Below are positions 1 through 64,000 of a stretch of DNA of 64,000 bases, one piece after another (within the stretch, counting starts at the first letter, position 1; the number at the start of each line of letters is the position of its first letter). The stretch covers positions 1,984,001 to 2,048,000 of the forward strand of contig CM026547.1 in assembly GCA_014905635.1 (NCBI GenBank). The letters run 5' to 3'. Both the position numbers and the translations under genes were made by a program. The notes under the pieces are model-generated. The model was given only the letters and a program-made list of their open reading frames with translations, searched no databases and had not been told where the DNA came from. Source of the stretch: Scenedesmus sp. PABB004. Taxonomy: Eukaryota.

Positions 1-100
1 GCAGCCCGACCGGCATGCACGCCTCGGTGGCCTCGGCGGCGGGCCTCCGGGCGGCGCCGCTGCCGCGGCGGCGCTCGCGGCGACATGCCTGGCGCTGCTC

Positions 101-662
101 GTGGCGCCAGCAGACGGCGCGCGGGCGGAGGCCGCCGCCGCGTCGTGGGCCCCGTGCACGCCGGGCGCGGCGTGCGTGAGCAGCAGCAGCATCGGGTCCC
201 CCGCGCAGTACGTGCCGCCCTGGAGCTTCGCGCCCGACGCGCCCGACGTCGCGCTCAGGTGTCGTGCGCGGCGGTCGCTGCGCCCACGGCGCCGCGCCCC
301 ACGGTGCGCACGGCCTCACTCGTGCGTGAGCGCCGCCGCGCAGCCGGCTGCTGCGGCAGCTCGACGACGTGCGCGCACAGGTGGTGGCGGTGGAACGCGT
401 CGAGGGCAGCGCCTACGTGCTGGCGCGCGTGCCGGCGGGGCGGGGCGTGGACACCGTGCAGCTGCGGCTGCGCCGCGACGGCGTCGTGCTGGCCAAGGCG
501 GAGGCGAGCATGCGCACGCCGTACCCGCCCGCGTGCCTGCGCCGCGGCTGCGTGAGCGGGCCGCCGGTGCGGGGGCGGCTCGAAGCGCTACGCGATGCAC
601 TTGGCTGGAGCGTGCTGGAGACGGACGAGGACAAGGCCTGGGTCCAGATCCTGCTGCACTGA
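101..662 (+). CDS. 3' part of a spliced gene, possibly a DUF1499-like protein; true start not resolved
   Basis: Exon peptides ...CVSSSSIGSPAQYVPPWSF and VVAVERVEGSAYV...PPACLRRGCVSGPPVRGRLEALRDALGWSVLETDEDKAWVQILLH*. Probable GT-AG intron ~304-380; TGA at 660-662. Family call is from remembered motifs only. Confidence 0.45.
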
Positions 663-781
663 GCACGCCAGGTGGGTAGGCCGGCGCCAGGCGCGGCGGC
701 AGGAGCGGCGCGCGCGCTGGCGTTGCTGGCACGCAGCCGTCGCGCCCCGGCGCTGCGGCGGCAGCGGCGCGGCTCGAGCCC

Positions 782-938
782 GCGCGACGGCCTCGCGCGC
801 GGTCGGCAGCGGCTCGCGTCCGCGCAGGAGCACGCCGTCGATGTCAAACACGAACGCCGGTGGACGGCTGGAGGTTTGCAGGCCGCGCTGCCGGGCGTGG
901 GCCAGCAGCGCGCCGGCGGCGCCGTGGAGGTGCCGCAT
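782..938 (-). pseudogene. Truncated duplicate of exon 1 of the HAD hydrolase gene
   Basis: MRHLHGAAGALLAHARQRGLQTSSRPPAFVFDIDGVLLRGREPLPTAREAVAR, nearly identical to the peptide at 38511. No downstream exons follow. Confidence 0.85.
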
Positions 939-1164
939 CCGCGGCCTGCCGGCCCCGCTGCCTCACGCGCCGCCGGTTGGAGAGCGTGAGCGTGCTGGCG
1001 TGCCGGAGAGGGGTACAGCGGGGCGGGGGCGCGATCTTGCTGCAACAAGCGCGCCGGCGGCAGCAGCGGCGGGCGGGCGACCCGGCGGCCCGCGCACGCG
1101 GGCGCGGGCAGCAGTCTGGGGGGGCGCGCGAGGTCGGACGAAGAGATGCACCAGGCAAAACGCT

Positions 1165-1238
1165 TGCCCCATACCCGGCTCGAACGGATGACCTTGGCGT
1201 TATTAGCACCACGCTCTAACCAACTGAGCTAATAGGGC
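1165..1238 (-). tRNA. tRNA-Ile (anticodon AAT)
   Basis: Cloverleaf GCCCTAT-TA-GCTC AGTTGGTTA GAGC-G-TGGTG CTAATAA CGCCA-AGGTC-ATCCG TTCGAGC CGGGT-ATGGGGC-A; TTTT terminator just downstream. Confidence 0.97.
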
Positions 1239-1383
1239 GAGACATGCGCAATTCAGGTAATTCATTCATCATATCATACAAACCTCAGAAGGCACTCTTG
1301 ACTTGCATGACGTGTTCTCGCCCATTACCGAAAACCCTGGATGCACGGGAGTAAAATTGAAATCAACTTTAAAACGTTGCTTA

Positions 1384-2600
1384 CGGGGGCGGCGCATCGG
1401 CGAGAACATCCTGGCCGTCCAGCTCCTGCTGCACGCGCTGCCCGCGTCCAGCCGGGCGGCGGCGGCGCTGCTGGACTTCCAAAAGGCCTACGATACAGTG
1501 GATCGCGGCTTCCTCTTTGCCGTGATGCGCGAGATGGGGGTCCCGCCCGATTGCCTGCGCTGGGTCCGGCTGCTCTTGTCGGACACGCGCGCGGTCGCCG
1601 TGGTCAACGGGTTCACGTCGAAGCCCCGCGCGTTCTGCGCGGGCATCCGCCAGGGCTGCCCCCTCTCCCCCCTGTTGTACCTCTTTGCGGGCGAGGCGCT
1701 CCTCCGCTTCCTGCGTGCGCACGACTTTGGCATCACGCTGCCAGGGTCCTCTGCGCTGCTGCCGGGCCCCCGCCTGGTGGCCACGCAGTACGCGGATGAC
1801 ACCCAAGCCTATATTGAGGTGGGCCAGGTCCCCGCCTTCCTGGCGGCCATGGACGACTACGGCGCGGCGTCGGGCCAGCGCCTGAACCGCGCCAAAGCTC
1901 TTGCTCCTCGGCAGCGCCGTCCGGGCGGAGTATGGCGGGCTGCGGCGGCAGCGGCGGGAGCTCCGGCGCGAGCTCGCCGCCGCGGACCACGGCAGCGCGC
2001 GGGCGGCCGTGCGCCGCCGCCTCGACGCGGTCCGCGCGCGCATGGCGCTCCTGCAGCAGCCGCCGCCGCGGCGGCGGATCAGCCGCCGCCGGCGCCGGGT
2101 ACGCCGCCGCAGAGTCAGGAGCTGGCGCGCCCGCCGGCGTGGCGCCGCACGCGGCGGCAGCGGCGGCGCCGGGAGCGCTGGCGGCTGCAGCAACAGCTTG
2201 AGGGCAGCGCCGCCGCGGCGGCCGCCGCGGCCGCCGCGGCGGCCGCTGGGGGCGGCCTCTCGCCGCCGGAGCCCCGTGCTGGCGAAGGCGGCAGCGGCAG
2301 CGACAGCGACAGCGGCGGCAGCGCCTGCAGCGGCGGCACCACCAGCAGCAGCTGGAGCCACGGCAGCGGTCGCGGCGCGGTGCGGCGGTGGCAGCAGCAG
2401 CAGCAACAGCAGCAGCAACAACAGCGGCAAGCGCCGCAGGAACAGGATCTCGGGCCGCTGCCGGCGGCCGAGCCAGCGCCGCCGCGGCCCGCGCCGCGGC
2501 GGCGCCCGACGCCGCGGCCGCGGGAGCCGCAGCCGCTGCCGATGCTTGCCATGGTGAGCTCGGCGCGGGTGCTCGGCGTCATCGTCGGCCGCTCGGAGCG
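1384..2600 (+). mobile_element. L1-clade non-LTR retrotransposon RT fragment, truncated at both ends and frameshifted
   Basis: GRRIGENI, LLDFQKAYDTVDR, GIRQGCPLSPLLY, QYADDT, SGQRLNRAK; thumb-like RVLGV near 2566 after a low-complexity stretch. Confidence 0.9.
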
Positions 2601-5600
2601 CGCCGCCCGGCGGCCGCTCGGGCGCGCCCGGCGGAGCGGCGGCGCGCGGCGCGGGCCCGCGCGAGGGCGGCGCGGCGGCCCCGCACCGCGGCGCGCGCCG
2701 CCGGCGGTGCCCGGCGGGGCTGCGCGCGGCACGGTGCTGCGCGGCAGCGGCGGCCTTCCTCTGCACGTGGGGGACCGCGCGGACGCGTGCCGGGCGCGCC
2801 CGGCGGAGCGGCGGCGCGCGGCGCGGGCCCGCGCGAGGGCGGCGCGGCGGCCCCGCACCGCGGCGCGCGCGCCGGCGGTGCCCGGCGGGGCTGCGCGCGG
2901 CACGGTGCTGCGCGGCAGCGGGGGCCTTCCTCTGCACGTGGGGACCGCGCGGACGCGTGCCGGGCGCGCCCGGCGGAGCGACGGCGCGCGCGCGGGCCCG
3001 CGCGAGGGCGGCGCGGCGGCCCCGCACCGCGGCGCGCGCCGCCGGCGGTGCCCGGCGGGGCTGCGCGCGGCACGGTGCTGCGCGGCAGCGGGGCCTTCCT
3101 CTGCACGTGGGGGACCGCGCGGACGCGTGCCGGGCGCGCCCGGCGGAGCGGCGGCGCGCGGCGCGGGCCCGCGCGAGGGCGGTGCGGCGGCCCCGCACCG
3201 CGGCGCGCGCCGCCGGCGGTGCCCGGCGGGGCTGCGCGCGGCACGGTGCTGCGCGGCAGCGGGGGCCTTCCTCTGCACGTGGGGGACCGCGCGGACGCGT
3301 GCCGGGCGCCCGGCGGAGCGGCGGCGCGCGGCGCGGGCCCGCGCGAGGGCGGCGCGGCGGCCCCGCACCGCGGCGCGCGCCGCCGGCGGTGCCCGGCGGG
3401 GCTGCGCGCGGCACGGTGCTGCGCGGCAGCGGGGGCCTTCCTCTGCACGTGGGGGACCGCGCGGACGCGTGCCGGGCGCGCCCGGCGGAGCGGCGGCGCG
3501 CGGCGCGGGCCCGCGCGAGGGCGGCGCGGCGGCCCCGCACCGCGGCGCGCGCCGCCGGCGGTGCCCGGCGGGGCTGCGCGCGGCACGGTGCTGCGCGGCA
3601 GCGGGGGCCTTCCTCTGCACGTGGGGGACCGCGCGGACGCGTGCCGGGCGCGCCCGGCGGAGCGGCGGCGCGCGGCGCGGGCCCGCGCGAGGGCGGTGCG
3701 GCGGCCCCGCACCGCGGCGCGCGCCGCCGGCGGTGCCCGGCGGGGCTGCGCGCGGCACGGTGCTGCGCGGCAGCGGCGGCCTTCCTCTGCACGTGGGGGA
3801 CCGCGCGGACGCGTGCCGGGCGCGCCCGGCGGAGCGGCGGCGCGCGGCGCGGGCCCGCGCGAGGGCGGCGCGGCGGCCCCGCACCGCGGCGCGCGCCGCC
3901 GGCGGTGCCCGGCGGGGCTGCGCGCGGCACGGTGCTGCGCGGCAGCGGGGGCCTTCCTCTGCACGTGGGGGCGCGGACGCGGACGCGTGCCGGGCGCGCC
4001 CGGCGGAGCGGCGGCGCGCGGCGCGGGCCCGCGCGAGGGCGGCGCGGCGGCCCCGCACCGCGGCGCGCGCCGCCGGCGGTGCCCGGCGGGGCTGCGCGCG
4101 GCACGGTGCTGCGCGGCAGCGGGGGCCTTCCTCTGCACGTGGGGGACCGCGCGGACGCGTGCCGGGCGCGCCCGGCGGAGCGGCGGCGCGCGGCGCGGGC
4201 CCGCGCGAGGGCGGTGCGGCGGCCCCGCACCGCGGCGCGCGCCGCCGGCGGTGCCCGGCGGGGCTGCGCGCGGCACGGTGCTGCGCGGCAGCGGGGGCCT
4301 TCCTCTGCACGTGGGGGACCGCGCGGACGCGTGCCGGCGCGCCCGGCGGAGCGGCGGCGCGCGGCGCGGGCCCGCGCGAGGGCGGCGCGGCGGCCCCGCA
4401 CCGCGGCGCGCGCCGCCGGCGGTGCCCGGCGGGGCTGCGCGCGGCACGGTGCTGCGCGGCAGCGGGGGCCTTCCTCTGCACGTGGGGGACCGCGCGGACG
4501 CGTGCCGGGCGCGCCCGGCGGAGCGGCGGCGCGCGGCGCGGGCCCGCGCGAGGGCGGCGCGGCGGCCCCGCACCGCGGCGCGCGCCGCCGGCGGTGCCGG
4601 CGGGGCTGCGCGCGGCACGGTGCTGCGCGGCAGCGGGGGCCTTCCTCTGCACGTGGGGGACCGCGCGGACGCGTGCCGGGCGCGCCCGGCGGAGCGCGGC
4701 GCGCGGCGCGGCGCGCCCGCGCGAGGCGGCGCGGCGGCCCCGCACCGCGGCGCGCGCCGCCGGCGGTGCCCGGCGGGGCTGCGCGCGGCACGGTGCTGCG
4801 CGGCAGCGGGGGCCTTCCTCTGCACGTGGGGGACCGCGCGGACGCGTGCCGGGCGCGCCCGGCGGAGCGGCGGCGCGCGGCGCGGGCCCGCGCGAGGGCG
4901 GCGCGGCGCCCCGCACCGCGGCGCGCGCCGCCGGCGGTGCCCGGCGGCGGGGCTGCGCGCGGCACGGTGCTGCGCGGCAGCGGGGGCCTTCCTCTGCACG
5001 TGGGGGACCGCGCGGACGCGTGCCGGGCGCGCCCGGCGGAGCGGCGGCGCGCGGCGCGGGCCCGCGCGAGGGCGGCGCGGCGGCCCCGCACCGCGGCGCG
5101 CGCCGCCGGCGGTGCCCGGCGGGGCTGCGCGCGGCACGGTGCTGCGCGGCAGCGGCGGCCTTCCTCTGCACGTGGGGGACCGCGCGGACGCGTGCCGGGC
5201 GCGCCCGGCGGAGCGACGGCGCGCGGCGCGGCCGCGCGCGAGGGCGGCGCGGCGGCCCCGCACCGCGGCGCGCGCCGCCGCGGTGCCCGGCGGGGCTGCG
5301 CGCGGCACGGTGCTGCGCGGCAGCGGGGGCCTTCCTCTGCACGTGGGGGACCGCGCGGACGCGTGCCGGGCGCGCCCGGCGGAGCGGCGGCGCGCGGCGC
5401 GGGCCCGCGCGCGAGGGCGGCGCGGCGGCCCCGCACCGCGCGCGCGCCGCCGCCGGCGGTGCCCGGCGGGGCTGCGCGCGGCACGGTGCTGCGCGGCAGC
5501 GGGGGCCTTCCTCTGCACGTGGGGGACCGCGCGGACGCGTGCCGGGCGCGCCCGGCGGAGCGGCGGCGCGCGGCGCGGGCCCGCGCGAGGGCGGCGCGGC

Positions 5601-6265
5601 GGCCCCGCACCGCGGCGCGCGCCGCCGGCGGTGCCCGGCGGGGCTGCGCGCGGCACGGTGCTGCGCGGCAGCGGGGGCCTTCCTCTGCACGTGGGGGACC
5701 GCGCGGACGCGTGCCGGGCGCGCCCGGCGGAGCGGCGGCGCGCGGCGCGGGCCCGCGCGAGGGCGGCGGCGGCGCCCCGCACCGCGGCGCGCGCCGCCGG
5801 CGGTGCCCGGCGGGGCTGCGCGCGGCACGGTGCTGCGCGGCAGCGGGGGCCTTCCTCTGCACGTGGGGGACCGCGCGGACGCGTGCCGGGCGCGCCCGGC
5901 GGAGCGACGGCGCGCGCGCGGCGCGGGCCGCGCGAGGGCGGCGCGGCGGCCCCGCACCGCGGCGCGCGCCGCCGGCGGTGCCCGGCGGGGCTGCGCGCGG
6001 CACGGTGCTGCGCGGCAGCGGCGGCCTTCCTCTGCACGTGGGGGACCGCGCGGACGCGTGCCGGGCGCGCCCGGCGGAGCGGCGGCGCGCGGCGCGGGCC
6101 CGCGCGAGGGCGGCGCGGCGGCCCCGCACCGCGGCGCGCGCCGCCGGCGGTGCCCGGCGGGGCTGCGCGCGGCACGGTGCTGCGCGGCAGCGGCGGCCTT
6201 CCTCTGCACGTGGGGGACCGCGCGGACGCGTGCCGGGCGCGCCCGGCGGAGCGACGGCGCGCGGC

Positions 6266-6483
6266 ATTGCGGGGCATCACCTGGTCTCCTTGGGCGCCCG
6301 TTGGGCGTTGGCCTCTGGCTGTGCCGTTGGGTGATGTGTGGGCCCCCTCTCGGGGGGCGCCGCGGGGCGCGGTTTTTCACGAGGGGTTGCTGCGCTCTTC
6401 CCGTTGGAGTTTTTTTCAGTGGCTGCCCCTGGGCCTCGGTCCTTGTCTGCGTCACCCATTGTAACAAAAAAAAAAAAAAAAAA
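6266..6483 (+). mobile_element. 5'-truncated LINE family A copy (3'UTR plus poly(A))
   Basis: Ends CCCATTGTAAC(A)n; 13-bp TSD GACGGCGCGCGGC at 6253-6265 and 6484-6496. Confidence 0.95.
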
Positions 6484-9010
6484 GACGGCGCGCGGCGCGG
6501 GCCCGCGCGAGGGCGGCGCGGCGGCCCTGCACCGCGGCGCGCGCCGCCGGCGGTGCCCGGCGGGGCTGCGCGCGGCACGGTGCTGCGCGGCAGCGGGGGC
6601 CTTCCTCTGCACGTGGGGGACCGCGCGGACGCGTGCCGGGCGCGCCCGGCGGAGCGGCGGCGCGCGGCGCGGGCCCGCGCGAGGGCGGCGCGGCGGCCCC
6701 GCACCGCGGCGCGCGCCGCCGGCGGTGCCCGGCGGGGCTGCGCGCGGCACGGTGCTGCGCGGCAGCGGGGGCCTTCCTCTGCACGTGGGGGACCGCGCGG
6801 ACGCGTGCCGGGCGCGCCCGGCGGAGCGGCGGCGCGCGGCGCGGGCCCGCGCGAGGGCGGCGCGGCGGCCCCGCACCGCGGCGCGCGCCGCCGGCGGTGC
6901 CCGGCGGGGCTGCGCGCGGCACGGTGCTGCGCGGCAGCGGGGGCCTTCCTCTGCACGTGGGGGACCGCGCGGACGCGTGCCGGGCGCGCCCGGCGGAGCG
7001 GCGGCGCGCGGCGCGGGCCCGCGCGAGGGCGGCGCGGCGGCCCCGCACCGCGGCGCGCGCCGCCGGCGGTGCCCGGCGGGGCTGCGCGCGGCACGGTGCT
7101 GCGCGGCAGCGGGGGCCTTCCTCTGCACGTGGGGGACCGCGCGGACGCGTGCCGGGCGCGCCCGCGGAGCGGCGGCGCGCGGCGCGGGCCCGCGCGAGGG
7201 CGGCGCGGCGGCCCCGCACCGCGGCGCGCGCCGCCGGCGGTGCCCGGCGGGGCTGCGCGCGGCACGGTGCTGCGCGGCAGCGGGGGCCTTCCTCTGCACG
7301 TGGGGGACCGCGCGGACGCGTGCCGGGCGCGCCCGGCGGAGCGGCGGCGCGCGGCGCGGCCCGCGCGAGGGCGGCGCGGCGGCCCCGCACCGCGGCGCGC
7401 GCCGCCGGCGGTGCCCGGCGGGGCTGCGCGCGGCACGGTGCTGCGCGGCAGCGGGGGCCTTCCTCTGCACGTGGGGGACCGCGCGGACGCGTGCCGGGCG
7501 CGCCCGGCGGAGCGGCGGCGCGCGGCGCGGGCCCGCGCGAGGGCGGCGCGGCGGCCCCGCACCGCGGCGCGCGCCGCCGGCGGTGCCCGGCGGGGCTGCG
7601 CGCGGCACGGTGCTGCGCGGCAGCGGCGGGCCTTCCTCTGCACGTGGGGGACCGCGCGGACGCGTGCCGGGCGCGCCCGGCGGAGCGGCGGCGCGCGGCG
7701 CGGGCCCGCGCGAGGGCGGCGCGGCGGCCCCGCACCGCGGCGCGCGCCGCCGGCGGTGCCCGGCGGGGCTGCGCGCGGCACGGTGCTGCGCGGTGCGGGG
7801 GCCTTCCTCTGCACGTGGGGGACCGCGCGGACGCGTGCCGGGCGCGCCCGGCGGAGCGGCGGCGCGCGGCGCGGGCCCGCGCGAGGGCGGCGCGGCGGCC
7901 CCGCACCGCGGCGCGCGCCGCCGGCGGTGCCCGGCGGGGCTGCGCGCGGCACGGTGCTGCGCGGCAGCGGGGGCCTTCCTCTGCACGTGGGGGACCGCGC
8001 GGACGCGTGCCGGGCGCGCCCGGCGGAGCGGCGGCGCGCGGCGCGGGCCCGCGCGAGGGCGGCGCGGCGGCCCCGCACCGCGGCGCGCGCCGCCGGCGGT
8101 GCCCGGCGGGGCTGCGCGCGGCACGGTGCTGCGCGGCAGCGGCGGCCTTCCTCTGCACGTGGGGGACCGCGCGGACGCGTGCCGGGCGCGCCGGCGGAGC
8201 GGCGGCGCGCGGCGCGGGCCCGCGCGAGGGCGGCGCGGCGGCCCCGCACCGCGGCGCGCGCCGCCGGCGGTGCCCGCGGGGCTGCGCGCGGCACGGTGCT
8301 GCGCGGCAGCGGCGGCCTTCCTCTGCACGTGGGGGACCGCGCGGACGCGTGCCGGGCGCGCCCGGCGGAGCGGCGGCGCGCGGCGCGGGCCCGCGCGAGG
8401 GCGGCGCGGCGGCCCCGCACCGCGGCGCGCGCCGCCGGCGGTGCCCGGCGGGGCTGCGCGCGGCACGGTGCTGCGCGGCAGCGGCGGCCTTCCTCTGCAC
8501 GTGGGGGACCGCGCGGACGCGTGCCGGGCGCGCCCGGCGGAGCGGCGGCGCGCGGCGCGGGCCCGCGCGAGGGCGGCGCGGCGGCCCCGCACCGCGGCGC
8601 GCGCCGCCGGCGGTGCCCGGCGGGGCTGCGCGCGGCACGGTGCTGCGCGGCAGCGGCGGCCTTCCTCTGCACGTGGGGGACCGCGCGGACGCGTGCCGGG
8701 CGCGCCCGGCGGAGCGGCGGCGCGCGGCGCGGGCCCGCGCGAGGGCGGCGCGGCGGCCCCGCACCGCGGCGCGCGCCGCCGGCGGTGCCCGGCGGGGCTG
8801 CGCGCGGCACGGTGCTGCGCGGCAGCGGCGGCCTTCCTCTGCACGTGGGGGACCGCGCGGACGCGTGCCGGGCGCGCCCGGCGGAGCGGCGGCGCGCGGC
8901 GCGGGCCCGCGCGAGGGCGGCGCGGCGGCCCCGCACCCGCGGCGCGCGCCGCCGGCGGTGCCCGGCGGGGCTGCGCGCGGCACGGTGCTGCGCGGCAGCG
9001 GGGGCCTTCC

Positions 9011-9094
9011 CGTTGGAGTTTTTTTCAGTGGGCTGCCCCTGGGCCTCGGTCCTTGTTTGGTCACCCATTGTAACAAAAAAAAAAAAAAAAAAAA
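9011..9094 (+). mobile_element. 5'-truncated LINE family A copy
   Basis: Same 3' end plus poly(A); TSD GCGGGGGCCTTCC at 8998-9010 and 9095-9107; CTTCC microhomology at the 5' junction. Confidence 0.95.
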
Positions 9095-11153
9095 GCGGGG
9101 GCCTTCCTCTGCACGTGGGGGACCGCGCGGACGCGTGCCGGGCGCGCCCGGCGGAGCGACGGCGCGCGGCGCGGGCCCGCGCGAGGGCGGCGCGGCGGCC
9201 CCGCACCGCGGCGCGCGCCGCCGGCGGTGCCCGGCGGGGCTGCGCGCGGCACGGTGCTGCGCGGCAGCGGGGGCCTTCCTCTGCACGTGGGGGACCGCGC
9301 GGACGCGTGCCGGGCGCGCCCGGCGGAGCGGCGGCGCGCGGCGCGGGCCCGCGCGAGGGCGGCGCGGCGGCCCCGCACCGCGGCGCGCGCCGCCGGCGGT
9401 GCCCGGCGGGGCTGCGCGCGGCACGGTGCTGCGCGGCAGCGGGGGCCTTCCTCTGCACGTGGGGGACCGCGCGGACGCGTGCCGGGCGCGCCCGGCGGAG
9501 CGGCGGCGCGCGCGCGGGCCCGCGCGAGGGCGGCGCGGCGGCCCCGCACCGCGGCGCGCGCCGCGGCGGTGCCCGGCGGGGCTGCGCGCGGCACGGTGCT
9601 GCGCGGCAGCGGGGGCCTTCCTCTGCACGTGGGGGACCGCGCGGACGCGTGCCGGGCGCGCCCGGCGGAGCGGCGGCGCGCGGCGCGGGCCGCGCGAGAG
9701 GGCGGCGCGGCGGCCCCGCACCGCGGCGCGCGCCGCCGGCGGTGCCCGGCGGGGCTGCGCGCGGCACGGTGCTGCGCGGCAGCGGCGGCCTTCCTCTGCA
9801 CGTGGGGGACCGCGCGGACGCGTGCCGGGCGCGCCCGGCGGAGCGGCGGCGCGCGGCGCGGGCCGCACGAGGGCGGCGCGGCGGCCCCGCACCGCGGCGC
9901 GCGCCGCCGGCGGTGCCCGGCGGGGCTGCGCGCGGCACGGTGCTGCGCGGCAGCGGGGGCCTTCCTCTGCACGTGGGGGACCGCGCGGACGCGTGCCGGG
10001 CGCGCCCGGCGGAGCGACGGCGCGCGGCGCGGGCCCGCGCGAGGGCTGCGCGGCGGCCCCGCACCGCGGCGCGCGCCGCCGGCGGTGCCCGGCGGGGCTG
10101 CGCGCGGCACGGTGCTGCGCGGCAGCGGGGGCCTTCCTCTGCACGTGGGGGACCGCGCGGACGCGTGCCGGGCGCGCCCGGCGGAGCGGCGGCGCGCGGC
10201 GCGGGCCCGCGCGAGGGCGGCGCGGCGGCCCCGCACCGCGGCGCGCGCCGCCGCGGTGCCCGGCGGGGCTGCGCGCGGCACGGTGCTGCGCGGCAGCGGC
10301 GGCCTTCCTCTGCACGTGGGGGACCGCGCGGACGCGTGCCGGGCGCGCCCGGCGGAGCGGCGGCGCGCGGCGCGGGCCGCGCGCGAGGGCGGCGCGCGGC
10401 CCCGCACCGCGCGCGCGCCGCCGGCGGTGCCCGGCGGGGCTGCGCGCGGCACGGTGCTGCGCGCAGCGGCGCGGCCTTCCTCTGCACGTGGGGGACCGCG
10501 CGGACGCGTGCCGGGCGCGCCCGGCGGAGCGACGCGGCGCGCGGCGCGCCCGCGCGCGAGGGCGGCGCGGCGGCCCCGCACCGCGGCGCGCGCCGCCGGC
10601 GGTGCCCGGCGGGGCTGCGCGCGGCACGGTGCTGCGCGGCAGCGGGGGCCTTCCTCTGCACGTGGGGGACCGCGCGGACGCGTGCCGGGCGCGCCCGGCG
10701 GAGCGGCGGCGCGCGGCGCGGGCCCGCGCGAGGGCGGCGCGGCGGCCCCGCACCGCGGCGCGCGCCGCCGCGGTGCCCGGCGGGGCTGCGCGCGGCACGG
10801 TGCTGCGCGGCAGCGGCGGCCTTCCTCTGCACGTGGGGGACCGCGCGGACGCGTGCCGGGCGCGCCCGGCGGAGCGACGGCGCGCGGCGCGGGCCCGCGC
10901 GAGGGCGGCGCGGCGGCCCCGCACCGCGGCGCGCGCCGCCGGCGGTGCCCGGCGGGGCTGCGCGCGGCACGGTGCTGCGCGGCAGCGGGGGCCTTCCTCT
11001 GCACGTGGGGGACCGCGCGGACGCGTGCCGGGCGCGCCCGGCGGAGCGGCGGCGCGCGGCGCGCGGCCCGCGCGAGCGGCGGGGCGCGGCGCGCCGGCCC
11101 CGCACCGCGGCGCGCGCCGCCGGCGGTGCCCGGCGGGGCTGCGCGCGGCACGG

Positions 11154-11226
11154 TTTTTTTTTTGGTTTTTTTTTTGTTACAATGGGTGACCAGACAAGGA
11201 CCGAGGCCCAGGGGCAGCCCACTGAA
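11154..11226 (-). mobile_element. 5'-truncated LINE family A copy, reverse orientation
   Basis: Poly(T)-GTTACAATGGGTGACC...CCACTGAA; TSD CGCGCGGCACGG at 11142-11153 and 13114-13125. Confidence 0.92.
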
Positions 11227-11233
11227 CGCGCGG

Positions 11234-13097
11234 GCGGAGCGGCAGCGAGCCGAGACGCCAGACCCGGAGCCTGGGCTGCCGGCGTGGCAGAAAGTCTCGC
11301 CCCCGCGGCGCCACGTCATGGAGCGCGTCGGGCCGGCGGCGGCCGCTGCCGCCGCGCGGCGCGGCGCGAGGAGCATGAGCAGCGGCGGGAGCAGCAGCTG
11401 GCTGCCCCTGGGCCTCGGTCCTTGTTTGGTCACCCATTGTAACAAAAAAAAAAAAAAAAAAAAAAAAGCAGCTGGAGCAGCGCAGGACCCTGGTTCAGGA
11501 GCCGCGCGCCAACGACCTCGTCGACCCGCTCACTGGTGCGACTGCGCCGCCGCGCGCCGGCGAGCGCGCGGAGCCGCCCGCCTGGGCCGCCTGCTACGCG
11601 CGCGCGCAGCAGGCGCGCATGCCGCGCGCCCTGCGACACTTTGGCTGGAGCCTGCTGCACGGCGGGGTGCGCGTCAGCGGCGATAGGGTCTTCTCTTACC
11701 AGCGCGCGGCGCCGGAGCTGGCGGAGCTGGCGTGCCCGCACCCGCTCTGCCGCGCGCGCAGCAGCAGCCGCCGCTGGAGACGCTCGGCCACGTCCTCGGC
11801 GGCTGCCCCGTGGCGGCGGCGGTGCTGCAGTGGTTTGCTCACCTCTGGGCGCGGCTGCAGCCGGGCTTCCCGCGCGCGCCGCCCCGCCCAGGGTGATGCT
11901 GGCGGACGACTTTGCCAGGTCGGGCGTCGCGCCGGAGCTGCAGCAGCTCTGGACGCACCTCCGCCTGCTGCTACTGCGCGCCCTGCTCGCCGCGCGCGCG
12001 CGGTACGGCGGCGGCCAGCCCGGGCACGCGCCTGTGGCGGCGATTCGCATCTTTGTGTACTCGGTGCGCGACGCAGTCGTGCTGGACTGGCGCAAGGCAG
12101 CGATGGACGTGCGCGCGCTGGCGGGCGTGCCGCGCTCCTGGCTGTCGGGCTCCGGCAAGGAGCTCACTCGGGCAGATTTCGAACGCCGGTGGTGCCACCG
12201 AGGGGTCATCGCGCGCACGGGCCAGCACGGGGGCCGCTTCACAATGGAGTTCCGGCTCACCGCAGCGGGCGTGCCGGCGCTGCCGGCGGCGCCGGCGCTG
12301 GCCCCGCCGGCGGCGCAGGACCCGCGGCGGCGCGGCGGCGGCGCGGCGGCGGCGCGCAGCGCGGCGGCTAGCTGCAGGGGCCGGGGGGGTCCGCGGCCGG
12401 GCTTGCTGCGACCCCGCTGGCTGCGTGTCGCGCCTCTTCTGCAGCGTGCAAGGTTGGGCGGTGTCCCCCCGTGCCGCGGGGCTGGTGTCCTGCGTGTTTG
12501 TCGTCGCGCGGCGAGGGGGCTGCAGCCGATGGGGCCGGCCCCTGGCGCCGCCGGCGTGTTTTGGCGGCTGCACGCGCTCCGTGCGCGGCGGCTTGGCGTG
12601 CTGCCTGCCCGGTGGGGCGGCTTTCTCGTCGGTGCGCGGCTTTCTCAGGGGTTTTTGCAGCAAAGCCAACTGCTGCCCCCTGGTATGTGCGTGTGTCGTC
12701 GCGCGGCGCGGGGGCTGATGCCGCTGAGGCCGGCCCCTGCCGCCGCCAGCGTGGGTGGCGTTTGCGCGTGATCTCTGCGCGGAGGCTTGGAGCCGGTGCA
12801 CCTCGCTGCACCGATGCCCGGTGCGGCTCGCCGCACCGGAAGGGGGGTGTGCGGCCTGATCTGCTGCTGCCCCTTTGATTGCGGGGCATCACCTGGTCTC
12901 CTTGGGCGCCCGTTGGGCGTTGGCCTCTGGCTGTGCCGTTGGGTGATGTGTGTGCCCCCTCTCGGGGGGCGCCAGGGCGCGGTTTTTCACGAGGGGTTGC
13001 TGCGCTCTTCCCGTTGGAGTTTTTTTTTCAGTGGGCTGCCCCTGGGCCTCGGTCCTTGTCTGGTCACCCATTGTAAAAAAAAAAAAAAAAAAAAAAA
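11234..13097 (+). mobile_element. 1.9-kb 5'-truncated LINE family A copy nested in the previous copy
   Basis: Matches the reverse complement of 28635-30232. Encodes the ORF2 C-terminus (FGWSLLHGG, CPHPLC...ETLGHVLGGCP CCHC-like motif). 23-bp TSD GGGGCAGCCCACTGAACGCGCGG at 11211-11233 and 13098-13120. Confidence 0.93.
11402..11467 (+). mobile_element. Very short LINE family A copy nested in the 1.9-kb copy
   Basis: Last ~42 nt of the 3'UTR plus poly(A); TSD GCAGCTGG at 11394-11401 and 11468-11475. Confidence 0.9.
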
Positions 13098-14477
13098 GGG
13101 GCAGCCCACTGAACGCGCGGCACGGTGCTGCGCGGCAGCGGCGGCCTTCCTCTGCACGTGGGGGACCGCGCGGACGCGTGCCGGGCGCGCCCGGCGGAGC
13201 GACGGCGCGCGGCGCGGGCCCGCGCGAGGGCGGCGCGGCGGCCCCGCACCGCGGCGCGCGCCGCCGGCGGTGCCCGGCGGGGCTGCGCGCGGCACGGTGC
13301 TGCGCGGCAGCGGCGGCCTTCCTCTGCACGTGGGGGACCGCGCGGACGCGTGCCGGGCGCGCCCGGCGGAGCGGCGGCGCGCGGCGCGGGCCCGCGCGAG
13401 GGCGGCGCGCGGCGGCCCCGCACCGCGGCGCGCGCCGCCGGCGGTGCCCGGCGGGGCTGCGCGCGGCACGGTGCTGCGCGCGGCGGGGGCCTTCCTCTGC
13501 ACGTGGGGGACCGCGGACGCGTGCCGGGCGCGCCCGGCGGAGCGCGGCGCGCGGCGCGGCGCGCGAGGGCGGCGCGGCGGCCCCGCACCGCGGCGCGCGC
13601 CGCCGGCGGTGCCCGGCGGGGCTGCGCGCGGCACGGTGCTGCGCGGCAGCGGCGGCCTTCCTCTGCACGTGGGGGACCGCGCGGACGCGTGCCGGGCGCG
13701 CCCGCGGGCGGCGGCGCGCGGCGCGGGCCCGCGCGAGGGCGGCGCGCGGCCCCGCACCGCGGCGCGCGCCGCCGGCGGTGCCGGCGGGGCTGCGCGCGGC
13801 ACGGTGCTGCGCGGCAGCGGCGGCCTTCCTCTGCACGTGGGGGACCGCGCGGACGCGTGCCGGGCGCGCCCGGCGGAGCGGCGGCGCGCGGCGCGGGCCC
13901 GCGCGAGGGCGGCGCGGCGGCCCCGCACCGCGGCGCGCGCCGCCGGCGGTGCCCGGCGGGGCTGCGCGCGGCACGGTGCTGCGCGGCAGCGGGGGCCTTC
14001 CTCTGCACGTGGGGGACCGCGCGGACGCGTGCCGGGCGCGCCCGGCGGAGCGGCGGCGCGCGGCGCGGGCCCGCGCGAGGGCGGCGCGGCGGCCCCGCAC
14101 CGCGGCGCGCGCCGCCGGCGGTGCCCGGCGGGGCTGCGCGCGGCACGGTGCTGCGCGGCAGCGGTTCCTCTGCACGTGGGGGACCGCGCGGACAGCGGCG
14201 GCGCGCTTCCTCTGCACGTGGGGGACCGCGCGGACGCGTGCCGGGCGCGCCCCCGGCGGAGCGGCGGCGCGCGGCGCGGGCCCGCGCGAGGGCGGCGCGG
14301 CGGCCCCGCACCGCGGCGCGCGCCGCCGGCGGTGCCCGGCGGGGCTGCGCGCGGCACGGTGCTGCGCGGCAGCGGCGGCCTTCCTCTGCACGTGGGGGAC
14401 CGCGCGGACGCGTGCCGGGCGCGCCCGGCGGAGCGGCGGCGCGCGGCGCGGGCCCGCGCGAGGGCGGCGCGGCGGCC

Positions 14478-14831
14478 ACTTGGTCGGAGTAGGCGCGGTT
14501 GTTGCCGGCTAGAAGAGCGAGTCGACAACGGCGGACAGCGGCGGTTGGCCAACGAGAGAGCACGGAGACACGAGTGAAGGAGCAAAGGTTACATGTGCGT
14601 GGTGAAGAGACTCCTTAGGCAAACGGGGCGGGCGCACGGAGCTATATAGCCGAAACGGTATCGGTAATCGCAGCTTCTCGGCGGCTGCCGGTAGCTGCGC
14701 CGTAAGCAGCTTCCACCGCGGTTAGCACCTTCCACAAGAGCCCAACTAAGGCCCAAAGTTCCGAGTAGCTTCCTTTAGGCTCCATGCACGCAATGGGGTG
14801 AGTGTGCGGCCGAAAACACGCACTCTCATCA
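14478..14831 (-). repeat. 3' LTR (354 bp)
   Basis: Appears identical to 19423-19776. Starts TGATGAG; contains TATATA and TGTAA; preceded by a short purine-rich CGTGGGAG. Confidence 0.95.
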
Positions 14832-14851
14832 CTCCCACGCGGACGCAACAC

Positions 14852-16513
14852 TCACACCATGCCCATGCCGGTGCGGCACGCCACAAACTTGGACAGCGCC
14901 AGCGGCTTGGTGAGCGCGTCGGCGATGTTGTCGGCCGTGGGCACGTAGTGGAACGTGACCTCGCCGCGGGCCACGCGCTCGCGCGCAAAGTGGTGCGCGA
15001 CGTCAATGTGCTTCGAGCGCTGCGAGGACACGGGGTTGCGCAGCAGCTTGATCGCACCCTGGTTGTCGGAGAGGATGTCGATGGCGCCGATGTTGACCTT
15101 GAGGTCGCTCATGAGCTTGCGCAGCCAGAGGGCCTCCTTGACCGCAGCGGAGGCGGCCATGTACTCGGCCTCGGTGGTGGAGGCTGCGACGGTCTGCTGC
15201 TTCTTGCTGGACCAGGTGATTGCGCCGCCGTTGAGGGTGAAGACGTAGCCGGTGGTCGAGCGGCGCGTGTCGAGGTCGGCCGCGTAGTCCGAGTCACACA
15301 TGCCGTTGAGGTCCAGGCTGCCCTTGATGCCGCCGTAGATGATGCCAATGTTGGTGGTGCCGGCCAGGTAGCGGAGCACGCCCTTGGCCACGCCCCAGTG
15401 CACGGTCGTGGGGCAGGACATGAAGCGTGTCAACGCGCTCACCGCAAAGGCGATGTCGGGGCGCACCGTGATGGAGAGGTAGAGGAGCGCTCCCACGAGC
15501 GACGTGTAGGGGTAGGCCGCGGTGTCGAGCGGGTCGCCGTTGTCCTTGGTGAGCTTGGTGCCGAGGCTCACGGGGATGTCGCGGGGCGCGCAGTCGGCGA
15601 GCCCGTACTTGAAGACGAGCTCGGTCACCATCTTCTCGTTGGTGATCTTGATGGTCTTGTTGATGCGGTCGCGCGTGATGTGCATGCCGAGGTACTGGCT
15701 CACCTCGCCGAGGTCGCGGGTCTTGAAGGCGGCAAAGAGCTCCGCCTTGACCGACTCGGCGAGCGCGCAGTTGCGCGCAATGATGAGGATGTCGTCGACG
15801 TAGATGAGGATGTACGCGCCGGAGGTGCCGACGTAGAGCGATGCGTCGGCCTTGGACGGCGCGAAGCCCATCTTGGTGAGCTCCTCGTGCAGGCGCGAGT
15901 GCCACGCGCGCGGGGCCTGCTTGAGGCCGTAGAGCGCCTTGATCAGGCGGCACGCGCGGCCGGAGCCGTCGTCGTAGCCCTCGGGCTGGCTGATCCACAC
16001 CTCCTCCTCGAGGTTGCCTTGGAGGAAGGCGTTCTTAATGTCGATTTGGATGATCTCGTAGTCGTGCGCAGCGGCGAGCGCGAGCACCGCGCGCAGCGTG
16101 GCGTACTTGCCGACGGGGGCGAAGACCTCGTCGTAGTCGATGCCCTCGATCTGGTGGAAGCCCTTGGCGACGATGCGGCCCTTGTAGCGCTCGATGTTGC
16201 CGGCGAGGTCGGTCTTGGTCGTGAGGACCCACTTGGTCGGGATGATCTTGACGCCGGCGGGCGGCACGTCGAGCTCCCACGTGTTGTTGGCCACGTGGGC
16301 GGCGATCTCCTCGTTCATGGCGTCGTCCCACTTGGACGCGTCGAGCCGGCCGAGCGCCTCGGTGCGCGTGGCCGGGTCGGGCAAGACCTGCCCCGCGTAG
16401 TGCGCGGCGGCGGCGGCGTTCCACCACTCACCGGGCTTGCGCGACACGCGCCCCGAGCGCGTGATGGTGCCGCCGGTGGTGGAGTCGGTGCCGCCGGCGG
16501 TCGGCGCCGGCAT
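14852..16513 (-). CDS. Copia RT-RNase H portion of pol, out of frame with upstream gag-IN
   Basis: RYKGRIVAKGFHQIEGIDYDEVFAPV, DIKNAFL, KALYGLKQAPRAW, YVDD, DSDYA, TEAEY, KHIDV, ADALTK. Confidence 0.93.
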   Translation of the reverse strand: MPAPTAGGTDSTTGGTITRSGRVSRKPGEWWNAAAAAHYAGQVLPDPATRTEALGRLDASKWDDAMNEEIAAHVANNTWELDVPPAGVKIIPTKWVLTTKTDLAGNIERYKGRIVAKGFHQIEGIDYDEVFAPVGKYATLRAVLALAAAHDYEIIQIDIKNAFLQGNLEEEVWISQPEGYDDGSGRACRLIKALYGLKQAPRAWHSRLHEELTKMGFAPSKADASLYVGTSGAYILIYVDDILIIARNCALAESVKAELFAAFKTRDLGEVSQYLGMHITRDRINKTIKITNEKMVTELVFKYGLADCAPRDIPVSLGTKLTKDNGDPLDTAAYPYTSLVGALLYLSITVRPDIAFAVSALTRFMSCPTTVHWGVAKGVLRYLAGTTNIGIIYGGIKGSLDLNGMCDSDYAADLDTRRSTTGYVFTLNGGAITWSSKKQQTVAASTTEAEYMAASAAVKEALWLRKLMSDLKVNIGAIDILSDNQGAIKLLRNPVSSQRSKHIDVAHHFARERVARGEVTFHYVPTADNIADALTKPLALSKFVACRTGMGMV

Positions 16514-16628
16514 GTTGTCGTTGCTCTCGGGCGCCGGGCTCGGCGCGGGCGGCGGCGAGCCGCCCGGGCTCGAGGGCGGGGAGCCGCCGGGGCTCGCGGG
16601 CGGGGAGCCGCCCGGGGTGCCCGGCGGG

Positions 16629-18479
16629 GAGCCGCTCGGCGGTGCCGTTTTGCTCGGGCGTGTAGGGCATGGTCTTTTGGTGCGCGATGCCCTTGTCCTT
16701 GAAGAAGCCAGAGAGGTCGGCGTTGACGTACTCGGAGCCGTTGTCGGTGCGGACGGCCTTGACGTGGGCGTCGGTTTGCTTCTCCATGTAGGTGAGCACC
16801 TCCTTGACGGCCGGCGTGACGTCGGCCTTGCTCTTGAGCGTGCGCACGATGGAGTAGCCCGTCGCGTGGTCGATGAAGGTCGCGGCGTACTTGGCGCCGC
16901 CGTAAGAGAGCTCGGTCATGGGGCCGCACACGTCCATGCTCACGAGCGCGAGCGGCGTGTCGTACACCGTCGCGGACTCACCGAAGGGGAGGCGCGTCGT
17001 CTTGCCCATCACGCACGGCTCGCACATGGGGAGCGCCTTGAAGTCGGTGGTCGTGAGGTCCATGCCGGTCACCATGCCGTGCTTGGCGGCGCGCTCGAGG
17101 TTGGCGTAGCCGAGGTGGCCAAGGCGCGCGTGCCACACCTCGGGCGCCTCTTTGGCAATGAGCGCCGGGCTCGGGGAGCCGCGGAGCGTGTTGCTCACGA
17201 TGCACGGGATGCCGTTGGGCGCGTCGATGGCGGTGACGATCGTCTCGCCGCCCATGCGCACGGCGCACTTGTTGCCCTCCATGATGAACGTGGCGCCGGC
17301 GAGCTTGGCCATCTTGATGGAGACGAGCTTGGCCGCAAAGCCGGGGATGTAGAGCACGCGGCGGAGCACGATGCGCCGCGAGATGACGTTGGACTCGTGC
17401 AAGATGGCGTCGCCCTCGAGCTCGGCGGCGACCACCTCGCCGGTGCCCACGATGACCTTGGTCGAGCACGGCTTGGGGTTGTTGAGGTCGCCGGCGTCGT
17501 TGGTGATGTGGCGCTCGGCCCCCGAGTCGATGAACCACGTGCACGCGTAGTCCGGGTTGTCGTAGTCGGGAGCGAGCGTGGTGGCGGTCCACGCCACCTC
17601 GCGCCGCTCGGTGTCGGGCGTGCCCTTGCGCGCCTCGACCGCGGCCCGCTCGCGGCACTCACCGATGAAGTGGCCGGGCTTCTTGCAATAGTAGCACACG
17701 TCTTTGGCGTCCTTGGACGCGCCGAAGCAAGGCCGGTTGCCGCCGGGCGAGCCGCCGCCGTTGAACGGGCGCGGCGAGTTGACGAAGCGCGACGCGCCGA
17801 GCATGGGCGCGCGCGGGTTGAAGGGCTTGTTGAAGCGCGGGTTGAACGTCTTGTTGAGCGGCTTGAACTTGGGCCGCGGCGCGGTCGCAAAGTAGGCCTT
17901 CTCGGTGTTGGCCGGGGTTTGCGCCTCCACGGTCAAGAGCTCGGAGATGACCTCCTCGAGCGTGGGGAAGGGCTTCTTGCTCATGATGATCTTCTTGGTG
18001 ACCTCGTACGCGCTCGGGAGCTTGTCGAGCATGGCGAGCGAGATGTCCATGTCGTCCACCGTGGCGCCGGCGGAGATGAGGTTGTCCTTGAGCGCGTACG
18101 CGCGGCCGGCAAAGGCCGTGATGGTCTCGGTGTTGCCCTTGGCGAGCGTGCTCAACTCGCGCTTGAAGCGCACGATGCTTGCCGTGTTTTGGGTGTGGTA
18201 CATGTTGGCGAGCTTGTCCCACGCTTCCTTGGCGGTGGTGCACGTTTGGATGAGTGGCAAGATCTTGTTGTCGACGGAGAGGACGATGGCGGCAAGGGCC
18301 TTGTCGTCGCGCGCGGCGTCGCGCGCGGGCGCGGCGTCGGCGTCGTTGCCGGGCGGCGGCGCGTCGATGAGCGCGCCATAGAAGCCCTTGAGCTTGAGGT
18401 AGAAGGTAATCTTGGTGCTCCACGTGACGTAGTTGGAGCCGGTGAATCGCTCAACGCCAAACTTTTCAAAGTCCATCAT
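16629..18479 (-). CDS. Copia gag-protease-integrase, integrase C-terminally truncated
   Basis: FTGSNYVTW gag N-terminus, CYYCKKPGHFIGEC knuckle, WFIDSGA protease, WHARLGH/CEPC, DVCGP..TDNGSEY..PEQNGTAERL, then abrupt loss of integrase sequence. Confidence 0.93.
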
Positions 18480-18786
18480 GACGGTAGCCGCGTTGGCGGG
18501 CCGATGGAGTTATTGGCGGATGTCTCCCACGTCACGCCGCGCCGTAGACGCGCGCACGTACGAGGTGTACGGACGCCCCGCCTAGATGTCCGATGCACGC
18601 GGCCGAGACGTACGCACACCTACGTACGGCGCGGGCGCGGGCGGACGGCGAAGGGGGCAAGGCCCCTTTGAAGTTAGCTCAGGTTTGGAGACACGAGGCG
18701 CGCGCTAGCGTAGCGTGCGAGCGTAGCCGAGGCGCACGCGCGGGCGCAAGAGCGGCCGGGCGCGAGCGCGGCGCGCGTTACGAGTT

Positions 18787-18890
18787 GGTCGAGGGCGCCG
18801 AGGGTCGTAGGGGCGCGAGGGTCGAGGGCGCCGAGAGTCGTAGGGGCGCGAGGGTCGAGGGCGCCGAGGGTCGTAGGGGCGCGGGTCGAG
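18787..18890. repeat. ~33-bp tandem repeat (3 copies) in the copia 5' leader
   Basis: GGTCGAGGGCGCCGAG(G/A)GTCGTAGGGGCGCG(A) repeated three times. Confidence 0.85.
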
Positions 18891-19410
18891 GGATGTCCTC
18901 CAACGTCACGCCGCCGTGTAGACACGCACGCCCAAGGTGCACGGACGCCCGCCTTGATGACCGATGCGCACGGCCGGGTCGTACGTACACCTGTGAGCGG
19001 CGCGGGCGGGCGGACGGGCGAAGGGCCGAGGCCCTTGAGCGCGAGAAGAGGCAAAGTCGGCGCGAGAAGGGCCGACGTCGAGCGCGCGGCGCCGAGTAGA
19101 TCGAGCGCGGCGCGGGAAGCGCGACGGAGCGCGACGGAGCGCAAACGAGCACGCGCGAGCAAGCGCGGCGCGATTTACTGCGTTTGACGAGGGCGACTCA
19201 AGTAAAAGAAGTCGCGGACAAGGGGCGATGGCCTCTGCCAAGCGCCAAGTAGACAATAGGGCTCTCGAATAGGACGGTGGAGGTCGCAGGATCGAATCTG
19301 GGGCCTTCTTTTTGGGCCGCTTGACGGAGGCCTCCGGAGCTCCGCGGAGTTGTCGAGTTGCCGGAGCGATGCGCGCGAAGCCTCCGCGATGCCTTTAGAG
19401 CACCGGGGAT

Positions 19411-19422
19411 GGGCTCATGACC
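19411..19422 (-). promoter_or_regulatory. Primer-binding site, half-tRNA-iMet type
   Basis: GGTCATGAGCCC directly after the 5' LTR resembles the complement of the tRNA-iMet anticodon arm (GGTTATGAGCCC) used by Hemivirus-type copia elements. Confidence 0.7.
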
Positions 19423-19776
19423 ACTTGGTCGGAGTAGGCGCGGTTGTTGCCGGCTAGAAGAGCGAGTCGACAACGGCGGACAGCGGCGGTTGGCCAACGA
19501 GAGAGCACGGAGACACGAGTGAAGGAGCAAAGGTTACATGTGCGTGGTGAAGAGACTCCTTAGGCAAACGGGGCGGGCGCACGGAGCTATATAGCCGAAA
19601 CGGTATCGGTAATCGCAGCTTCTCGGCGGCTGCCGGTAGCTGCGCCGTAAGCAGCTTCCACCGCGGTTAGCACCTTCCACAAGAGCCCAACTAAGGCCCA
19701 AAGTTCCGAGTAGCTTCCTTTAGGCTCCATGCACGCAATGGGGTGAGTGTGCGGCCGAAAACACGCACTCTCATCA
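19423..19776 (-). repeat. 5' LTR (354 bp)
   Basis: Direct repeat of 14478-14831. Confidence 0.95.
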
Positions 19777-22700
19777 CGGCCCCGCACCGCGGCGCGCGCC
19801 GCCGGCGGTGCCCGGCGGGGCTGCGCGCGGCACGGTGCTGCGCGGCAGCGGGGGCCTTCCTCTGCACGTGGGGGACCGCGCGGACGCGTGCCGGGCGCGC
19901 CCGGCGGAGCGGCGGCGCGCGGCGCGGGCCCGCGCGAGGGCGGCGCGGCGGCCCCGCACCGCGGCGCGCGCCGCCGGCGGTGCCCGGCGGGGCTGCGCGC
20001 GGCACGGTGCTGCGCGGCAGCGGGGGCCTTCCTCTGCACGTGGGGGACCGCGCGGACGCGTGCCGGGCGCGCCCGGCGGAGCGGCGGCGCGCGGCGCGGG
20101 CCCGCGCGAGGGCGGCGCGGCGGCCCCGCACCGCGGCGCGCGCCGCCGGCGGTGCCCGGCGGGGCTGCGCGCGGCACGGTGCTGCGCGGCAGCGGGGGCC
20201 TTCCTCTGCACGTGGGGGACCGCGCGGACGCGTGCCGGGCGCGCCCGGCGGAGCGGCGGCGCGCGGCGCGGGCCCGCGCGAGGGCGGCGCGGCGGCCCCG
20301 CACCGCGGCGCGCGCCGCCGGCGGTGCCCGGCGGGGCTGCGCGCGGCACGGTGCTGCGCGGCAGCGGGGGCCTTCCTCTGCACGTGGGGGACCGCGCGGA
20401 CGCGTGCCGGGCGCGCCCGGCGGAGCGGCGGCGCGCGGCGCGGGCCGCGCGAGGGCGGCGCGGCGGCCCCGCACCGCGGCGCGCGCCGCCGGCGGTGCCC
20501 GGCGGGGCTGCGCGCGGCACGGTGCTGCGCGGCAGCGGGCGCCTTCCTCTGCACGTGGGGGACCGCGCGGACGCGTGCCGGGCGCGCCCGGCGGAGCGGC
20601 GGCGCGCGGCGCGGGCCCGCGCGAGGGCGGCGCGGCGGCCCCGCACCGCGGCGCGCGCCGCCGGCGGTGCCCGGCGGGGCTGCGCGCGGCACGGTGCTGC
20701 GCGGCAGCGGCGGCCTTCCTCTGCACGTGGGGGACCGCGCGGACGCGTGCCGGGCGCGCCCGGCGGAGCGGCGGCGCGCGGCGCGGGCCCGCGCGAGGGC
20801 GGCGCGGCGGCCCCGCACCGCGGCGCGCGCCGCCGGCGGTGCCCGGCGGGGCTGCGCGCGGCACGGTGCTGCGCGGCAGCGGCGGCCTTCCTCTGCACGT
20901 GGGGGACCGCGCGGACGCGTGCCGGGCGCGCCCGGCGGAGCGGCGGCGCGCGGCGCGGGCCCGCGCGAGGGCGGCGCGGCGGCCCCGCACCGCGGCGCGC
21001 GCCGCCGGCGGTGCCCGGCGGGGCTGCGCGCGGCACGGTGCTGCGCGGCAGCGGCGGCCTTCCTCTGCACGTGGGGGACCGCGCGGACGCGTGCCGGGCG
21101 CGCCCGGCGGAGCGGCGGCGCGCGGCGCGGGCCCGCGCGAGGGCGGCGCGGCGGCCCCGCACCGCGGCGCGCGCCGCCGGCGGTGCCCGGCGGGGCTGCG
21201 CGCGGCACGGTGCTGCGCGGCAGCGGGCGCCTTCCTCTGCACGTGGGGGACCGCGCGGACGCGTGCCGGGCGCGCCCGGCGGAGCGGCGGCGCGCGGCGC
21301 GGGCCCGCGCGAGGGCGGCGCGGCGGCCCCGCACCGCGGCGCGCGCCGCCGGCGGTGCCCGGCGGGGCTGCGCGCGGCACGGTGCTGCGCGGCAGCGGCG
21401 GCCTTCCTCTGCACGTGGGGGACCGCGCGGACGCGTGCCGGGCGCGCCCGGCGGAGCGGCGGCGCGCGGCGCGGGCCCGCGCGAGGGCGGCGCGGCGGCC
21501 CCGCACCGCGGCGCGCGCCGCCGGCGGTGCCCGGCGGGGCTGCGCGCGGCACGGTGCTGCGCGGCAGCGGCGGCCTTCCTCTGCACGTGGGGGACCGCGC
21601 GGACGCGTGCCGGGCGCGCCCGGCGGAGCGGCGGCGCGCGGCGCGGGCCCGCGCGAGGGCGGCGCGGCGGCCCCGCACCGCGGCGCGCGCCGCCGGCGGT
21701 GCCCGGCGGGGCTGCGCGCGGCACGGTGCTGCGCGGCAGCGGCGGCCTTCCTCTGCACGTGGGGGACCGCGCGGACGCGTGCCGGGCGCGCCCGGCGGAG
21801 CGGCGGCGCGCGGCGCGGGCCCGCGCGAGGGCGGCGCGGCGGCCCCGCACCGCGGCGCGCGCCGCCGGCGGTGCCCGGCGGGGCTGCGCGCGGCACGGTG
21901 CTGCGCGGCAGCGGCGGCCTTCCTCTGCACGTGGGGGACCGCGCGGACGCGTGCCGGGCGCGCCCGGCGGAGCGGCGGCGCGCGGCGCGGGCCCGCGCGA
22001 GGGCGGCGCGGCGGCCCCGCACCGCGGCGCGCGCCGCCGGCGGTGCCCGGCGGGGCTGCGCGCGGCACGGTGCTGCGCGGCAGCGGCGGCCTTCCTCTGC
22101 ACGTGGGGGACCGCGCGGACGCGTGCCGGGCGCGCCCGGCGGAGCGGCGGCGCGCGGCGCGGGCCCGCGCGAGGGCGGCGCGGCGGCCCCGCACCGCGGC
22201 GCGCGCCGCCGGCGGTGCCCGGCGGGGCTGCGCGCGGCACGGTGCTGCGCGGCAGCGGGGGCCTTCCTCTGCACGTGGGGGACCGCGCGGACGCGTGCCG
22301 GGCGCGCCCGGCGGAGCGGCGGCGCGCGGCGCGGGCCCGCGCGAGGGCGGCGCGGCGGCCCCGCACCGCGGCGCGCGCCGCCGGCGGTGCCCGGCGGGGC
22401 TGCGCGCGGCACGGTGCTGCGCGGCAGCGGGGGCCTTCCTCTGCACGTGGGGGACCGCGCGGACGCGTGCCGGGCGCGCCCGGCGGAGCGGCGGCGCGCG
22501 GCGCGGGCCCGCGCGAGGGCGGCGCGGCGGCCCCGCACCGCGGCGCGCGCCGCCGGCGGTGCCCGGCGGGGCTGCGCGCGGCACGGTGCTGCGCGGCAGC
22601 GGGGGCCTTCCTCTGCACGTGGGGGACCGCGCGGACGCGTGCCGGGCGCGCCCGGCGGAGCGGCGGCGCGCGGCGCGGGCCCGCGCGAGGGCGGCGCGGC

Positions 22701-25700
22701 GGCCCCGCACCGCGGCGCGCGCCGCCGGCGGTGCCCGGCGGGGCTGCGCGCGGCACGGTGCTGCGCGGCAGCGGGGGCCTTCCTCTGCACGTGGGGGACC
22801 GCGCGGACGCGTGCCGGGCGCGCCCGGCGGAGCGGCGGCGCGCGGCGCGGGCCCGCGCGAGGGCGGCGCGGCGGCCCCGCACCGCGGCGCGCGCCGCCGG
22901 CGGTGCCCGGCGGGGCTGCGCGCGGCACGGTGCTGCGCGGCAGCGGGGGCCTTCCTCTGCACGTGGGGGACCGCGCGGACGCGTGCCGGGCGCGCCCGGC
23001 GGAGCGGCGGCGCGCGGCGCGGGCCCGCGCGAGGGCGGCGCGGCGGCCCCGCACCGCGGCGCGCGCCGCCGGCGGTGCCCGGCGGGGCTGCGCGCGGCAC
23101 GGTGCTGCGCGGCAGCGGGGGCCTTCCTCTGCACGTGGGGGACCGCGCGGACGCGTGCCGGGCGCGCCCGGCGGAGCGGCGGCGCGCGGCGCGGGCCCGC
23201 GCGAGGGCGGCGCGGCGGCCCCGCACCGCGGCGCGCGCCGCCGGCGGTGCCCGGCGGGGCTGCGCGCGGCACGGTGCTGCGCGGCAGCGGGCGCCTTCCT
23301 CTGCACGTGGGGGACCGCGCGGACGCGTGCCGGGCGCGCCCGGCGGAGCGGCGGCGCGCGGCGCGGGCCCGCGCGAGGGCGGCGCGGCGGCCCCGCACCG
23401 CGGCGCGCGCCGCCGGCGGTGCCCGGCGGGGCTGCGCGCGGCACGGTGCTGCGCGGCAGCGGCGGCCTTCCTCTGCACGTGGGGGACCGCGCGGACGCGT
23501 GCCGGGCGCGCCCGGCGGAGCGGCGGCGCGCGGCGCGGGCCCGCGCGAGGGCGGCGCGGCGGCCCCGCACCGCGGCGCGCGCCGCCGGCGGTGCCCGGCG
23601 GGGCTGCGCGCGGCACGGTGCTGCGCGGCAGCGGCGGCCTTCCTCTGCACGTGGGGGACCGCGCGGACGCGTGCCGGGCGCGCCCGGCGGAGCGGCGGCG
23701 CGCGGCGCGGGCCCGCGCGAGGGCGGCGCGGCGGCCCCGCACCGCGGCGCGCGCCGCCGGCGGTGCCCGGCGGGGCTGCGCGCGGCACGGTGCTGCGCGG
23801 CAGCGGCGGCCTTCCTCTGCACGTGGGGGACCGCGCGGACGCGTGCCGGGCGCGCCCGGCGGAGCGGCGGCGCGCGGCGCGGGCCCGCGCGAGGGCGGCG
23901 CGGCGGCCCCGCACCGCGGCGCGCGCCGCCGGCGGTGCCCGGCGGGGCTGCGCGCGGCACGGTGCTGCGCGGCAGCGGCGGCCTTCCTCTGCACGTGGGG
24001 GACCGCGCGGACGCGTGCCGGGCGCGCCCGGCGGAGCGGCGGCGCGCGGCGCGGGCCCGCGCGAGGGCGGCGCGGCGGCCCCGCACCGCGGCGCGCGCCG
24101 CCGGCGGTGCCCGGCGGGGCTGCGCGCGGCACGGTGCTGCGCGGCAGCGGGGGCCCTTCCTCTGCACGTGGGGGACCGCGCGGACGCGTGCCGGGCGCGC
24201 CCGGCGGAGCGGCGGCGCGCGGCGCGGGCCCGCGCGAGGGCGGCGCGGCGGCCCCGCACCGCGGCGCGCGCCGCCGGCGGTGCCCGGCGGGGCTGCGCGC
24301 GGCACGGTGCTGCGCGGCAGCGGGGGCCTTCCTCTGCACGTGGGGGACCGCGCGGACGCGTGCCGGGCGCGCCCGGCGGAGCGGCGGCGCGCGGCGCGGG
24401 CCCGCGCGAGGGCGGCGCGGCGGCCCCGCACCGCGGCGCGCGCCGCCGGCGGTGCCCGGCGGGGCTGCGCGCGGCACGGTGCTGCGCGGCAGCGGGGCCT
24501 TCCTCTGCACGTGGGGGACCGCGCGGACGCGTGCCGGGCGCGCCCGGCGGAGCGGCGGCGCGCGGCGCGGGCCCGCGCGAGGGCGGCGCGGCGGCCCCGC
24601 ACCGCGGCGCGCGCCGCCGGCGGTGCCCGGCGGGGCTGCGCGCGGCACGGTGCTGCGCGGCAGCGGCGGCCTTCCTCTGCACGTGGGGGACCGCGCGGAC
24701 GCGTGCCGGGCGCGCCCGGCGGAGCGGCGGCGCGCGGCGCGGGCCCGCGCGAGGGCGGCGCGGCGGCCCCGCACCGCGGCGCGCGCCGCCGGCGGTGCCC
24801 GGCGGGGCTGCGCGCGGCACGGTGCTGCGCGGCAGCGGGGGCCTTCCTCTGCACGTGGGGGACCGCGCGGACGCGTGCCGGGCGCGCCCGGCGGAGCGGC
24901 GGCGCGCGGCGCGGGCCCGCGCGAGGGCGGCGCGGCGGCCCCGCACCGCGGCGCGCGCCGCCGGCGGTGCCCGGCGGGGCTGCGCGCGGCACGGTGCTGC
25001 GCGGCAGCGGGGGCCTTCCTCTGCACGTGGGGGACCGCGCGGACGCGTGCCGGGCGCGCCCGGCGGAGCGGCGGCGCGCGGCGCGGGCCCGCGCGAGGGC
25101 GGCGCGGCGGCCCCGCACCGCGGCGCGCGCCGCCGGCGGTGCCCGGCGGGGCTGCGCGCGGCACGGTGCTGCGCGGCAGCGGCGGCCTTCCTCTGCACGT
25201 GGGGGACCGCGCGGACGCGTGCCGGGCGCGCCCGGCGGAGCGGCGGCGCGCGGCGCGGGCCCGCGCGAGGGCGGCGCGGCGGCCCCGCACCGCGGCGCGC
25301 GCCGCCGGCGGTGCCCGGCGGGGCTGCGCGCGGCACGGTGCTGCGCGGCAGCGGCGGCCTTCCTCTGCACGTGGGGGACCGCGCGGACGCGTGCCGGGCG
25401 CGCCCGGCGGAGCGGCGGCGCGCGGCGCGGGCCCGCGCGAGGGCGGCGCGGCGGCCCCGCACCGCGGCGCGCGCCGCCGGCGGTGCCCGGCGGGGCTGCG
25501 CGCGGCACGGTGCTGCGCGGCAGCGGGGGCCTTCCTCTGCACGTGGGGGACCGCGCGGACGCGTGCCGGGCGCGCCCGGCGGAGCGGCGGCGCGCGGCGC
25601 GGGCCCGCGCGAGGGCGGCGCGGCGGCCCCGCACCGCGGCGCGCGCCGCCGGCGGTGCCCGGCGGGGCTGCGCGCGGCACGGTGCTGCGCGGCAGCGGGG

Positions 25701-28271
25701 GCCTTCCTCTGCACGTGGGGGACCGCGCGGACGCGTGCCGGGCGCGCCCGGCGGAGCGGCGGCGCGCGGCGCGGGCCCGCGCGAGGGCGGCGCGGCGGCC
25801 CCGCACCGCGGCGCGCGCCGCCGGCGGTGCCCGGCGGGGCTGCGCGCGGCACGGTGCTGCGCGGCAGCGGGGGCCTTCCTCTGCACGTGGGGGACCGCGC
25901 GGACGCGTGCCGGGCGCGCCCGGCGGAGCGGCGGCGCGCGGCGCGGGCCCGCGCGAGGGCGGCGCGGCGGCCCCGCACCGCGGCGCGCGCGCGCCGGCGG
26001 TGCCCGGCGGGGCTGCGCGCGGCACGGTGCTGCGCGGCAGCGGGGGCCTTCCTCTGCACGTGGGGGACCGCGCGGACGCGTGCCGGGCGCGCCCGGCGGA
26101 GCGGCGGCGCGCGGCGCGGGCCCGCGCGAGGGCGGCGCGGCGGCCCCGCACCGCGGCGCGCGCCGCCGGCGGTGCCCGGCGGGGCTGCGCGCGGCACGGT
26201 GCTGCGCGGCAGCGGCGGCCTTCCTCTGCACGTGGGGGACCGCGCGGACGCGTGCCGGGCGCGCCCGGCGGAGCGGCGGCGCGCGGCGCGGGCCCGCGCG
26301 AGGGCGGCGCGGCGGCCCCGCACCGCGGCGCGCGCCGCCGGCGGTGCCCGGCGGGGCTGCGCGCGGCACGGTGCTGCGCGGCAGCGGCGGCCTTCCTCTG
26401 CACGTGGGGGACCGCGCGGACGCGTGCCGGGCGCGCCCGGCGGAGCGGCGGCGCGCGGCGCGGGCCCGCGCGAGGGCGGCGCGGCGGCCCCGCACCGCGG
26501 CGCGCGCCGCCGGCGGTGCCCGGCGGGGCTGCGCGCGGCACGGTGCTGCGCGGCAGCGGGGGCCTTCCTCTGCACGTGGGGGACCGCGCGGACGCGTGCC
26601 GGGCGCGCCCGGCGGAGCGGCGGCGCGCGGCGCGGGCCCGCGCGAGGGCGGCGCGGCGGCCCCGCACCGCGGCGCGCGCCGCCGGCGGTGCCCGGCGGGG
26701 CTGCGCGCGGCACGGTGCTGCGCGGCAGCGGCGGCCTTCCTCTGCACGTGGGGGACCGCGCGGACGCGTGCCGGGCGCGCCCGGCGGAGCGGCGGCGCGC
26801 GGCGCGGGCCCGCGCGAGGGCGGCGCGGCGGCCCCGCACCGCGGCGCGCGCCGCCGGCGGTGCCCGGCGGGGCTGCGCGCGGCACGTGCTGCTGCGGCGG
26901 CAGCGGCGGCCTTCCTCTGCACGTGGGGGACCGCGCGGACGCGTGCCGGGCGCGCCCGGCGGAGCGGCGGCGCGCGGCGCGGGCCCGCGCGAGGGCGGCG
27001 CGGCGGCCCCGCACCGCGGCGCGCGCCGCCGGCGGTGCCCGGCGGGGCTGCGCGCGGCACGGTGCTGCGCGGCAGCGGGGGCCTTCCTCTGCACGTGGGG
27101 GACCGCGCGGACGCGTGCCGGGCGCGCCCGGCGGAGCGGCGGCGCGCGGCGCGGGCCCGCGCGAGGGCGGCGCGGCGGCCCCGCACCGCGGCGCGCGCCG
27201 CCGGCGGTGCCCGGCGGGGCTGCGCGCGGCACGGTGCTGCGCGGCAGCGGCGGCCTTCCTCTGCACGTGGGGGACCGCGCGGACGCGTGCCGGGCGCGCC
27301 CGGCGGAGCGGCGGCGCGCGGCGCGGGCCCGCGCGAGGGCGGCGCGGCGGCCCCGCACCGCGGCGCGCGCCGCCGGCGGTGCCCGGCGGGGCTGCGCGCG
27401 GCACGGTGCTGCGCGGCAGCGGCGGCCTTCCTCTGCACGTGGGGGACCGCGCGGACGCGTGCCGGGCGCGCCCGGCGGAGCGGCGGCGCGCGGCGCGGGC
27501 CCGCGCGAGGGCGGCGCGGCGGCCCCGCACCGTGGCGCGCGCCGCCGGCGGTGCCCGGCGGGGCTGCGCGCGGCACGGTGCTGCGCGGCAGCGGGGGCCT
27601 TCCTCTGCACGTGGGGGACCGCGCGGACGCGTGCCGGGCGCGCCCGGCGGAGCGGCGGCGGCGGCGCGGCGCGGGCCCGCGCGAGGGCGGCGCGGCGGCC
27701 CCGCACCGCGGCGCGCGCCGCCGGCGGTGCCCGGCGGGGCTGCGCGCGGCACGGTGCTGCGCGGCAGCGGGGGCCTTCCTCTGCACGTGGGGGACCGCGC
27801 GGACGCGTGCCGGGCGCGCCCGGCGGAGCGGCGGCGCGCGGCGCGGGCCCGCGCGAGGGCGGCGCGGCGGCCCCGCACCGCGGCGCGCGCCGCCGGCGGT
27901 GCCCGGCGGGGCTGCGCGCGGCACGGTGCTGCGCGGCAGCGGGGGCCTTCCTCTGCACGTGGGGGACCGCGCGGACGCGTGCCGGGCGCGCCCGGCGGAG
28001 CGGCGGCGCGCGGCGCGGGCCCGCGCGAGGGCGGCGCGGCGGCCCCGCACCGCGGCGCGCGCCGCCGGCGGTGCCCGGCGGGCTGCGCGCGGCGCACGGT
28101 GCTGCGCGGCAGCGGGGGCCTTCCTCTGCACGTGGGGGACCGCGCGGACGCGTGCCGGGCGCGCCCGGCGGAGCGGCGGCGCGCGGCGCGGGCCCGCGCG
28201 AGGGCGGCGCGGCGGCCCCGCACCGCGGCGCGCGCCGCCGGCGGTGCCCGGCGGGGCTGCGCGCGGCACGG
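19777..28271 (+). repeat. 172-bp satellite array, right segment (~49 uninterrupted, highly homogeneous monomers)
   Basis: TCTGCACG at 19861, 20033 and 20205 gives period 172. Same orientation and phase as the left segment across the copia TSD. Confidence 0.98.
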
Positions 28272-28634
28272 TTTTTTTTTTTTTTTTTTTTTTTACAATG
28301 GGTTTTTTTTTTTTTTTTTTTTTTTTTTGTTACAATGGGTGACCAAACAAGGACCGAGGCCCAGGGGCAGCCCACTGAAAAAAACTCCAACGGGAAGAGC
28401 GCAGCAACCCCTCGTGAAAAACCGCGCCCCGGCGCCCCCCGAGAGGGGGCACCCACATCACCCAACGGCACAGCCAGAGGCCAACGCCCAACGGGCGCCC
28501 AAGGAGACCAGGTGATGCCCCGCAATCAAAGGGGCAGCAGCAGATCAGGCCGCACACCCCCCTTCCGGTGCGGCGAGCCGCACCGGGCATCGGTGCAGCG
28601 AGGTGCACCGGCTCCAAGCCTCCGCGCAGAGATC
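28272..28634 (-). mobile_element. Stacked LINE family A 3' ends (poly(T)-ACAATGGG remnant plus a ~330-bp truncated copy)
   Basis: Two poly(T) tracts separated by ACAATGGG, then the family A 3'UTR up to GAGATC. Confidence 0.9.
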
Positions 28635-29189
28635 TTTTTTATTTTTTTTATTTTTTTTTATTTTTTTGTTACAATGGGTGACCAGACAAGGACCGAGGCC
28701 CAGGGGCAGCCCATTGAAAAAAAGCTCCAACGGGAAGAGCGCAGCAACCCCTCGTGAAAAACCGCGCCCCGGCGCCCCCCGAGAGGGGGCACACACATCA
28801 CCCAACGGCACAGCCAGAGGCCAACGCCCAACGGGCGCCCAAGGAGACCAGGTGATGCCCCGCAATCAAAGGGGCAGCAGCAGATCAGGCCGCACACCCC
28901 CCTTCCGGTGCGGCGAGCCGCACCGGGCATCGGTGCAGCGAGGTGCACCGGCTCCAAGCCTCCCCGCAGAGATCACGCGCAAACGCCATCCACGCCGGCG
29001 GCGGCAGGGGCCGGCCTCAGCGGCATCAGCCCCCGCGCCGCGCGACGACCGACACGCAGACACCAGCCCGCGGCACGGGCGGACACCGCCCAACCTTGCA
29101 CGCTGCAGAAGAGGCGCGACACGCAGCCAGCCGGGGTCGCAGCAAGCCCGGCCGCGGACCCCCCCGGCCCTGCAGCTAGCCGCCGCGCT

Positions 29190-29220
<31 letters not shown>

Positions 29221-32200
29221 GGGGTCCTGCGCCGCCGGCGGGGCCAGCGCCGGCGCCGCCGGCAGCGCCGGCACGCCGCTGCGGTGAGCCGGAACTCCAT
29301 TGTGAAGCGGCCCCCGTGCTGGCCCGTGCGCGCGATGACCCCTCGGTGGCACCACCGGCGTTCGAAATCTGCCCGAGTGAGCTCCTTGCCGGAGCCCGAC
29401 AGCCAGGGGCGCGGCACGCCCGCCAGCGCGCGCACGTCCATCGCTGCCTTGCGCCAGTCCAGCACGACTGCGTCGCGCACCGAGTACACAAAGATGCGAA
29501 TCGCCGCCACAGGCGCGTGCCCGGGCTGGCCGCCGCCGTGCCGCGCGCTCGCGGCGAGCAGGGCGCGCAGCAGCAGCAGGCGGAGGTGCGTCCAGAGCTG
29601 CTGCAGCTCCGGCGCGACGCCCGACCTGGCAAAGTCGTCCGCCAGCATCACCCTGGGCGGGGGCGGCGCGCGCGGAAGCCCGGCTGCAGCCGCGCCCAGA
29701 GGTGAGCAAACCACTGCAGCACCGCCGCCGCCACGGGGCATCCGCCGAGGACGTGGCGAGCGTCTCCAGCGGCGGCTGCTGCTGCGCGCGGCAGAGCGGG
29801 TGCGGGCACGCCAGCTCCGCCAGCTCCGGCGCCGCGCGCTGGTAAGAGAAGACCCTGTCGCCGCTGACGCGCACCCCGCCGTGCAGCAGGCTCCAGCCAA
29901 AGTGTCGCAGGGCGCGCGGCATGCGCGCCTGCTGCGCGCGCGCGTAGCAGGCGGCCCAGGCGGGCGGCTCCGCGCGCTCGCCGGCGCGCGGCGGCGCAGT
30001 CGCACCAGTGAGCGGGTCGACGAGGTCGTTGGCCGCCGGCTCCTGAACCAGGGTCCTGCGCTGCTCCAGCTGCTGCTCCCGCCGCTGCTCATGCTCCTCG
30101 CGCCGCGCCGCGGCGGCAGCGGCCGCCGCCGGCCCGACGCGCTCCATGACGTGGCGCCGCGGGGGCGAGACTTTCTGCCACGCCGGCAGCCCAGGCTCCG
30201 GGTCTGGCGTCTCGGCTCGCTGCCGCTCCGCCCAGCTGCGCTTCTGGCCCGCCTCCCGCCGCGCGATGGCGCTGGCCGGGCATGCCTGGCCGTAGCCGGC
30301 GCGCCAGAGGCCCGGCACGCAGCCAACGCCGGGCGTCCAGCCCCCTGCCGGCGTGACCTCGCGCGCGCAGCGCAGCTGCAGCAGCCGCAGGGTCGCGCCG
30401 CGCACCGTAAACTGCATGACCGTGGCCGCGTGCCCGAGCCCCCACACGGAGGGGTCGACGCGGACGTCAGGCCAGAAGCCCACGAGGAACCATCGCCGCG
30501 CCCTGCTGTGCAGCTCCGGCTGCTCCGCCGGCGCCGCTGCCCCGGGCGCTCCGGCCGCCGCGCGCTGCGCGCCCGCCGCTGGCCGCGGCGCCTGCGCCGC
30601 GTCCACCACGCAGCAGTCCTCCCACCCCCCGCCGCGACTATCTCGGGCGGGGGCTCGGCGGTGCGGAGCCTGCTGTCAGGCCCCACCTCGAAGAAGCTCG
30701 CCGCTGCCGCGCCCAGCGCCCACCGCCGTACCCACCGCACGGCGGGCGGCGGCGGCGGCGGCTGCGGCGGCTGCTCCACCGGCAGCGCCGCCAGCGGCTG
30801 CTGGGGCTGCTGCACCACGCCGCCGCCGGCGACGGCGGCGCCGCGCTGGGCCGCAGCGCCTGCCAACCCGGCGCGCTCGGCCCGCTGCGCGCGAGCGCCT
30901 GCTGCCACTCACCCGGCATGACGACGCCGTCGGCGGCCGGCCGCCACGGCAGGCGCGGCGCCGCCTGCCCGAGGCTGTCGCTGCGCAGCTCCGCGGGCAG
31001 GTCCTCGAGCGACGCGATGCGCGCGCCGCCCAGGGCCGCGCCGACGCTGCAGTTGCCCACCAGGGCCTCCACCCTGATCTGCTCCACGGTCATGCTGCCG
31101 TGGGGGATCACCCGGTGCACGCCGAGAGCCGCAAACGCGCAGGCGATCGCGCCCCACCGCCACGGCAGCTGCGCCCGCAGCTCCAGCGCGGTGCCCTGCA
31201 CGAGGGCGGCGGTGCCCCGGCCAGGCAGCGCGCGCGCGAAGCGCGCCGCCGCGGGTGGCTTCCAGGCCGCCCCCACCGGGTGCAGCAGCCTGGCGGCCGT
31301 CTTGGCCAGCATTGCCGTGGTGAAGGCCGCGACGTCGACCTGCGCCTCGCCGCCCATGCTCGCGGGCAGGCACGCGATGGCCGCCCGCGGAACCTGCCTG
31401 ATAATGCGGTTGTCGCTCTCGCGGATGCACCAGTTGCCGACGATGTAGGCGGTGACGCGCCGCTGGATGAGGCGCAGGAGGTCGGCCGGCACCGGCACAA
31501 ACTGCGCGTGCCAGCCCACGCAGGCCGCGAGCACCTGGCGCGCAACGTGCCGGCGGCCCGGGCGCGTGAGCGCGTACCGCGACCAGTGCGCGATGCGGCA
31601 GGTGATGGTGCGCAGCCGCTCGCGGTAAAGCTGCGCCGCGTGCCGCCCGACGCCGGTGGCAGAGAGCAGCACGCCCAGGTGCCTGATCGGCGCCTGCTCT
31701 GTGTCCGGGAAGCACACGCCCGTGCTGCACTCGACCAGCTGCCCGCTGCCATCCGGCTGCAGCTGCAGCGCCGGGTGGTCGCCCAGCAGCATGCCCTTGC
31801 ACTTGGCCAGGTTGAGCTGCGCGCCGCTGGCCAGGCAGAACGGCGCGACGGCGCCGTCCAGCAGCCGCTTGGCGCTCTCCACTGACGCTGCGTGCAGGGT
31901 GGTGTCGTCTGCGTGCTGGTGGCAGCAGGGCGCCGGCCCTGCGCCGCCGGGCAGCTGCAGGCTGGCAAAACCGGGCTGCCGCTGCACGCGCCGGCACATG
32001 GCCGCCAGCGGCTGCGCCGCCAGCACATACAGCAGCGGGCTGAGCGGGCTGCCCTGCGCGCAGCCCGACGCCACGCTGAACTCGCGGCTGACATGGCCGC
32101 CGTTGAAGGCGACGCGCGCCCGCGTGCCTGCGAGCAGCAGGCGGACCCAGCGCGTGGTTGCGTCGGGCAGGCCCATGCGCGCGAGGCACCTGAACAGCCA

Positions 32201-33547
32201 GCCGCGGTCGAGGCGGTCGTAGGCCTTGGCAAAGTCGAGGAACAGCAGGCAGCCCGGCGCGCGCGTCTCGCGCGCGTGGTCGATCGCCTCCAGGTGCATG
32301 AGCACGTTGTCGGCGATGTCCCGGCCCGGCACAAACGCCGTCTGCGTGCAGTCGACGATGGAGCCGAGCGCGGGCGCGAGCCGCTGCACGATGGCCTTGG
32401 CTGCGATCTTGGTGTCTGTGTTGAGCAGCGTGATGGGGCGGTAGCTGCTGACCGCCTCGCGCGGCTGGCCGCCCTTGTGGATCAGCGTGATGAGCCCGAG
32501 CCGCTGCGTCGCCGCGAGCTGCGGCGCGCCGGCTGCCTGGTTGAGGTAGTGATAGTTGAAGGCTTGGACGAGCGGCTCGCCCAGCACCTCCCACAGGGCC
32601 GCGTAGGCCTCGCAGGTGAGGCCGTCGCTGCCCGGCGCCGCGCCGCGCGGTAGGCTGGCCAGCGCCGCCGTCGCCTCGGCGAACGTGAGCAGCCCCTCGG
32701 GGTCCTGCCCGCGGCAGGCCCGCTGCTCGGTTGCCGAGAGCTGCCGGTCCAGCGCGTCCAGCATGCAGTCCTGCTGTTGCTGGTCGGTCGGCCGGACGCC
32801 GAACATGCCGCCCGGCACGTCCGCGTCGAAGAAGTCGGCGATGATGCGGCCGCCCTCCTGGATGCCTGCCCTGGAGGTAAGCGGCACGGCGGGCTGGCCC
32901 GGGCGGGCGAGCGCGTGAATTGGCTGCGCGCCGCCCGGCGCGCGGCCCAGGCGGTGGAACCAGCGGCTGGGCCCCTCGCCGCACTCGTCCCATACCGCCT
33001 CCAGAGCGTCCGCCTGCTGCCGCCGCTGCGCCGCCTCCGCCGCGGCGAGCGCCCGCTCGCAGCTGGTGGAGCTCCTGCTGCTCCTGCTGCCGCATCTCCG
33101 CACGCAGCTCCGCCGCGATGCGCCGCACACTCTGTTTGAGCTGCTCAAACAGCTCGCCCGGGTCCAGCCCTGCGTCCCGCAGCTGCCGCGCGGCAGCTGC
33201 TACACGGTCGCGGAGCTCGGCCCGGCGGCTGGCGCAGGCGAGCAGGTCGTTGGGGAACGTCCAGCGTCGCCGCCCAGCCAGCGGCTGTCCCGGCCGCTGC
33301 AGGCTGACGCTGACCGGCCTGTGGTCGCTGTGGCACAGCGGGTGGTGCGCCGCACCGACCAGCCAGTGGTCGGCGAGCTCCTGCGCCACAAACCACGCGT
33401 CGATGCGGCCACCGTGCACCGCCCCGTCGCGCCGCTGGTAGTGCGTGGGCTGCGCGCGGAGCTGCGGCGCCACGCGCAGCAGCGCGTCGACGACGCCCGC
33501 CGCCGCGTTGGCGCGGGCGAGGTCCGCGCCGCCGTGGCATCTGCCAG
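28635..33547 (-). mobile_element. 4.9-kb L1-clade (Zepp-like) LINE family A copy, 5'-truncated within the APE endonuclease, with several frameshifts
   Basis: APE motifs GRIDAWF and HSDHRPV. RT motifs APGSDGL, YRPITLLNTDTKI, QTAFVPGRDIADN, FLDFAKAYDR, GCAQGSPLSPLLY, QHADDT, RHLGV. C-terminal CCHC-like motif, same 3'UTR and poly(A). Confidence 0.93.
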
Positions 33548-33601
33548 GCCCAACGGGCGCCCAAGGAGACCAGGTGATGCCCCGCAATCAAAGGGGCAGC
33601 A
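33548..33601 (-). mobile_element. 54-bp fragment of the LINE family A 3'UTR fused to the 5' end of the long copy
   Basis: GCCCAACGGGCGCCCAAGGAGACC...GGGGCAGCA matches ~28486-28539. Confidence 0.85.
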
Positions 33602-33925
33602 TAAAGATAAAGATAAAGATAGTTACACCACAGGCTCGCGCCCATTGGTCCCGCGCCCCTTAAGGACGGTGTCCCGCATCTTCCAGATGTCCATCACATA
33701 ATCTGCCACAGAGTGAACAGCAAGCTGATCCTGCAGCAGGTCACCAAGCAAATAACGCCGAGCCTGCTCCAGTGCTGCACACCGACTCGCCGCGCCGGTA
33801 ACGGCAGCCCGAGGGGCCGCCGCACCAGCAGAGACGCTGCTGACGCTGACCGCCGCGCTGACATCATCAGCCCGAGGGACCAATGGGCGCGAGCCTGTGG
33901 TGTAACTATCTTTATCTTTATCTTT
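33601..33925. mobile_element. Two LINE family B (RTEX-like) 3' fragments joined with tails pointing outward
   Basis: 33601-33878 (minus strand) matches 36646-36908. 33876-33925 (plus strand) is the inverted last ~50 bp. Both end TGTAACT(ATCTTT)n. Confidence 0.8.
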
Positions 33926-35237
33926 CCATCAGCGCGCGGGCATCGACTACCACGAGGTCTTTGCGCCCGTCATCAAATACAGCTCCTTTCGCGCGCTCTG
34001 CGCGCTCGCCGCTGCCAACGACTGGGAACTGTACCACGTGGACATCAAGACGGCCTTCCTCAACGGCGACGTTGAAGAAGAGTTGTGGATGCAGCAGCCC
34101 CCTGGCTTTGAGCAGGGGCCGCCCGGCTTTGCCTGCAAACTGCGGCGCTCACTCTATGGCCTGAAGCAGGCGCCGCGCGCCTGGAACCAGCGCCTGCACG
34201 CAGAACTGCTGGCGATGGGCTTCACCCAGTCGGCAGCCGACCCTGCGGTCTACTTCATCCAACACGACAGCTCTTTCCTCATCTTGCTGGTGTACGTGGA
34301 CGACCTGCTGATCGCCACGCCGCGCACCGACCTGGTGCAGCGCTTCAACGCGCGCCTGCTCGCAGCGTTCGAGGGCCGCTGCCTCGGCCCCGTGACCTGC
34401 TTCCTGGGCATCCTGATCGAGCGCGACCGCGCGCGCCGCACCCTCAAGATCAGCCAGGCGCGGCTGATCAGCGCCATCCTGGAGAAGTTTGAGCTGAGCG
34501 ACGCGAAGCCCCGCGTGCTGCCGCTCAGCCCGGCGGCGCGCCTGAGCACCGCCGACGGCGACGCGCTCGACACCGCCAAGTTCAACTACTCTGCCCTGAT
34601 TGGCAGCATCATGTACCTGGCCATCTCCACGCGGCCGGACATCGCCTACACCGTGGGCTTGCTCTCCCGCTTCATGGCCAAGCCCACCACCGCGCACTGG
34701 GAGGCGGCGCGCAGCACGCTGCGCTACCTCTCCGGCACCGCAGATGTGGGCATCACCTACGCCGGCCCCGATCAGCACCTGGTCGGCTTCACCGACTCAG
34801 ACTACGCGGCGTGCATCGACACGCGCCGCTCGACCTGCGGGTAACTCTTCACGCTGGCCGGCGGGGCCATCTCCTGGTCAAGCAAGCGCCAGCCCACCGT
34901 CGCGGCCTCCACCACCGAGGCCGAGTATCTGGCGGCTGCAGCCGCGGTCAAGGAGGCGCTCTGGCTGCGCAACCTGCTGCGCGAGCTGGGGCTGCACATC
35001 AACACGGTGCACATCCACGCCGACAACCAGTCCGCGATCAAGCTCCTGCTCAACCCGATGAGCTCCTCGCGCTCGAAGCACATCGACGTCGCCTACCACT
35101 TTGCGCACGAGCGCGTCACGCGTGGCGAGGTCAACTTTAGCTACCTGCCCACCGGCGAGATGACCGCCGACGTGCTCACCAAGGCGCTGCCCGCGGCCAA
35201 GCTGCAGGTGTGCAGGGCGGGCATGGGGCTGGGCTGA
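33924..35237 (+). pseudogene. Second copia family RT-RNase H remnant with a premature stop
   Basis: FHQRAGIDYHEVFAPV, DIKTAFL, SLYGLKQAPRAW, YVDD; TAA at 34842-34844 where Tyr is expected; KHIDV, ADVLTK. Confidence 0.92.
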
Positions 35238-35410
35238 GCTGCTGCGCAGCCGCCGCATGTGTGGCATCTGAGCGGCTGCGCGCGAGCCGTGGGAGTTGAT
35301 AAAATACACAACAACATGCACCCCTCACCAACGTTAGTGCTACGCGTTGGGAGCTGCATTCTTGCGCATGCATGGCACCAACAGCCGCAACGGAGCAGTG
35401 CACGTGGGAG

Positions 35411-35757
35411 TGTTGTAGTTCAGCACTCTAGCTGATTTTTGCCCTGCTCCCTTGCACCTGGCTGCAGCCTGCTACAGCCGGCTGTAGCTTGCTACACCTG
35501 GCATCAGCCCCCGCGCACTGCTGCGCGCGCGCTGTCTCGCGAACAGCTCAACAGCCCGTGTGCTGTTGGAGCGCGCCGTGGCGCGCCGTGGCGCGCTGTA
35601 GCGCGCTGTAGCGCGCTGTAGCTGCTGTATGTAGCCCGTGGCGCTACAGCCAGCGCGCGCGCGCCCTACAAATAGGCGCCCCACTGCTTGGCGCTTGTAA
35701 CGGAGTCACGCCACACACCAACGGCCTCGCCACTGAGCAGCGAGCAGCAGCGCAACA
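35411..35757 (+). repeat. 3' LTR of the second copia element (unpaired in this window)
   Basis: TGTTG...CAACA termini, preceded by CGTGGGAG as in the first copia; contains TGTAA. Confidence 0.7.
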
Positions 35758-35950
35758 GTTGTTGGTTACACGGCGGGGCCCGGTACGCTCCGGGCGGTTG
35801 AACCACCGCCGCTTGCCGGGCCTGCTGCAGCCGCTGCGCGCGCTCGCGCTCGGCCACCGCCGCTTGTCGCTGCTGCTGCGCCTCGGGGGGAGGCCCGGTT
35901 GTTGTTTGTTGTTGTTGGTTACACGGCGGGGCCCGGTACACTCCGGGCGC
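35758..35950 (-). mobile_element. Two 3' ends of a third non-LTR family (TGTAAC plus (CAA)n tail)
   Basis: GTTGTTGGTTACACGGCGGGGCCCGGTAC(G/A)CTCCGGGCG at ~35758-35797 and ~35911-35949. Confidence 0.5.
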
Positions 35951-36371
35951 GTGAGCGTTCCACATCGGATCGCCTGGCGGGCCTGACCAACTCCCTCCCC
36001 GCCACCGCACGTGTCTGTGTCCTCCAAGTGCGACCAACCGAGCAGCCCGCAAGCGCGATCGCATGCTGGCAAGCCGGCGCAGGGCGTGTAGCGAGCATGG
36101 CGCGGCCCAGGCGCGCGCAACTCACCAGCAAACCCACATGCATGCCGCCCTCTGGTCTCGACCGCGCGCCGGAACGTGGCACAAGGCAGCAGAACCGCTG
36201 CGAGGGCCAACCCCCGCGCGCCCCCCGCCCCGCCGCCGCCCCCGCGACCGACGCCGCCTTCTCCCCCCACCCCGGCCACACGCACACCCAGCCCGGCGGT
36301 GCCCCGGGACTCCACACACACCGGCCTACAGAACTGGCAGCGGGGCAGCACCAAACACACACGCCCGCACA

Positions 36372-36507
36372 CACACAAAGAGCCTCACGCACCGGCCGGC
36401 GTGAGCGGCGCCGGGCACGGTGCAGAGGAAGGGGGTGCTGCGCCGCAAGCAGCGCAACACACCGTGGCGGGGTCGCGCAGCGCGCGACAAAACCCGCGGG
36501 GCAGGCC
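36372..36507. repeat. 136-bp direct repeat, copy 1 (partner 37887-38022)
   Basis: Near-identical by eye (one substitution seen). Confidence 0.9.
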
Positions 36508-36629
36508 CAGGTCGACGCCGCCGCCGCCTGAAGGTCATGCAGCCGGAGCGCATGCGCTCACGGCCGCCTGTCGCTGCCGCCGCGCCTCGGGGGAAGGCGC
36601 GGCATGCAGCCTGCCGAAGAGGCGCTGAC

Positions 36630-37600
36630 CAAGAAAAGAAAAGAAAAGATAGTTACACCACAGGCTCGCGCCCATTGGTCCCGCGCCCCTTAAGGACGGT
36701 GTCCCGCATCTTCCAGATGTCCATCACATAATCTGCCACAAAGTGAACAGCAAGCTGATCCTGCATCAGGTCACCAAGCAGATAACGCCGAGCCTGCTCC
36801 AGTGCTGCACACCGACTCGCCGCGCCGGTAACGGCAGCCCGAGGGGCCGCCGCACCAGCAGAGACGCTGCTGACGCTGACCGCCGCGCTGACATCATCAG
36901 CCCGAGGGGCCGCCGTATCAGCCGTGACGCCGCTATCGCTGATGCTGACCGCCGCGCCTGCGTCAGCAGCCCGAGGGGCCGCCGCGCTAGCCACGACGCC
37001 GGGGTCGCTGACGCTGCCGCTGCCGCCGCCGCCAACTCCAGCCTCCAGCTCCTGGCTGCCGCTAGCCGCCATCTCAACACCAGCCGCACGCAGGTGCGCA
37101 GCCAGCGCGCCAGCATGCGCGCCCCCGCCGCTGGCACGGAGGTCCGCAAGCAGCGCAACGAGGCGTGCAGGGCGGCCGGGCGCGCCGCACTCAAAGAGAA
37201 AGTGCGCGGCCGATTCGGGCGCGCGCGCAGCGCAGCAGGGGCAGCGCTCTCGCTCCGCCTGCTGCGCGATCGACTCCCCCCGGCGCGCGTGGCTGTGGGC
37301 AGCGCGCAGCGGGAGGCACTCCATGCGCAGGCGCATGAGCAGCTCCGCCGGCCGGCCGCGCCGCGGGCCGCCGGGGCTGCAGAGCCAGCCCAGGTAATCC
37401 CGGGCGCACGGCACGCCGGCGCGGCGCGTGAAGGAGCGAGTAGAGAAGACGCCGCTGCCAAAGGCCTCCCGGTAGCGCCGCGCCACCGAGCCGCGGCCGG
37501 CGGCGGCCTCCCAGGCGCCATCGATGTGGTCGACCAACGGCCTCGGCGCCCTCCACGCGCCTGGGTGGCGCAGCCTCCTGCGCGTCCGCCTCCGTCTTGG
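36630..37600 (-). mobile_element. LINE family B (RTEX-like) 5'-truncated copy; 5' boundary uncertain
   Basis: ORF2 C-terminus MRLRMECLPL...ERCPCC...ESAAHFLFEC (CCHC finger); stop overlaps TGTAA; (TCTTT)n tail. Confidence 0.75.
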
Positions 37601-37886
37601 TCTCGAGGCTGTCACTGCTGGGGATGGCCAGGCCGCCGGCGGGGCCCCACCACCACGGCCGCTGCGACGCTGCCGCTGCAGCCGCCGCCGCCGCCGCTGC
37701 CGGCGACGCTGTCCCTGTCGCTGCCGCTGCCGCCGCCGCCGCCGCCGGCGACGCTGCCGCCGCCGCCGCTGCCGGCCCAGCCAGGCGGACCTACGCTCCA
37801 CACGCCTCAGCCGCGGTCGTGCGCCGGTGTGCCGGGCGGCGGCGCGGCCCCGCCGGCTTCGCGGCCCCGCCGGCGCCGCCGCACGC

Positions 37887-38022
37887 CACACAAAGAGCCT
37901 CTCGCACCGGCCGGCGTGAGCGGCGCCGGGCACGGTGCAGAGGAAGGGGGTGCTGCGCCGCAAGCAGCGCAACACACCGTGGCGGGGTCGCGCAGCGCGC
38001 GACAAAACCCGCGGGGCAGGCC
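37887..38022. repeat. 136-bp direct repeat, copy 2
   Basis: Matches 36372-36507. Confidence 0.9.
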
Positions 38023-38062
38023 AGGTTGTTATTATTATTATTATTGTTGGTTGTTGTTGTTG

Positions 38063-38767
38063 GTTTTAAATTTGATTTCAATTTTACTCCCGTGCATCCA
38101 GGGTTTTCGGCAATGGGCGAGAACACGTCCTGCAAGTCAAGAGTGCCTTCTGAGGTTTGCATTATATGATGAATGAATTACCTGAATTGCGCATGTCTCG
38201 CCCTATTAGCTCAGTTGGTTAGAGCGTGGTGCTAATAACGCCAAGGTCATCCGTTCGAGCCGGGTATGGGGCAAGCGTTTTGCCTGGTGCATCTCTTCGT
38301 CCGACCTCGCGCGCCCCCCCAGACTGCTGCCCGCGCCCCGCCCGACGCGTGCGCGGGCCGCCGGGTCGCCCGCCCGCCGCTGCTGCCGCCGGCGCGCGCT
38401 TGTTGCAGCAAGATCGCGCCCCCGCCCCGCTGTACCCCTCTCCGGCACGCCAGGCACGCTCACGCTCTCCAACCGGCGGCGCGTGAGGCAGCGGGGCCGG
38501 CAGGCCGCGGATGCGGCACCTCCACGGCGCCGCCGGTGCGCTGCTGGCCCACGCCCGGCAGCGCGGCCTGCACACCTCCAGTCGTCCACCGGCGTTCGTG
38601 TTTGACATCGACGGCGTGCTCCTGCGCGGACGCGAGCCGCTGCCGACCGCGCGCGAGGCCGTCGCGCGGGTGCGAGCCGCGCCGCTGCCGCCGCAGCGCC
38701 GGGGCGGGCGGCTGCATGCCAGCAACGCCAGCCCGCGCGCCGCTGCTGCCGCCGCTGCGCCTGGCGC
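38063..38767 (+). repeat. Right arm of the inverted duplication (attached to the intact HAD gene)
   Basis: Reverse complement of 684-1375. Confidence 0.95.
38200..38273 (+). tRNA. tRNA-Ile (anticodon AAT)
   Basis: Same sequence as 1165-1238; TTTT at 38278-38281. Confidence 0.97.
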
Positions 38768-40282
38768 TGCTCGAGGGCCTCCCAGGGCTGCCGTCGCCGC
38801 CCAGGGCGGGCTTCGGCCGCCTCCCAGCCCCCCCCCCCTTCCCGCGCTGCGCCGCCGCCGCGCGCAGCTTTGCCCGCACGGCACGTGGTCGCTGCCAGTG
38901 TGCTTCCTGACCAATGGAGGTGGCGTCCCCGAGGCGGACAAGGCGGCGCAGCTGAGCTCGCTGCTGGGCGTGCCGGTGAGCGAGGGCCAGGTCGTGCTGT
39001 CGCACACGCCGATGCGCGCGCTCGCGGGCCGCCTCGGGCAGGCGCCGGTGCTGGTGGTGGGCCGCGGCGACTGCGCGCGCGTGGCTCGGGGCTACGGCTT
39101 CACCAAGGTCCTCACCACGGCAGAGCTCGCCGCGGCGCTGCCGCCGGGGGCGCTGCCCTTTGCGCCGGCCCCGCCCGCGCCAGGTGGGCGCGCGAGAGAG
39201 AAAGTCGCTTGCGCGGCTGCGCCGCGCCGCGGCGACAGCGCTGAGGTGGTGCCCGCCTGCCCGCCCGCCCGCTCGCGGCGCGGCCGGGCCGCAGCCGCCC
39301 GCGGCGGCGTGTGTCCGGTGAGGGAGCTGGGCTGGGGCAGCAAGGCGGCGCCGCTGGCCGCGGTGCTCGTCATGGCCGACAGCGCCGACTGGTACCGTGA
39401 CCTGCAGCTCCTTGTTGACGTCATCAGCGGCCACGGCGTGCCCACGCGCCAGCAGCCACTGCCGGGTGCGCCCAGAGCGGTCGGAGACCGTTTCCGGCGC
39501 CACGCAGGGGCGCGGCCCGGCGACCAGCGCCCCTGCTGCACCGAGCGCAGCGCCTGCGCTGCCCGCGCGTGCAGGTTCGCGTGGCGTCGAGGTGTTTTTC
39601 TCAAACCCAGACCTGCTGTGGGCGGCGGAGTACAGGTCCGGCTGCGAGCGGCACGGGGGCCGCCGAGGCTGGGGTTGGGCCCAGCTCGACGGGCCCCGCA
39701 ACCACCGCCGTGTTCCGCCCTGCCGCAGCCGGCCGAGGCTCGGGCAAGGCGCCTTTTCGACGGCGCTGACTGCGCTGCTGGCGCGGCTGGGCGTGGCGCT
39801 GGACGCAACGTTCTTCGGCAAGCCCCACGCCGAGCCATACAGGTACCAGCGCGCCGCGCAACGCCGCGCCCCGCGGCGGGGCAGGCCGCGCCCGGGCTCG
39901 CTGCGAGCGCGCCGCCTGCCGCACACCGCCCGCGCGCGCCTGGCCGCGCGAGGGCAGGCTGGCCGAGGCGCTGCTCGCGCAGCAGGCGGTCGAGCTGGGC
40001 CTGGCGCGCGCCGCTGACGCGGAGGCCGCGCTGGCGGGCGGCGGTGGCGCTGGCGGGCTGTTTCGGGCCATCTTTGCGGTGGGCGACAACCCTGCCGCCG
40101 ACACGCGCGGCGCCAACCAGGCGGGTGCGCCGTGGGTGTCGGTGCTCGTGCGGACGGGCGTGCACGAAGGGCCGGGCAACTGCGACCATAATCCGGCACA
40201 CGTGTTGGTGCAAGACGTGCTGGCGGCGGTCGAGGCGGGGCTGCACCGCGCGCGCAGCATGCGGTGGCACAGCCTGCGCTGA
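38511..40282 (+). CDS. HDHD5: HAD-superfamily IIA hydrolase, HDHD5/CECR5-like, multi-exon
   Basis: FDIDGVL, FLTNGGG, LSHTPM, FFSNPDLLWAAEY, PRLGQGAF, FGKP, VGDNPAADTRGAN, SVLVRTGV spread over GT-AG exons. Confidence 0.88.
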
Positions 40283-40368
40283 CGGCGCGTGGGTTAAACG
40301 CTTTAACCGAGCCCACAGCGCGCGTCACCGCGCGCGGCCTCGCCACGCCCCGACCGGGTGCGCTCAGC

Positions 40369-42091
40369 TCACTGCGCGGCGCCGCGGGCAGCCGCCAGCT
40401 TGAGGTTGCCGCCAACGCCGCGACGGGAGAGGCGCGGCGCCGCGGGCGGGCCGCCAGGCTGGAAGAGCGGCGAGAAGGGCGAGCCGCGGTGGCTGCGCGG
40501 CGGGTGGGCCGCGAGGTGGGCCGCGATCTCGACCTGCCGGACGGCAGGGCGGGCCTGCAGCGTGAGCGCGTCGCCCAAGGCGCGCGCGCAGCAGGGCCAG
40601 GAGCAGCTGCGCAGCGCGCGCCGCCACCACCCACCAGGCGGTCCACCAGCTGCTGGCGCTGCTCAAACCGCCAGCTGCGGTTGCGCAGCGCGGCGGCCAG
40701 GTACTTGCGCGCGGCAGCTGCCAGCACGCTGCCCGGCGGCAGCCCCGCCTCGAGGCGCGCTGCCAGGAAGGCTGCCTCGCTGGCGCTGCGGCCTGGGCCG
40801 GGGCGGGCGGCGCCGCCGGGCGCCGCTGCCGCCTCAGCCGCCTCCGCCTCGGCCAGCGCGGCGTCACAGTAGACCTGCATGCAGGGAGGCGCGGCGCCGA
40901 CAGTCGGCGGGGCGGGGGTGCGCCTGGCAGGGGCGCTGCGCCCAGAGTGCGCGGCGGCGCGGCGTGGCGCGGCCCTGCTCGCCTGCCACTCCAAGTCCGC
41001 CAGGCGCGGCTCGCCCTGGGCCGCGAGGTACTCATCCAGCAGGGGGCGCATGCCCTCCAGGAACGCCTGCCCGCCGCGCGCCGCCTCGGGCGCCGCCCAG
41101 GCCGGCGGTGCGTGCACCAGCTCCAGCTCCAGGGCAGCGTCAAACTCCATCTGGCGGCACCCCGCGCGCGGCGGCGCGCGGGCGTGAGGCGTGCGCGCCC
41201 CGTGCGTGCGCGCCCGCTCCGCGTCTGCGCGCGTGCGTCCCGGTGTGCGCCCTCCTGCCCGCACCTGCAGGTAGCGCTGCACCTCGCCGTCGTGGTGGAT
41301 GTCGGCCAGCACCTCGTACAGCCCCGCCTCGCCGGGCACGGCCGAGCCCCGCCGCGCCAGCAGGTCTGCGCTGTCTTGCTCGCCCAGCAGCTCCAGCAGG
41401 CCCTCGGCGGCGCCGCCAGCCCCATCGCCGCCGCCGCCGCCGCCGGCGGCCGCCCACACACTCGCGCTGTCGGCGCGAGCGCTGCCACCGCCCACCAGGC
41501 GCGGCAGCTCCACCTCCAGCGCGGCGAGCAGGGCCTGCAGCAGGCGCTGCTGCGCTGCCGCTGCGCTGGCAGCGTCAGCAAGACTGCAGGGCTGGTGCGT
41601 CTGCAGCAGGTCCAGCAGCGGCCCCGAGAGCACCCGCGGCAGGTCGTGCGCCAGCAGCGTGAGCCGCTGCGCGGCGGCCTGGCCGCTGCCGTCGCCGCCC
41701 GGCGCCAGCAGGGCCGCCAGGTCGCGTACGAGCGCCTCGGCAGTGGCCGTGCCGGGCGCGGGCGCCGGCGCGCCGCCTGCTGGCGCTGTCAGCGAGGGCA
41801 GCGACTTGGACAGCTCCGACACCTGGTGCTGCGGCACGCCTGCGGCCGTGCAGACCGGGCGGCGTCTCGGCTGGGGTGGCCCAGCCGAGGCCCCCGGCCC
41901 CGCGCGCGCAGCGGCGAGCGCTCTGTGCCGCCAAGCGCCGCCCCACCTGCCAGCACGAGCGGCGACGGCGGCGCGGCGCTGCTCGCAGCGGAGGCCGCCT
42001 CCTCCAGCTTGAAGCCCGCCGCCATGCACACCAGCGCGCTCTCAGCAGCCGCCAACTCGGCGGCTGCGGCGCCGTAGCTCTCGCTGGCCTG

Positions 42092-42122
<31 letters not shown>

Positions 42123-43944
42123 GGCGGCGGCGTTGGTATCGCGTTCCTGTTGGCAGGTGGGGCTGTGCTTGCAGCGGGCAGGCTGCGCCAGCTCAACCTG
42201 CTGCCCCCCCCCCCAAGCGCGCCCACCTGCGCCATCAGAAGTCGCTGCAGCTCCTCCGCGCCCGCGGCGCCGCCCGTGTGGGCCTTCCACGACAGCGCCG
42301 CGACGTCCTCCGGCTCCAGGCTGCCCAGCGGCAGCCGCCGCGCGGCCGCCTTGCGCAGCAACAGCCGGCCGCGTGCTTCCAGGGTCATGACCTGACTGCC
42401 CAGCCGCGACGCCTGGCCCGCCGACAGTGCCGCCACCTCGGCTGCGCTCAGGCTGGCCATCACCGCCAGGCAGCCGCGCGCGCCCGCCTCGGCGCGCCAC
42501 GCCGACAGCGCGGACGCCAGGCCCTGCGCATGGGCAGGGCGGGCGGCAATTGTGACCACCCCGGACGACGTCTTCGCGCGAGCCCTACCCCCCTCCCACA
42601 CACCCCCCGTCTGCGCCGCGCCGCCGCCTCACCTGCAGCTCTGGCTGCGCCTGCATCAGCTCCAGCAGCCCGCTGCTGCTGGCCTGCGCGAGCGCGCCGA
42701 GCGGCAGCTGCGCGCCCAGCGCCGCCAGCGCGGGCGCGGCGGCTGCCAGCTGCTGCTCCAGCGCCTCGCCCAGCTCCGGCGGCGGCAGCGCCACGCCGGT
42801 GAGGCGCGCCAGCAGCTCCGGCGCGCTCGGCGGGCCCCAGAGCTGCACGCCGCTGCGCCCCGTCGCCGCCGCGAGGCCGTGCATGGCGGCGAGCTGCCCC
42901 AGCAGGGCTGCCGCCTCGGCGTCGCCCGCTGCGGCCGCGAGGTCGGGTTCGCGCCCCGGCAGGAAGAGGCCGCGGCTGAGGCCCCGCAGTCCCGCGACGC
43001 CACGCAGCGCGCGGCGCAGCGCGCTCGCCTGCAAGCCCAGCACGCCCTGCACCCACGCCAGCTGCGCCGCAGCGGCGCCGGCGCAGGCCTCCAGGCCGTA
43101 CCCCAGCAGCGCGAGCTCGCCCGCCAGGCCCGGGCGGCGCGCCGCCGCGGCCGCCGCGAGCGCCCAGAAGTCGGGGTGCGCCGCCGCCTCGAGCGGGTGC
43201 GTCGCGGTGAGCAGGCCCACGCTGGCGACGGCCTCCGCCAGCACCGCCCTGGTCGGGGGCGCCGCGCCGCGCGCCGCCGCCGCGGCTGCGGCCGCCGCCG
43301 CCGCGGGCACCGCGTACTCCAGCACCGCGCCGCCCTCTAGCTCCGCGTCGTCGCGACACGCCAGCACCTGCGCCGCGCCGCCCTCCGCCGCGCCCGCCAG
43401 CAGCGCGCCCAGCGGGCTGCTCCCGCTGCGCGCGCGCCACGCAAGGCCGCCGTCCAGCTTGGCCACCAGCGCGCGCAGCGTGGCGGCGGCGGCGGCCGCC
43501 TCGGCTGCCGCGGGGTGAGACGCCGTCCTGGCCAGCGCCCAGGCGGCCAGCGCCGCGTCCGACAGCCCCGCCGCCGCGAGGGAGTCCAGCTCCGCCGCGG
43601 GGATGCTCAGCGACCCAAGCACGTCCTGCGCCGGCAGCGCAGGTTGGCTGGCGGTGCAGCAGCAGCAGCAGCGGCAGGCACGCCGCTCGCACCCGCAGGA
43701 ACGGCAGCACCAGCGGGCCCCGCCACGGCGCGCCGGCCGTGGTGGTGGTGGCGCTGCCGCTCAGCGCCCGTCGCGGGGGCCGCGCGCCGCACGCCGCAGC
43801 GCTGCGATCGCCGTCGCCGAGGCCGCTGCTGCCATCGGCCGCTGCCCGCCCAGGTCCCGGCGCGCCATGGCTCCCAGCCGCCGCGTGCAGGGCCGCCAGC
43901 AACGGCGGACCCGGCGCGCGCCGGCCGCCCACGAGCAGCAGCAT
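40369..43944 (-). CDS. Multi-exon Ala/Leu-rich hypothetical protein; start uncertain
   Basis: Successive coding-like segments (42632-43628, 42228-42460, 41272-41825, 40983-41150, 40634-40874, 40369-40533) bounded by splice-like sites; no recognised domain. Confidence 0.6.
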
Positions 43945-44230
43945 CGCACAACCACTGCTGCTCGCGGCGCGCGTCGGGCGAGGCCAATTACACGATCTCA
44001 CCACCAGGTCGCGCCCGGTGGCGGCGCGAACCACGCAGGTCTGCGGATCCGGCGCACTGCGCCCTGCACCGCGGCGGCGCGCAAACGACAGCCGCACGCC
44101 GCCGCCCCGCAACACACCGCTCGCGAGCCCCCCGCCCCCGCGCCCGCGGCCCTCCGTCGTGGGCGCACCCGCGCCGCCCGCCAGCGCGCGGCGCCGCACA
44201 CAACAACGGCGACGGCGCCCGCGCGCCGCC

Positions 44231-46184
44231 ATGGCCTCGCACGCGGGCTGGGCGGCGCGCCTGGAGTGCGCCGTGTGCCAGGGTGTGGAGGCGCACGCCG
44301 ACTACTCGGTGCTGGCGTGCGGGCACGCCTACCACGACGTGCGCGTGCCCGCCGCCGCCGGCCGCTGCCGCCGCGCGCGCGGGCCCTCCCGGCGGCGCCG
44401 ACCGCGCCGCGCCGCCGCCCGCGGCAGGCGTGCATCGACGCCTGGCTGGCGCGCTCCGCGACGTGCCCCAGCTGCCGGGTGCGAGGCGGCCGCGCGGCGC
44501 CGGCGGCGCCCGCCCGCGCTGTTGTCGTTCGCGCCGCGAGGCACGCCTTGCCGAGCCCGTGCTCGCGTGCCTGGCCGGCGGGCCCCGCGACGCGCGTGGC
44601 GCAGGCAAAGGTGGTCTGGCGCCAGGCGCGGCCCCTCCGCGGCGTGGAGGTCGTTGCAGCAGCAGGCGCCAGCCAGCTGGACGGCTGCGCGGCGACGGAG
44701 CGCCTCGCGGACAAGCAGCGCGAGCTGGAGGCGCTGACGCTGCAGCTGGCCGACGCGCAGCAGCAGGCCGACAGCCTCGCACAGGCGGTGGGCCTGCTGA
44801 CGGACAAGCAGGAGAGGTGCAGGCAGCGCCTCGCCGACGCACGGCAGAGGTGTGCTGCGCTGGAGGCGGTGCACGCCGAGGACCGCTTGCGCCTCAGCAG
44901 CCTCGCCAGCGACAAGGAGCAGCTGCGGGAGCGGTACAAGACCGACACGGTGGGCGGCCGCGCAGCCGCCGCCGAGGCGCTGCGACGCGGCTGAGGTGCG
45001 GCGCCGCGCCGCTCCCCGCGCCCGCAGCACCGCCTGCAGCTGCAGGTGCGGGAGGCGCAGCGCCGCGAGCGCGCGGCGGCGTCCGACCTGCGGTGCCTGC
45101 AGCTCGCCAACCCCGCGCTGCTGAGCGTGGCGTCCATCCACGACGTGGCCGGCCTGGCGTCCCTGGGCGACGTGGACGGCCCGACCGCGCTCGGCGGCGA
45201 CCACCAGCAGACGACCGCAGCGCTGGCGGCTGCGCTTGCGCAGCGCAACCAGGAGCTGCAGACGGCGCAGGCTTGCGCGGAGCAGCTGCAGCAGCGCCTG
45301 GCGGCTGCGGGGGTCGCGGCCGCGCAGGCCGCGGCCGAGCAGGACGCGCGGCACGCCGAAGCGTGTGGCCGGCTTGAGCAGGAGAAGCAGGCCCACATGC
45401 GCGCCGCGCTGCAGCTGGAGGTGGGCGGGGCGCCCAGCGTGGCCTGGCGGTCGCGAGCCGGCCGGCCGCCGCCGCGGTGCGCTGACGCGGCCGCCCGCTG
45501 CCCGGCCGCAGTACGACAACCAGGCGCTGGCGCAGCAGCTGGACGAGCTGCGTGGGGTGCTGCTCGCGCTGGAGCGCGGCGGCGCCGCGGCCGGTCAGGT
45601 CCAGCGGGGGCAGCAGCAGGCGCAGCGTGTGCATTCCGCGGAGCAGCAGCCCCAGCGACAGCAGCAGGCGCGTGACGAGTCTGCACCAGACTCGTCACCT
45701 GGGCGCAACCGCGGGGTCGACTTGGAGGAGCGGTCGCCAGCGCAGCAGGAGGACGCCGCACTGGTCCTGGACGTCGCTGCCGCGCTGGGACCAGGAACGC
45801 TGCGGCTGCCGCTGCTGCAGCAGGTGCCCTCGTTCGCGCGCAAGGTGCGCAGCGCGCGCGGGCTGCGCCGCGCCGGCGCGGCGCGCGCGACCCCGAGGCT
45901 CACGCGCGTCCTGCCGGCGCCAGGCAAGCGCCTCGTCGCTCGGCAGCGTCTCGGGCGCCTTCATCCGCAGCGGCCCCGACGGCCACGGCAGCACCGCCAC
46001 CGCGCCGCTCAAACGGGTGCGGGCGCGCGCACGTCCGGCCAGCGTTGGAGGCCCTTGCCGCCGCCTCTCAGGGTTGAACGCCTCCGTTTTCGCGCCGCAG
46101 GGCCGCGCGCCGGGCGGGGCCGTGCCGGCGCGGAAGTGCAGCCGCGGCGGCGGCGCGCAGGCGTCGATTCGCGCGTTTTTGTGA
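44231..46184 (+). CDS. TRAIP: TRAIP-like RING E3 ubiquitin ligase, multi-exon
   Basis: N-terminal RING CAVC...CGHAYHD/ACIDAWL...TCPSCR, long coiled coil, FIRSGPDGHG, terminal PIP-box-like QASIRAFL*. Confidence 0.7.
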
Positions 46185-46549
46185 CCAAACCGCTCGGACT
46201 GTCGGCCGGGCCTCGCCACGACCGCGCACTCGACCAGCCGGCCACCTCTGTGGCGGCCGCCGGAGCCGCAGCGGTCGGAGCAGCAGCAGCAGTCGGAGCA
46301 GCAGTCGGCGCGGCGTTGTTGAGGCGGCGCCCCTCTTGCCCCGCCCGCCCGCTGATGGCAAGCGCCGCGGCGGCGATCTGAGACTTCACGGAGCGGGTGA
46401 GACGTCAAGGAGCGAGCCTGCCTCCCCGCCGCCTGCGGCTGCGCGCTGCCGCTGATGCCCCGCTGCGCGGCTCAGCGCCGCCACGCCTGCGTGCGCCCGC
46501 CACCGGCAGGGCCGTGACTGCGGGTGCCTGTACGTGTGCCGTGGGCGCG

Positions 46550-48010
46550 ATGCAGCAGCAGAGCGCGCTCACGCCGCGCGGCGCGGGCGGCAGGGCCGCG
46601 CGGCCGCCGCCGGAGCAGGAGGAGAACCTGCTGCAGGAGAGCCGCGGCCGCAAGCGCGGCGCCCGGGAGGTGGAGGACGACGCGCCCGCGGGCAAGCGGC
46701 CGCGCGACGCGGGCGACGGCGCGGCGGCGGGCGGTGCAGCGCCCTTGTTTGCCGTCCCGCTTGGCGCGCTCGTCGGCGGCGTGGCGGCCAAGCGCCGCAT
46801 GGACGCGCTCAAGGCCCGCGCGCGCGCGACGGCCAGTGGCGCCACGCCCGGCGCCGCGACGACGCCCGGCGGCAGGCAGCAGCTCATCGGCGCGTCTCCC
46901 GCGGCGCGCGGCGCGCTGTTTGGCGCGCCGCCTGGCGGCGCGTTGGACGATGACGACTTCGCGGACGAGCCCGAGGCGCCGTCCGCGCCGCCTCCGCTGC
47001 TGCCCGCGGCCAAGCCGCCGCCAGCGCCGCAGGCGCCGCGCACGCGCACGCAGCCCGCTGAGGTCGGCGCCCCATCATCAGGCACCGGCTTTGCCTTTGG
47101 CGCAGCGCTCCCCGGCGCTGCCGCCAGCACAGCAGCCGGCAGCAGCGCTGCCTCTGGCGCCGCGGCCGGCAGCACGCCAGCGTCTGGCGCCGCGGGCAGC
47201 ACGCCGGCATCTGGCGCTGCGGCTGGGAGCACGCCTGCGTTTGGCGTCGCGGGCAGCGGCGCTGGCCTTGGCGCGGCGGCCGGCAGCACGCCGGCGTTTG
47301 GCGCTGTGGCCGGGAGCACGCCAGCGTTTGGCACTGCGGGCGGCGGCGGCGCCGGCTTTGGCGCCGCGGGCGGCAGCACGCCTGCGTTTGGCGTCGCGGG
47401 CAGCGGCGCTGGCCTTGGCGCGGCGGCCGGCAGCACGCCGGCGTTTGGCGCTGTGGCCCGGAGCACGCCAGCGTTTGGCACTGCGGGCGGCAGCACGCCG
47501 GCATCTGGCGCTGCGGCTGGGAGCACGCCTGCGTTTGGCGTCGCGGGCAGCGGCGCTGGCCTTGGCGCGGCGGCCGGCAGCACGCCGGCGTTTGGCGCTG
47601 TGGCCGGGAGCACGCCAGCGTTTGGCACTGCGGGCGGCGGCGGCGCCGGCTTTGGCGCCGCGGGCGGCAGCACGCCTGCGTTTGGCGTCGCGGGCAGCGG
47701 CGCTGGCCTTGGCGCCGCGGCCGGCACCACGCCGGCGTTTGGCGCTGTGGCCGGGAGCACGCCAGCGTTTGGCACTGCGGGCGGCGGCGGCGCCGGCTTT
47801 GGTGCTGCGTGCGGCAGCACGCCGGCGTTTGGCGCTCCGGCGGGCAGCGGCGGCGCCGGTTTTGGGGGCGCCAGCTTCGGCGCGCCAGCTGCACAGGCGC
47901 CCGCGGCAGCGCCCGCGCCGGGCGAGTTTGCGATTGGCGCCGGCGGCACCGGCGCCGACGCCGGGGGCCGCCGCAAGGTCGCGGCGCGGCGGCGTAGCAC
48001 CGCTCGCTGA
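46550..48010 (+). CDS. FG-repeat nucleoporin-like protein with a Nup153/Nup1/Nup136-type C-terminus
   Basis: Many GSTPAFG repeats (47160-47880), basic NLS-like RKR...KRPR, terminal GEFAIG...GRRKVAARRR. Confidence 0.65.
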   Translation: MQQQSALTPRGAGGRAARPPPEQEENLLQESRGRKRGAREVEDDAPAGKRPRDAGDGAAAGGAAPLFAVPLGALVGGVAAKRRMDALKARARATASGATPGAATTPGGRQQLIGASPAARGALFGAPPGGALDDDDFADEPEAPSAPPPLLPAAKPPPAPQAPRTRTQPAEVGAPSSGTGFAFGAALPGAAASTAAGSSAASGAAAGSTPASGAAGSTPASGAAAGSTPAFGVAGSGAGLGAAAGSTPAFGAVAGSTPAFGTAGGGGAGFGAAGGSTPAFGVAGSGAGLGAAAGSTPAFGAVARSTPAFGTAGGSTPASGAAAGSTPAFGVAGSGAGLGAAAGSTPAFGAVAGSTPAFGTAGGGGAGFGAAGGSTPAFGVAGSGAGLGAAAGTTPAFGAVAGSTPAFGTAGGGGAGFGAACGSTPAFGAPAGSGGAGFGGASFGAPAAQAPAAAPAPGEFAIGAGGTGADAGGRRKVAARRRSTAR

Positions 48011-48503
48011 CGAGTGAGCGGGGCCGCGAGTGTGCCCTTGCGCAGGGCTTCGTGCGCAAGGGAGCAGGGCAGGTCGTCGTCGCTGGGAGCGCGCGGCGGC
48101 GCGCGCTCGTGCTGCTGCCGCGCCGGCGCCGCCGCGCCCGCCGGCGCGTGCCGCCGGGCCGGATGTTGGATGCGTCAGCGCGCCCGCGCGGGCTTGTGGG
48201 GGGCGGGTGCGGGCAACTCCCGCCCAGGCAAAGCACGTGGCAGGGTTCTGCACGTGCGGCTGTACAAGCCCGCGCGCGCGCCCTCCACCGCCCGCCACAA
48301 CGCCACAACGACGCACGCCGCAGCGGCCGCTGTGGCCGGCTCCGCAGCGCCGACGCACAGCGTGCGAGCCGGCCGCGCCCGGCTCCCAGCTCGCTCCCGC
48401 CTGAGATCCCCGCCGCCCACAGCCGCTCGCCCCATGCCCGCCTGTCACTGCGCCTGACCGCCGCGGCGGCGCGCCGCGGCGCGTGAGCGCGGTGGCGGCA
48501 TCG

Positions 48504-51439
48504 ATGGAGCGGCCCGCCCCAGAGCCGGGGGCGGGGGGCGTGCCGCTGGCGTACCAGTACCCTGTGGTGTCTGGCACCGTCCCCGTGGCGCGCTGGGCCT
48601 TTGCCAGCGCGTCGGTGGGCAGCTTTCTCTACGTCTACGGCGGGGTGGGCCCCAGCGTGCTGGACGACCTGGCGGTGCTCGACGGCGAGCTCATGGTGTG
48701 GCGTGCGCTCGCCCCCGTGGCGGCGCGGCCCAAGGACCGCCCGGACAAGCTGCACGGCGGCGCCATGTGCGCCCTGGGCAGCAGCCTCTGGCTCTTTGGC
48801 GGCCAGCAGGGCCGCAAGCACCTGCGCAGCCTGCACGTGCTCAACACCGAGATGCTCTCCTGGCGGCTCGTCACGCCGGGCGGCGCGGCGCCGGCGGCGC
48901 GCGAGGGGCACAGCCTGACGGCGGTGAACGGGCAGCTCGCGTACCTGTTTGGCGGGCAGGGCAAGAAGCTCTACAGCGACCTCCACGTCCTGCGCCAGGG
49001 CGGCACCGAGTGGGTGGAGCTGCGCCCCGGCGGGCGGCCGCCGCCGGCGCGGTCGGGGCACAGCGCGGTGTGGGACGGGCGCGACGCGCTCGTGTGCTTT
49101 GGCGGCTCCACCGGCGGCGCGACCGACAACGCGACCTACGTGTACAGCCTCAGCCGCAACGAGTGGGCGGCGCCCGAGTGCGCGGGCGCCATCCCCAGCC
49201 CGCGCGCGCACCACTCGGCCGCGCTCGTCGCGCCGCGCACGATGCTCGTGTTTGGCGGCTGCAACGCGGGCGGCGTGTTTTTCAACGACGCGTACGTGCT
49301 CAACCTCGACACCCTCGTCTGGGCGCGCGCGCAGCCGCTCAGCACGCCGCCGCCGCCGCGCTACCACCACTGCTGCCACGTGCTGGGCGGCAAGGTCGCG
49401 ATGTACGGCGGCATCAACCCCAAGCGGGCCTTTGACGCCGTGGTGCTGCTGGAGACCAACTTTGGCCCCGACCTCGGCGCGGTCGCCGAGGAGCTGGCGC
49501 GCATGACCGGCGGGCCGCCGCCCGGCACCGCCGCGGCGGCAGCGGCGGCGGCGGCGGCGGCGGCCGGCAGCGCGGCGCGCGGCGGCGCGCCGGGTGCGTC
49601 GCTGGCGGGGCCGGGCGCGCCGCTGGTGGGCGACTTCATGAAGCTGCAGCTGCGCGACCTCCTGGTCAAGCGGCACATGGAGGAGCTGCACGTCACGGCG
49701 CAGCAAAAGGTGCGGCACCGGCACCGGCGGCGGCGGCGGCAGCGGCAGGGCGGCAGCGGCAGCAGCAGGGGCGGCAGGCAACTGTGACAGCGGCGGCGGC
49801 AGCGCAGCAGCGGCAGCGGTGGCGGTGGCGGTGGCGCCAACCGCTCAGAGCGCTCAGAGCACAGCAACTGTGTGGTAGGCGGAGCTGCTGACGCGCCGCG
49901 ACCGCGCCGCGCTGTCTGGCGCGCGCGCGCGCAGGCCGAGGCCGTGGAGTGCAAGCTGCAGGAGGCGCAGGCGGCCAGGCTGGCGCTGCAGAAGGAGGTG
50001 CTGCAGCTCAAGCTCATCTCGGCGGAGGCGGAGCAGTCGGCGCAGTCGCTGCGGGACGAGCTGGCAGACGCCAAGAAAGGGCTGGCGCGCGAGCGGGCGG
50101 AGCACGCGGCCACGTCTGCCGCGCTGTCCGACCTGCGCGACAGCCTCGTCAGCCGCGAGCAGGAGCTGGCGGAGGCGCGGCAGCTGCTGGACAGCATGAG
50201 CGCGGAGCTGGGCATTCTCTCCAGCAGGTTCCACCGCCTGCAGCAGGAGCGCGACTCGCTCCGAGCGGCGCGGCGCCAGGCGCAGCGGCAGCTGGAGCAG
50301 CAGCAGGAGCAGCAGCAGCAGCAGCAGCAGCTGCAGATGCAGCAGCTGCAGCAGGACGCGCAGCAGGCCAGCCAGAACTCTTGTCACGACGACTCGCGAG
50401 AGGCGCTCTCGGGGGCTGCGGCGGCCGCCGCGCAGCTGCAGCTGCAGCAGCAGCAGCAGCGGCGCCAGCCTGCCCCCGGGGGTGCCAGCTCGAGCCTGGC
50501 GGCAGCGGGCCCCGCGGACGGCAGCAGCAGTGAGGACGTGGCCTGGGGCGATGCCCTCGCTTCGAGCGCCGAGCTGCAGCCGGAGGGCGGCGCTGGAAGC
50601 GCTCGCGCGCTCGACCCTGCTGCGGACGAGCCGCTGCGCCTGTGCGGGCACGGCCAGCTGGAGGCGGCGTGCCTGCTCTGCATCTGCCAGCGCTTCCTCG
50701 CCGCGACCGCCGGCAGCTGCACGCACCTCGCGCCCGCCAGCGCCGTCGCGAGTGCCGCGGCGGGCCGGCTCAGCGCGCCCAGCGGCGGGGGCGTGCTGCC
50801 GGTGCTGGCGCCGGGCCCGGGTGGGCCGCCCAGCCCGGCCGGCCTGGCCAGCGTGGCGGTGGCGGCTTGCGCGAGCGAGGCGGCGCAGTACCGCCAGTTC
50901 CTGTCCGTCTCTGAGCTGGCGCGCAACCGGCTTGAGGCAGACAACGCGGGCCTCGCGCAGCGCCTCGCCGAGGCCGAGGCGCGCGCCGAGGCGCAGGCGC
51001 AGCAGCTGCGCGTGTTCCAGGCGCAGCCCGCGGCGTTGGAGGCGTGCAGCCTGGGCGAGCTCTCTGCGCTGGAGGGTGCGAGCGCTGCGCGCCTCGCTCC
51101 CCGCTGCGCACCCGGTGCTCCCCCCGCCTCGCCGCGCGCGCACGTGCGTGCATCCGCGCGCGGCCGCGCCTGCCCACCCCGCGCCTGCCTCGCGCCGCCG
51201 CCGCAGGCACGCTGGAGGGCAGCGCCAAGGCGGTGCGGCAGCTGGTGCTGGCGCGCAGCATCGCCGAGTACCAGCGCGCGGCGAGCGCCGAGTCGGCGCG
51301 CTGCGCGGTGTGCATGGAGGAGCCCAAGAGCCTTGCGTTCAGCTGCGGGCACCAGACCTGCCACAACTGCGGCGACAAGATGAGCGTGTGTCCCTTCTGC
51401 CGACAAGACGTGACCGCCAAAATTCGTCTGTTTGAGTGA
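48504..51439 (+). CDS. Kelch-repeat, coiled-coil, C-terminal RING protein
   Basis: Six kelch-like blades (YVYGG, WLFGG, YLFGG, VCFGG, LVFGG, AMYGG), Q-rich coiled coil, CAVCMEEPKSLAFSCGHQTCHNCGDKMSVCPFCR. Introns ~49710-49934 and ~51076-51206. Confidence 0.85.
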
Positions 51440-51802
51440 GGCGACGTTTGGCACGAACACCCAGCTTGGGGGGGGGGGGGCGGCGGGTGCGGCGCGGCGG
51501 GGTGTTGCGGCGGCATAGCTTTCCCGCTGCTTCAATGAACGCCAGCGGGCGCGCGCAACGCATGTTGCTGCCACTGCCCGCGCTGTCGTCCGCATGACTG
51601 CGCGCTGTCCATTTCGGCGGGGGCGTTTTTGAGGACCTCTGCCTGAGCGGTCCCCCGCCACCCCAGAACCATCGCATTTGCACTTGACTGCTGCGCTGCC
51701 CCAACGCGAGGCCGGCTGTTAACAGCCCGGCGGAGCGCCCAGCGGGTAACGCTCCCCACGGTTCAAACGTTTCACCCGCCCCGGTGCGCACCAGCGGTGC
51801 CG

Positions 51803-52813
51803 TCAGCATGCCTGCTGCCCCGCGCGCGCAGCAGGCCGCGGCGCGGCCAGCTCCACGCCTGGCGGCGGCGAGGGCGCCAGGCCGCGCGGCGTGGCGGTGA
51901 TGGCGTGGCGGCAAACGAAAAACAGCCCCACCACCTGCGCACGAGCGGGCGAGCGGGTTGGCCAAGGGCGGGCGCGCTGGCCGGCAGGAGCGTCCTGCCG
52001 CCCCGCCCCCCGCGCCAGCGCCGCGGCGCGCGCCGGGCGGCGGCGCACCGAGAGGATCATGACGCAGGCGAGCACGATGAGCAGCTCTGGCGTGAGCTGC
52101 GCGCGCGCGCCTTGGTGAAGGAGGGTGTAAAGGTCGGTCGCGGACGCCCCGAGCCAGGCGAAGAAGGCGCAGTACGGGACCGCGGCGAGGGCCGAGCAGG
52201 CGACGTAGGGCGCGAGTCGGACGCTCGTGCAGCCGAGCCCGTAGTTCATGAGGTTGTACGGCAGCACGGGGCTGAGCCGCAGCAGCAGCACGAGGCGCCA
52301 GCCGTCCTGCCCGATGTTGGCGTCGATGGCCGCAAAGCCCGGCAGCCGCGCCACGCAGGCGTCGTAGACCACGCCGCGCAGCAGGTAGCGGCCCAGCACA
52401 AACGCGCCGACCTGCCCGCCCAGCGTGCCCAGCCACGCCACGACGGCGCCGAGGCCCCAGCCGTACGCGGCGCCCGCCCCGATGCTCAGCAGCATGCCCG
52501 GCAGCAGCAGCACCACGGCGACCGCAAACAGCAGCACAAACACGACCACGCCCAGCACGCCGCCGCCGCCCGCCGCGCCCTCCACCAGGCGCTGCAGGTG
52601 CGCGGCGTCGGCAAACTGCGCCGCCGCGGCGGAGACCAGCAGCAGGCACAGCAGCAGCGTCACGCGCGTGCCCGCGCTGGCGTGCTCTGCCGTGGCCCGG
52701 AAGCGCGCGCAGGCCGCTGCGACGCCGCCCGCGAGCTCCGCCGCCGCCGGGCCATGCCCCAGCAGCCGCGCGGCCTCCTCGTCGTCGTCGCCCCGCCCCA
52801 CATCGGCGGGCAT
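51803..52813 (-). CDS. TVP38/TMEM64 (SNARE-associated, VTT/DedA) membrane protein
   Basis: LLLPGMLLSIGAGAAYG, AFVLGRYLLR, GWRLVLLLRLSPVLPYNLMNYGLG; probable intron ~51935-52047. Confidence 0.9.
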   Translation of the reverse strand: MPADVGRGDDDEEAARLLGHGPAAAELAGGVAAACARFRATAEHASAGTRVTLLLCLLLVSAAAAQFADAAHLQRLVEGAAGGGGVLGVVVFVLLFAVAVVLLLPGMLLSIGAGAAYGWGLGAVVAWLGTLGGQVGAFVLGRYLLRGVVYDACVARLPGFAAIDANIGQDGWRLVLLLRLSPVLPYNLMNYGLGCTSVRLAPYVACSALAAVPYCAFFAWLGASATDLYTLLHQGARAQLTPELLIVLACVMILSVRRRPARAAALARGAGRQDAPAGQRARPWPTRSPARAQVVGLFFVCRHAITATPRGLAPSPPPGVELAAPRPAARAGQQAC

Positions 52814-53367
52814 GGCTAGCTACCTCCCAGACCCTGCGGCGCCGAGGGGCTGCGCGTCCCGCGCCGGCGGCGGCGGCGATGCGTCGGCAGCTGCTCCCTG
52901 CGCACCCTGCAGCGGCAGCGGCAGGCGCGCTGGCTCCCTGGCGCCAGGGCGTCGCACCCGCCTCGCCGGCAGCTCATGGAGGCCGGCAGCGCGCCGCAGC
53001 TTCGCGGGCTGCGGCGCCGCGGGCTGCGGGCGACAGCACAGCAGATGTGGTTGGCGCCGCCGCCGCGCCGCCCTGGCCCGCGCCGCCCTGGCGCCACGCT
53101 GCTTCGTAAAGGCGTGCAGCTTTCCGCTGCTGGGCGCGCGCGGGGGCCTGGCTGCGCCCGCTGCAGTGTCCGGACAGCGAGGCGGCGCCAACGACTCCGG
53201 TGGCGGCTTCGAGAGAGGCCTCAGCCAGGCACGTGGGGATCGCCAGGGACGCCAGGCGACTCCACCGTTGGCAGGGCACTGGGGGACCTGTGCAACGACG
53301 TCGAACCCGCAGCAGGGTTCAGCGAGCGAGCGACCCGCGCGCCGCTCGCTGACGGCGGCGCGCGGGA

Positions 53368-54567
53368 CACGTTTTGCGTCGGCGCTGCGGAGCCGGCCAC
53401 TGCGGCCGCTGCGGCGTGCGTCGTTGTTGCGTTGTGGCGGGCGGCGGAGGCCCGCCGGTTGCCCGCTGTACAGCCGCACGTGCAGAACCCTGCCACGTGC
53501 TGTGCCCGGGCCCGCCAGTTGCCCGCACCAGCCCGCAGAAGCCCGCGCTGGGCGCGCTGACGCTTCCAACATCTGGCCCAGCGGCGGGCGCGGCGGGCGC
53601 GGCGGCGCCGGCGCGGCGCAGCACGAGCGCGCGCCGCCGCGCTCCCAGCGACGACGACCTGCCCTGCTGAGGGAGCCCTGCGCAGGGAGCCCTGCGCAAC
53701 GCTCACGGCCCCGCTCACTCGTCAGCGAGCGGTGCTACGCCGCCGCGCCGCGACCTTGCGGCGGCCCCCGGCGTCGGCGCCGGTGCCGCCGGCGCCAATC
53801 GCAACCTCGCCCGGCGCGGGCGCCGCCGCGGGTGCCTGTGCAGCTGGCGCGCCGAAGCTGGCGCACCCAAAGCCGGCGCCGCCGCTGCCCGCCGGAGCGC
53901 CAAACGCCGGCGTGCTGCCGCCCGCGGCACCACCAAATGCCGGCGTGCTCCCGGCCGCAGCGCCAAACGCTGGCGTGCTGCCGGCCGCAGCGCTGCCCTG
54001 CTCCCTGCCCAGGACGCAGCGCGGTGCCGCAGCTCCGCTGCGGCGTCCCGTGGAAGGCTGCGCGGACGCCGACGTGTCGGCCTGGCACCGCTCGCAGCTG
54101 CTCGTTGTCGCCAGCCAGGTGGGCAGCCCTGGACGGCCCCCGGCCGCCCGCCTCGCACCTGGCAGCTGGGGCACGTCGCGGAGCGTGCCAGCCAGGCGTC
54201 GATGCACGCCTGCCGCGGGCGACGGCGCGGCGCGGTCGGCGCCGCCGGGAGGGCCCGCGCGCGCGGCGGCAGCGGCCGGCGGCGGCGGGCGCGCGCACGT
54301 CGTGGTAGGCGTGCCCGCACGCCAGCACCGAGTGGTCGGCGTGCGCCTCCACGCCCTGGCACACGGCGCACTCCAGGCGCGCCGCCCAGCCCGCGTGCGA
54401 GGCCATAGCGGCGCGCGGGCCGTCGCTGTTGTTGTGTGCGGCGTCGCGCGCTGGCGGGCGCGGCGCGGGTGCGCCCACGACGGACGGGCCGCGGGCGCGG
54501 GGGCGGGGCTGCGCGAGCGGTGTGTTGCGGCGGCGCGGCGGCGGTGCGTGCGGCTGTCGTTTGTGTG
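53368..54567 (-). pseudogene. Inverted, internally deleted mosaic copy of 44080-48363 (TRAIP-like 5' exons, FG gene 3' end and flanks)
   Basis: 54158-54567 matches 44080-44480; 54058-54115 matches ~44900-44967; 53368-53990 matches ~47750-48363. Confidence 0.88.
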
Positions 54568-54816
54568 CGCCGGGCGCCCTCCCGGCGGCGGCGCGGCCGT
54601 CGTGGTTCTCGCTGTGCCCTCGACGCGCGCGCCGCGCCGTCGCCGCCGCCGCCGCCGCATGGGCGCGCCCCGCGCCCCGGCGCGGGTAGAGCGCTCTGGA
54701 TTGAGCCGACGCCGGCGCCCCCGGCTTCGCCCCCCTCGCGACGCTTCTCGCGCAGCAGCAGGGCGGGCAGCAGCAGGGCGTCGCGGCGATGCGGCCATGA
54801 GGGCGCCCTGGGCGCG

Positions 54817-57800
54817 ATGAGGGTGAAGAACAGGAAGGCGGTGGAGGTGGTGAGCCGCGCTCGCGCTGCCCGGCCGCGCCGGCGCTGTGGGGGCCCGATG
54901 ATCGGCGCGTCCGCGCTCTCGCGCGCCCCCGGGATCGCGCCGCCCGCCGCGCGGCCGAGCCAGAGCCCGCCCCGACTCCCCGCAGCCCGCCGATGTGGCG
55001 GAGGTGGTCGCCCGCATCACCGGCGCGCCGCTGGAGGGCCTCGCGGCCGCGCTGGCCGACTTCAAGTGGGCCTGGGACAAGGTGCGGCCAGCGCGGGGCG
55101 GCCGATCGTGCCGGAGCGATGCGGGCGCCGCCCTGACGCCGCGCCGGCCCGCGCCGGGGCCAGGGCGACATCAACCACTGGGTGCCGGTGCTGGACCACT
55201 TCGACGCCTGGCTGGAGGCGCACACCTCCGCGCGGGCGGACGTGCAGCTGAGGCGGGGCGAGGAGGGCGTGCCGCTCGACGGCCCGTTCCCCAGCGAGGC
55301 CTGCCTGGCCGTCCTGCGCGCGACGTGCGTGCTGCTGGACAACTGCAGCAGCAAGGCGGCGTACAGCTCCACCGAGGTGCGCGCAGGGGGAACGCGATCG
55401 CCGCCAGGCCGCGCATGCCGCGCTGCATGCGCACGCGCGCGCGCGGCACCAGCGGCGGCGCCGCGACAGCAGCGCGCGGCGCCGCTGCGGTGCCGCCGCT
55501 GCTCAAGCCGCGCCGACCGTCGCGCGCCGCAGCACCTCGCCGCCCTGCTCGCGGCGCCCGACCCGGACGTCGTCGCGGCGGCGCTGCAGACGTTCCAGGT
55601 GCTGCTGCGCAGGACGCACCATGCGTCCGTGCGCTGGGCGCCGCCTGCGGGGCTCGCGCAGCGCCTGGCGTGCCTGGCCAAGGGCTGGGGCGGCAAGGAG
55701 GAGGTGCGGTGCCGGCCGGCGCGCGCGCCCCGCAATGGGGGGAAGGGGTGGGTGGGTGCGCAGGCAGCAGCGGTTGTGCGAGGCAGCGGCTGCTGCGGTG
55801 GCGTGTGCGGCGGCTGACGTGTCCGCCTCGTCGGCGCCTGCAGGGGCTGGACCTGGTGGTGTGCGCCTCGGCCGACGACAGCGCCGTCAACAAAGTGCTG
55901 CACAAGGCCACGACGCTGCACTTTGAGTTTGCGCGGGCGCAGCCAGGCGGCGCCGCGGGCGGCGGGGCGGCTGTGCTGCACGTTGAGGGCGTGTCGAGCC
56001 TGAGCGAGGGCGAGGCGGACATCCTGGCAGAGCTGGTGCGCCGCTACGACGTGCCGCCCGCGGCCAGGTTTGAGCTGCTGTGCCGCATCCGCGTCGCGCG
56101 CAACTTTGGCACGCTGGCGGGGCGGCGCCGCCTGGTGCAGCAGCGCCTGCTGGCCCTCAACGTCCTGCTGCAGTGCGGCGGCAGCACGGGTGCGTGCGCA
56201 GGGGGGAGGGGAGGCTGCTGCTGTGCGTGTCGGCGCGCAGCGCGCGCGGGCGGCTGAGCCCCCCCCCCCCCTCGGGCGCCCGCCGGGCCGCAGAGGAGCA
56301 CCACGCCCTGTACATGGCGGAGCCGGAGCTCGTGGCGGAGCTGGTGGGCCTGGTGCAGGCGGAGGAGGCGGTGGAGGAGGAGCTGCGCACGCTGGCGCTG
56401 CGCGCGCTCGCGGCGCAGCTCCACGACCGCAGCCGCACGAGCGCCGTCATCGCCGCCGTCAGCAGCGGCGGCCAGAGCGGGCTGCTGGCCATGCTGCTGC
56501 ACAAGAGCATCGCGAGCGTCCTGCAGCAGGCGGGCGTGCCGCTCGCGCCCTCGGGCGTCGCGCCGGCGGGCGCGGCCGGCGCGGGCAGCAGCGCGGGCGC
56601 GGGCGCGGGCGCCGCCGCCGCGGCGCCGCCGAGCGGCAGCGTGTCGTACAGCGTGTCGTTTGTGGACGCGCTGCTGGCGGTGGTCGCGGCGCTGGCGCAG
56701 TCGTCGTCGGGGTGCCAGGCCCTCAACGACGCGGGCGTGATCTCGGCGCTGCTCCCGCTGCTGCGCGACCTCGATCCCGAGCACCTGGGCCTGGTGTGCA
56801 GCGCCCTCAAGATCCTGGAGGCCTTCATGGACGTCAGCCAGCCCGCGTCCGCGACGTTCAGGGACCTCGGCGGCCTCACAGAGATGATCCAGCGCGCCGC
56901 GATCGAGGTCGGCGCGCGCCTGCCCGCCCCCGCGCCGCCGCCCGGCGGCGGCGACGTGGCCATGGCGCCCGCGGAGCCCCACCCCGCCGCACCGCCTGGC
57001 GCCCCGGCCGGCCCTGCGGCGGCGCCGGCGGCGGCGGAGGCGGCGGCGCCCAAGCCGGTGAGCGGGCGCGAGGGCGCGGCGCTGCGCAGGGCAGCGGCGT
57101 GGCGCCGCCCGCCCGCCGCTGGCGCGCGCGCTGCCCGGCGCTGAGCTCGCGCCGCCCGTCTGCGCCGCGCGCCGCGCAGCTGTCCCACGCGCGCAAGACG
57201 CTGCTCAAGTTCCTGCTGCGCAACATCACGCTCAGCAGCTACGCACCCACCGGCAACCTCGCGGCGACGCGCCCCCAGGACGACGACGCGCAGCTGCTCT
57301 ACGCCTCGCTCAAGGCGCGCCACGCACGACCGCACAACCTCGCGCCCGCCCCCGCGCGCCGCCGGCGGCGCGCCGCGCGCGCGCCGCGCCGACGCGCGCG
57401 CCGCCGCGGCCGTGGCACGCAGGAGATGTTCCGCCGGCCCGACGAGTTTGGCGGCAGCCTCTTCTCCCTGTCGGTGTCTGTCATGACCGACCTCATCCAC
57501 CACGAGCCGCAGAGCTTCAGGGCGCTCAACGACGCCGGCCTGCCGGAGGCCTTCCTCAACGCCATACAGGCGCGCAGCCGCGCACCCGCGCCGCCCGCGG
57601 CGGCGCGGGCACGGCGCGCGGCGCCGGCACCCGCGCCGCCGCCCACGCGCGTTCGCGCCGCGCGCCGCGCGCAGGCCGGCGCGCTGCCCGCGTCGGGGGA
57701 CGCGATCGTGTCGGTGCCGGGCGCGCTGGTGGCGCTGTGCCTGAACAGCGCGGGGCTGGCGCGCGTGCGCGAGGTCGCGGCGCTGAACGTGCTGCTGGAC

Positions 57801-60800
57801 ATCTTCACCTCCAAGAAGACCATGCGCCTGCTCACCAGCGACACGCCCGCCATACTCGGCAGCGGGCTCGAGGAGCTGCTCAGGCGCGCGGCCGCCGCGC
57901 CGCGCCGGCCCCTGCTGCCCTGCGCCGCGCGTCGTGCCGGCCGCAGAGCCGCCGCCCTCACGCCCTCCTGCCTGCCCCGGGGCGTGCCGCAGGTTTGTGC
58001 CGTCGCTGCGCAGCGACGGCGTGGACGTGGTGCTGGGCGTGTTCAGGGCGCTCTGCATCCTCGGCGGTGCGTGGCGGCATGCGGCGGGCTCCGTGCGGCG
58101 GCCGCCGCGCTGCGGCGCGCGGCGGTACAGCCGCCCGCGCCACGCAGGCCGCGTGCGCTGACGCGCCGCTCGCCGGCTGCGCGCGCCCCGCAGAGGATGC
58201 TGAGGAGCTGGAGGCAACAGCGCGGCCCCTGCCCCCGGGCGTGCCGGAGGAGCCGCCCGCGGCCGCGGCACAGGAGGTGGCAAGCAGCGCTGCTGCCAGC
58301 GAGGCGGCCGAGGCAGCAGCCGTGGCGCCCCAGCCCATGGAGACCGACGCAGCAGCTGGCAGCGGCGAGCAGGCGGCCGATGCGGGCGGGGCGGACGGTG
58401 GTGCGCTGCCGGCGGATGCTGCCGTCGTCGCACCCGCCGAGGCGGCAGCGGAGCCAGCGGCGGCGGCGGCGCCTGGCGCTGCGTCCGCCGAGGGCATGGA
58501 CGTGGACGCCGATGGCGGCGGCGCGGCCCAGGCCGCGCCCGCCGCAGGCGCCGACGGCGCCGGCGCCGGCGCAGCGCCAGCCGCCCCCGCGCTCACACCG
58601 GCGCAGCAGGAGCGCGAGCAGGAGCGGCAGCGGCAGCAGCAGGAGGACGCGCGGCTGTCGGCCATCGCCAAGCGGGCCCTGGCCGAAGCCCTGAAAGGCG
58701 TGGCGGAGCGGCGCACGCAGGAGACGGACGTGGAGGTGCGGCGCGGGCCTGTCGGGGGGGGGGGGGTCCCGGCCGCGGCCGCCGCGCCAGCGCCTCGGCT
58801 CACCGCGCACGCGCGCGCCGCCGCCCCTGACGCTCCGCCCGTGCGCCTGCAGGCGTACCTGCCGCTCGCGCTGACGGCCGCGGCGCGCATGCTGGAGCCG
58901 CTGCTGGGCAACCCGGAGACCAGCCGCCTGTTTGTGGAGCGCGGCGGCGCGGACGTGCTGCTCAAGCTCTACAAGCTGCCACGCCTCACGGTGAGCCGCA
59001 GGGCTCGCGCAGGGCTCGCGCCCGCCGCGTCGGGCCGGCGCCGCCCGCGGCCGGCGCTGACCGCCGAGCGCCGACCGCCGCCGCAGCCGGTGTTCAACTT
59101 TTCATCGGCGTCGCACTCGCTGCTGTCGGTGTTCCGTGCGCTGTCCGGCGCGCACGGCGGCGCGATCGCGGCCAAGTCCAAGGACGCGGTGGCGGCGCAG
59201 CTGGCGCTGCTGCTGCCCGAGGCGGCGCGCCTGGGGCCGGTGTGCGTGCCCACGCTGCCGGCGGAGGAGCGCGACGCGTACGTCAAGCGGGTGCTGGCGG
59301 TGCAGGGCCTGGTGGCGCTGGCCAGCGCGGTCGCGCGCAACGTCACCGCCATGCTGCCCCAGGTGCGCGCGCGGGCTCGCGGGGGTTGGGGGAGGGGGGA
59401 GGGCCGGGAACGCCGCTGCGCCGCGCCCGCGCATGCGTCCGCGCCGAGCGCCGAGCTGAGCCCCGCCGCGGCGCGCAGGTGAGCATGGGCGAGCCGCCGC
59501 TGCTGGCCAGCATGGGGCAGCTCGAGCGCATCGTCATGGCCCAGGCGGCGGCGTCAGACCCCTGGAAGCAGGCGCGGGATGCGGCGAAGAAGGAGGCCGC
59601 GGCTGCAGAGGCGGCCGCCGCGGTTGCCGCCGCGGCGGCGGCTGCAGACGGCGCGGCCCCCGCGCAAGCGGCCGCTGTGCTGCCGGGCGCGGGCGGCCTC
59701 GCGCCGGTGGCGGGCGCTGGCGACGCCGACGAGGACATGGAGGCGCCGGCGGCCGAGGCCGTGGCGGACGGGTGCGCGCTGGCTGCTGCGGCGCGCACGC
59801 AGCCTCGGCTGTGGGCACGCCCGCGCGCCGCGCGCTCGCCGCCGACGCCCCGCGCCCCTTCCCCTCTCCCTCTTCGTGACTGCCGCCCCCGCTGCGCAGA
59901 GCGGCGGCGCCCGAGGCGGCCGACGGCGCCGCGCCGGCCGCGGCGGGCGCTGCGAGCGCGGGCGGCAAGGCGAAGCGGTCGCCCGAGGACACCTCGTACG
60001 ACGCGCTGAGCTACCTGCTGACCAGCCTGCGCACCTTCTACATGGGCACCGCCAAGGCCATCCACACGCCCGTGCGGCGGCGCGAGGAGGTCGCGGCGTC
60101 GCCGAGCGTGCCCATGAAGGCGGCGGCGCTCAACCTCGCGCTGCTGCTGGTGGGCAACCTGCAGCTGCGCCCCTGGGCTGCGGCGCGCGGCGCCCCGGAG
60201 CCGCCGGCGCAGGCGGAGCGGCAGGCGGCGCAGCCCGGCGTGGCCGGCGCCGCGGCGCCCGACGCCGCCGCGCAGCTTGAGGCGGCCGTCGCGGCGGTGC
60301 GGGGGCGGTCGGGCCACTTCCTGCGCATCGCGGAGGAGCTGAGCCAGGTGCTGTTTGATAGCCGGCGGCACTACTGCCACCTCCTGGTCCTCAACTACTT
60401 TGCCGCTCTGGGCGGCTGCCAGGCGCGTCTCGCGCTGCGCCCTGCGCGCCGCGGTCGTGCGGTCGTGCGGTCGTGCGGTCGTGCGCCGCGCGCGCAGCTG
60501 CCGACGCCGCGGCCCTCTGCGCCGCCCCCGCAGGCGCTGGCGGCCTGCTTCAACGACGCCGCGGAGCTGCTGTGGCAGCTCATGGACGCCCAGGTGGCCG
60601 CCAAGGCCGCGCAGGATGCCGCCCAGCCGGGGGCCGACCAGCCCATGGCCGACGCGTCGCCCGCCGGCGCCCCGGCGACCGCGGCGGCGGCGCAGCCCGG
60701 CGCGCCGGCCGGCGGCGACGCCGCGTCCGCCGCGCCCGCGGCGCCGGCGCCCGCCGTCGCCAAGGACCCGCGCGTGGTGCTCGAGGCGGTGCTGGTGAAG

Positions 60801-63800
60801 ATGCTGGCCATCTACGAGCAGCTGGCCAACGCCAACGTGCTGCTCGCGGCGCCACAGGCACGCCGCGCCCGGCGCTGCGGCGCGGCCGGCGCGCGCCGTG
60901 GCGCGCGCCTGCCCCCGCTGACGCCCGCGCGCCGCGCGCGTCGTCGTCGCAGGCCAACAACATGCTGCTGGTGGCGCTGCCCAATTACGCGGGCCAGCCG
61001 CTGCTGCCGCCCGCGACGGACGCGCTGCAGTTTGTGCAGGCGCTGCACGGCCACATCCTGGCGGCGGTGCTGCCGCTGTGGAGCCACCCGCGCGCGCCGA
61101 CGGCGCCCACGGGCGTGCTGACGGCACTGATCCGCGTGCTGCAGACCTGCGCGGCGGGCCCCAGCGCCGCCAGCCTCATCCTGCGGTACAGCCAGGCCGG
61201 CGCGGCGCGCGCGCCGCCGGCGCCGCGCGTCGCGCCGCCGCCCGACCCGCAGCTCGTGGGCACGATCATGGAGATGGGCTTCAGCCAGGCGCGGTCCGAG
61301 GAGGCGCTGCGCCGCGTGGGCGCCAACAGCGTGGAGCTCGCCATGGAGTGGCTCATCGCGCACCCCGAGGAGCCGCCGGGCGCGCCGCCCGCCGCCGGCG
61401 CCGGCGCCGCGCCGCCCGCCGCCGGCGCCGGGGCCGCGGCGCCCGGCGGCGCCGCGCCTGGCGGTGCGGCGCCCGGCGGCGGCGAGGGCGTGAGCGAGGA
61501 GGAGGAGCTCACGCGCGCGCTGCTCGCGTCGCTGTCGGTGGTGGGCATGTCGCCGGACGCGGTCGCGCAGCGCTCGGCGCCCGCGGCGCCCAGCCTCGCC
61601 ACCGACGCGACCGTCGCGGGCAGCGCCGGGGGGGAGAGCCCCAGCGCGAGCACGGCGGGCTCGGGCGCCGCGGCGGGCGCCGCGGCGGCCGCCGCGACGC
61701 CGCCGCCACCCGGCGCCGCCGCCGGCGTTGGCGCGGGCGAGGTCGCGGCCACGCCGCAGATGACGCCCCGCCCGCTGGTGCAGCCCGGCGCGCCCGTGCT
61801 CGGCGCGGCGGCGCGCGCGGCGGCTGCGGTGGGCTCCGCGGTCGGCGCCGGCGGCGGCGCGTCGGCCGCGCCCGGCGCCGGCATCCCCGCGCCGCAGCAG
61901 CTCGTCGACGGCGCGGTGCGACTGGTCAGCGCGTCGCCGAGCACCGCGTTTGCCATCGCGGAGCTGCTCGCGACGATCGCGGCGCGCGAGGACGGCAAGG
62001 ACCGCCCGGCGCTCGTGGAGCGGCTCATGGCCATGTGGCTGCCGGCCGCGGGGGAGGGCGCGGCCGCCGCGGGCTCCAGCTCGGCAGCGGCGGCCGCCGC
62101 CGCTCCGCCGCCCGGCGGCGACGCCTTCACGCCCGCGCGCCTGCTGCTCCTCCTGCTGCACAAGGACGGCACGTGCCGCAAGGTCGCGGCGGACCAGGGC
62201 CTCGTGCCGCGCGTGCTTGCGCGCCTGCAGTCGTGGCAGGCGGGCTACAAGGCGGACGTCGCGGCGTACGAGGCCGGCGGCCGCGCTCCCGGCGCCGCGA
62301 GGGCGCTCGAGGTGCCCGCGTGGGTCGAGGCGGCGCTCATGCTGCTGGACCTCTGCGCCACAACCTCACCCAGGGCCGCCGCCGGCGCCGTACGCGCGCG
62401 GGGCGGCCCGTGGCGGCCACCGCCGCCGCGGCGGCGAGGACCGCGGCGGCGAGGACCACGGCGGCGGTCGCCAACGCGGCAGCGGCGGTGCGCTCGGCGC
62501 TGGAGGCGGCCGAGGGCGCAGCGCCCGCGGCCGCGGGGGCAGCCGAGGGCGCCGCGGCGCGCCCGGCGGACGCCGATGCCGGCGCAGCGCCCGCGGCGGA
62601 GCGCGGGGGCGGCGACGAGCCGATGGCGGACCAGCAGCCGGCCGCGCCTGCCGGTGCGCAAGCCGCTGGCGGCGAGGTCGGCGACGAGGGCGCGGCTGGC
62701 GCGCCGGCCGAGGCTGACGCCGGCGGCGTGCGCCTGCCGCCAGAGCTGGCGGGCCTCTCGGGCCTGAGCAGCGTGCTGGCGAGCTGGCGGCCCTGCGGGC
62801 TGCTGGACGAGGAGCAGCAGGCGGCGGCGACGGCGCTGTGCATGGCGCTGCTGCAGCAGCTGCACGACCACGCCGACGCGTGGGAGCGCCCATCGACGAG
62901 CATGTTTGAGGCCGACGGCTCGCTGCCCAACCCCAGCGCCGTGACGCAGGCGCTGCTTGGCCTGCTGGGCCACCTCACGCGGCGCCACGCCAACGCGCAG
63001 GCCGTGCTGGCGGCGGGCGGGCACCGGCTGCTGCTGTCGCTGCCGGCGGCGTGCCTGTCGCCGGCCATCAGCCGCGTCGAGCCGCTCATCGGCGGCGTGC
63101 TGCGGCACCTGCTGGAGGACCCGGTCACGCTGGAGGGCTGGATGGAGGCGGAGATAAAAAACAGCATGAGCGCCAAGCACGCGCTGCGCGACGCCTACGC
63201 GGCGCGCGCGCCACCGGGCCAGCCCAACGCGACGTCCAGGTGCGGGCGGCGGCGGCCGGGGCGCGGCGCGGCGGCGCGCCGCGCCGCGCAGCGCGCAGCG
63301 CGCGGGGCGGGCGCGGGCGTGGCGCGCCCGCGGCACGCCCCGGCTCACGGCGCACGCGCTGCGCCGCGCGGTGGGCGCAGGTGGCTGAGCGTGGGCAGCT
63401 TCCTGTCTGTGATGTCGACCCTCATTGCGCGCGAGCCCTCGGTCTTCCTGCAGGCCGTGGCGCGCACCTGCACGCTTGACAGCGCGCGGGGCGAGCCCAT
63501 GGTGCGCCTCAAGACGCAGCGCGAGGCGTTGCAGCCGCCGCAGCAGCCCGCGCCGCCCGGTGGCGACGCGCCGCCGCAGGCGGCGGCGTCGCTGGCGGCA
63601 CGCCGCCGCCGCCCTCGGCGGCGGCCCGCAGCGCGGCGCCGGGCGGCGGCGACGCAGCGGGCACGCCGCGCGCGGGCGAGGCCGGCGCGCGCGCGTCGCA
63701 GCGGCACAGCCGCAAGCTCGTGCCGGGCAGCTTTGTGGAGGTGGTCGACGCGCTGCTGGACGTGGTGCTCAGCTACCAGGGCGCGCCGCGCGCGGGGCAG

Positions 63801-64000
63801 GGCGGCCAGCAGCAGCTGGGCGAGCCCGCCGGCGCGGCGGCCATGGAGCTCGACGCCGCGCCGCCCGCGCCCGCGGCGGCGCCGGCCGGCAGCGCGCAGG
63901 AGCTCTCGCCGCTGCCGGCGGACCTGCTGCTGCGCCGGCTGAGCCCGCTGGTGCGCGAGGTGGGGCTGGCGTCGCTCGTGCTGCGCCTGCTGGCCGACTA
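54817..64000 (+). CDS. UPL1: UPL1/2 (HUWE1/Tom1-type) HECT E3 ligase, 5' part, runs off the window
   Basis: WDKGDINHWVPVLDHFD, LLDNCSSK..YSS, LACLAKGWGGK, GGQSGLL, FGGSLFSLSVSVMTDLIHHEP, ALCLNSAGL (DUF908/DUF913 region). UBA MEMGFSQARSEEALRRVGANSVELAMEWL, UIM EEEELTRALLASL, RHLLEDP..L...MEAEIK. HECT domain not reached. Confidence 0.9.

Follow-up and report, generated by a model that had tools for sequence, protein, structure and literature searches.

According to the accounts in PMC8226300, PMC11005252 and PMC12636532, very few green algae have had their centromeres described, and these are mainly transposon-based. Clusters of the LINEs Zepp, in Coccomyxa subellipsoidea, and ZeppL, in Chlamydomonas reinhardtii, mark putative or CENH3-associated centromeres, and PMC8226300 asks for a test of whether Zepp-like LINEs are general centromere marks in Chlorophyta. 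The centromeres of Chromochloris zofingiensis and Chlorella, CENH3-validated in two Chlorella species, are described in PMC11005252 as Copia-rich or Copia plus L1. Section 8 of that source gives average putative centromere sizes of 23 kb in Coccomyxa (Zepp L1), 27 kb in Chromochloris (Copia), 52 kb in Chlorella SLA-04 (Copia plus L1) and 200 kb in Chlamydomonas. For Auxenochlorella, a green alga with few repeats, PMC12636532 reports candidate centromeres that are short and AT-rich.

We analyzed a window of 64,000 nucleotides (contig CM026547.1, positions 1,984,001 to 2,048,000). This is nuclear DNA of a scenedesmacean green alga with very high GC and matches Scenedesmus sp. PABB004, whose genome of 39.8 Mb in 77 contigs has 78.5% GC and 1.31% repeats (PMC12571836, Table 1). 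The window holds a gene-free repeat island whose most likely role, on our analysis, is that of its chromosome's regional centromere or pericentromeric heterochromatin core. We consider a centromere plausible, with a probability of about 0.5, because the size of the island and its L1-plus-Copia content match those of known green-algal centromeres. If true, a genome of 78.5% GC, among the most GC-rich known in eukaryotes, would have a centromere combining satellite and L1. The sequence compositions known for centromeres would then span a wider range, a data point would be gained on whether Zepp-like LINEs are centromere marks across Chlorophyta, and artificial chromosomes in a production alga would have a practical starting point.

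A gene-free repeat island with a satellite backbone

The island spans 36.7 kb (positions 1376-38062) between ordinary genes and contains a 172-bp satellite, at least six copies of an L1-type LINE (LINE-A), a young Copia element and older retroelement debris. The satellite makes up approximately half of it and LINE-A a fifth. The preliminary description of the locus had found no recognisable host gene in this interval, and our analysis agrees: Pfam detected no host-gene family in the scanned ORFs, its matches being RVT_1 pieces of LINEs and Copia domains, with the stretch 35239-36634 left unclassified. Since coding DNA flanks the island on both sides and no telomere repeats were found, the island is not subtelomeric. 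Nor is it rDNA, as no rRNA matched in a whole-window Rfam run at gathering thresholds, a run that listed not even the tRNAs. The observed/expected ratio of CpG is 1.03-1.30 everywhere, the island included, so the island carries no deamination footprint of heavy methylation.

The backbone of the island is one continuous satellite array in a single orientation, later interrupted. This satellite domain (2619-28272, plus strand) is split by retroelements into arrays, detected with TRF, at 2619-6265, 6486-9010, 9095-11154, 13114-14477 and 19777-28272, every one of which is on the plus strand. Together they comprise about 105 monomers, or some 18.1 kb at 89-90% GC; the monomers are 97-99.4% alike and show no higher-order repeat. 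To our knowledge, a satellite with 90% GC would be atypical of centromeres. An anchor motif of the satellite has 103 matches on the plus strand with a modal spacing of 172. The remaining two matches are on the minus strand, outside the arrays, within a 149-bp repeat (36365-36512 and 37879-38026) that has a 13-nt motif in common with the satellite.

A protein search with translations of both satellite strands returned nothing at E<=1e-5 in the range 378-1204 aa, a result that is uninformative either way, and when the satellite was compared with the window by lax blastn, all matches were GC-rich noise at 58-66%. We also considered derivation of the satellite from a LINE 5' unit and rejected it as unproven, the alignment scores (25-27) falling within or near the shuffle maxima (22-29).

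An L1-type LINE with Zepp-like behaviour

Among the at least six LINE-A copies, which are 5'-truncated and A-tailed, four insertions have target site duplications (TSDs) of 12-16 bp, one copy is nested and three stand tail-to-head. The copies lie in the satellite, in one another and behind each other's tails. Two are short plus-strand 3' fragments with an A-tail and a 13-bp TSD, at 6266-6485 and, with only about 60 bp before the tail, at 9011-9094. The nested pair occupies 11155-13113. Its outer copy is a short minus-strand 3' end with a 12-bp TSD in the satellite, split by an inner plus-strand copy of 1.87 kb (11225-13097) with a 16-bp TSD. The tail-to-head series (28273-33590, minus strand), delimited by its junctions and protein matches, consists of a stub of about 9 bp with its tail, a copy of about 330 bp and a copy of about 5 kb. 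The last of these encodes the putative end of an endonuclease, the reverse transcriptase (RT) and the C-terminal region, with one frameshift, and corresponds to the annotated 'Transposon TX1' protein P0049 (97-100% per segment). LINE-A entered the satellite repeatedly via target-primed reverse transcription.

The RVT_1 match of LINE-A has a Pfam E-value of 1.2e-28, and the nearest solved structure to the LINE-A RT is human LINE-1 ORF2p (E 2.8e-19). For protein P0048, Pfam finds no endonuclease domain, and the endonuclease motifs GDFN and SDHxPV were recognized by eye; PF03372 is present in some LINE-A relatives. Relatives that are 84-100% identical are annotated in Scenedesmus sp. PABB004. They form five protein clusters with 28 member sequences, whose longest contigs are of five different sizes, figures that do not amount to a locus count. 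Outside the species, the nearest named matches are L1 ORF2 of Coccomyxa sp. Obi (38-41%), and no protein labelled Zepp or ZeppL was among the matches of any search.

LINE-A is L1-type and Zepp-like in behaviour, its copies being 5'-truncated, nested and tail-to-head, which bears out the preliminary description on this point. As in the Zepp and ZeppL clusters, L1-type copies lie in or behind one another in gene-free DNA and most are 3' ends (PMC8226300). Insertion into existing copies and tandem 5'-truncated 3' ends are both seen in LINE-A, and its tail-to-head and nested copies match the Zepp insertion pattern as summarized in that source. The size of the island is also close to the ~23 kb of Coccomyxa (PMC11005252). 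Unlike in those clusters, half of the island is 172-bp satellite and about a fifth is LINE-A.

Copia and older retroelements

A full-length Ty1/Copia element sits within the satellite on the minus strand (14478-19776), as defined by its LTR match, domains and junctions. Its LTRs of about 357 bp (approximately 14478-14832 and 19421-19776) are 100% identical, its TSD is 5 bp (CGGCC), and Pfam finds Retrotran_gag_2, rve and RVT_2 in the order characteristic of Ty1/Copia. The insertion is very recent.

Older retroelement pieces lie at both edges of the island. On the left, a fragment of a second LINE, LINE-B (1376-2615, plus strand; RVT_1 E 3.9e-14), has 39% amino-acid identity to the LINE-A RT; this RT piece is truncated at both ends and carries a GC-rich low-complexity insert of about 650 bp. 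On the right, retroelement debris (33591-36634), delimited by Pfam and sequence matches, comprises inverted 3'-end fragments, short and with microsatellite tails (33591-33930), a plus-strand fragment of an old Copia RT (33906-35238) and the unclassified stretch. The probable 3' part of a third LINE follows (36635-38062, minus strand), with a (CTTTT)n tail at 36635. Its assignment is tentative, based on a CCHC motif and a zf-RVT match below threshold (E 0.17). A 36-bp TTA/TTG microsatellite adjoins the duplicated DNA beyond.

Centromere or ordinary heterochromatin

A regional centromere is expected to appear as a gene-free repeat tract of tens of kilobases between genes. The island is such a tract, and its 36.7 kb fall within the range of 23-52 kb. 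Like the centromeres of Chromochloris zofingiensis and Chlorella, it measures tens of kilobases and is rich in transposable elements of the Copia and L1 types (PMC11005252). It differs from them in being dominated by satellite, with one intact Copia element and one old fragment. As a centromere, the island would be comparable to those of Coccomyxa, Chromochloris and Chlorella, which are TE-rich and 20-50 kb long, but for its additional satellite.

Somewhat less probable, and still a serious alternative, is that the island is ordinary non-centromeric heterochromatin whose satellite serves as a safe harbour for retroelements, the centromere lying elsewhere and perhaps being short and AT-rich. 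Nothing within the window is specific to centromeres, and a build-up of LINE and Copia elements would be expected in any gene-free satellite through selection against genic insertions. The distribution of LINE-A agrees with this, with no copy in the 25 kb of genic DNA right of the island versus at least six inside it. The short AT-rich candidates of Auxenochlorella, another low-repeat green alga, the unusual 90% GC of the satellite and the missing methylation footprint all count against the centromere reading. On the other hand, repeats making up 1.31% of the genome amount to about 0.52 Mb in total and leave room for few islands this large. On the 4.85-Mb contig listed for P0049, about 64 kb of repeats would be expected, against which the island of 37 kb is to be set. 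Besides its size and L1-plus-Copia content, the tail-to-head clustering of LINE-A, as described for centromeric Zepp, also speaks against ordinary heterochromatin and for a centromere.

An inverted duplication with two tRNA genes

The preliminary description had reported an inverted duplication of about 700 bp around the island, with the same tRNA-Ile(AAT) gene some 137 bp from the repeat block in each arm. We recovered this arrangement in full. The arms, of 692 and 705 bp (684-1375 and 38767-38063), align with 95.9% identity over 706 columns and differ by 14 substitutions and six indel events. The right arm (38063-38767, plus strand) is continuous with an intact gene for a HAD-superfamily hydrolase. 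The left arm (684-1375, minus strand) holds truncated HAD sequence (promoter, exon 1 with its ATG at 936-938 and part of intron 1), the tRNA-Ile gene and 137 bp of AT-rich DNA upstream of it. Both outer junctions are with unique sequence, and the two arms share one inner end point, 137 bp upstream of their tRNA genes. This inner break falls on the very base of the LINE-B junction.

ARAGORN places the tRNA-Ile(AAT) genes at 1165-1238 (minus strand; Infernal RF00005 57.1 bits versus a gathering score of 29) and 38200-38273 (plus strand), the two being identical in the alignment. Both are intact, with A and B boxes and a T4 terminator (TTTT at 38279-38282 in the right copy), and both are transcribed away from the island. 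Two further ARAGORN calls were treated as false: a 'Ser' at 744-833, in the GC-rich HAD exon copy and with no Infernal match at E<=1, and an 'Ala' at 38616-38705, its mirror copy in the HAD exon.

The tRNA genes and their terminators had been described as unchanged while the surrounding duplicated DNA diverged. They are indeed unchanged, although the unchanged stretch is not limited to them. A core of 363 bp that includes the tRNA is free of substitutions, with all 14 falling in the other 329 bp (P ~4e-4), and has three indels, of 1, 2 and 8 bp. Such non-uniformity implies that both copies are under some influence, be it selection or conversion. Beyond the tRNA the core continues for 237 bp, as far as the HAD start codon, and takes in another 26 bp of coding sequence; the conservation is therefore not specific to the tRNA.

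A rearrangement scar or a purpose-built boundary

From their content, the arms appear to be a segmental duplication of ordinary genic DNA, namely the tRNA-Ile gene and the HAD promoter, exon 1 and part of intron 1. We consider the inverted repeat probably incidental, a scar of rearrangement rather than a purpose-built boundary, because the arms hold HAD exon 1 and end in its intron 1, and because ordinary genes elsewhere in the window are bracketed in a like manner, by an inverted duplication of a gene's 5' end. This second duplication, at 44072-44492 and 54572-54145 (93%), duplicates the 5' end of a RING-finger gene. A further inverted pair lies at 47742-48364 and 53993-53368 (89%), and both pairs bracket ordinary genes, 6 kb from the bracket of the island.

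The arms would probably stem from one rearrangement, either inversion of a block with a staggered break or inverted duplicative repair, and would later have stayed partly identical by gene conversion and/or selection on the tRNA and promoter. The tRNA genes would sit at the edges because they were carried in the duplicated piece. Inversion breakpoints with inverted duplications have been described in Drosophila under a staggered-break model. As there, a unique segment occurs once at each end of the block, in opposite orientation, and one copy is continuous with its gene (here HAD). A difference is that the inner break lies exactly at a LINE junction, and the model does not predict this base-exact coincidence with LINE-B. 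The substitution-free core counts against a pure scar; it fits gene conversion as well as it fits selection.

Two other origins were set aside. A 5'-transduction retrocopy as the source of the left arm is not supported, as LINE-B lacks a 3' end, an A-tail and a TSD. A large palindrome is rejected, the satellite having one orientation and the inner inverted matches being independent LINE-A and Copia copies.

In Schizosaccharomyces centromeres, an inverted repeat likewise surrounds a central domain and tRNA genes stand at the transition. Fission-yeast arms consist of kilobases of centromere-specific repeats and hold several tRNA genes. The arms of the island, by contrast, measure 0.7 kb and lie outside the repeats; they are unique genic DNA carrying a single tRNA gene and a protein-gene exon, and are not made of centromere-specific repeats. 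We therefore regard as unlikely the proposal that a centromere domain is delimited here by outward-facing Pol III genes in an inverted repeat, with the tRNAs selected as barriers. The position of the two identical, intact tRNA genes at the very edges of the island, each 137 bp from the repeats, speaks for it, as do their inclusion in the substitution-free core and the precedent of tDNA barriers, which are established in yeasts (cited in PMC13578239; PMC6538654). Against it stand the single tRNA per side, with no clusters, the genic nature of the arms, the extension of the core into the HAD coding sequence and the similar bracket around nearby ordinary genes. Moreover, a 74-bp tRNA would be free of substitutions at 2% divergence with a chance of about 0.2. 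Thus, of the earlier interpretation, the gene-free, satellite-rich and L1-invaded island is real, whereas the Pol III boundary architecture is weakened by the genic arms, the one tRNA per side and the second duplication.

A barrier role of the tRNA genes is possible. Less probable still is the full combination, a working centromere on the 90% GC satellite and Zepp-like L1 copies, its chromatin held by an outward-facing tRNA-Ile pair kept identical by conversion or selection. According to a recent review, no Pol III barrier has been described from plants (PMC13578239). If the full combination were true, a chromatin barrier formed by Pol III genes and an inverted-repeat centromere layout like that of fission yeast would both be seen for the first time in the green lineage; the bracket of tRNAs and inverted repeat is of interest only if other islands turn out to have it as well.

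That the bracket is a long-read assembly artefact, in the inverted tRNA/HAD copy or in the placement of the block, is very improbable: the core indels may be consensus errors in GC-rich sequence, but fold-back artefacts are usually perfect and terminal, and here the arms differ by 14 substitutions, both outer junctions are with unique sequence, the interior is non-palindromic with its satellite in one orientation, and the contig listed for P0049 is 4.85 Mb long.

Flanking genes

Ordinary genes were said to resume just outside the arms. The HAD gene (Hydrolase_6/Hydrolase_like in Pfam; 38511-40282, plus strand), however, has its start codon and first exon within the right arm, so this gene begins there and not beyond it. 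Its exons match those of relatives at two loci, L001 and L002, recovered in a metagenome scan with HAD exons 1-2 (58% and 76% identity, GC 45-65%). These loci share only the HAD gene, with no tRNA and no neighbouring synteny, and are too distant to show an ancestral arrangement of the duplication. On the left, the visible flank of 683 bp contains one coding-like exon, the last of a host gene (330-662, plus strand; stop codon 660-662), which ends 22 bp before the arm and has no significant match to a Pfam family. Its GC content by codon position (0.84/0.52/0.94) resembles that of the Kelch gene, the nearest named relative of which is from Chromochloris (58%).

Composition of the repeat island

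The preliminary description saw no recognisable host gene in the island, the repeat tract at 1376–38062 (36,687 bp) enclosed by the two arms of an inverted duplication. This was borne out for the interior ORFs scanned, among which no host-gene family was detected; what we found instead were a satellite and retroelements. The satellite has a 172-bp monomer, is 89–90% GC and occupies 2619–6265, 6486–9010, 9095–11154, 13114–14477 and 19777–28272. All five arrays are in the plus orientation and together comprise ~18.1 kb, or ~105 monomers; an anchor motif gives 103 matches on the plus strand with a modal spacing of 172. The monomers are 97–99.4% alike, with the greatest uniformity in 19777–28272, and no higher-order period was found among them. 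A 149-bp unit, present twice near the right edge (36365–36512 and 37879–38026; copies 97–99% alike), carries the 13-nt core of the satellite monomer, CCTTCCTCTGCAC, in reverse orientation. Its overall alignment to the satellite is no better than to shuffles, which leaves a common origin unproven.

The gaps separating the satellite arrays are clean insertions. Two are 3′ fragments of LINE-A, the L1-type LINE family that is multi-copy in the island (6266–6485 and 9011–9094), each with an A-tail and a 13-bp TSD. At 11155 lies a short LINE-A end on the minus strand, flanked by a 12-bp TSD and interrupted in turn by a plus-strand LINE-A copy of 1.87 kb that has its own 16-bp TSD. A 5.3-kb Copia element (14478–19776) has a 5-bp TSD and 357-bp LTRs that are 100% identical, and its gag, integrase and RT domains follow the order typical of Copia. 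Despite the identical LTRs, its gag–integrase and RT parts (14852–18509) lie in two overlapping frames, so that the coding region must carry one frameshift, whether genuine or introduced as an indel by the assembly. Three minus-strand LINE-A copies follow tail-to-head at 28273–33590: a ~9-bp stub, a copy of ~330 bp and one of ~5 kb. In the longest, the end of an endonuclease domain, an RT (RVT_1, E = 1.2e-28) and an extended C-terminal region are recognisable, and the frame is shifted once; for the RT of P0048, a full-length LINE-A homologue, the nearest solved structure is human L1 ORF2p. At 33546–33607, the long copy opens with ~55 bp of sequence whose usual place is ~218 bp away from the LINE-A 3′ end. 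This is also the truncation point of the copy at 6266. The arrangement suggests template switching during insertion. Two independent minus-strand LINE-A insertions, at 11154 and 28272, adjoin the same satellite phase (…GCGCGCGGCACGG|T-tail), and the two plus-strand insertions adjoin other phases.

The left edge of the island (1376–2615) is an RT fragment of a different LINE, LINE-B, truncated at both ends and 39% identical to LINE-A at the amino-acid level. Between two RT motifs its frame is broken by low-complexity, GC-rich sequence of the CAG/GCG type, ~650 bp in length (1900–2550). The right 4.5 kb are debris, made up of small 3′-end pieces in inverted orientation that carry microsatellite tails, the remnant of an old Copia RT, 1.4 kb of unclassified sequence and a probable LINE C-terminus, in which zf-RVT is matched only at E = 0.17.

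The island as a candidate centromere

We put the probability that the island is a centromere at about one half. It is a credible candidate of a known general kind, the TE-rich regional centromere, among which, if the island is one, the satellite backbone is an unusual feature. Putative centromeres average 27 kb in Chromochloris (Copia), 23 kb in Coccomyxa (Zepp L1), 52 kb in Chlorella SLA-04 (Copia, L1 and RTE-X) and 200 kb in Chlamydomonas (ZeppL) (PMC11005252). Zepp clusters, as described in excerpts of PMC8226300, grow by nested insertion into arrays of 5′-truncated 3′ ends, and LINE-A in the island behaves like Zepp as characterised there, with nested insertions and arrayed 5′-truncated 3′ ends. 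Coding DNA flanks the island, no telomere repeats were found, and according to Rfam the island is not rDNA.

Islands this large must be rare in this genome. Table 1 of PMC12571836 gives the PABB004 assembly as 39.8 Mb in 77 contigs, with an N50 of 1.3 Mb, 78.5% GC and 1.31% repeats. From these tabulated values ~0.52 Mb of repeats would be expected genome-wide and ~64 kb per 4.85-Mb contig, against 37 kb in the island. The LINE-A ORF is 84–100% identical to Scenedesmus sp. PABB004 proteins at NCBI. One of these, P0049 (annotated 'Transposon TX1'), is encoded by the long LINE-A copy of the island (97–100% per segment) and is listed on a contig of 4.85 Mb. For the four other LINE-A clusters the listed contigs measure 1.27 Mb, 796 kb, 784 kb and 87 kb. 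Member sequences number 28 across all five clusters, and the contig listing gives no reliable count of loci.

Two observations count against a centromere. CpG is depleted nowhere in the window, and the low-repeat green alga Auxenochlorella, according to excerpts of PMC12636532, apparently uses short AT-rich regions. CpG observed/expected is 1.03–1.30 in genes, satellite and transposons alike, and thus the repeats bear no deamination footprint. In the main text of the Scenedesmus obliquus telomere-to-telomere preprint, centromeres appear only in the legend of a supplementary figure; term counts over the texts of the other Scenedesmaceae genome papers among the search results gave no mention of centromeres.

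The arms are genic DNA

An inverted duplication of ~700 bp with a tRNA-Ile gene 137 bp from the repeat block had been described, and our alignment confirmed it. The left arm (684–1375) matches the right arm (38767–38063) in inverted orientation with 95.9% identity over 706 columns, the differences being 14 substitutions and 6 indel events. The inner ends of both arms are the same base, 137 bp upstream of each tRNA, and the 17-mer at this edge is unique within the window. The right arm runs into an intact HAD-superfamily hydrolase gene (Pfam Hydrolase_6 and Hydrolase_like), the exons of which tblastx against two distant relatives confirmed. The HAD ATG (38511) and exon 1 lie inside the right arm, and intron 1 is where that arm ends. 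What the left arm holds is therefore a truncated inverted copy of this segment: tRNA-Ile, then the HAD promoter and exon 1, and finally a piece of intron 1. Only 22 bp separate it from the stop codon of a left-flank exon whose codon-position GC (0.84/0.52/0.94) is clearly that of coding sequence. The arms are therefore ordinary single-copy genic DNA, not centromere-type repeats.

ARAGORN made four tRNA calls in the window, of which we judged two to be real: tRNA-Ile(AAT) at 1165–1238 on the minus strand (Infernal, 57.1 bits; gathering score, 29) and tRNA-Ile(AAT) at 38200–38273 on the plus strand, identical to the left copy in the arm alignment. A T4 run follows both genes. The tRNA-Ser(CGA) call at 744–833, in the GC-rich HAD exon copy, was unseen by Infernal at E ≤ 1; the tRNA-Ala(CGC) call at 38616–38705, in the GC-rich HAD exon, was rejected solely as its mirror copy. 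Both look like spurious calls arising from the composition of a 78% GC genome (67–90% across the window in 2-kb bins). Rfam over the whole window at gathering thresholds returned zero matches, yet the targeted run gives tRNA-Ile 57 bits; the gene seems to be lost by the fast filters in such base composition.

Boundary function and origin of the inverted repeat

The tRNA genes and their terminators had been reported as unchanged amid diverged flanks. The tRNAs are identical and parts of the flanks on either side have indeed diverged, but the conserved tract reaches well beyond the tRNA. All 14 substitutions fall within 684–912 and 1275–1375, leaving a substitution-free run of 363 bp that begins 36 bp upstream of the tRNA and extends over the first 26 bp of the HAD coding sequence. 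Random placement would give such a run with P = 0.00044, and the pattern is evidence that both arms are under some common influence. For the 74-bp tRNA alone, the chance of zero changes is ~0.2. Since the core extends so far beyond the tRNA, the pattern is explained at least as well by gene conversion between the arms, or by selection that preserves promoter and tRNA, as by selection for a barrier. The core also contains three indels, of 1, 2 and 8 bp, which could be genuine differences or consensus errors.

The proposal that the edges are built-in Pol III boundaries, as in Schizosaccharomyces pombe, is a weak one: tRNA-Ile is present at both edges, but there is one tRNA per side, the arms carry a protein-gene exon, and a second inverted-duplication system in the window lies in ordinary genic DNA. 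The arms may still have a boundary role. Literature searches that paired green-algal tRNA genes with centromeres, with barriers or with inverted repeats gave no report of a tRNA-bracketed algal centromere, and a term search of the Chlamydomonas CENH3 preprint returned neither tRNA nor boundaries in the text it covered.

Most likely, the tRNA-bearing inverted repeat is a by-product of local rearrangement. The observed layout would result either from an inversion of the block in which one break was staggered or from inverted duplicative repair; of the two distant HAD relatives, neither is close enough to decide between them. The inner edge falls at a TTTAAAA-type site in the AT-rich sequence upstream of the tRNA; we take this site, as a lead only, to resemble L1 endonuclease targets. 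A 5′-transduced retrocopy is unsupported, as there is neither an A-tail nor a TSD, and a large palindrome is incompatible with a satellite that runs in one orientation throughout.

Short pieces of gene 5′ ends have been copied in inverted orientation more than once in the genome: a second such system in the same window brackets ~9 kb of ordinary genic DNA, including Kelch and VTT genes. Here the 5′ end of a RING-finger gene at 44072–44492 (promoter, ATG and first exons) matches 54572–54145 in inverted orientation (93%). A further inverted match, of 47742–48364 to 53993–53368 (89%), lies just upstream of the Kelch gene, whose best named relatives are in Chromochloris (58%) and Monoraphidium. 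Tandemly repeated units of 30 bp and 147 bp at 47135–47852, the last of which fall in this second inverted duplication, read as FG-type peptide repeats (AFGA...) and may be part of a nucleoporin-like gene.

Follow-up and report, generated by a model that had tools for sequence, protein, structure and literature searches.

A homogenised, GC-extreme 172-bp satellite invaded by retrotransposons as a candidate centromeric repeat island in the green alga Scenedesmus sp. PABB004

Described centromeres and how the locus compares

The human alpha satellite (171 bp) and the Arabidopsis satellite (178 bp) are nucleosome-length centromeric satellites, and classical centromeric satellites form megabase arrays, often with higher-order repeats, and are not GC-extreme; an earlier note on this DNA likewise described them as typically AT-rich. 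Centromeric satellite units generally measure 150–180 bp according to the available sections of PMC11005252, and the Tyba satellite of Rhynchospora sedges is described, in the available part of PMC10984392, as a 172-bp unit in CENH3-occupied arrays of 15–25 kb. The green-algal centromeres covered in the available sections of PMC8226300 and PMC11005252 consist of clustered elements, either Zepp/ZeppL L1 LINEs or Copia, and for two Chlorella centromeres the latter sections describe tandemly repeated satellites as absent.

The window, that is, the whole 64-kb stretch of Scenedesmus sp. PABB004 DNA that was analysed, contains a genuine satellite of a chlorophycean green alga, a non-coding repeat of 172 bp. 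Its unit length is identical to that of Tyba (172 bp) and the size of the array is similar (18 kb of satellite), whereas the Tyba arrays, in the part of that source available, recur every 300–400 kb along holocentric chromosomes and here one locus is visible, at 89.5% GC; the likeness is in lengths only, with no sequence relationship expected. Like the alpha and Arabidopsis satellites, the repeat has a nucleosome-length unit, is arranged head to tail, is strongly homogenised and has been invaded by retrotransposons, but the array is 18 kb long and 89.5% GC and lacks a higher-order repeat. The likeness to the Zepp/ZeppL centromeres of Coccomyxa and Chlamydomonas lies in poly(A) L1-type LINEs that are self-nested, localised and absent from neighbouring genes, and is one of L1 type, poly(A) and nesting; there, as far as the available text describes it, the LINE itself builds the cluster with no satellite matrix, whereas here the LINEs lie within satellite. 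The Ty1/copia element inserted in the island recalls the copia centromeres of Chromochloris zofingiensis and Chlorella in TE class only, the centromere there being made of copia and not of satellite (PMC8226300 and PMC11005252, available sections).

Satellite array and retrotransposon insertions

Derived from 99 full monomers, the consensus has 172 bp, 89.5% GC, 18 A/T positions and 43 CpG, and the units are on average 99.2% identical to it. Satellite DNA totals 18,092 bp (105.2 unit lengths) in a single orientation; the anchor CCTTCCTCTGCACGTGG occurs on the plus strand only (n = 103, 0 on the minus strand), 65 of its 102 spacings are exactly 172, and unit lengths range from 166 to 176. The earlier note had described a 172-bp, ~90% GC satellite with about 18 A/T and ~105 copies in one orientation, with which TRF and the consensus agree, and had claimed one CACGTG per monomer, which the 103 anchors, all containing CACGTG, bear out. 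The 99 units comprise 44 distinct sequences, the two commonest types accounting for 27 and 26 copies, and carry 97 substitutions, 39 of them at one G/C polymorphic site. Within the satellite, no higher-order period was found (TRF period 343 gives 90% matches vs 97–99% for 172), unit-to-unit similarity had no lag dependence, and no CpG-decay signature was found. The frame rotates with each unit, as 172 is not divisible by 3, and the six-frame ‘ORFs’ of the satellite arise solely from a lack of stop codons; no protein relative was found for its translation and no Rfam match for the satellite. The repeat combines constant-period, head-to-tail units of one orientation with concerted homogeneity and a non-coding character, at a unit length on the nucleosome scale (about 150–180 bp). 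The monomer had no relative in the rest of the 64-kb window (best match 101 bits vs ≤92.5 for 30 shuffled queries). A satellite 29-mer was absent from JGI metagenome contigs and the unit was uncovered by the contigs of four runs, results that are both uninformative on presence per chromosome.

The span 2619–28271, previously taken for a single array, is broken by LINE and copia insertions that make up 7,562 of its 25,653 bp and leave the satellite in three blocks (2619–11153, 13114–14477 and 19777–28271), all on the plus strand and all detected by TRF at period 172 with 95–99% matches. Block 1 is divided into 1a (2619–6265; TRF 2619–6265, 21.2 copies, 97% matches), 1b (6484–9009; TRF 6486–9010, 99% matches) and 1c (9095–11153; TRF 9094–11154, 96% matches); block 2 (13114–14477; TRF 13114–14193, 95% matches) holds 7 full and some irregular units, and block 3 (19777–28271; TRF 19777–28272, 49.3 copies, 99% matches) holds 49 units. 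Block 3 is the longest and most homogeneous block and is without TEs, with a mean of 1.8 differing columns between units vs 4.1 in block 1.

The LINE copies in the array, recognised by sequence reading and blastn, are 5'-truncated and L1-type, with poly(A), target-site duplications of 12–16 bp and, in some cases, nesting. A plus-strand 3' end with poly(A) at 6266–6483 (96.8% identical by blastn to the 3' end of the LINE at 28273–33600) is flanked by the 13-bp duplication GACGGCGCGCGGC at 6253–6265 and 6484–6496, and a second plus-strand 3' end with poly(A) (~85 bp, 9010–9094; 100% by blastn over 89 nt) by the 13-bp duplication GCGGGGGCCTTCC at 8998–9010 and 9095–9107. At 11154–13113 blastn segments and poly(A)/poly(T) runs resolve a three-level nest: the outer level, a minus-strand LINE 3' end with poly(T) at 11154–11175 and the 12-bp duplication CGCGCGGCACGG (11142–11153 and 13114–13125), is split by a plus-strand, 1.9-kb, 5'-truncated LINE (11232–13097) whose target is duplicated as GGCAGCCCACTGAA and which is itself interrupted by a 68-bp LINE 3' end (11400–11467). 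Target-site duplications of the LINEs in the array measure 13, 13, 12 and about 14 bp, and identity between the LINE pieces and the long copy is 94–100% (blastn). This long copy, a near-full-length L1-type LINE on the minus strand at 28272–33600 (Pfam RVT_1, E = 1.2e-28), adjoins the array with its poly(A) end at GGCACGG, the point in the monomer where the insertion at 11154 also lies, contains a tiny nested LINE 3' end at 28295–28302, and has a 340-bp tandem duplication in its 3' UTR (28303–28974; TRF period 340 x 2). Its ORF is 96–100% identical to Scenedesmus sp. PABB004 proteins; relatives of the family carry a PF03372 endonuclease and PF13966, and the closest named relatives outside PABB004 are L1 ORF2 proteins of Coccomyxa and Trebouxia (38–41% identity). 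By its RVT_1 domain, tails and three-level nesting, this main LINE is an L1-clade, poly(A)-tailed, self-nested family. Within the window blastn finds it only at 6266–13097 and from 28273 to ~33600, with none at 37–64 kb, and every A or T run of ≥10 nt in the window (8 in total) is a LINE tail lying within the island.

Between blocks 2 and 3, a complete 5,299-bp Ty1/copia LTR retrotransposon lies on the minus strand at 14478–19776 (Pfam Retrotran_gag_2, gag_pre-integrs, rve and RVT_2). Its 354-bp LTRs (14478–14831 and 19423–19776) are identical (354/354, 0 mismatches), it is flanked by the 5-bp duplication CGGCC (14473–14477 and 19777–19781), and the satellite phase runs unbroken across it; copia polyproteins of 1376 aa from Scenedesmus sp. 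PABB004 match its product at 99% identity. The identical LTRs, together with the 94–100% identity of the LINE pieces, indicate that the insertions are recent. A second, degenerate copia-like element on the plus strand (33603–36911) retains an RVT_2 fragment at 33906–34844 (Pfam E = 6.9e-54) flanked by direct repeats of 276 bp with 98.2% identity to each other (blastn). On the left flank, a plus-strand RT-domain fragment at 1350–1900 (Pfam RVT_1, E = 3.9e-14; ORF 1261–2618) belongs to a second, different LINE family, with an RT only 37% identical to that of the main family and no blastn match to it. Low-complexity GC-rich sequence lies between this fragment and position 2618.

Pfam-recognisable host genes begin at ~38.4 kb, about 10 kb from the array edge, and the main LINE family is absent from the ~27 kb of gene-bearing sequence that follows the island on the right. 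The best named relatives of a neighbouring Kelch gene are from Chromochloris (58%) and Monoraphidium (40%), and the host belongs to the same order as Chromochloris (Sphaeropleales). The genome of Scenedesmus sp. PABB004 is given as 39.8 Mb in 77 contigs, with 78.5% GC and 1.31% repeats (PMC12571836, available part); against this background, which the earlier note had missed, the GC extreme of the satellite appears to be an exaggeration of the genomic trend, and islands of TEs and satellite must be rare. Annotated copies of the two TE families lie on contigs of at least 16 different lengths among the members listed (15 of 20 for cluster 1 of the TE-family proteins), and for each of the five contigs on which two members are listed these have accession numbers ≤3 apart, an order that suggests one tight TE cluster per contig.

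Candidate centromere island and alternative readings

The reading preferred here, at a probability of roughly 45%, is that the homogenised non-coding satellite is the matrix of a gene-free retrotransposon island and that this island is a candidate centromere, a region of repeats at or beside the centromere of its chromosome. The array underlies, as its matrix, a gene-free repeat island spanning at least 37 kb, which a single L1-type LINE family and a single Ty1/copia family have entered repeatedly and recently. Under this reading, unequal exchange and gene conversion would keep the units nearly identical, each 172-bp unit would be the length of DNA wrapped in one nucleosome, and the retrotransposons would be either targeted to the island chromatin or tolerated nowhere else. 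The extreme GC content may be an amplified genomic trend, for example through GC-biased conversion. The presence of both an L1 LINE and copia, the two classes of described green-algal centromeres, favours a centromere. Against it stand recognisable genes as close as about 10 kb to the array, relaxed selection, which alone can explain TE accumulation in any satellite, the inference of one cluster per contig, which follows accession order and not coordinates, and the green-algal literature as far as available, where no precedent was found for a satellite-based centromere. The narrower proposition, that the 172-bp, 89.5% GC repeat is a centromeric satellite occurring once per chromosome, CENH3-bound and targeted by L1 and copia elements, is doubtful.

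The budding-yeast centromere CDEI site contains CACGTG, and a different role for the array would follow if the unit had been selected for dyad symmetry or cruciform formation together with its G-box/E-box, making the array a phased bHLH/bZIP platform, or a functional analogue of the CENP-B box or of CDEI. CACGTG occurs once per unit, within the sole A/T-containing patch, and 110 of the 124 occurrences in the window are inside 2619–28271; the palindromes listed in the earlier note do exist in the unit (16, 14, 14, 10 and 8 nt), and the predicted single-strand DNA fold is stable in absolute terms (-79 kcal/mol). When the 172-bp consensus was compared with 500 dinucleotide-preserving shuffles, however, the number of palindromes ≥8 nt (5 observed against 6.65 expected, a value reached by 373/500 shuffles), the total length of these palindromes (62 vs 62.7, 231/500), the length of the longest one (16 vs 12.3, 64/500), the count of inverted repeats with arms ≥6 and loop ≤40 (36 vs 37.6, 265/500) and DNA folding energy (-79.2 vs -78.8 kcal/mol, 220/500) were all within the shuffled distribution, and against mononucleotide shuffles folding energy alone stood out, weakly (z = -2.0, 17/500). 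The description of the unit as rich in dyad symmetry does not hold on any of these five measures, and the cruciform proposed in the earlier note is not supported, dyad content no higher than in shuffled 90%-GC sequence being what its author had named as refuting it; in sequence this rich in GC and CpG, long palindromes are expected by chance and are not a signal. Neither a G-quadruplex motif nor a ~10-bp A/T periodicity was found in the satellite, and the 58 substitutions outside the polymorphic site are too few to reveal extra conservation of the CACGTG patch. Selection for such a platform has a slim chance of being the explanation.

A long-read assembler might also have inflated or mis-joined a short repeat, so that the array size or block structure would be unreal; sequence of ~90% GC with G/C homopolymers is hard to read, and unit lengths of 166–176 could be partly indel error. 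The array carries at least five independent TE insertions, with clean target-site duplications and continuous array phase, so the insertions represent real transposition and the array is not an assembly artefact; variant patterns differ between blocks, and no duplicated stretch was seen. The existence of the repeat is secure, an artefact is very improbable, and the exact copy number alone is left to it. Almost as likely as a candidate centromere is a satellite of the ordinary, non-centromeric kind, located interstitially or subtelomerically and without chromosomal function; replication slippage and unequal crossing-over would have produced it as selfish or neutral sequence, and retrotransposons would gather in it only because, in so compact and gene-dense a genome, insertions at such a site do no harm. 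The array and insertion evidence fits this equally well, as do the genes 10 kb away, a monomer with neither a relative in the rest of the window nor a special structural signal, and the TE-rich centromeres of green algae, with no satellite arrays in two Chlorella species in the sources as available. On the other side, no telomere-type repeats (TTTAGGG, TTTTAGGG or TTAGGG dimers) were found in the 64 kb, a small window, and, in a genome with 1.3% repeats, a 37-kb island holding the two TE families that seem to cluster on many contigs has the look of centromeres in related algae as far as the available sources describe them.

Implications of the island

If merely a local satellite, the array is a clear case of TEs piling into one safe haven in an extreme-GC, repeat-poor genome. 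If the island is instead centromeric, its repeat would be, to our knowledge, the most GC-rich centromeric satellite known, and centromere function would tolerate about 90% GC and 25% CpG, a counter-example to tying that function to AT-richness or non-B DNA. For green algae, whose centromeres are otherwise TE-based in the available sections of the literature, no description of an earlier satellite-based centromere was found, and this one would be the first. The invariant CACGTG patch would then be a candidate protein-binding box. Scenedesmaceae are used in biotechnology, and a centromeric array would provide a sequence handle on the centromeres of this family.

Structure and homogeneity of the satellite

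A 172-bp period was recovered by TRF at 95–99% matches over positions 2619–6265, 6486–9010, 9094–11154, 13114–14193 and 19777–28272. The A/T-containing patch CCTTCCTCTGCACGTGG occurs 103 times in the window, always on the plus strand, with an anchor-to-anchor spacing of exactly 172 in 65 of 102 intervals. Cutting the array at this anchor and aligning the pieces yielded 99 full units (166–176 bp) and a consensus of 172 bp (89.5% GC; 18 A/T, 43 CpG, 86 G, 68 C), to which the units are on average 99.2% identical. In total the satellite comprises 18,092 bp, equivalent to 105.2 units. TRF, the anchor counts and the 99-unit alignment thus bear out the earlier note on its period, base composition, number of copies, orientation and coordinates (2619–28271). 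The span does not form one array, a point the earlier note missed: 7,562 of its 25,653 bp are transposable-element (TE) insertions, which part the satellite into blocks at 2619–11153 (block 1), 13114–14477 (block 2) and 19777–28271 (block 3). TRF sub-repeats with periods of 5–92 reached just 55–82% matches and were regarded as low-complexity noise.

Because the period is not divisible by three, the unit is non-coding. There were no matches to Rfam families across the whole window, satellite included. Six units, translated in the plus-strand frames and compared with a collection of 5.8 billion proteins, had no match at E ≤ 0.001 among proteins of 189–602 residues, and an 8-mer check of 139 retrieved proteins, including long chimeric TE gene models, detected no satellite-derived peptides; neither comparison revealed gene models over arrays of the unit. 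Derivation of the unit from a neighboring TE or flank was considered and rejected (best blastn match, 101 bits; shuffled queries: mean, 80.7; maximum, 92.5; n = 30); the unit has no relative elsewhere in the window beyond the level of shuffled queries.

Variation among units is dominated by a single polymorphic site (GGGGG in 59 units vs GGCGG in 39), with 58 substitutions outside of it in 99 units, and the two commonest unit types are present 27 and 26 times among the 99. The alleles at this site are weakly clustered along the array (39 runs vs 48.0 expected, P = 0.036). Unit similarity showed no dependence on inter-unit distance, and neither TRF nor unit comparison identified a higher-order repeat in the array. 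Unit pairs differ at 1.8 columns in the TE-free block 3, compared to 4.1 in the TE-invaded block 1. Seven transitions fell at the 86 CpG positions vs 10 at the 68 other G/C positions and, with no CpG excess, there is no footprint of methyl-CpG decay, though these counts are small.

The palindromes listed in the earlier note are present in the consensus, but its proposal of a unit rich in dyad symmetry, which by its own account would fall if dyad content were no higher than in shuffled sequence, is not borne out. When the consensus was taken as circular and compared to 500 dinucleotide-preserving shuffles, there was no excess in the number of palindromes ≥8 nt (observed, 5; shuffle mean, 6.65; 373/500 shuffles as extreme), their summed length (62; 62.7; 231/500), the longest palindrome (16; 12.3; 64/500), inverted repeats with arms ≥6 and loops ≤40 (36; 37.6; 265/500), or single-strand DNA folding energy (−79.2 kcal/mol; −78.8; 220/500). 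Against mononucleotide shuffles, folding energy alone was mildly low (z = −2.0, 17/500). Long GC palindromes are to be expected, as CpG constitutes a quarter of all dinucleotides. Canonical G-quadruplex motifs with loops of up to 7 or 12 were absent from both strands of the unit, fewer than in shuffles, and the A/T positions of the unit had no periodicity peak near 10 bp.

Retrotransposon insertions and flanking genes

Satellite phase is unbroken across every TE insertion. In block 1, an L1-type LINE with a poly(A) tail is represented by 5′-truncated 3′ ends at 6266–6483 and ~9010–9094, each flanked by a 13-bp target-site duplication. Between blocks 1 and 2 (11154–13113), LINEs are nested three deep: the outermost piece is a minus-strand LINE end flanked by a 12-bp duplication, a 1.9-kb plus-strand LINE interrupts it, and a 68-bp LINE end has in turn entered the plus-strand copy. 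Blocks 2 and 3 are parted by a complete minus-strand Ty1/copia element (14478–19776; gag, integrase and RT by Pfam) with 354-bp LTRs lacking any mismatch and a 5-bp duplication. To the right, a near-full-length minus-strand LINE of the same family as the pieces in the array (28272–~33600) adjoins the array edge by its poly(A) end and is followed by a degenerate second copia-like element (33603–36911). To the left of the array is a piece of another, distinct LINE family, with (GCA)n/(GCG)n runs and other simple GC-rich repeats (2288–2445) lying between it and the array start. Within the window the LINE family of the array is restricted to this island of satellite and retrotransposons, and its tails account for all A or T runs of ≥10 nt in the 64 kb. 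It is secure that members of a single LINE family and a single copia family have repeatedly and recently entered the island.

The two independent minus-strand LINE insertions at 11154 and 28272 share an identical unit position, after GGCACGG, which could reflect an endonuclease target preference or an old duplication, two events being too few to separate these. The 3′ UTR of the long LINE carries a 340-bp tandem duplication (28303–28974; 2.0 copies, 97% matches), and the 5′-truncated copies at 6266–6483 and 12680–13097 match both copies of this repeat.

Host genes recognizable by Pfam begin at ~38.4 kb and include a HAD-type hydrolase, a Kelch protein and a DUF913/UBA ligase-like ORF; 20 further ORFs in 1–1228 and 33145–39099 had no Pfam match. 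The plus-strand ORFs at 56004–62767 have DUF913 and UBA domains, a signature of HUWE1-type giant HECT ubiquitin ligases, and are spread over several frames, presumably because of introns. Another plus-strand ORF (46382–48010) contains a tandem repeat of 30 nt/147 nt (47135–47852) encoding an F-G-containing peptide, the unit read as AGSTPAFGAA, and matches the Pfam family 'CTD' (Spt5 C-terminal repeat) at E = 2.3e-17. This low-complexity region is either FG-nucleoporin-like or Spt5-CTR-like.

Genomic background and environmental occurrence

The genome of Scenedesmus sp. PABB004 is listed in a comparative study as 39.8 Mb in 77 contigs with 78.5% GC and 1.31% repeats (PMC12571836), and GC content in the window's gene region is 78.2%. 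At 89.5%, the satellite exceeds an already extreme background by ~11 points and is not an isolated anomaly. The long LINE ORF shares 96–100% identity with five NCBI proteins from PABB004, and the strain also has 1376-residue proteins to which the copia polyprotein is 99% identical. The best named relatives of the neighboring Kelch gene are from Chromochloris (58%) and Monoraphidium (40%), both Sphaeropleales; in the ESM Atlas its ORF fell exclusively into generic eukaryotic Kelch clusters, which did not narrow the taxon.

Annotated copies of the LINE and copia element occur on at least 16 PABB004 contigs (15 of 20 members of one cluster listed). All five contigs with two listed TE copies have them ≤3 accession numbers apart, suggesting that LINE and copia copies sit together in a single tight cluster on each contig. 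Three PABB004 gene models of 2308–4173 residues cluster with both LINE and copia proteins, suggesting chimeric models that span neighboring TEs, in keeping with adjacent copies of the two families at other places in the genome.

An exact 29-mer of the unit matched no loci in JGI metagenome contigs. Seventeen sequencing runs (11 studies), stored as contigs, contain 6–44% of the words sampled from 27929–37900. Contigs of four runs (three studies), which carry no depth information, were aligned to 14305–15900, covering the copia LTR and interior at 95–99+% identity. These contigs run on into the copia interior and not into the satellite, where only two 18-nt scraps of the unit at 14305–14477 are covered and the uncovered part is uninformative either way. 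The four runs carrying the copia family (14478–15900) are freshwater or sludge metagenomes, indicating that the alga or close relatives occur there.

Possible centromere-associated island or local satellite

It is secure that a gene-free island, at least 37 kb long, has a homogenized non-coding satellite as its matrix. With ~1.3% repeats in the genome, and islands of a kind seen at the centromeres of related algae, we adopted the reading of a centromere-associated island with a core of nucleosome-length satellite, at a probability of roughly 0.45. In extracts of two studies (PMC8226300, PMC11005252), ZeppL L1 elements cluster at Chlamydomonas centromeres, the L1 element Zepp at those of Coccomyxa, and Copia elements at those of Chromochloris and Chlorella. 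The same literature also lends itself to an ordinary local satellite in which TEs find a safe haven, a tentative explanation that is nearly as plausible: the green-algal centromeres examined are TE-rich, and two from Chlorella are described as without satellite arrays in the extracts of PMC11005252. In the size of its units and arrays, the nearest formal counterpart, with no homology implied, is the satellite Tyba of Rhynchospora, which has a 172-bp unit and arrays of 15–25 kb bound by CENH3 (extracts of PMC10984392).

Literature searches found no description of the 172-bp satellite and turned up no genome paper for the strain. In kind, the repeat is satellite DNA. Only with the centromere role borne out would it be more than that, as a green-algal centromere based on a satellite of ~90% GC.
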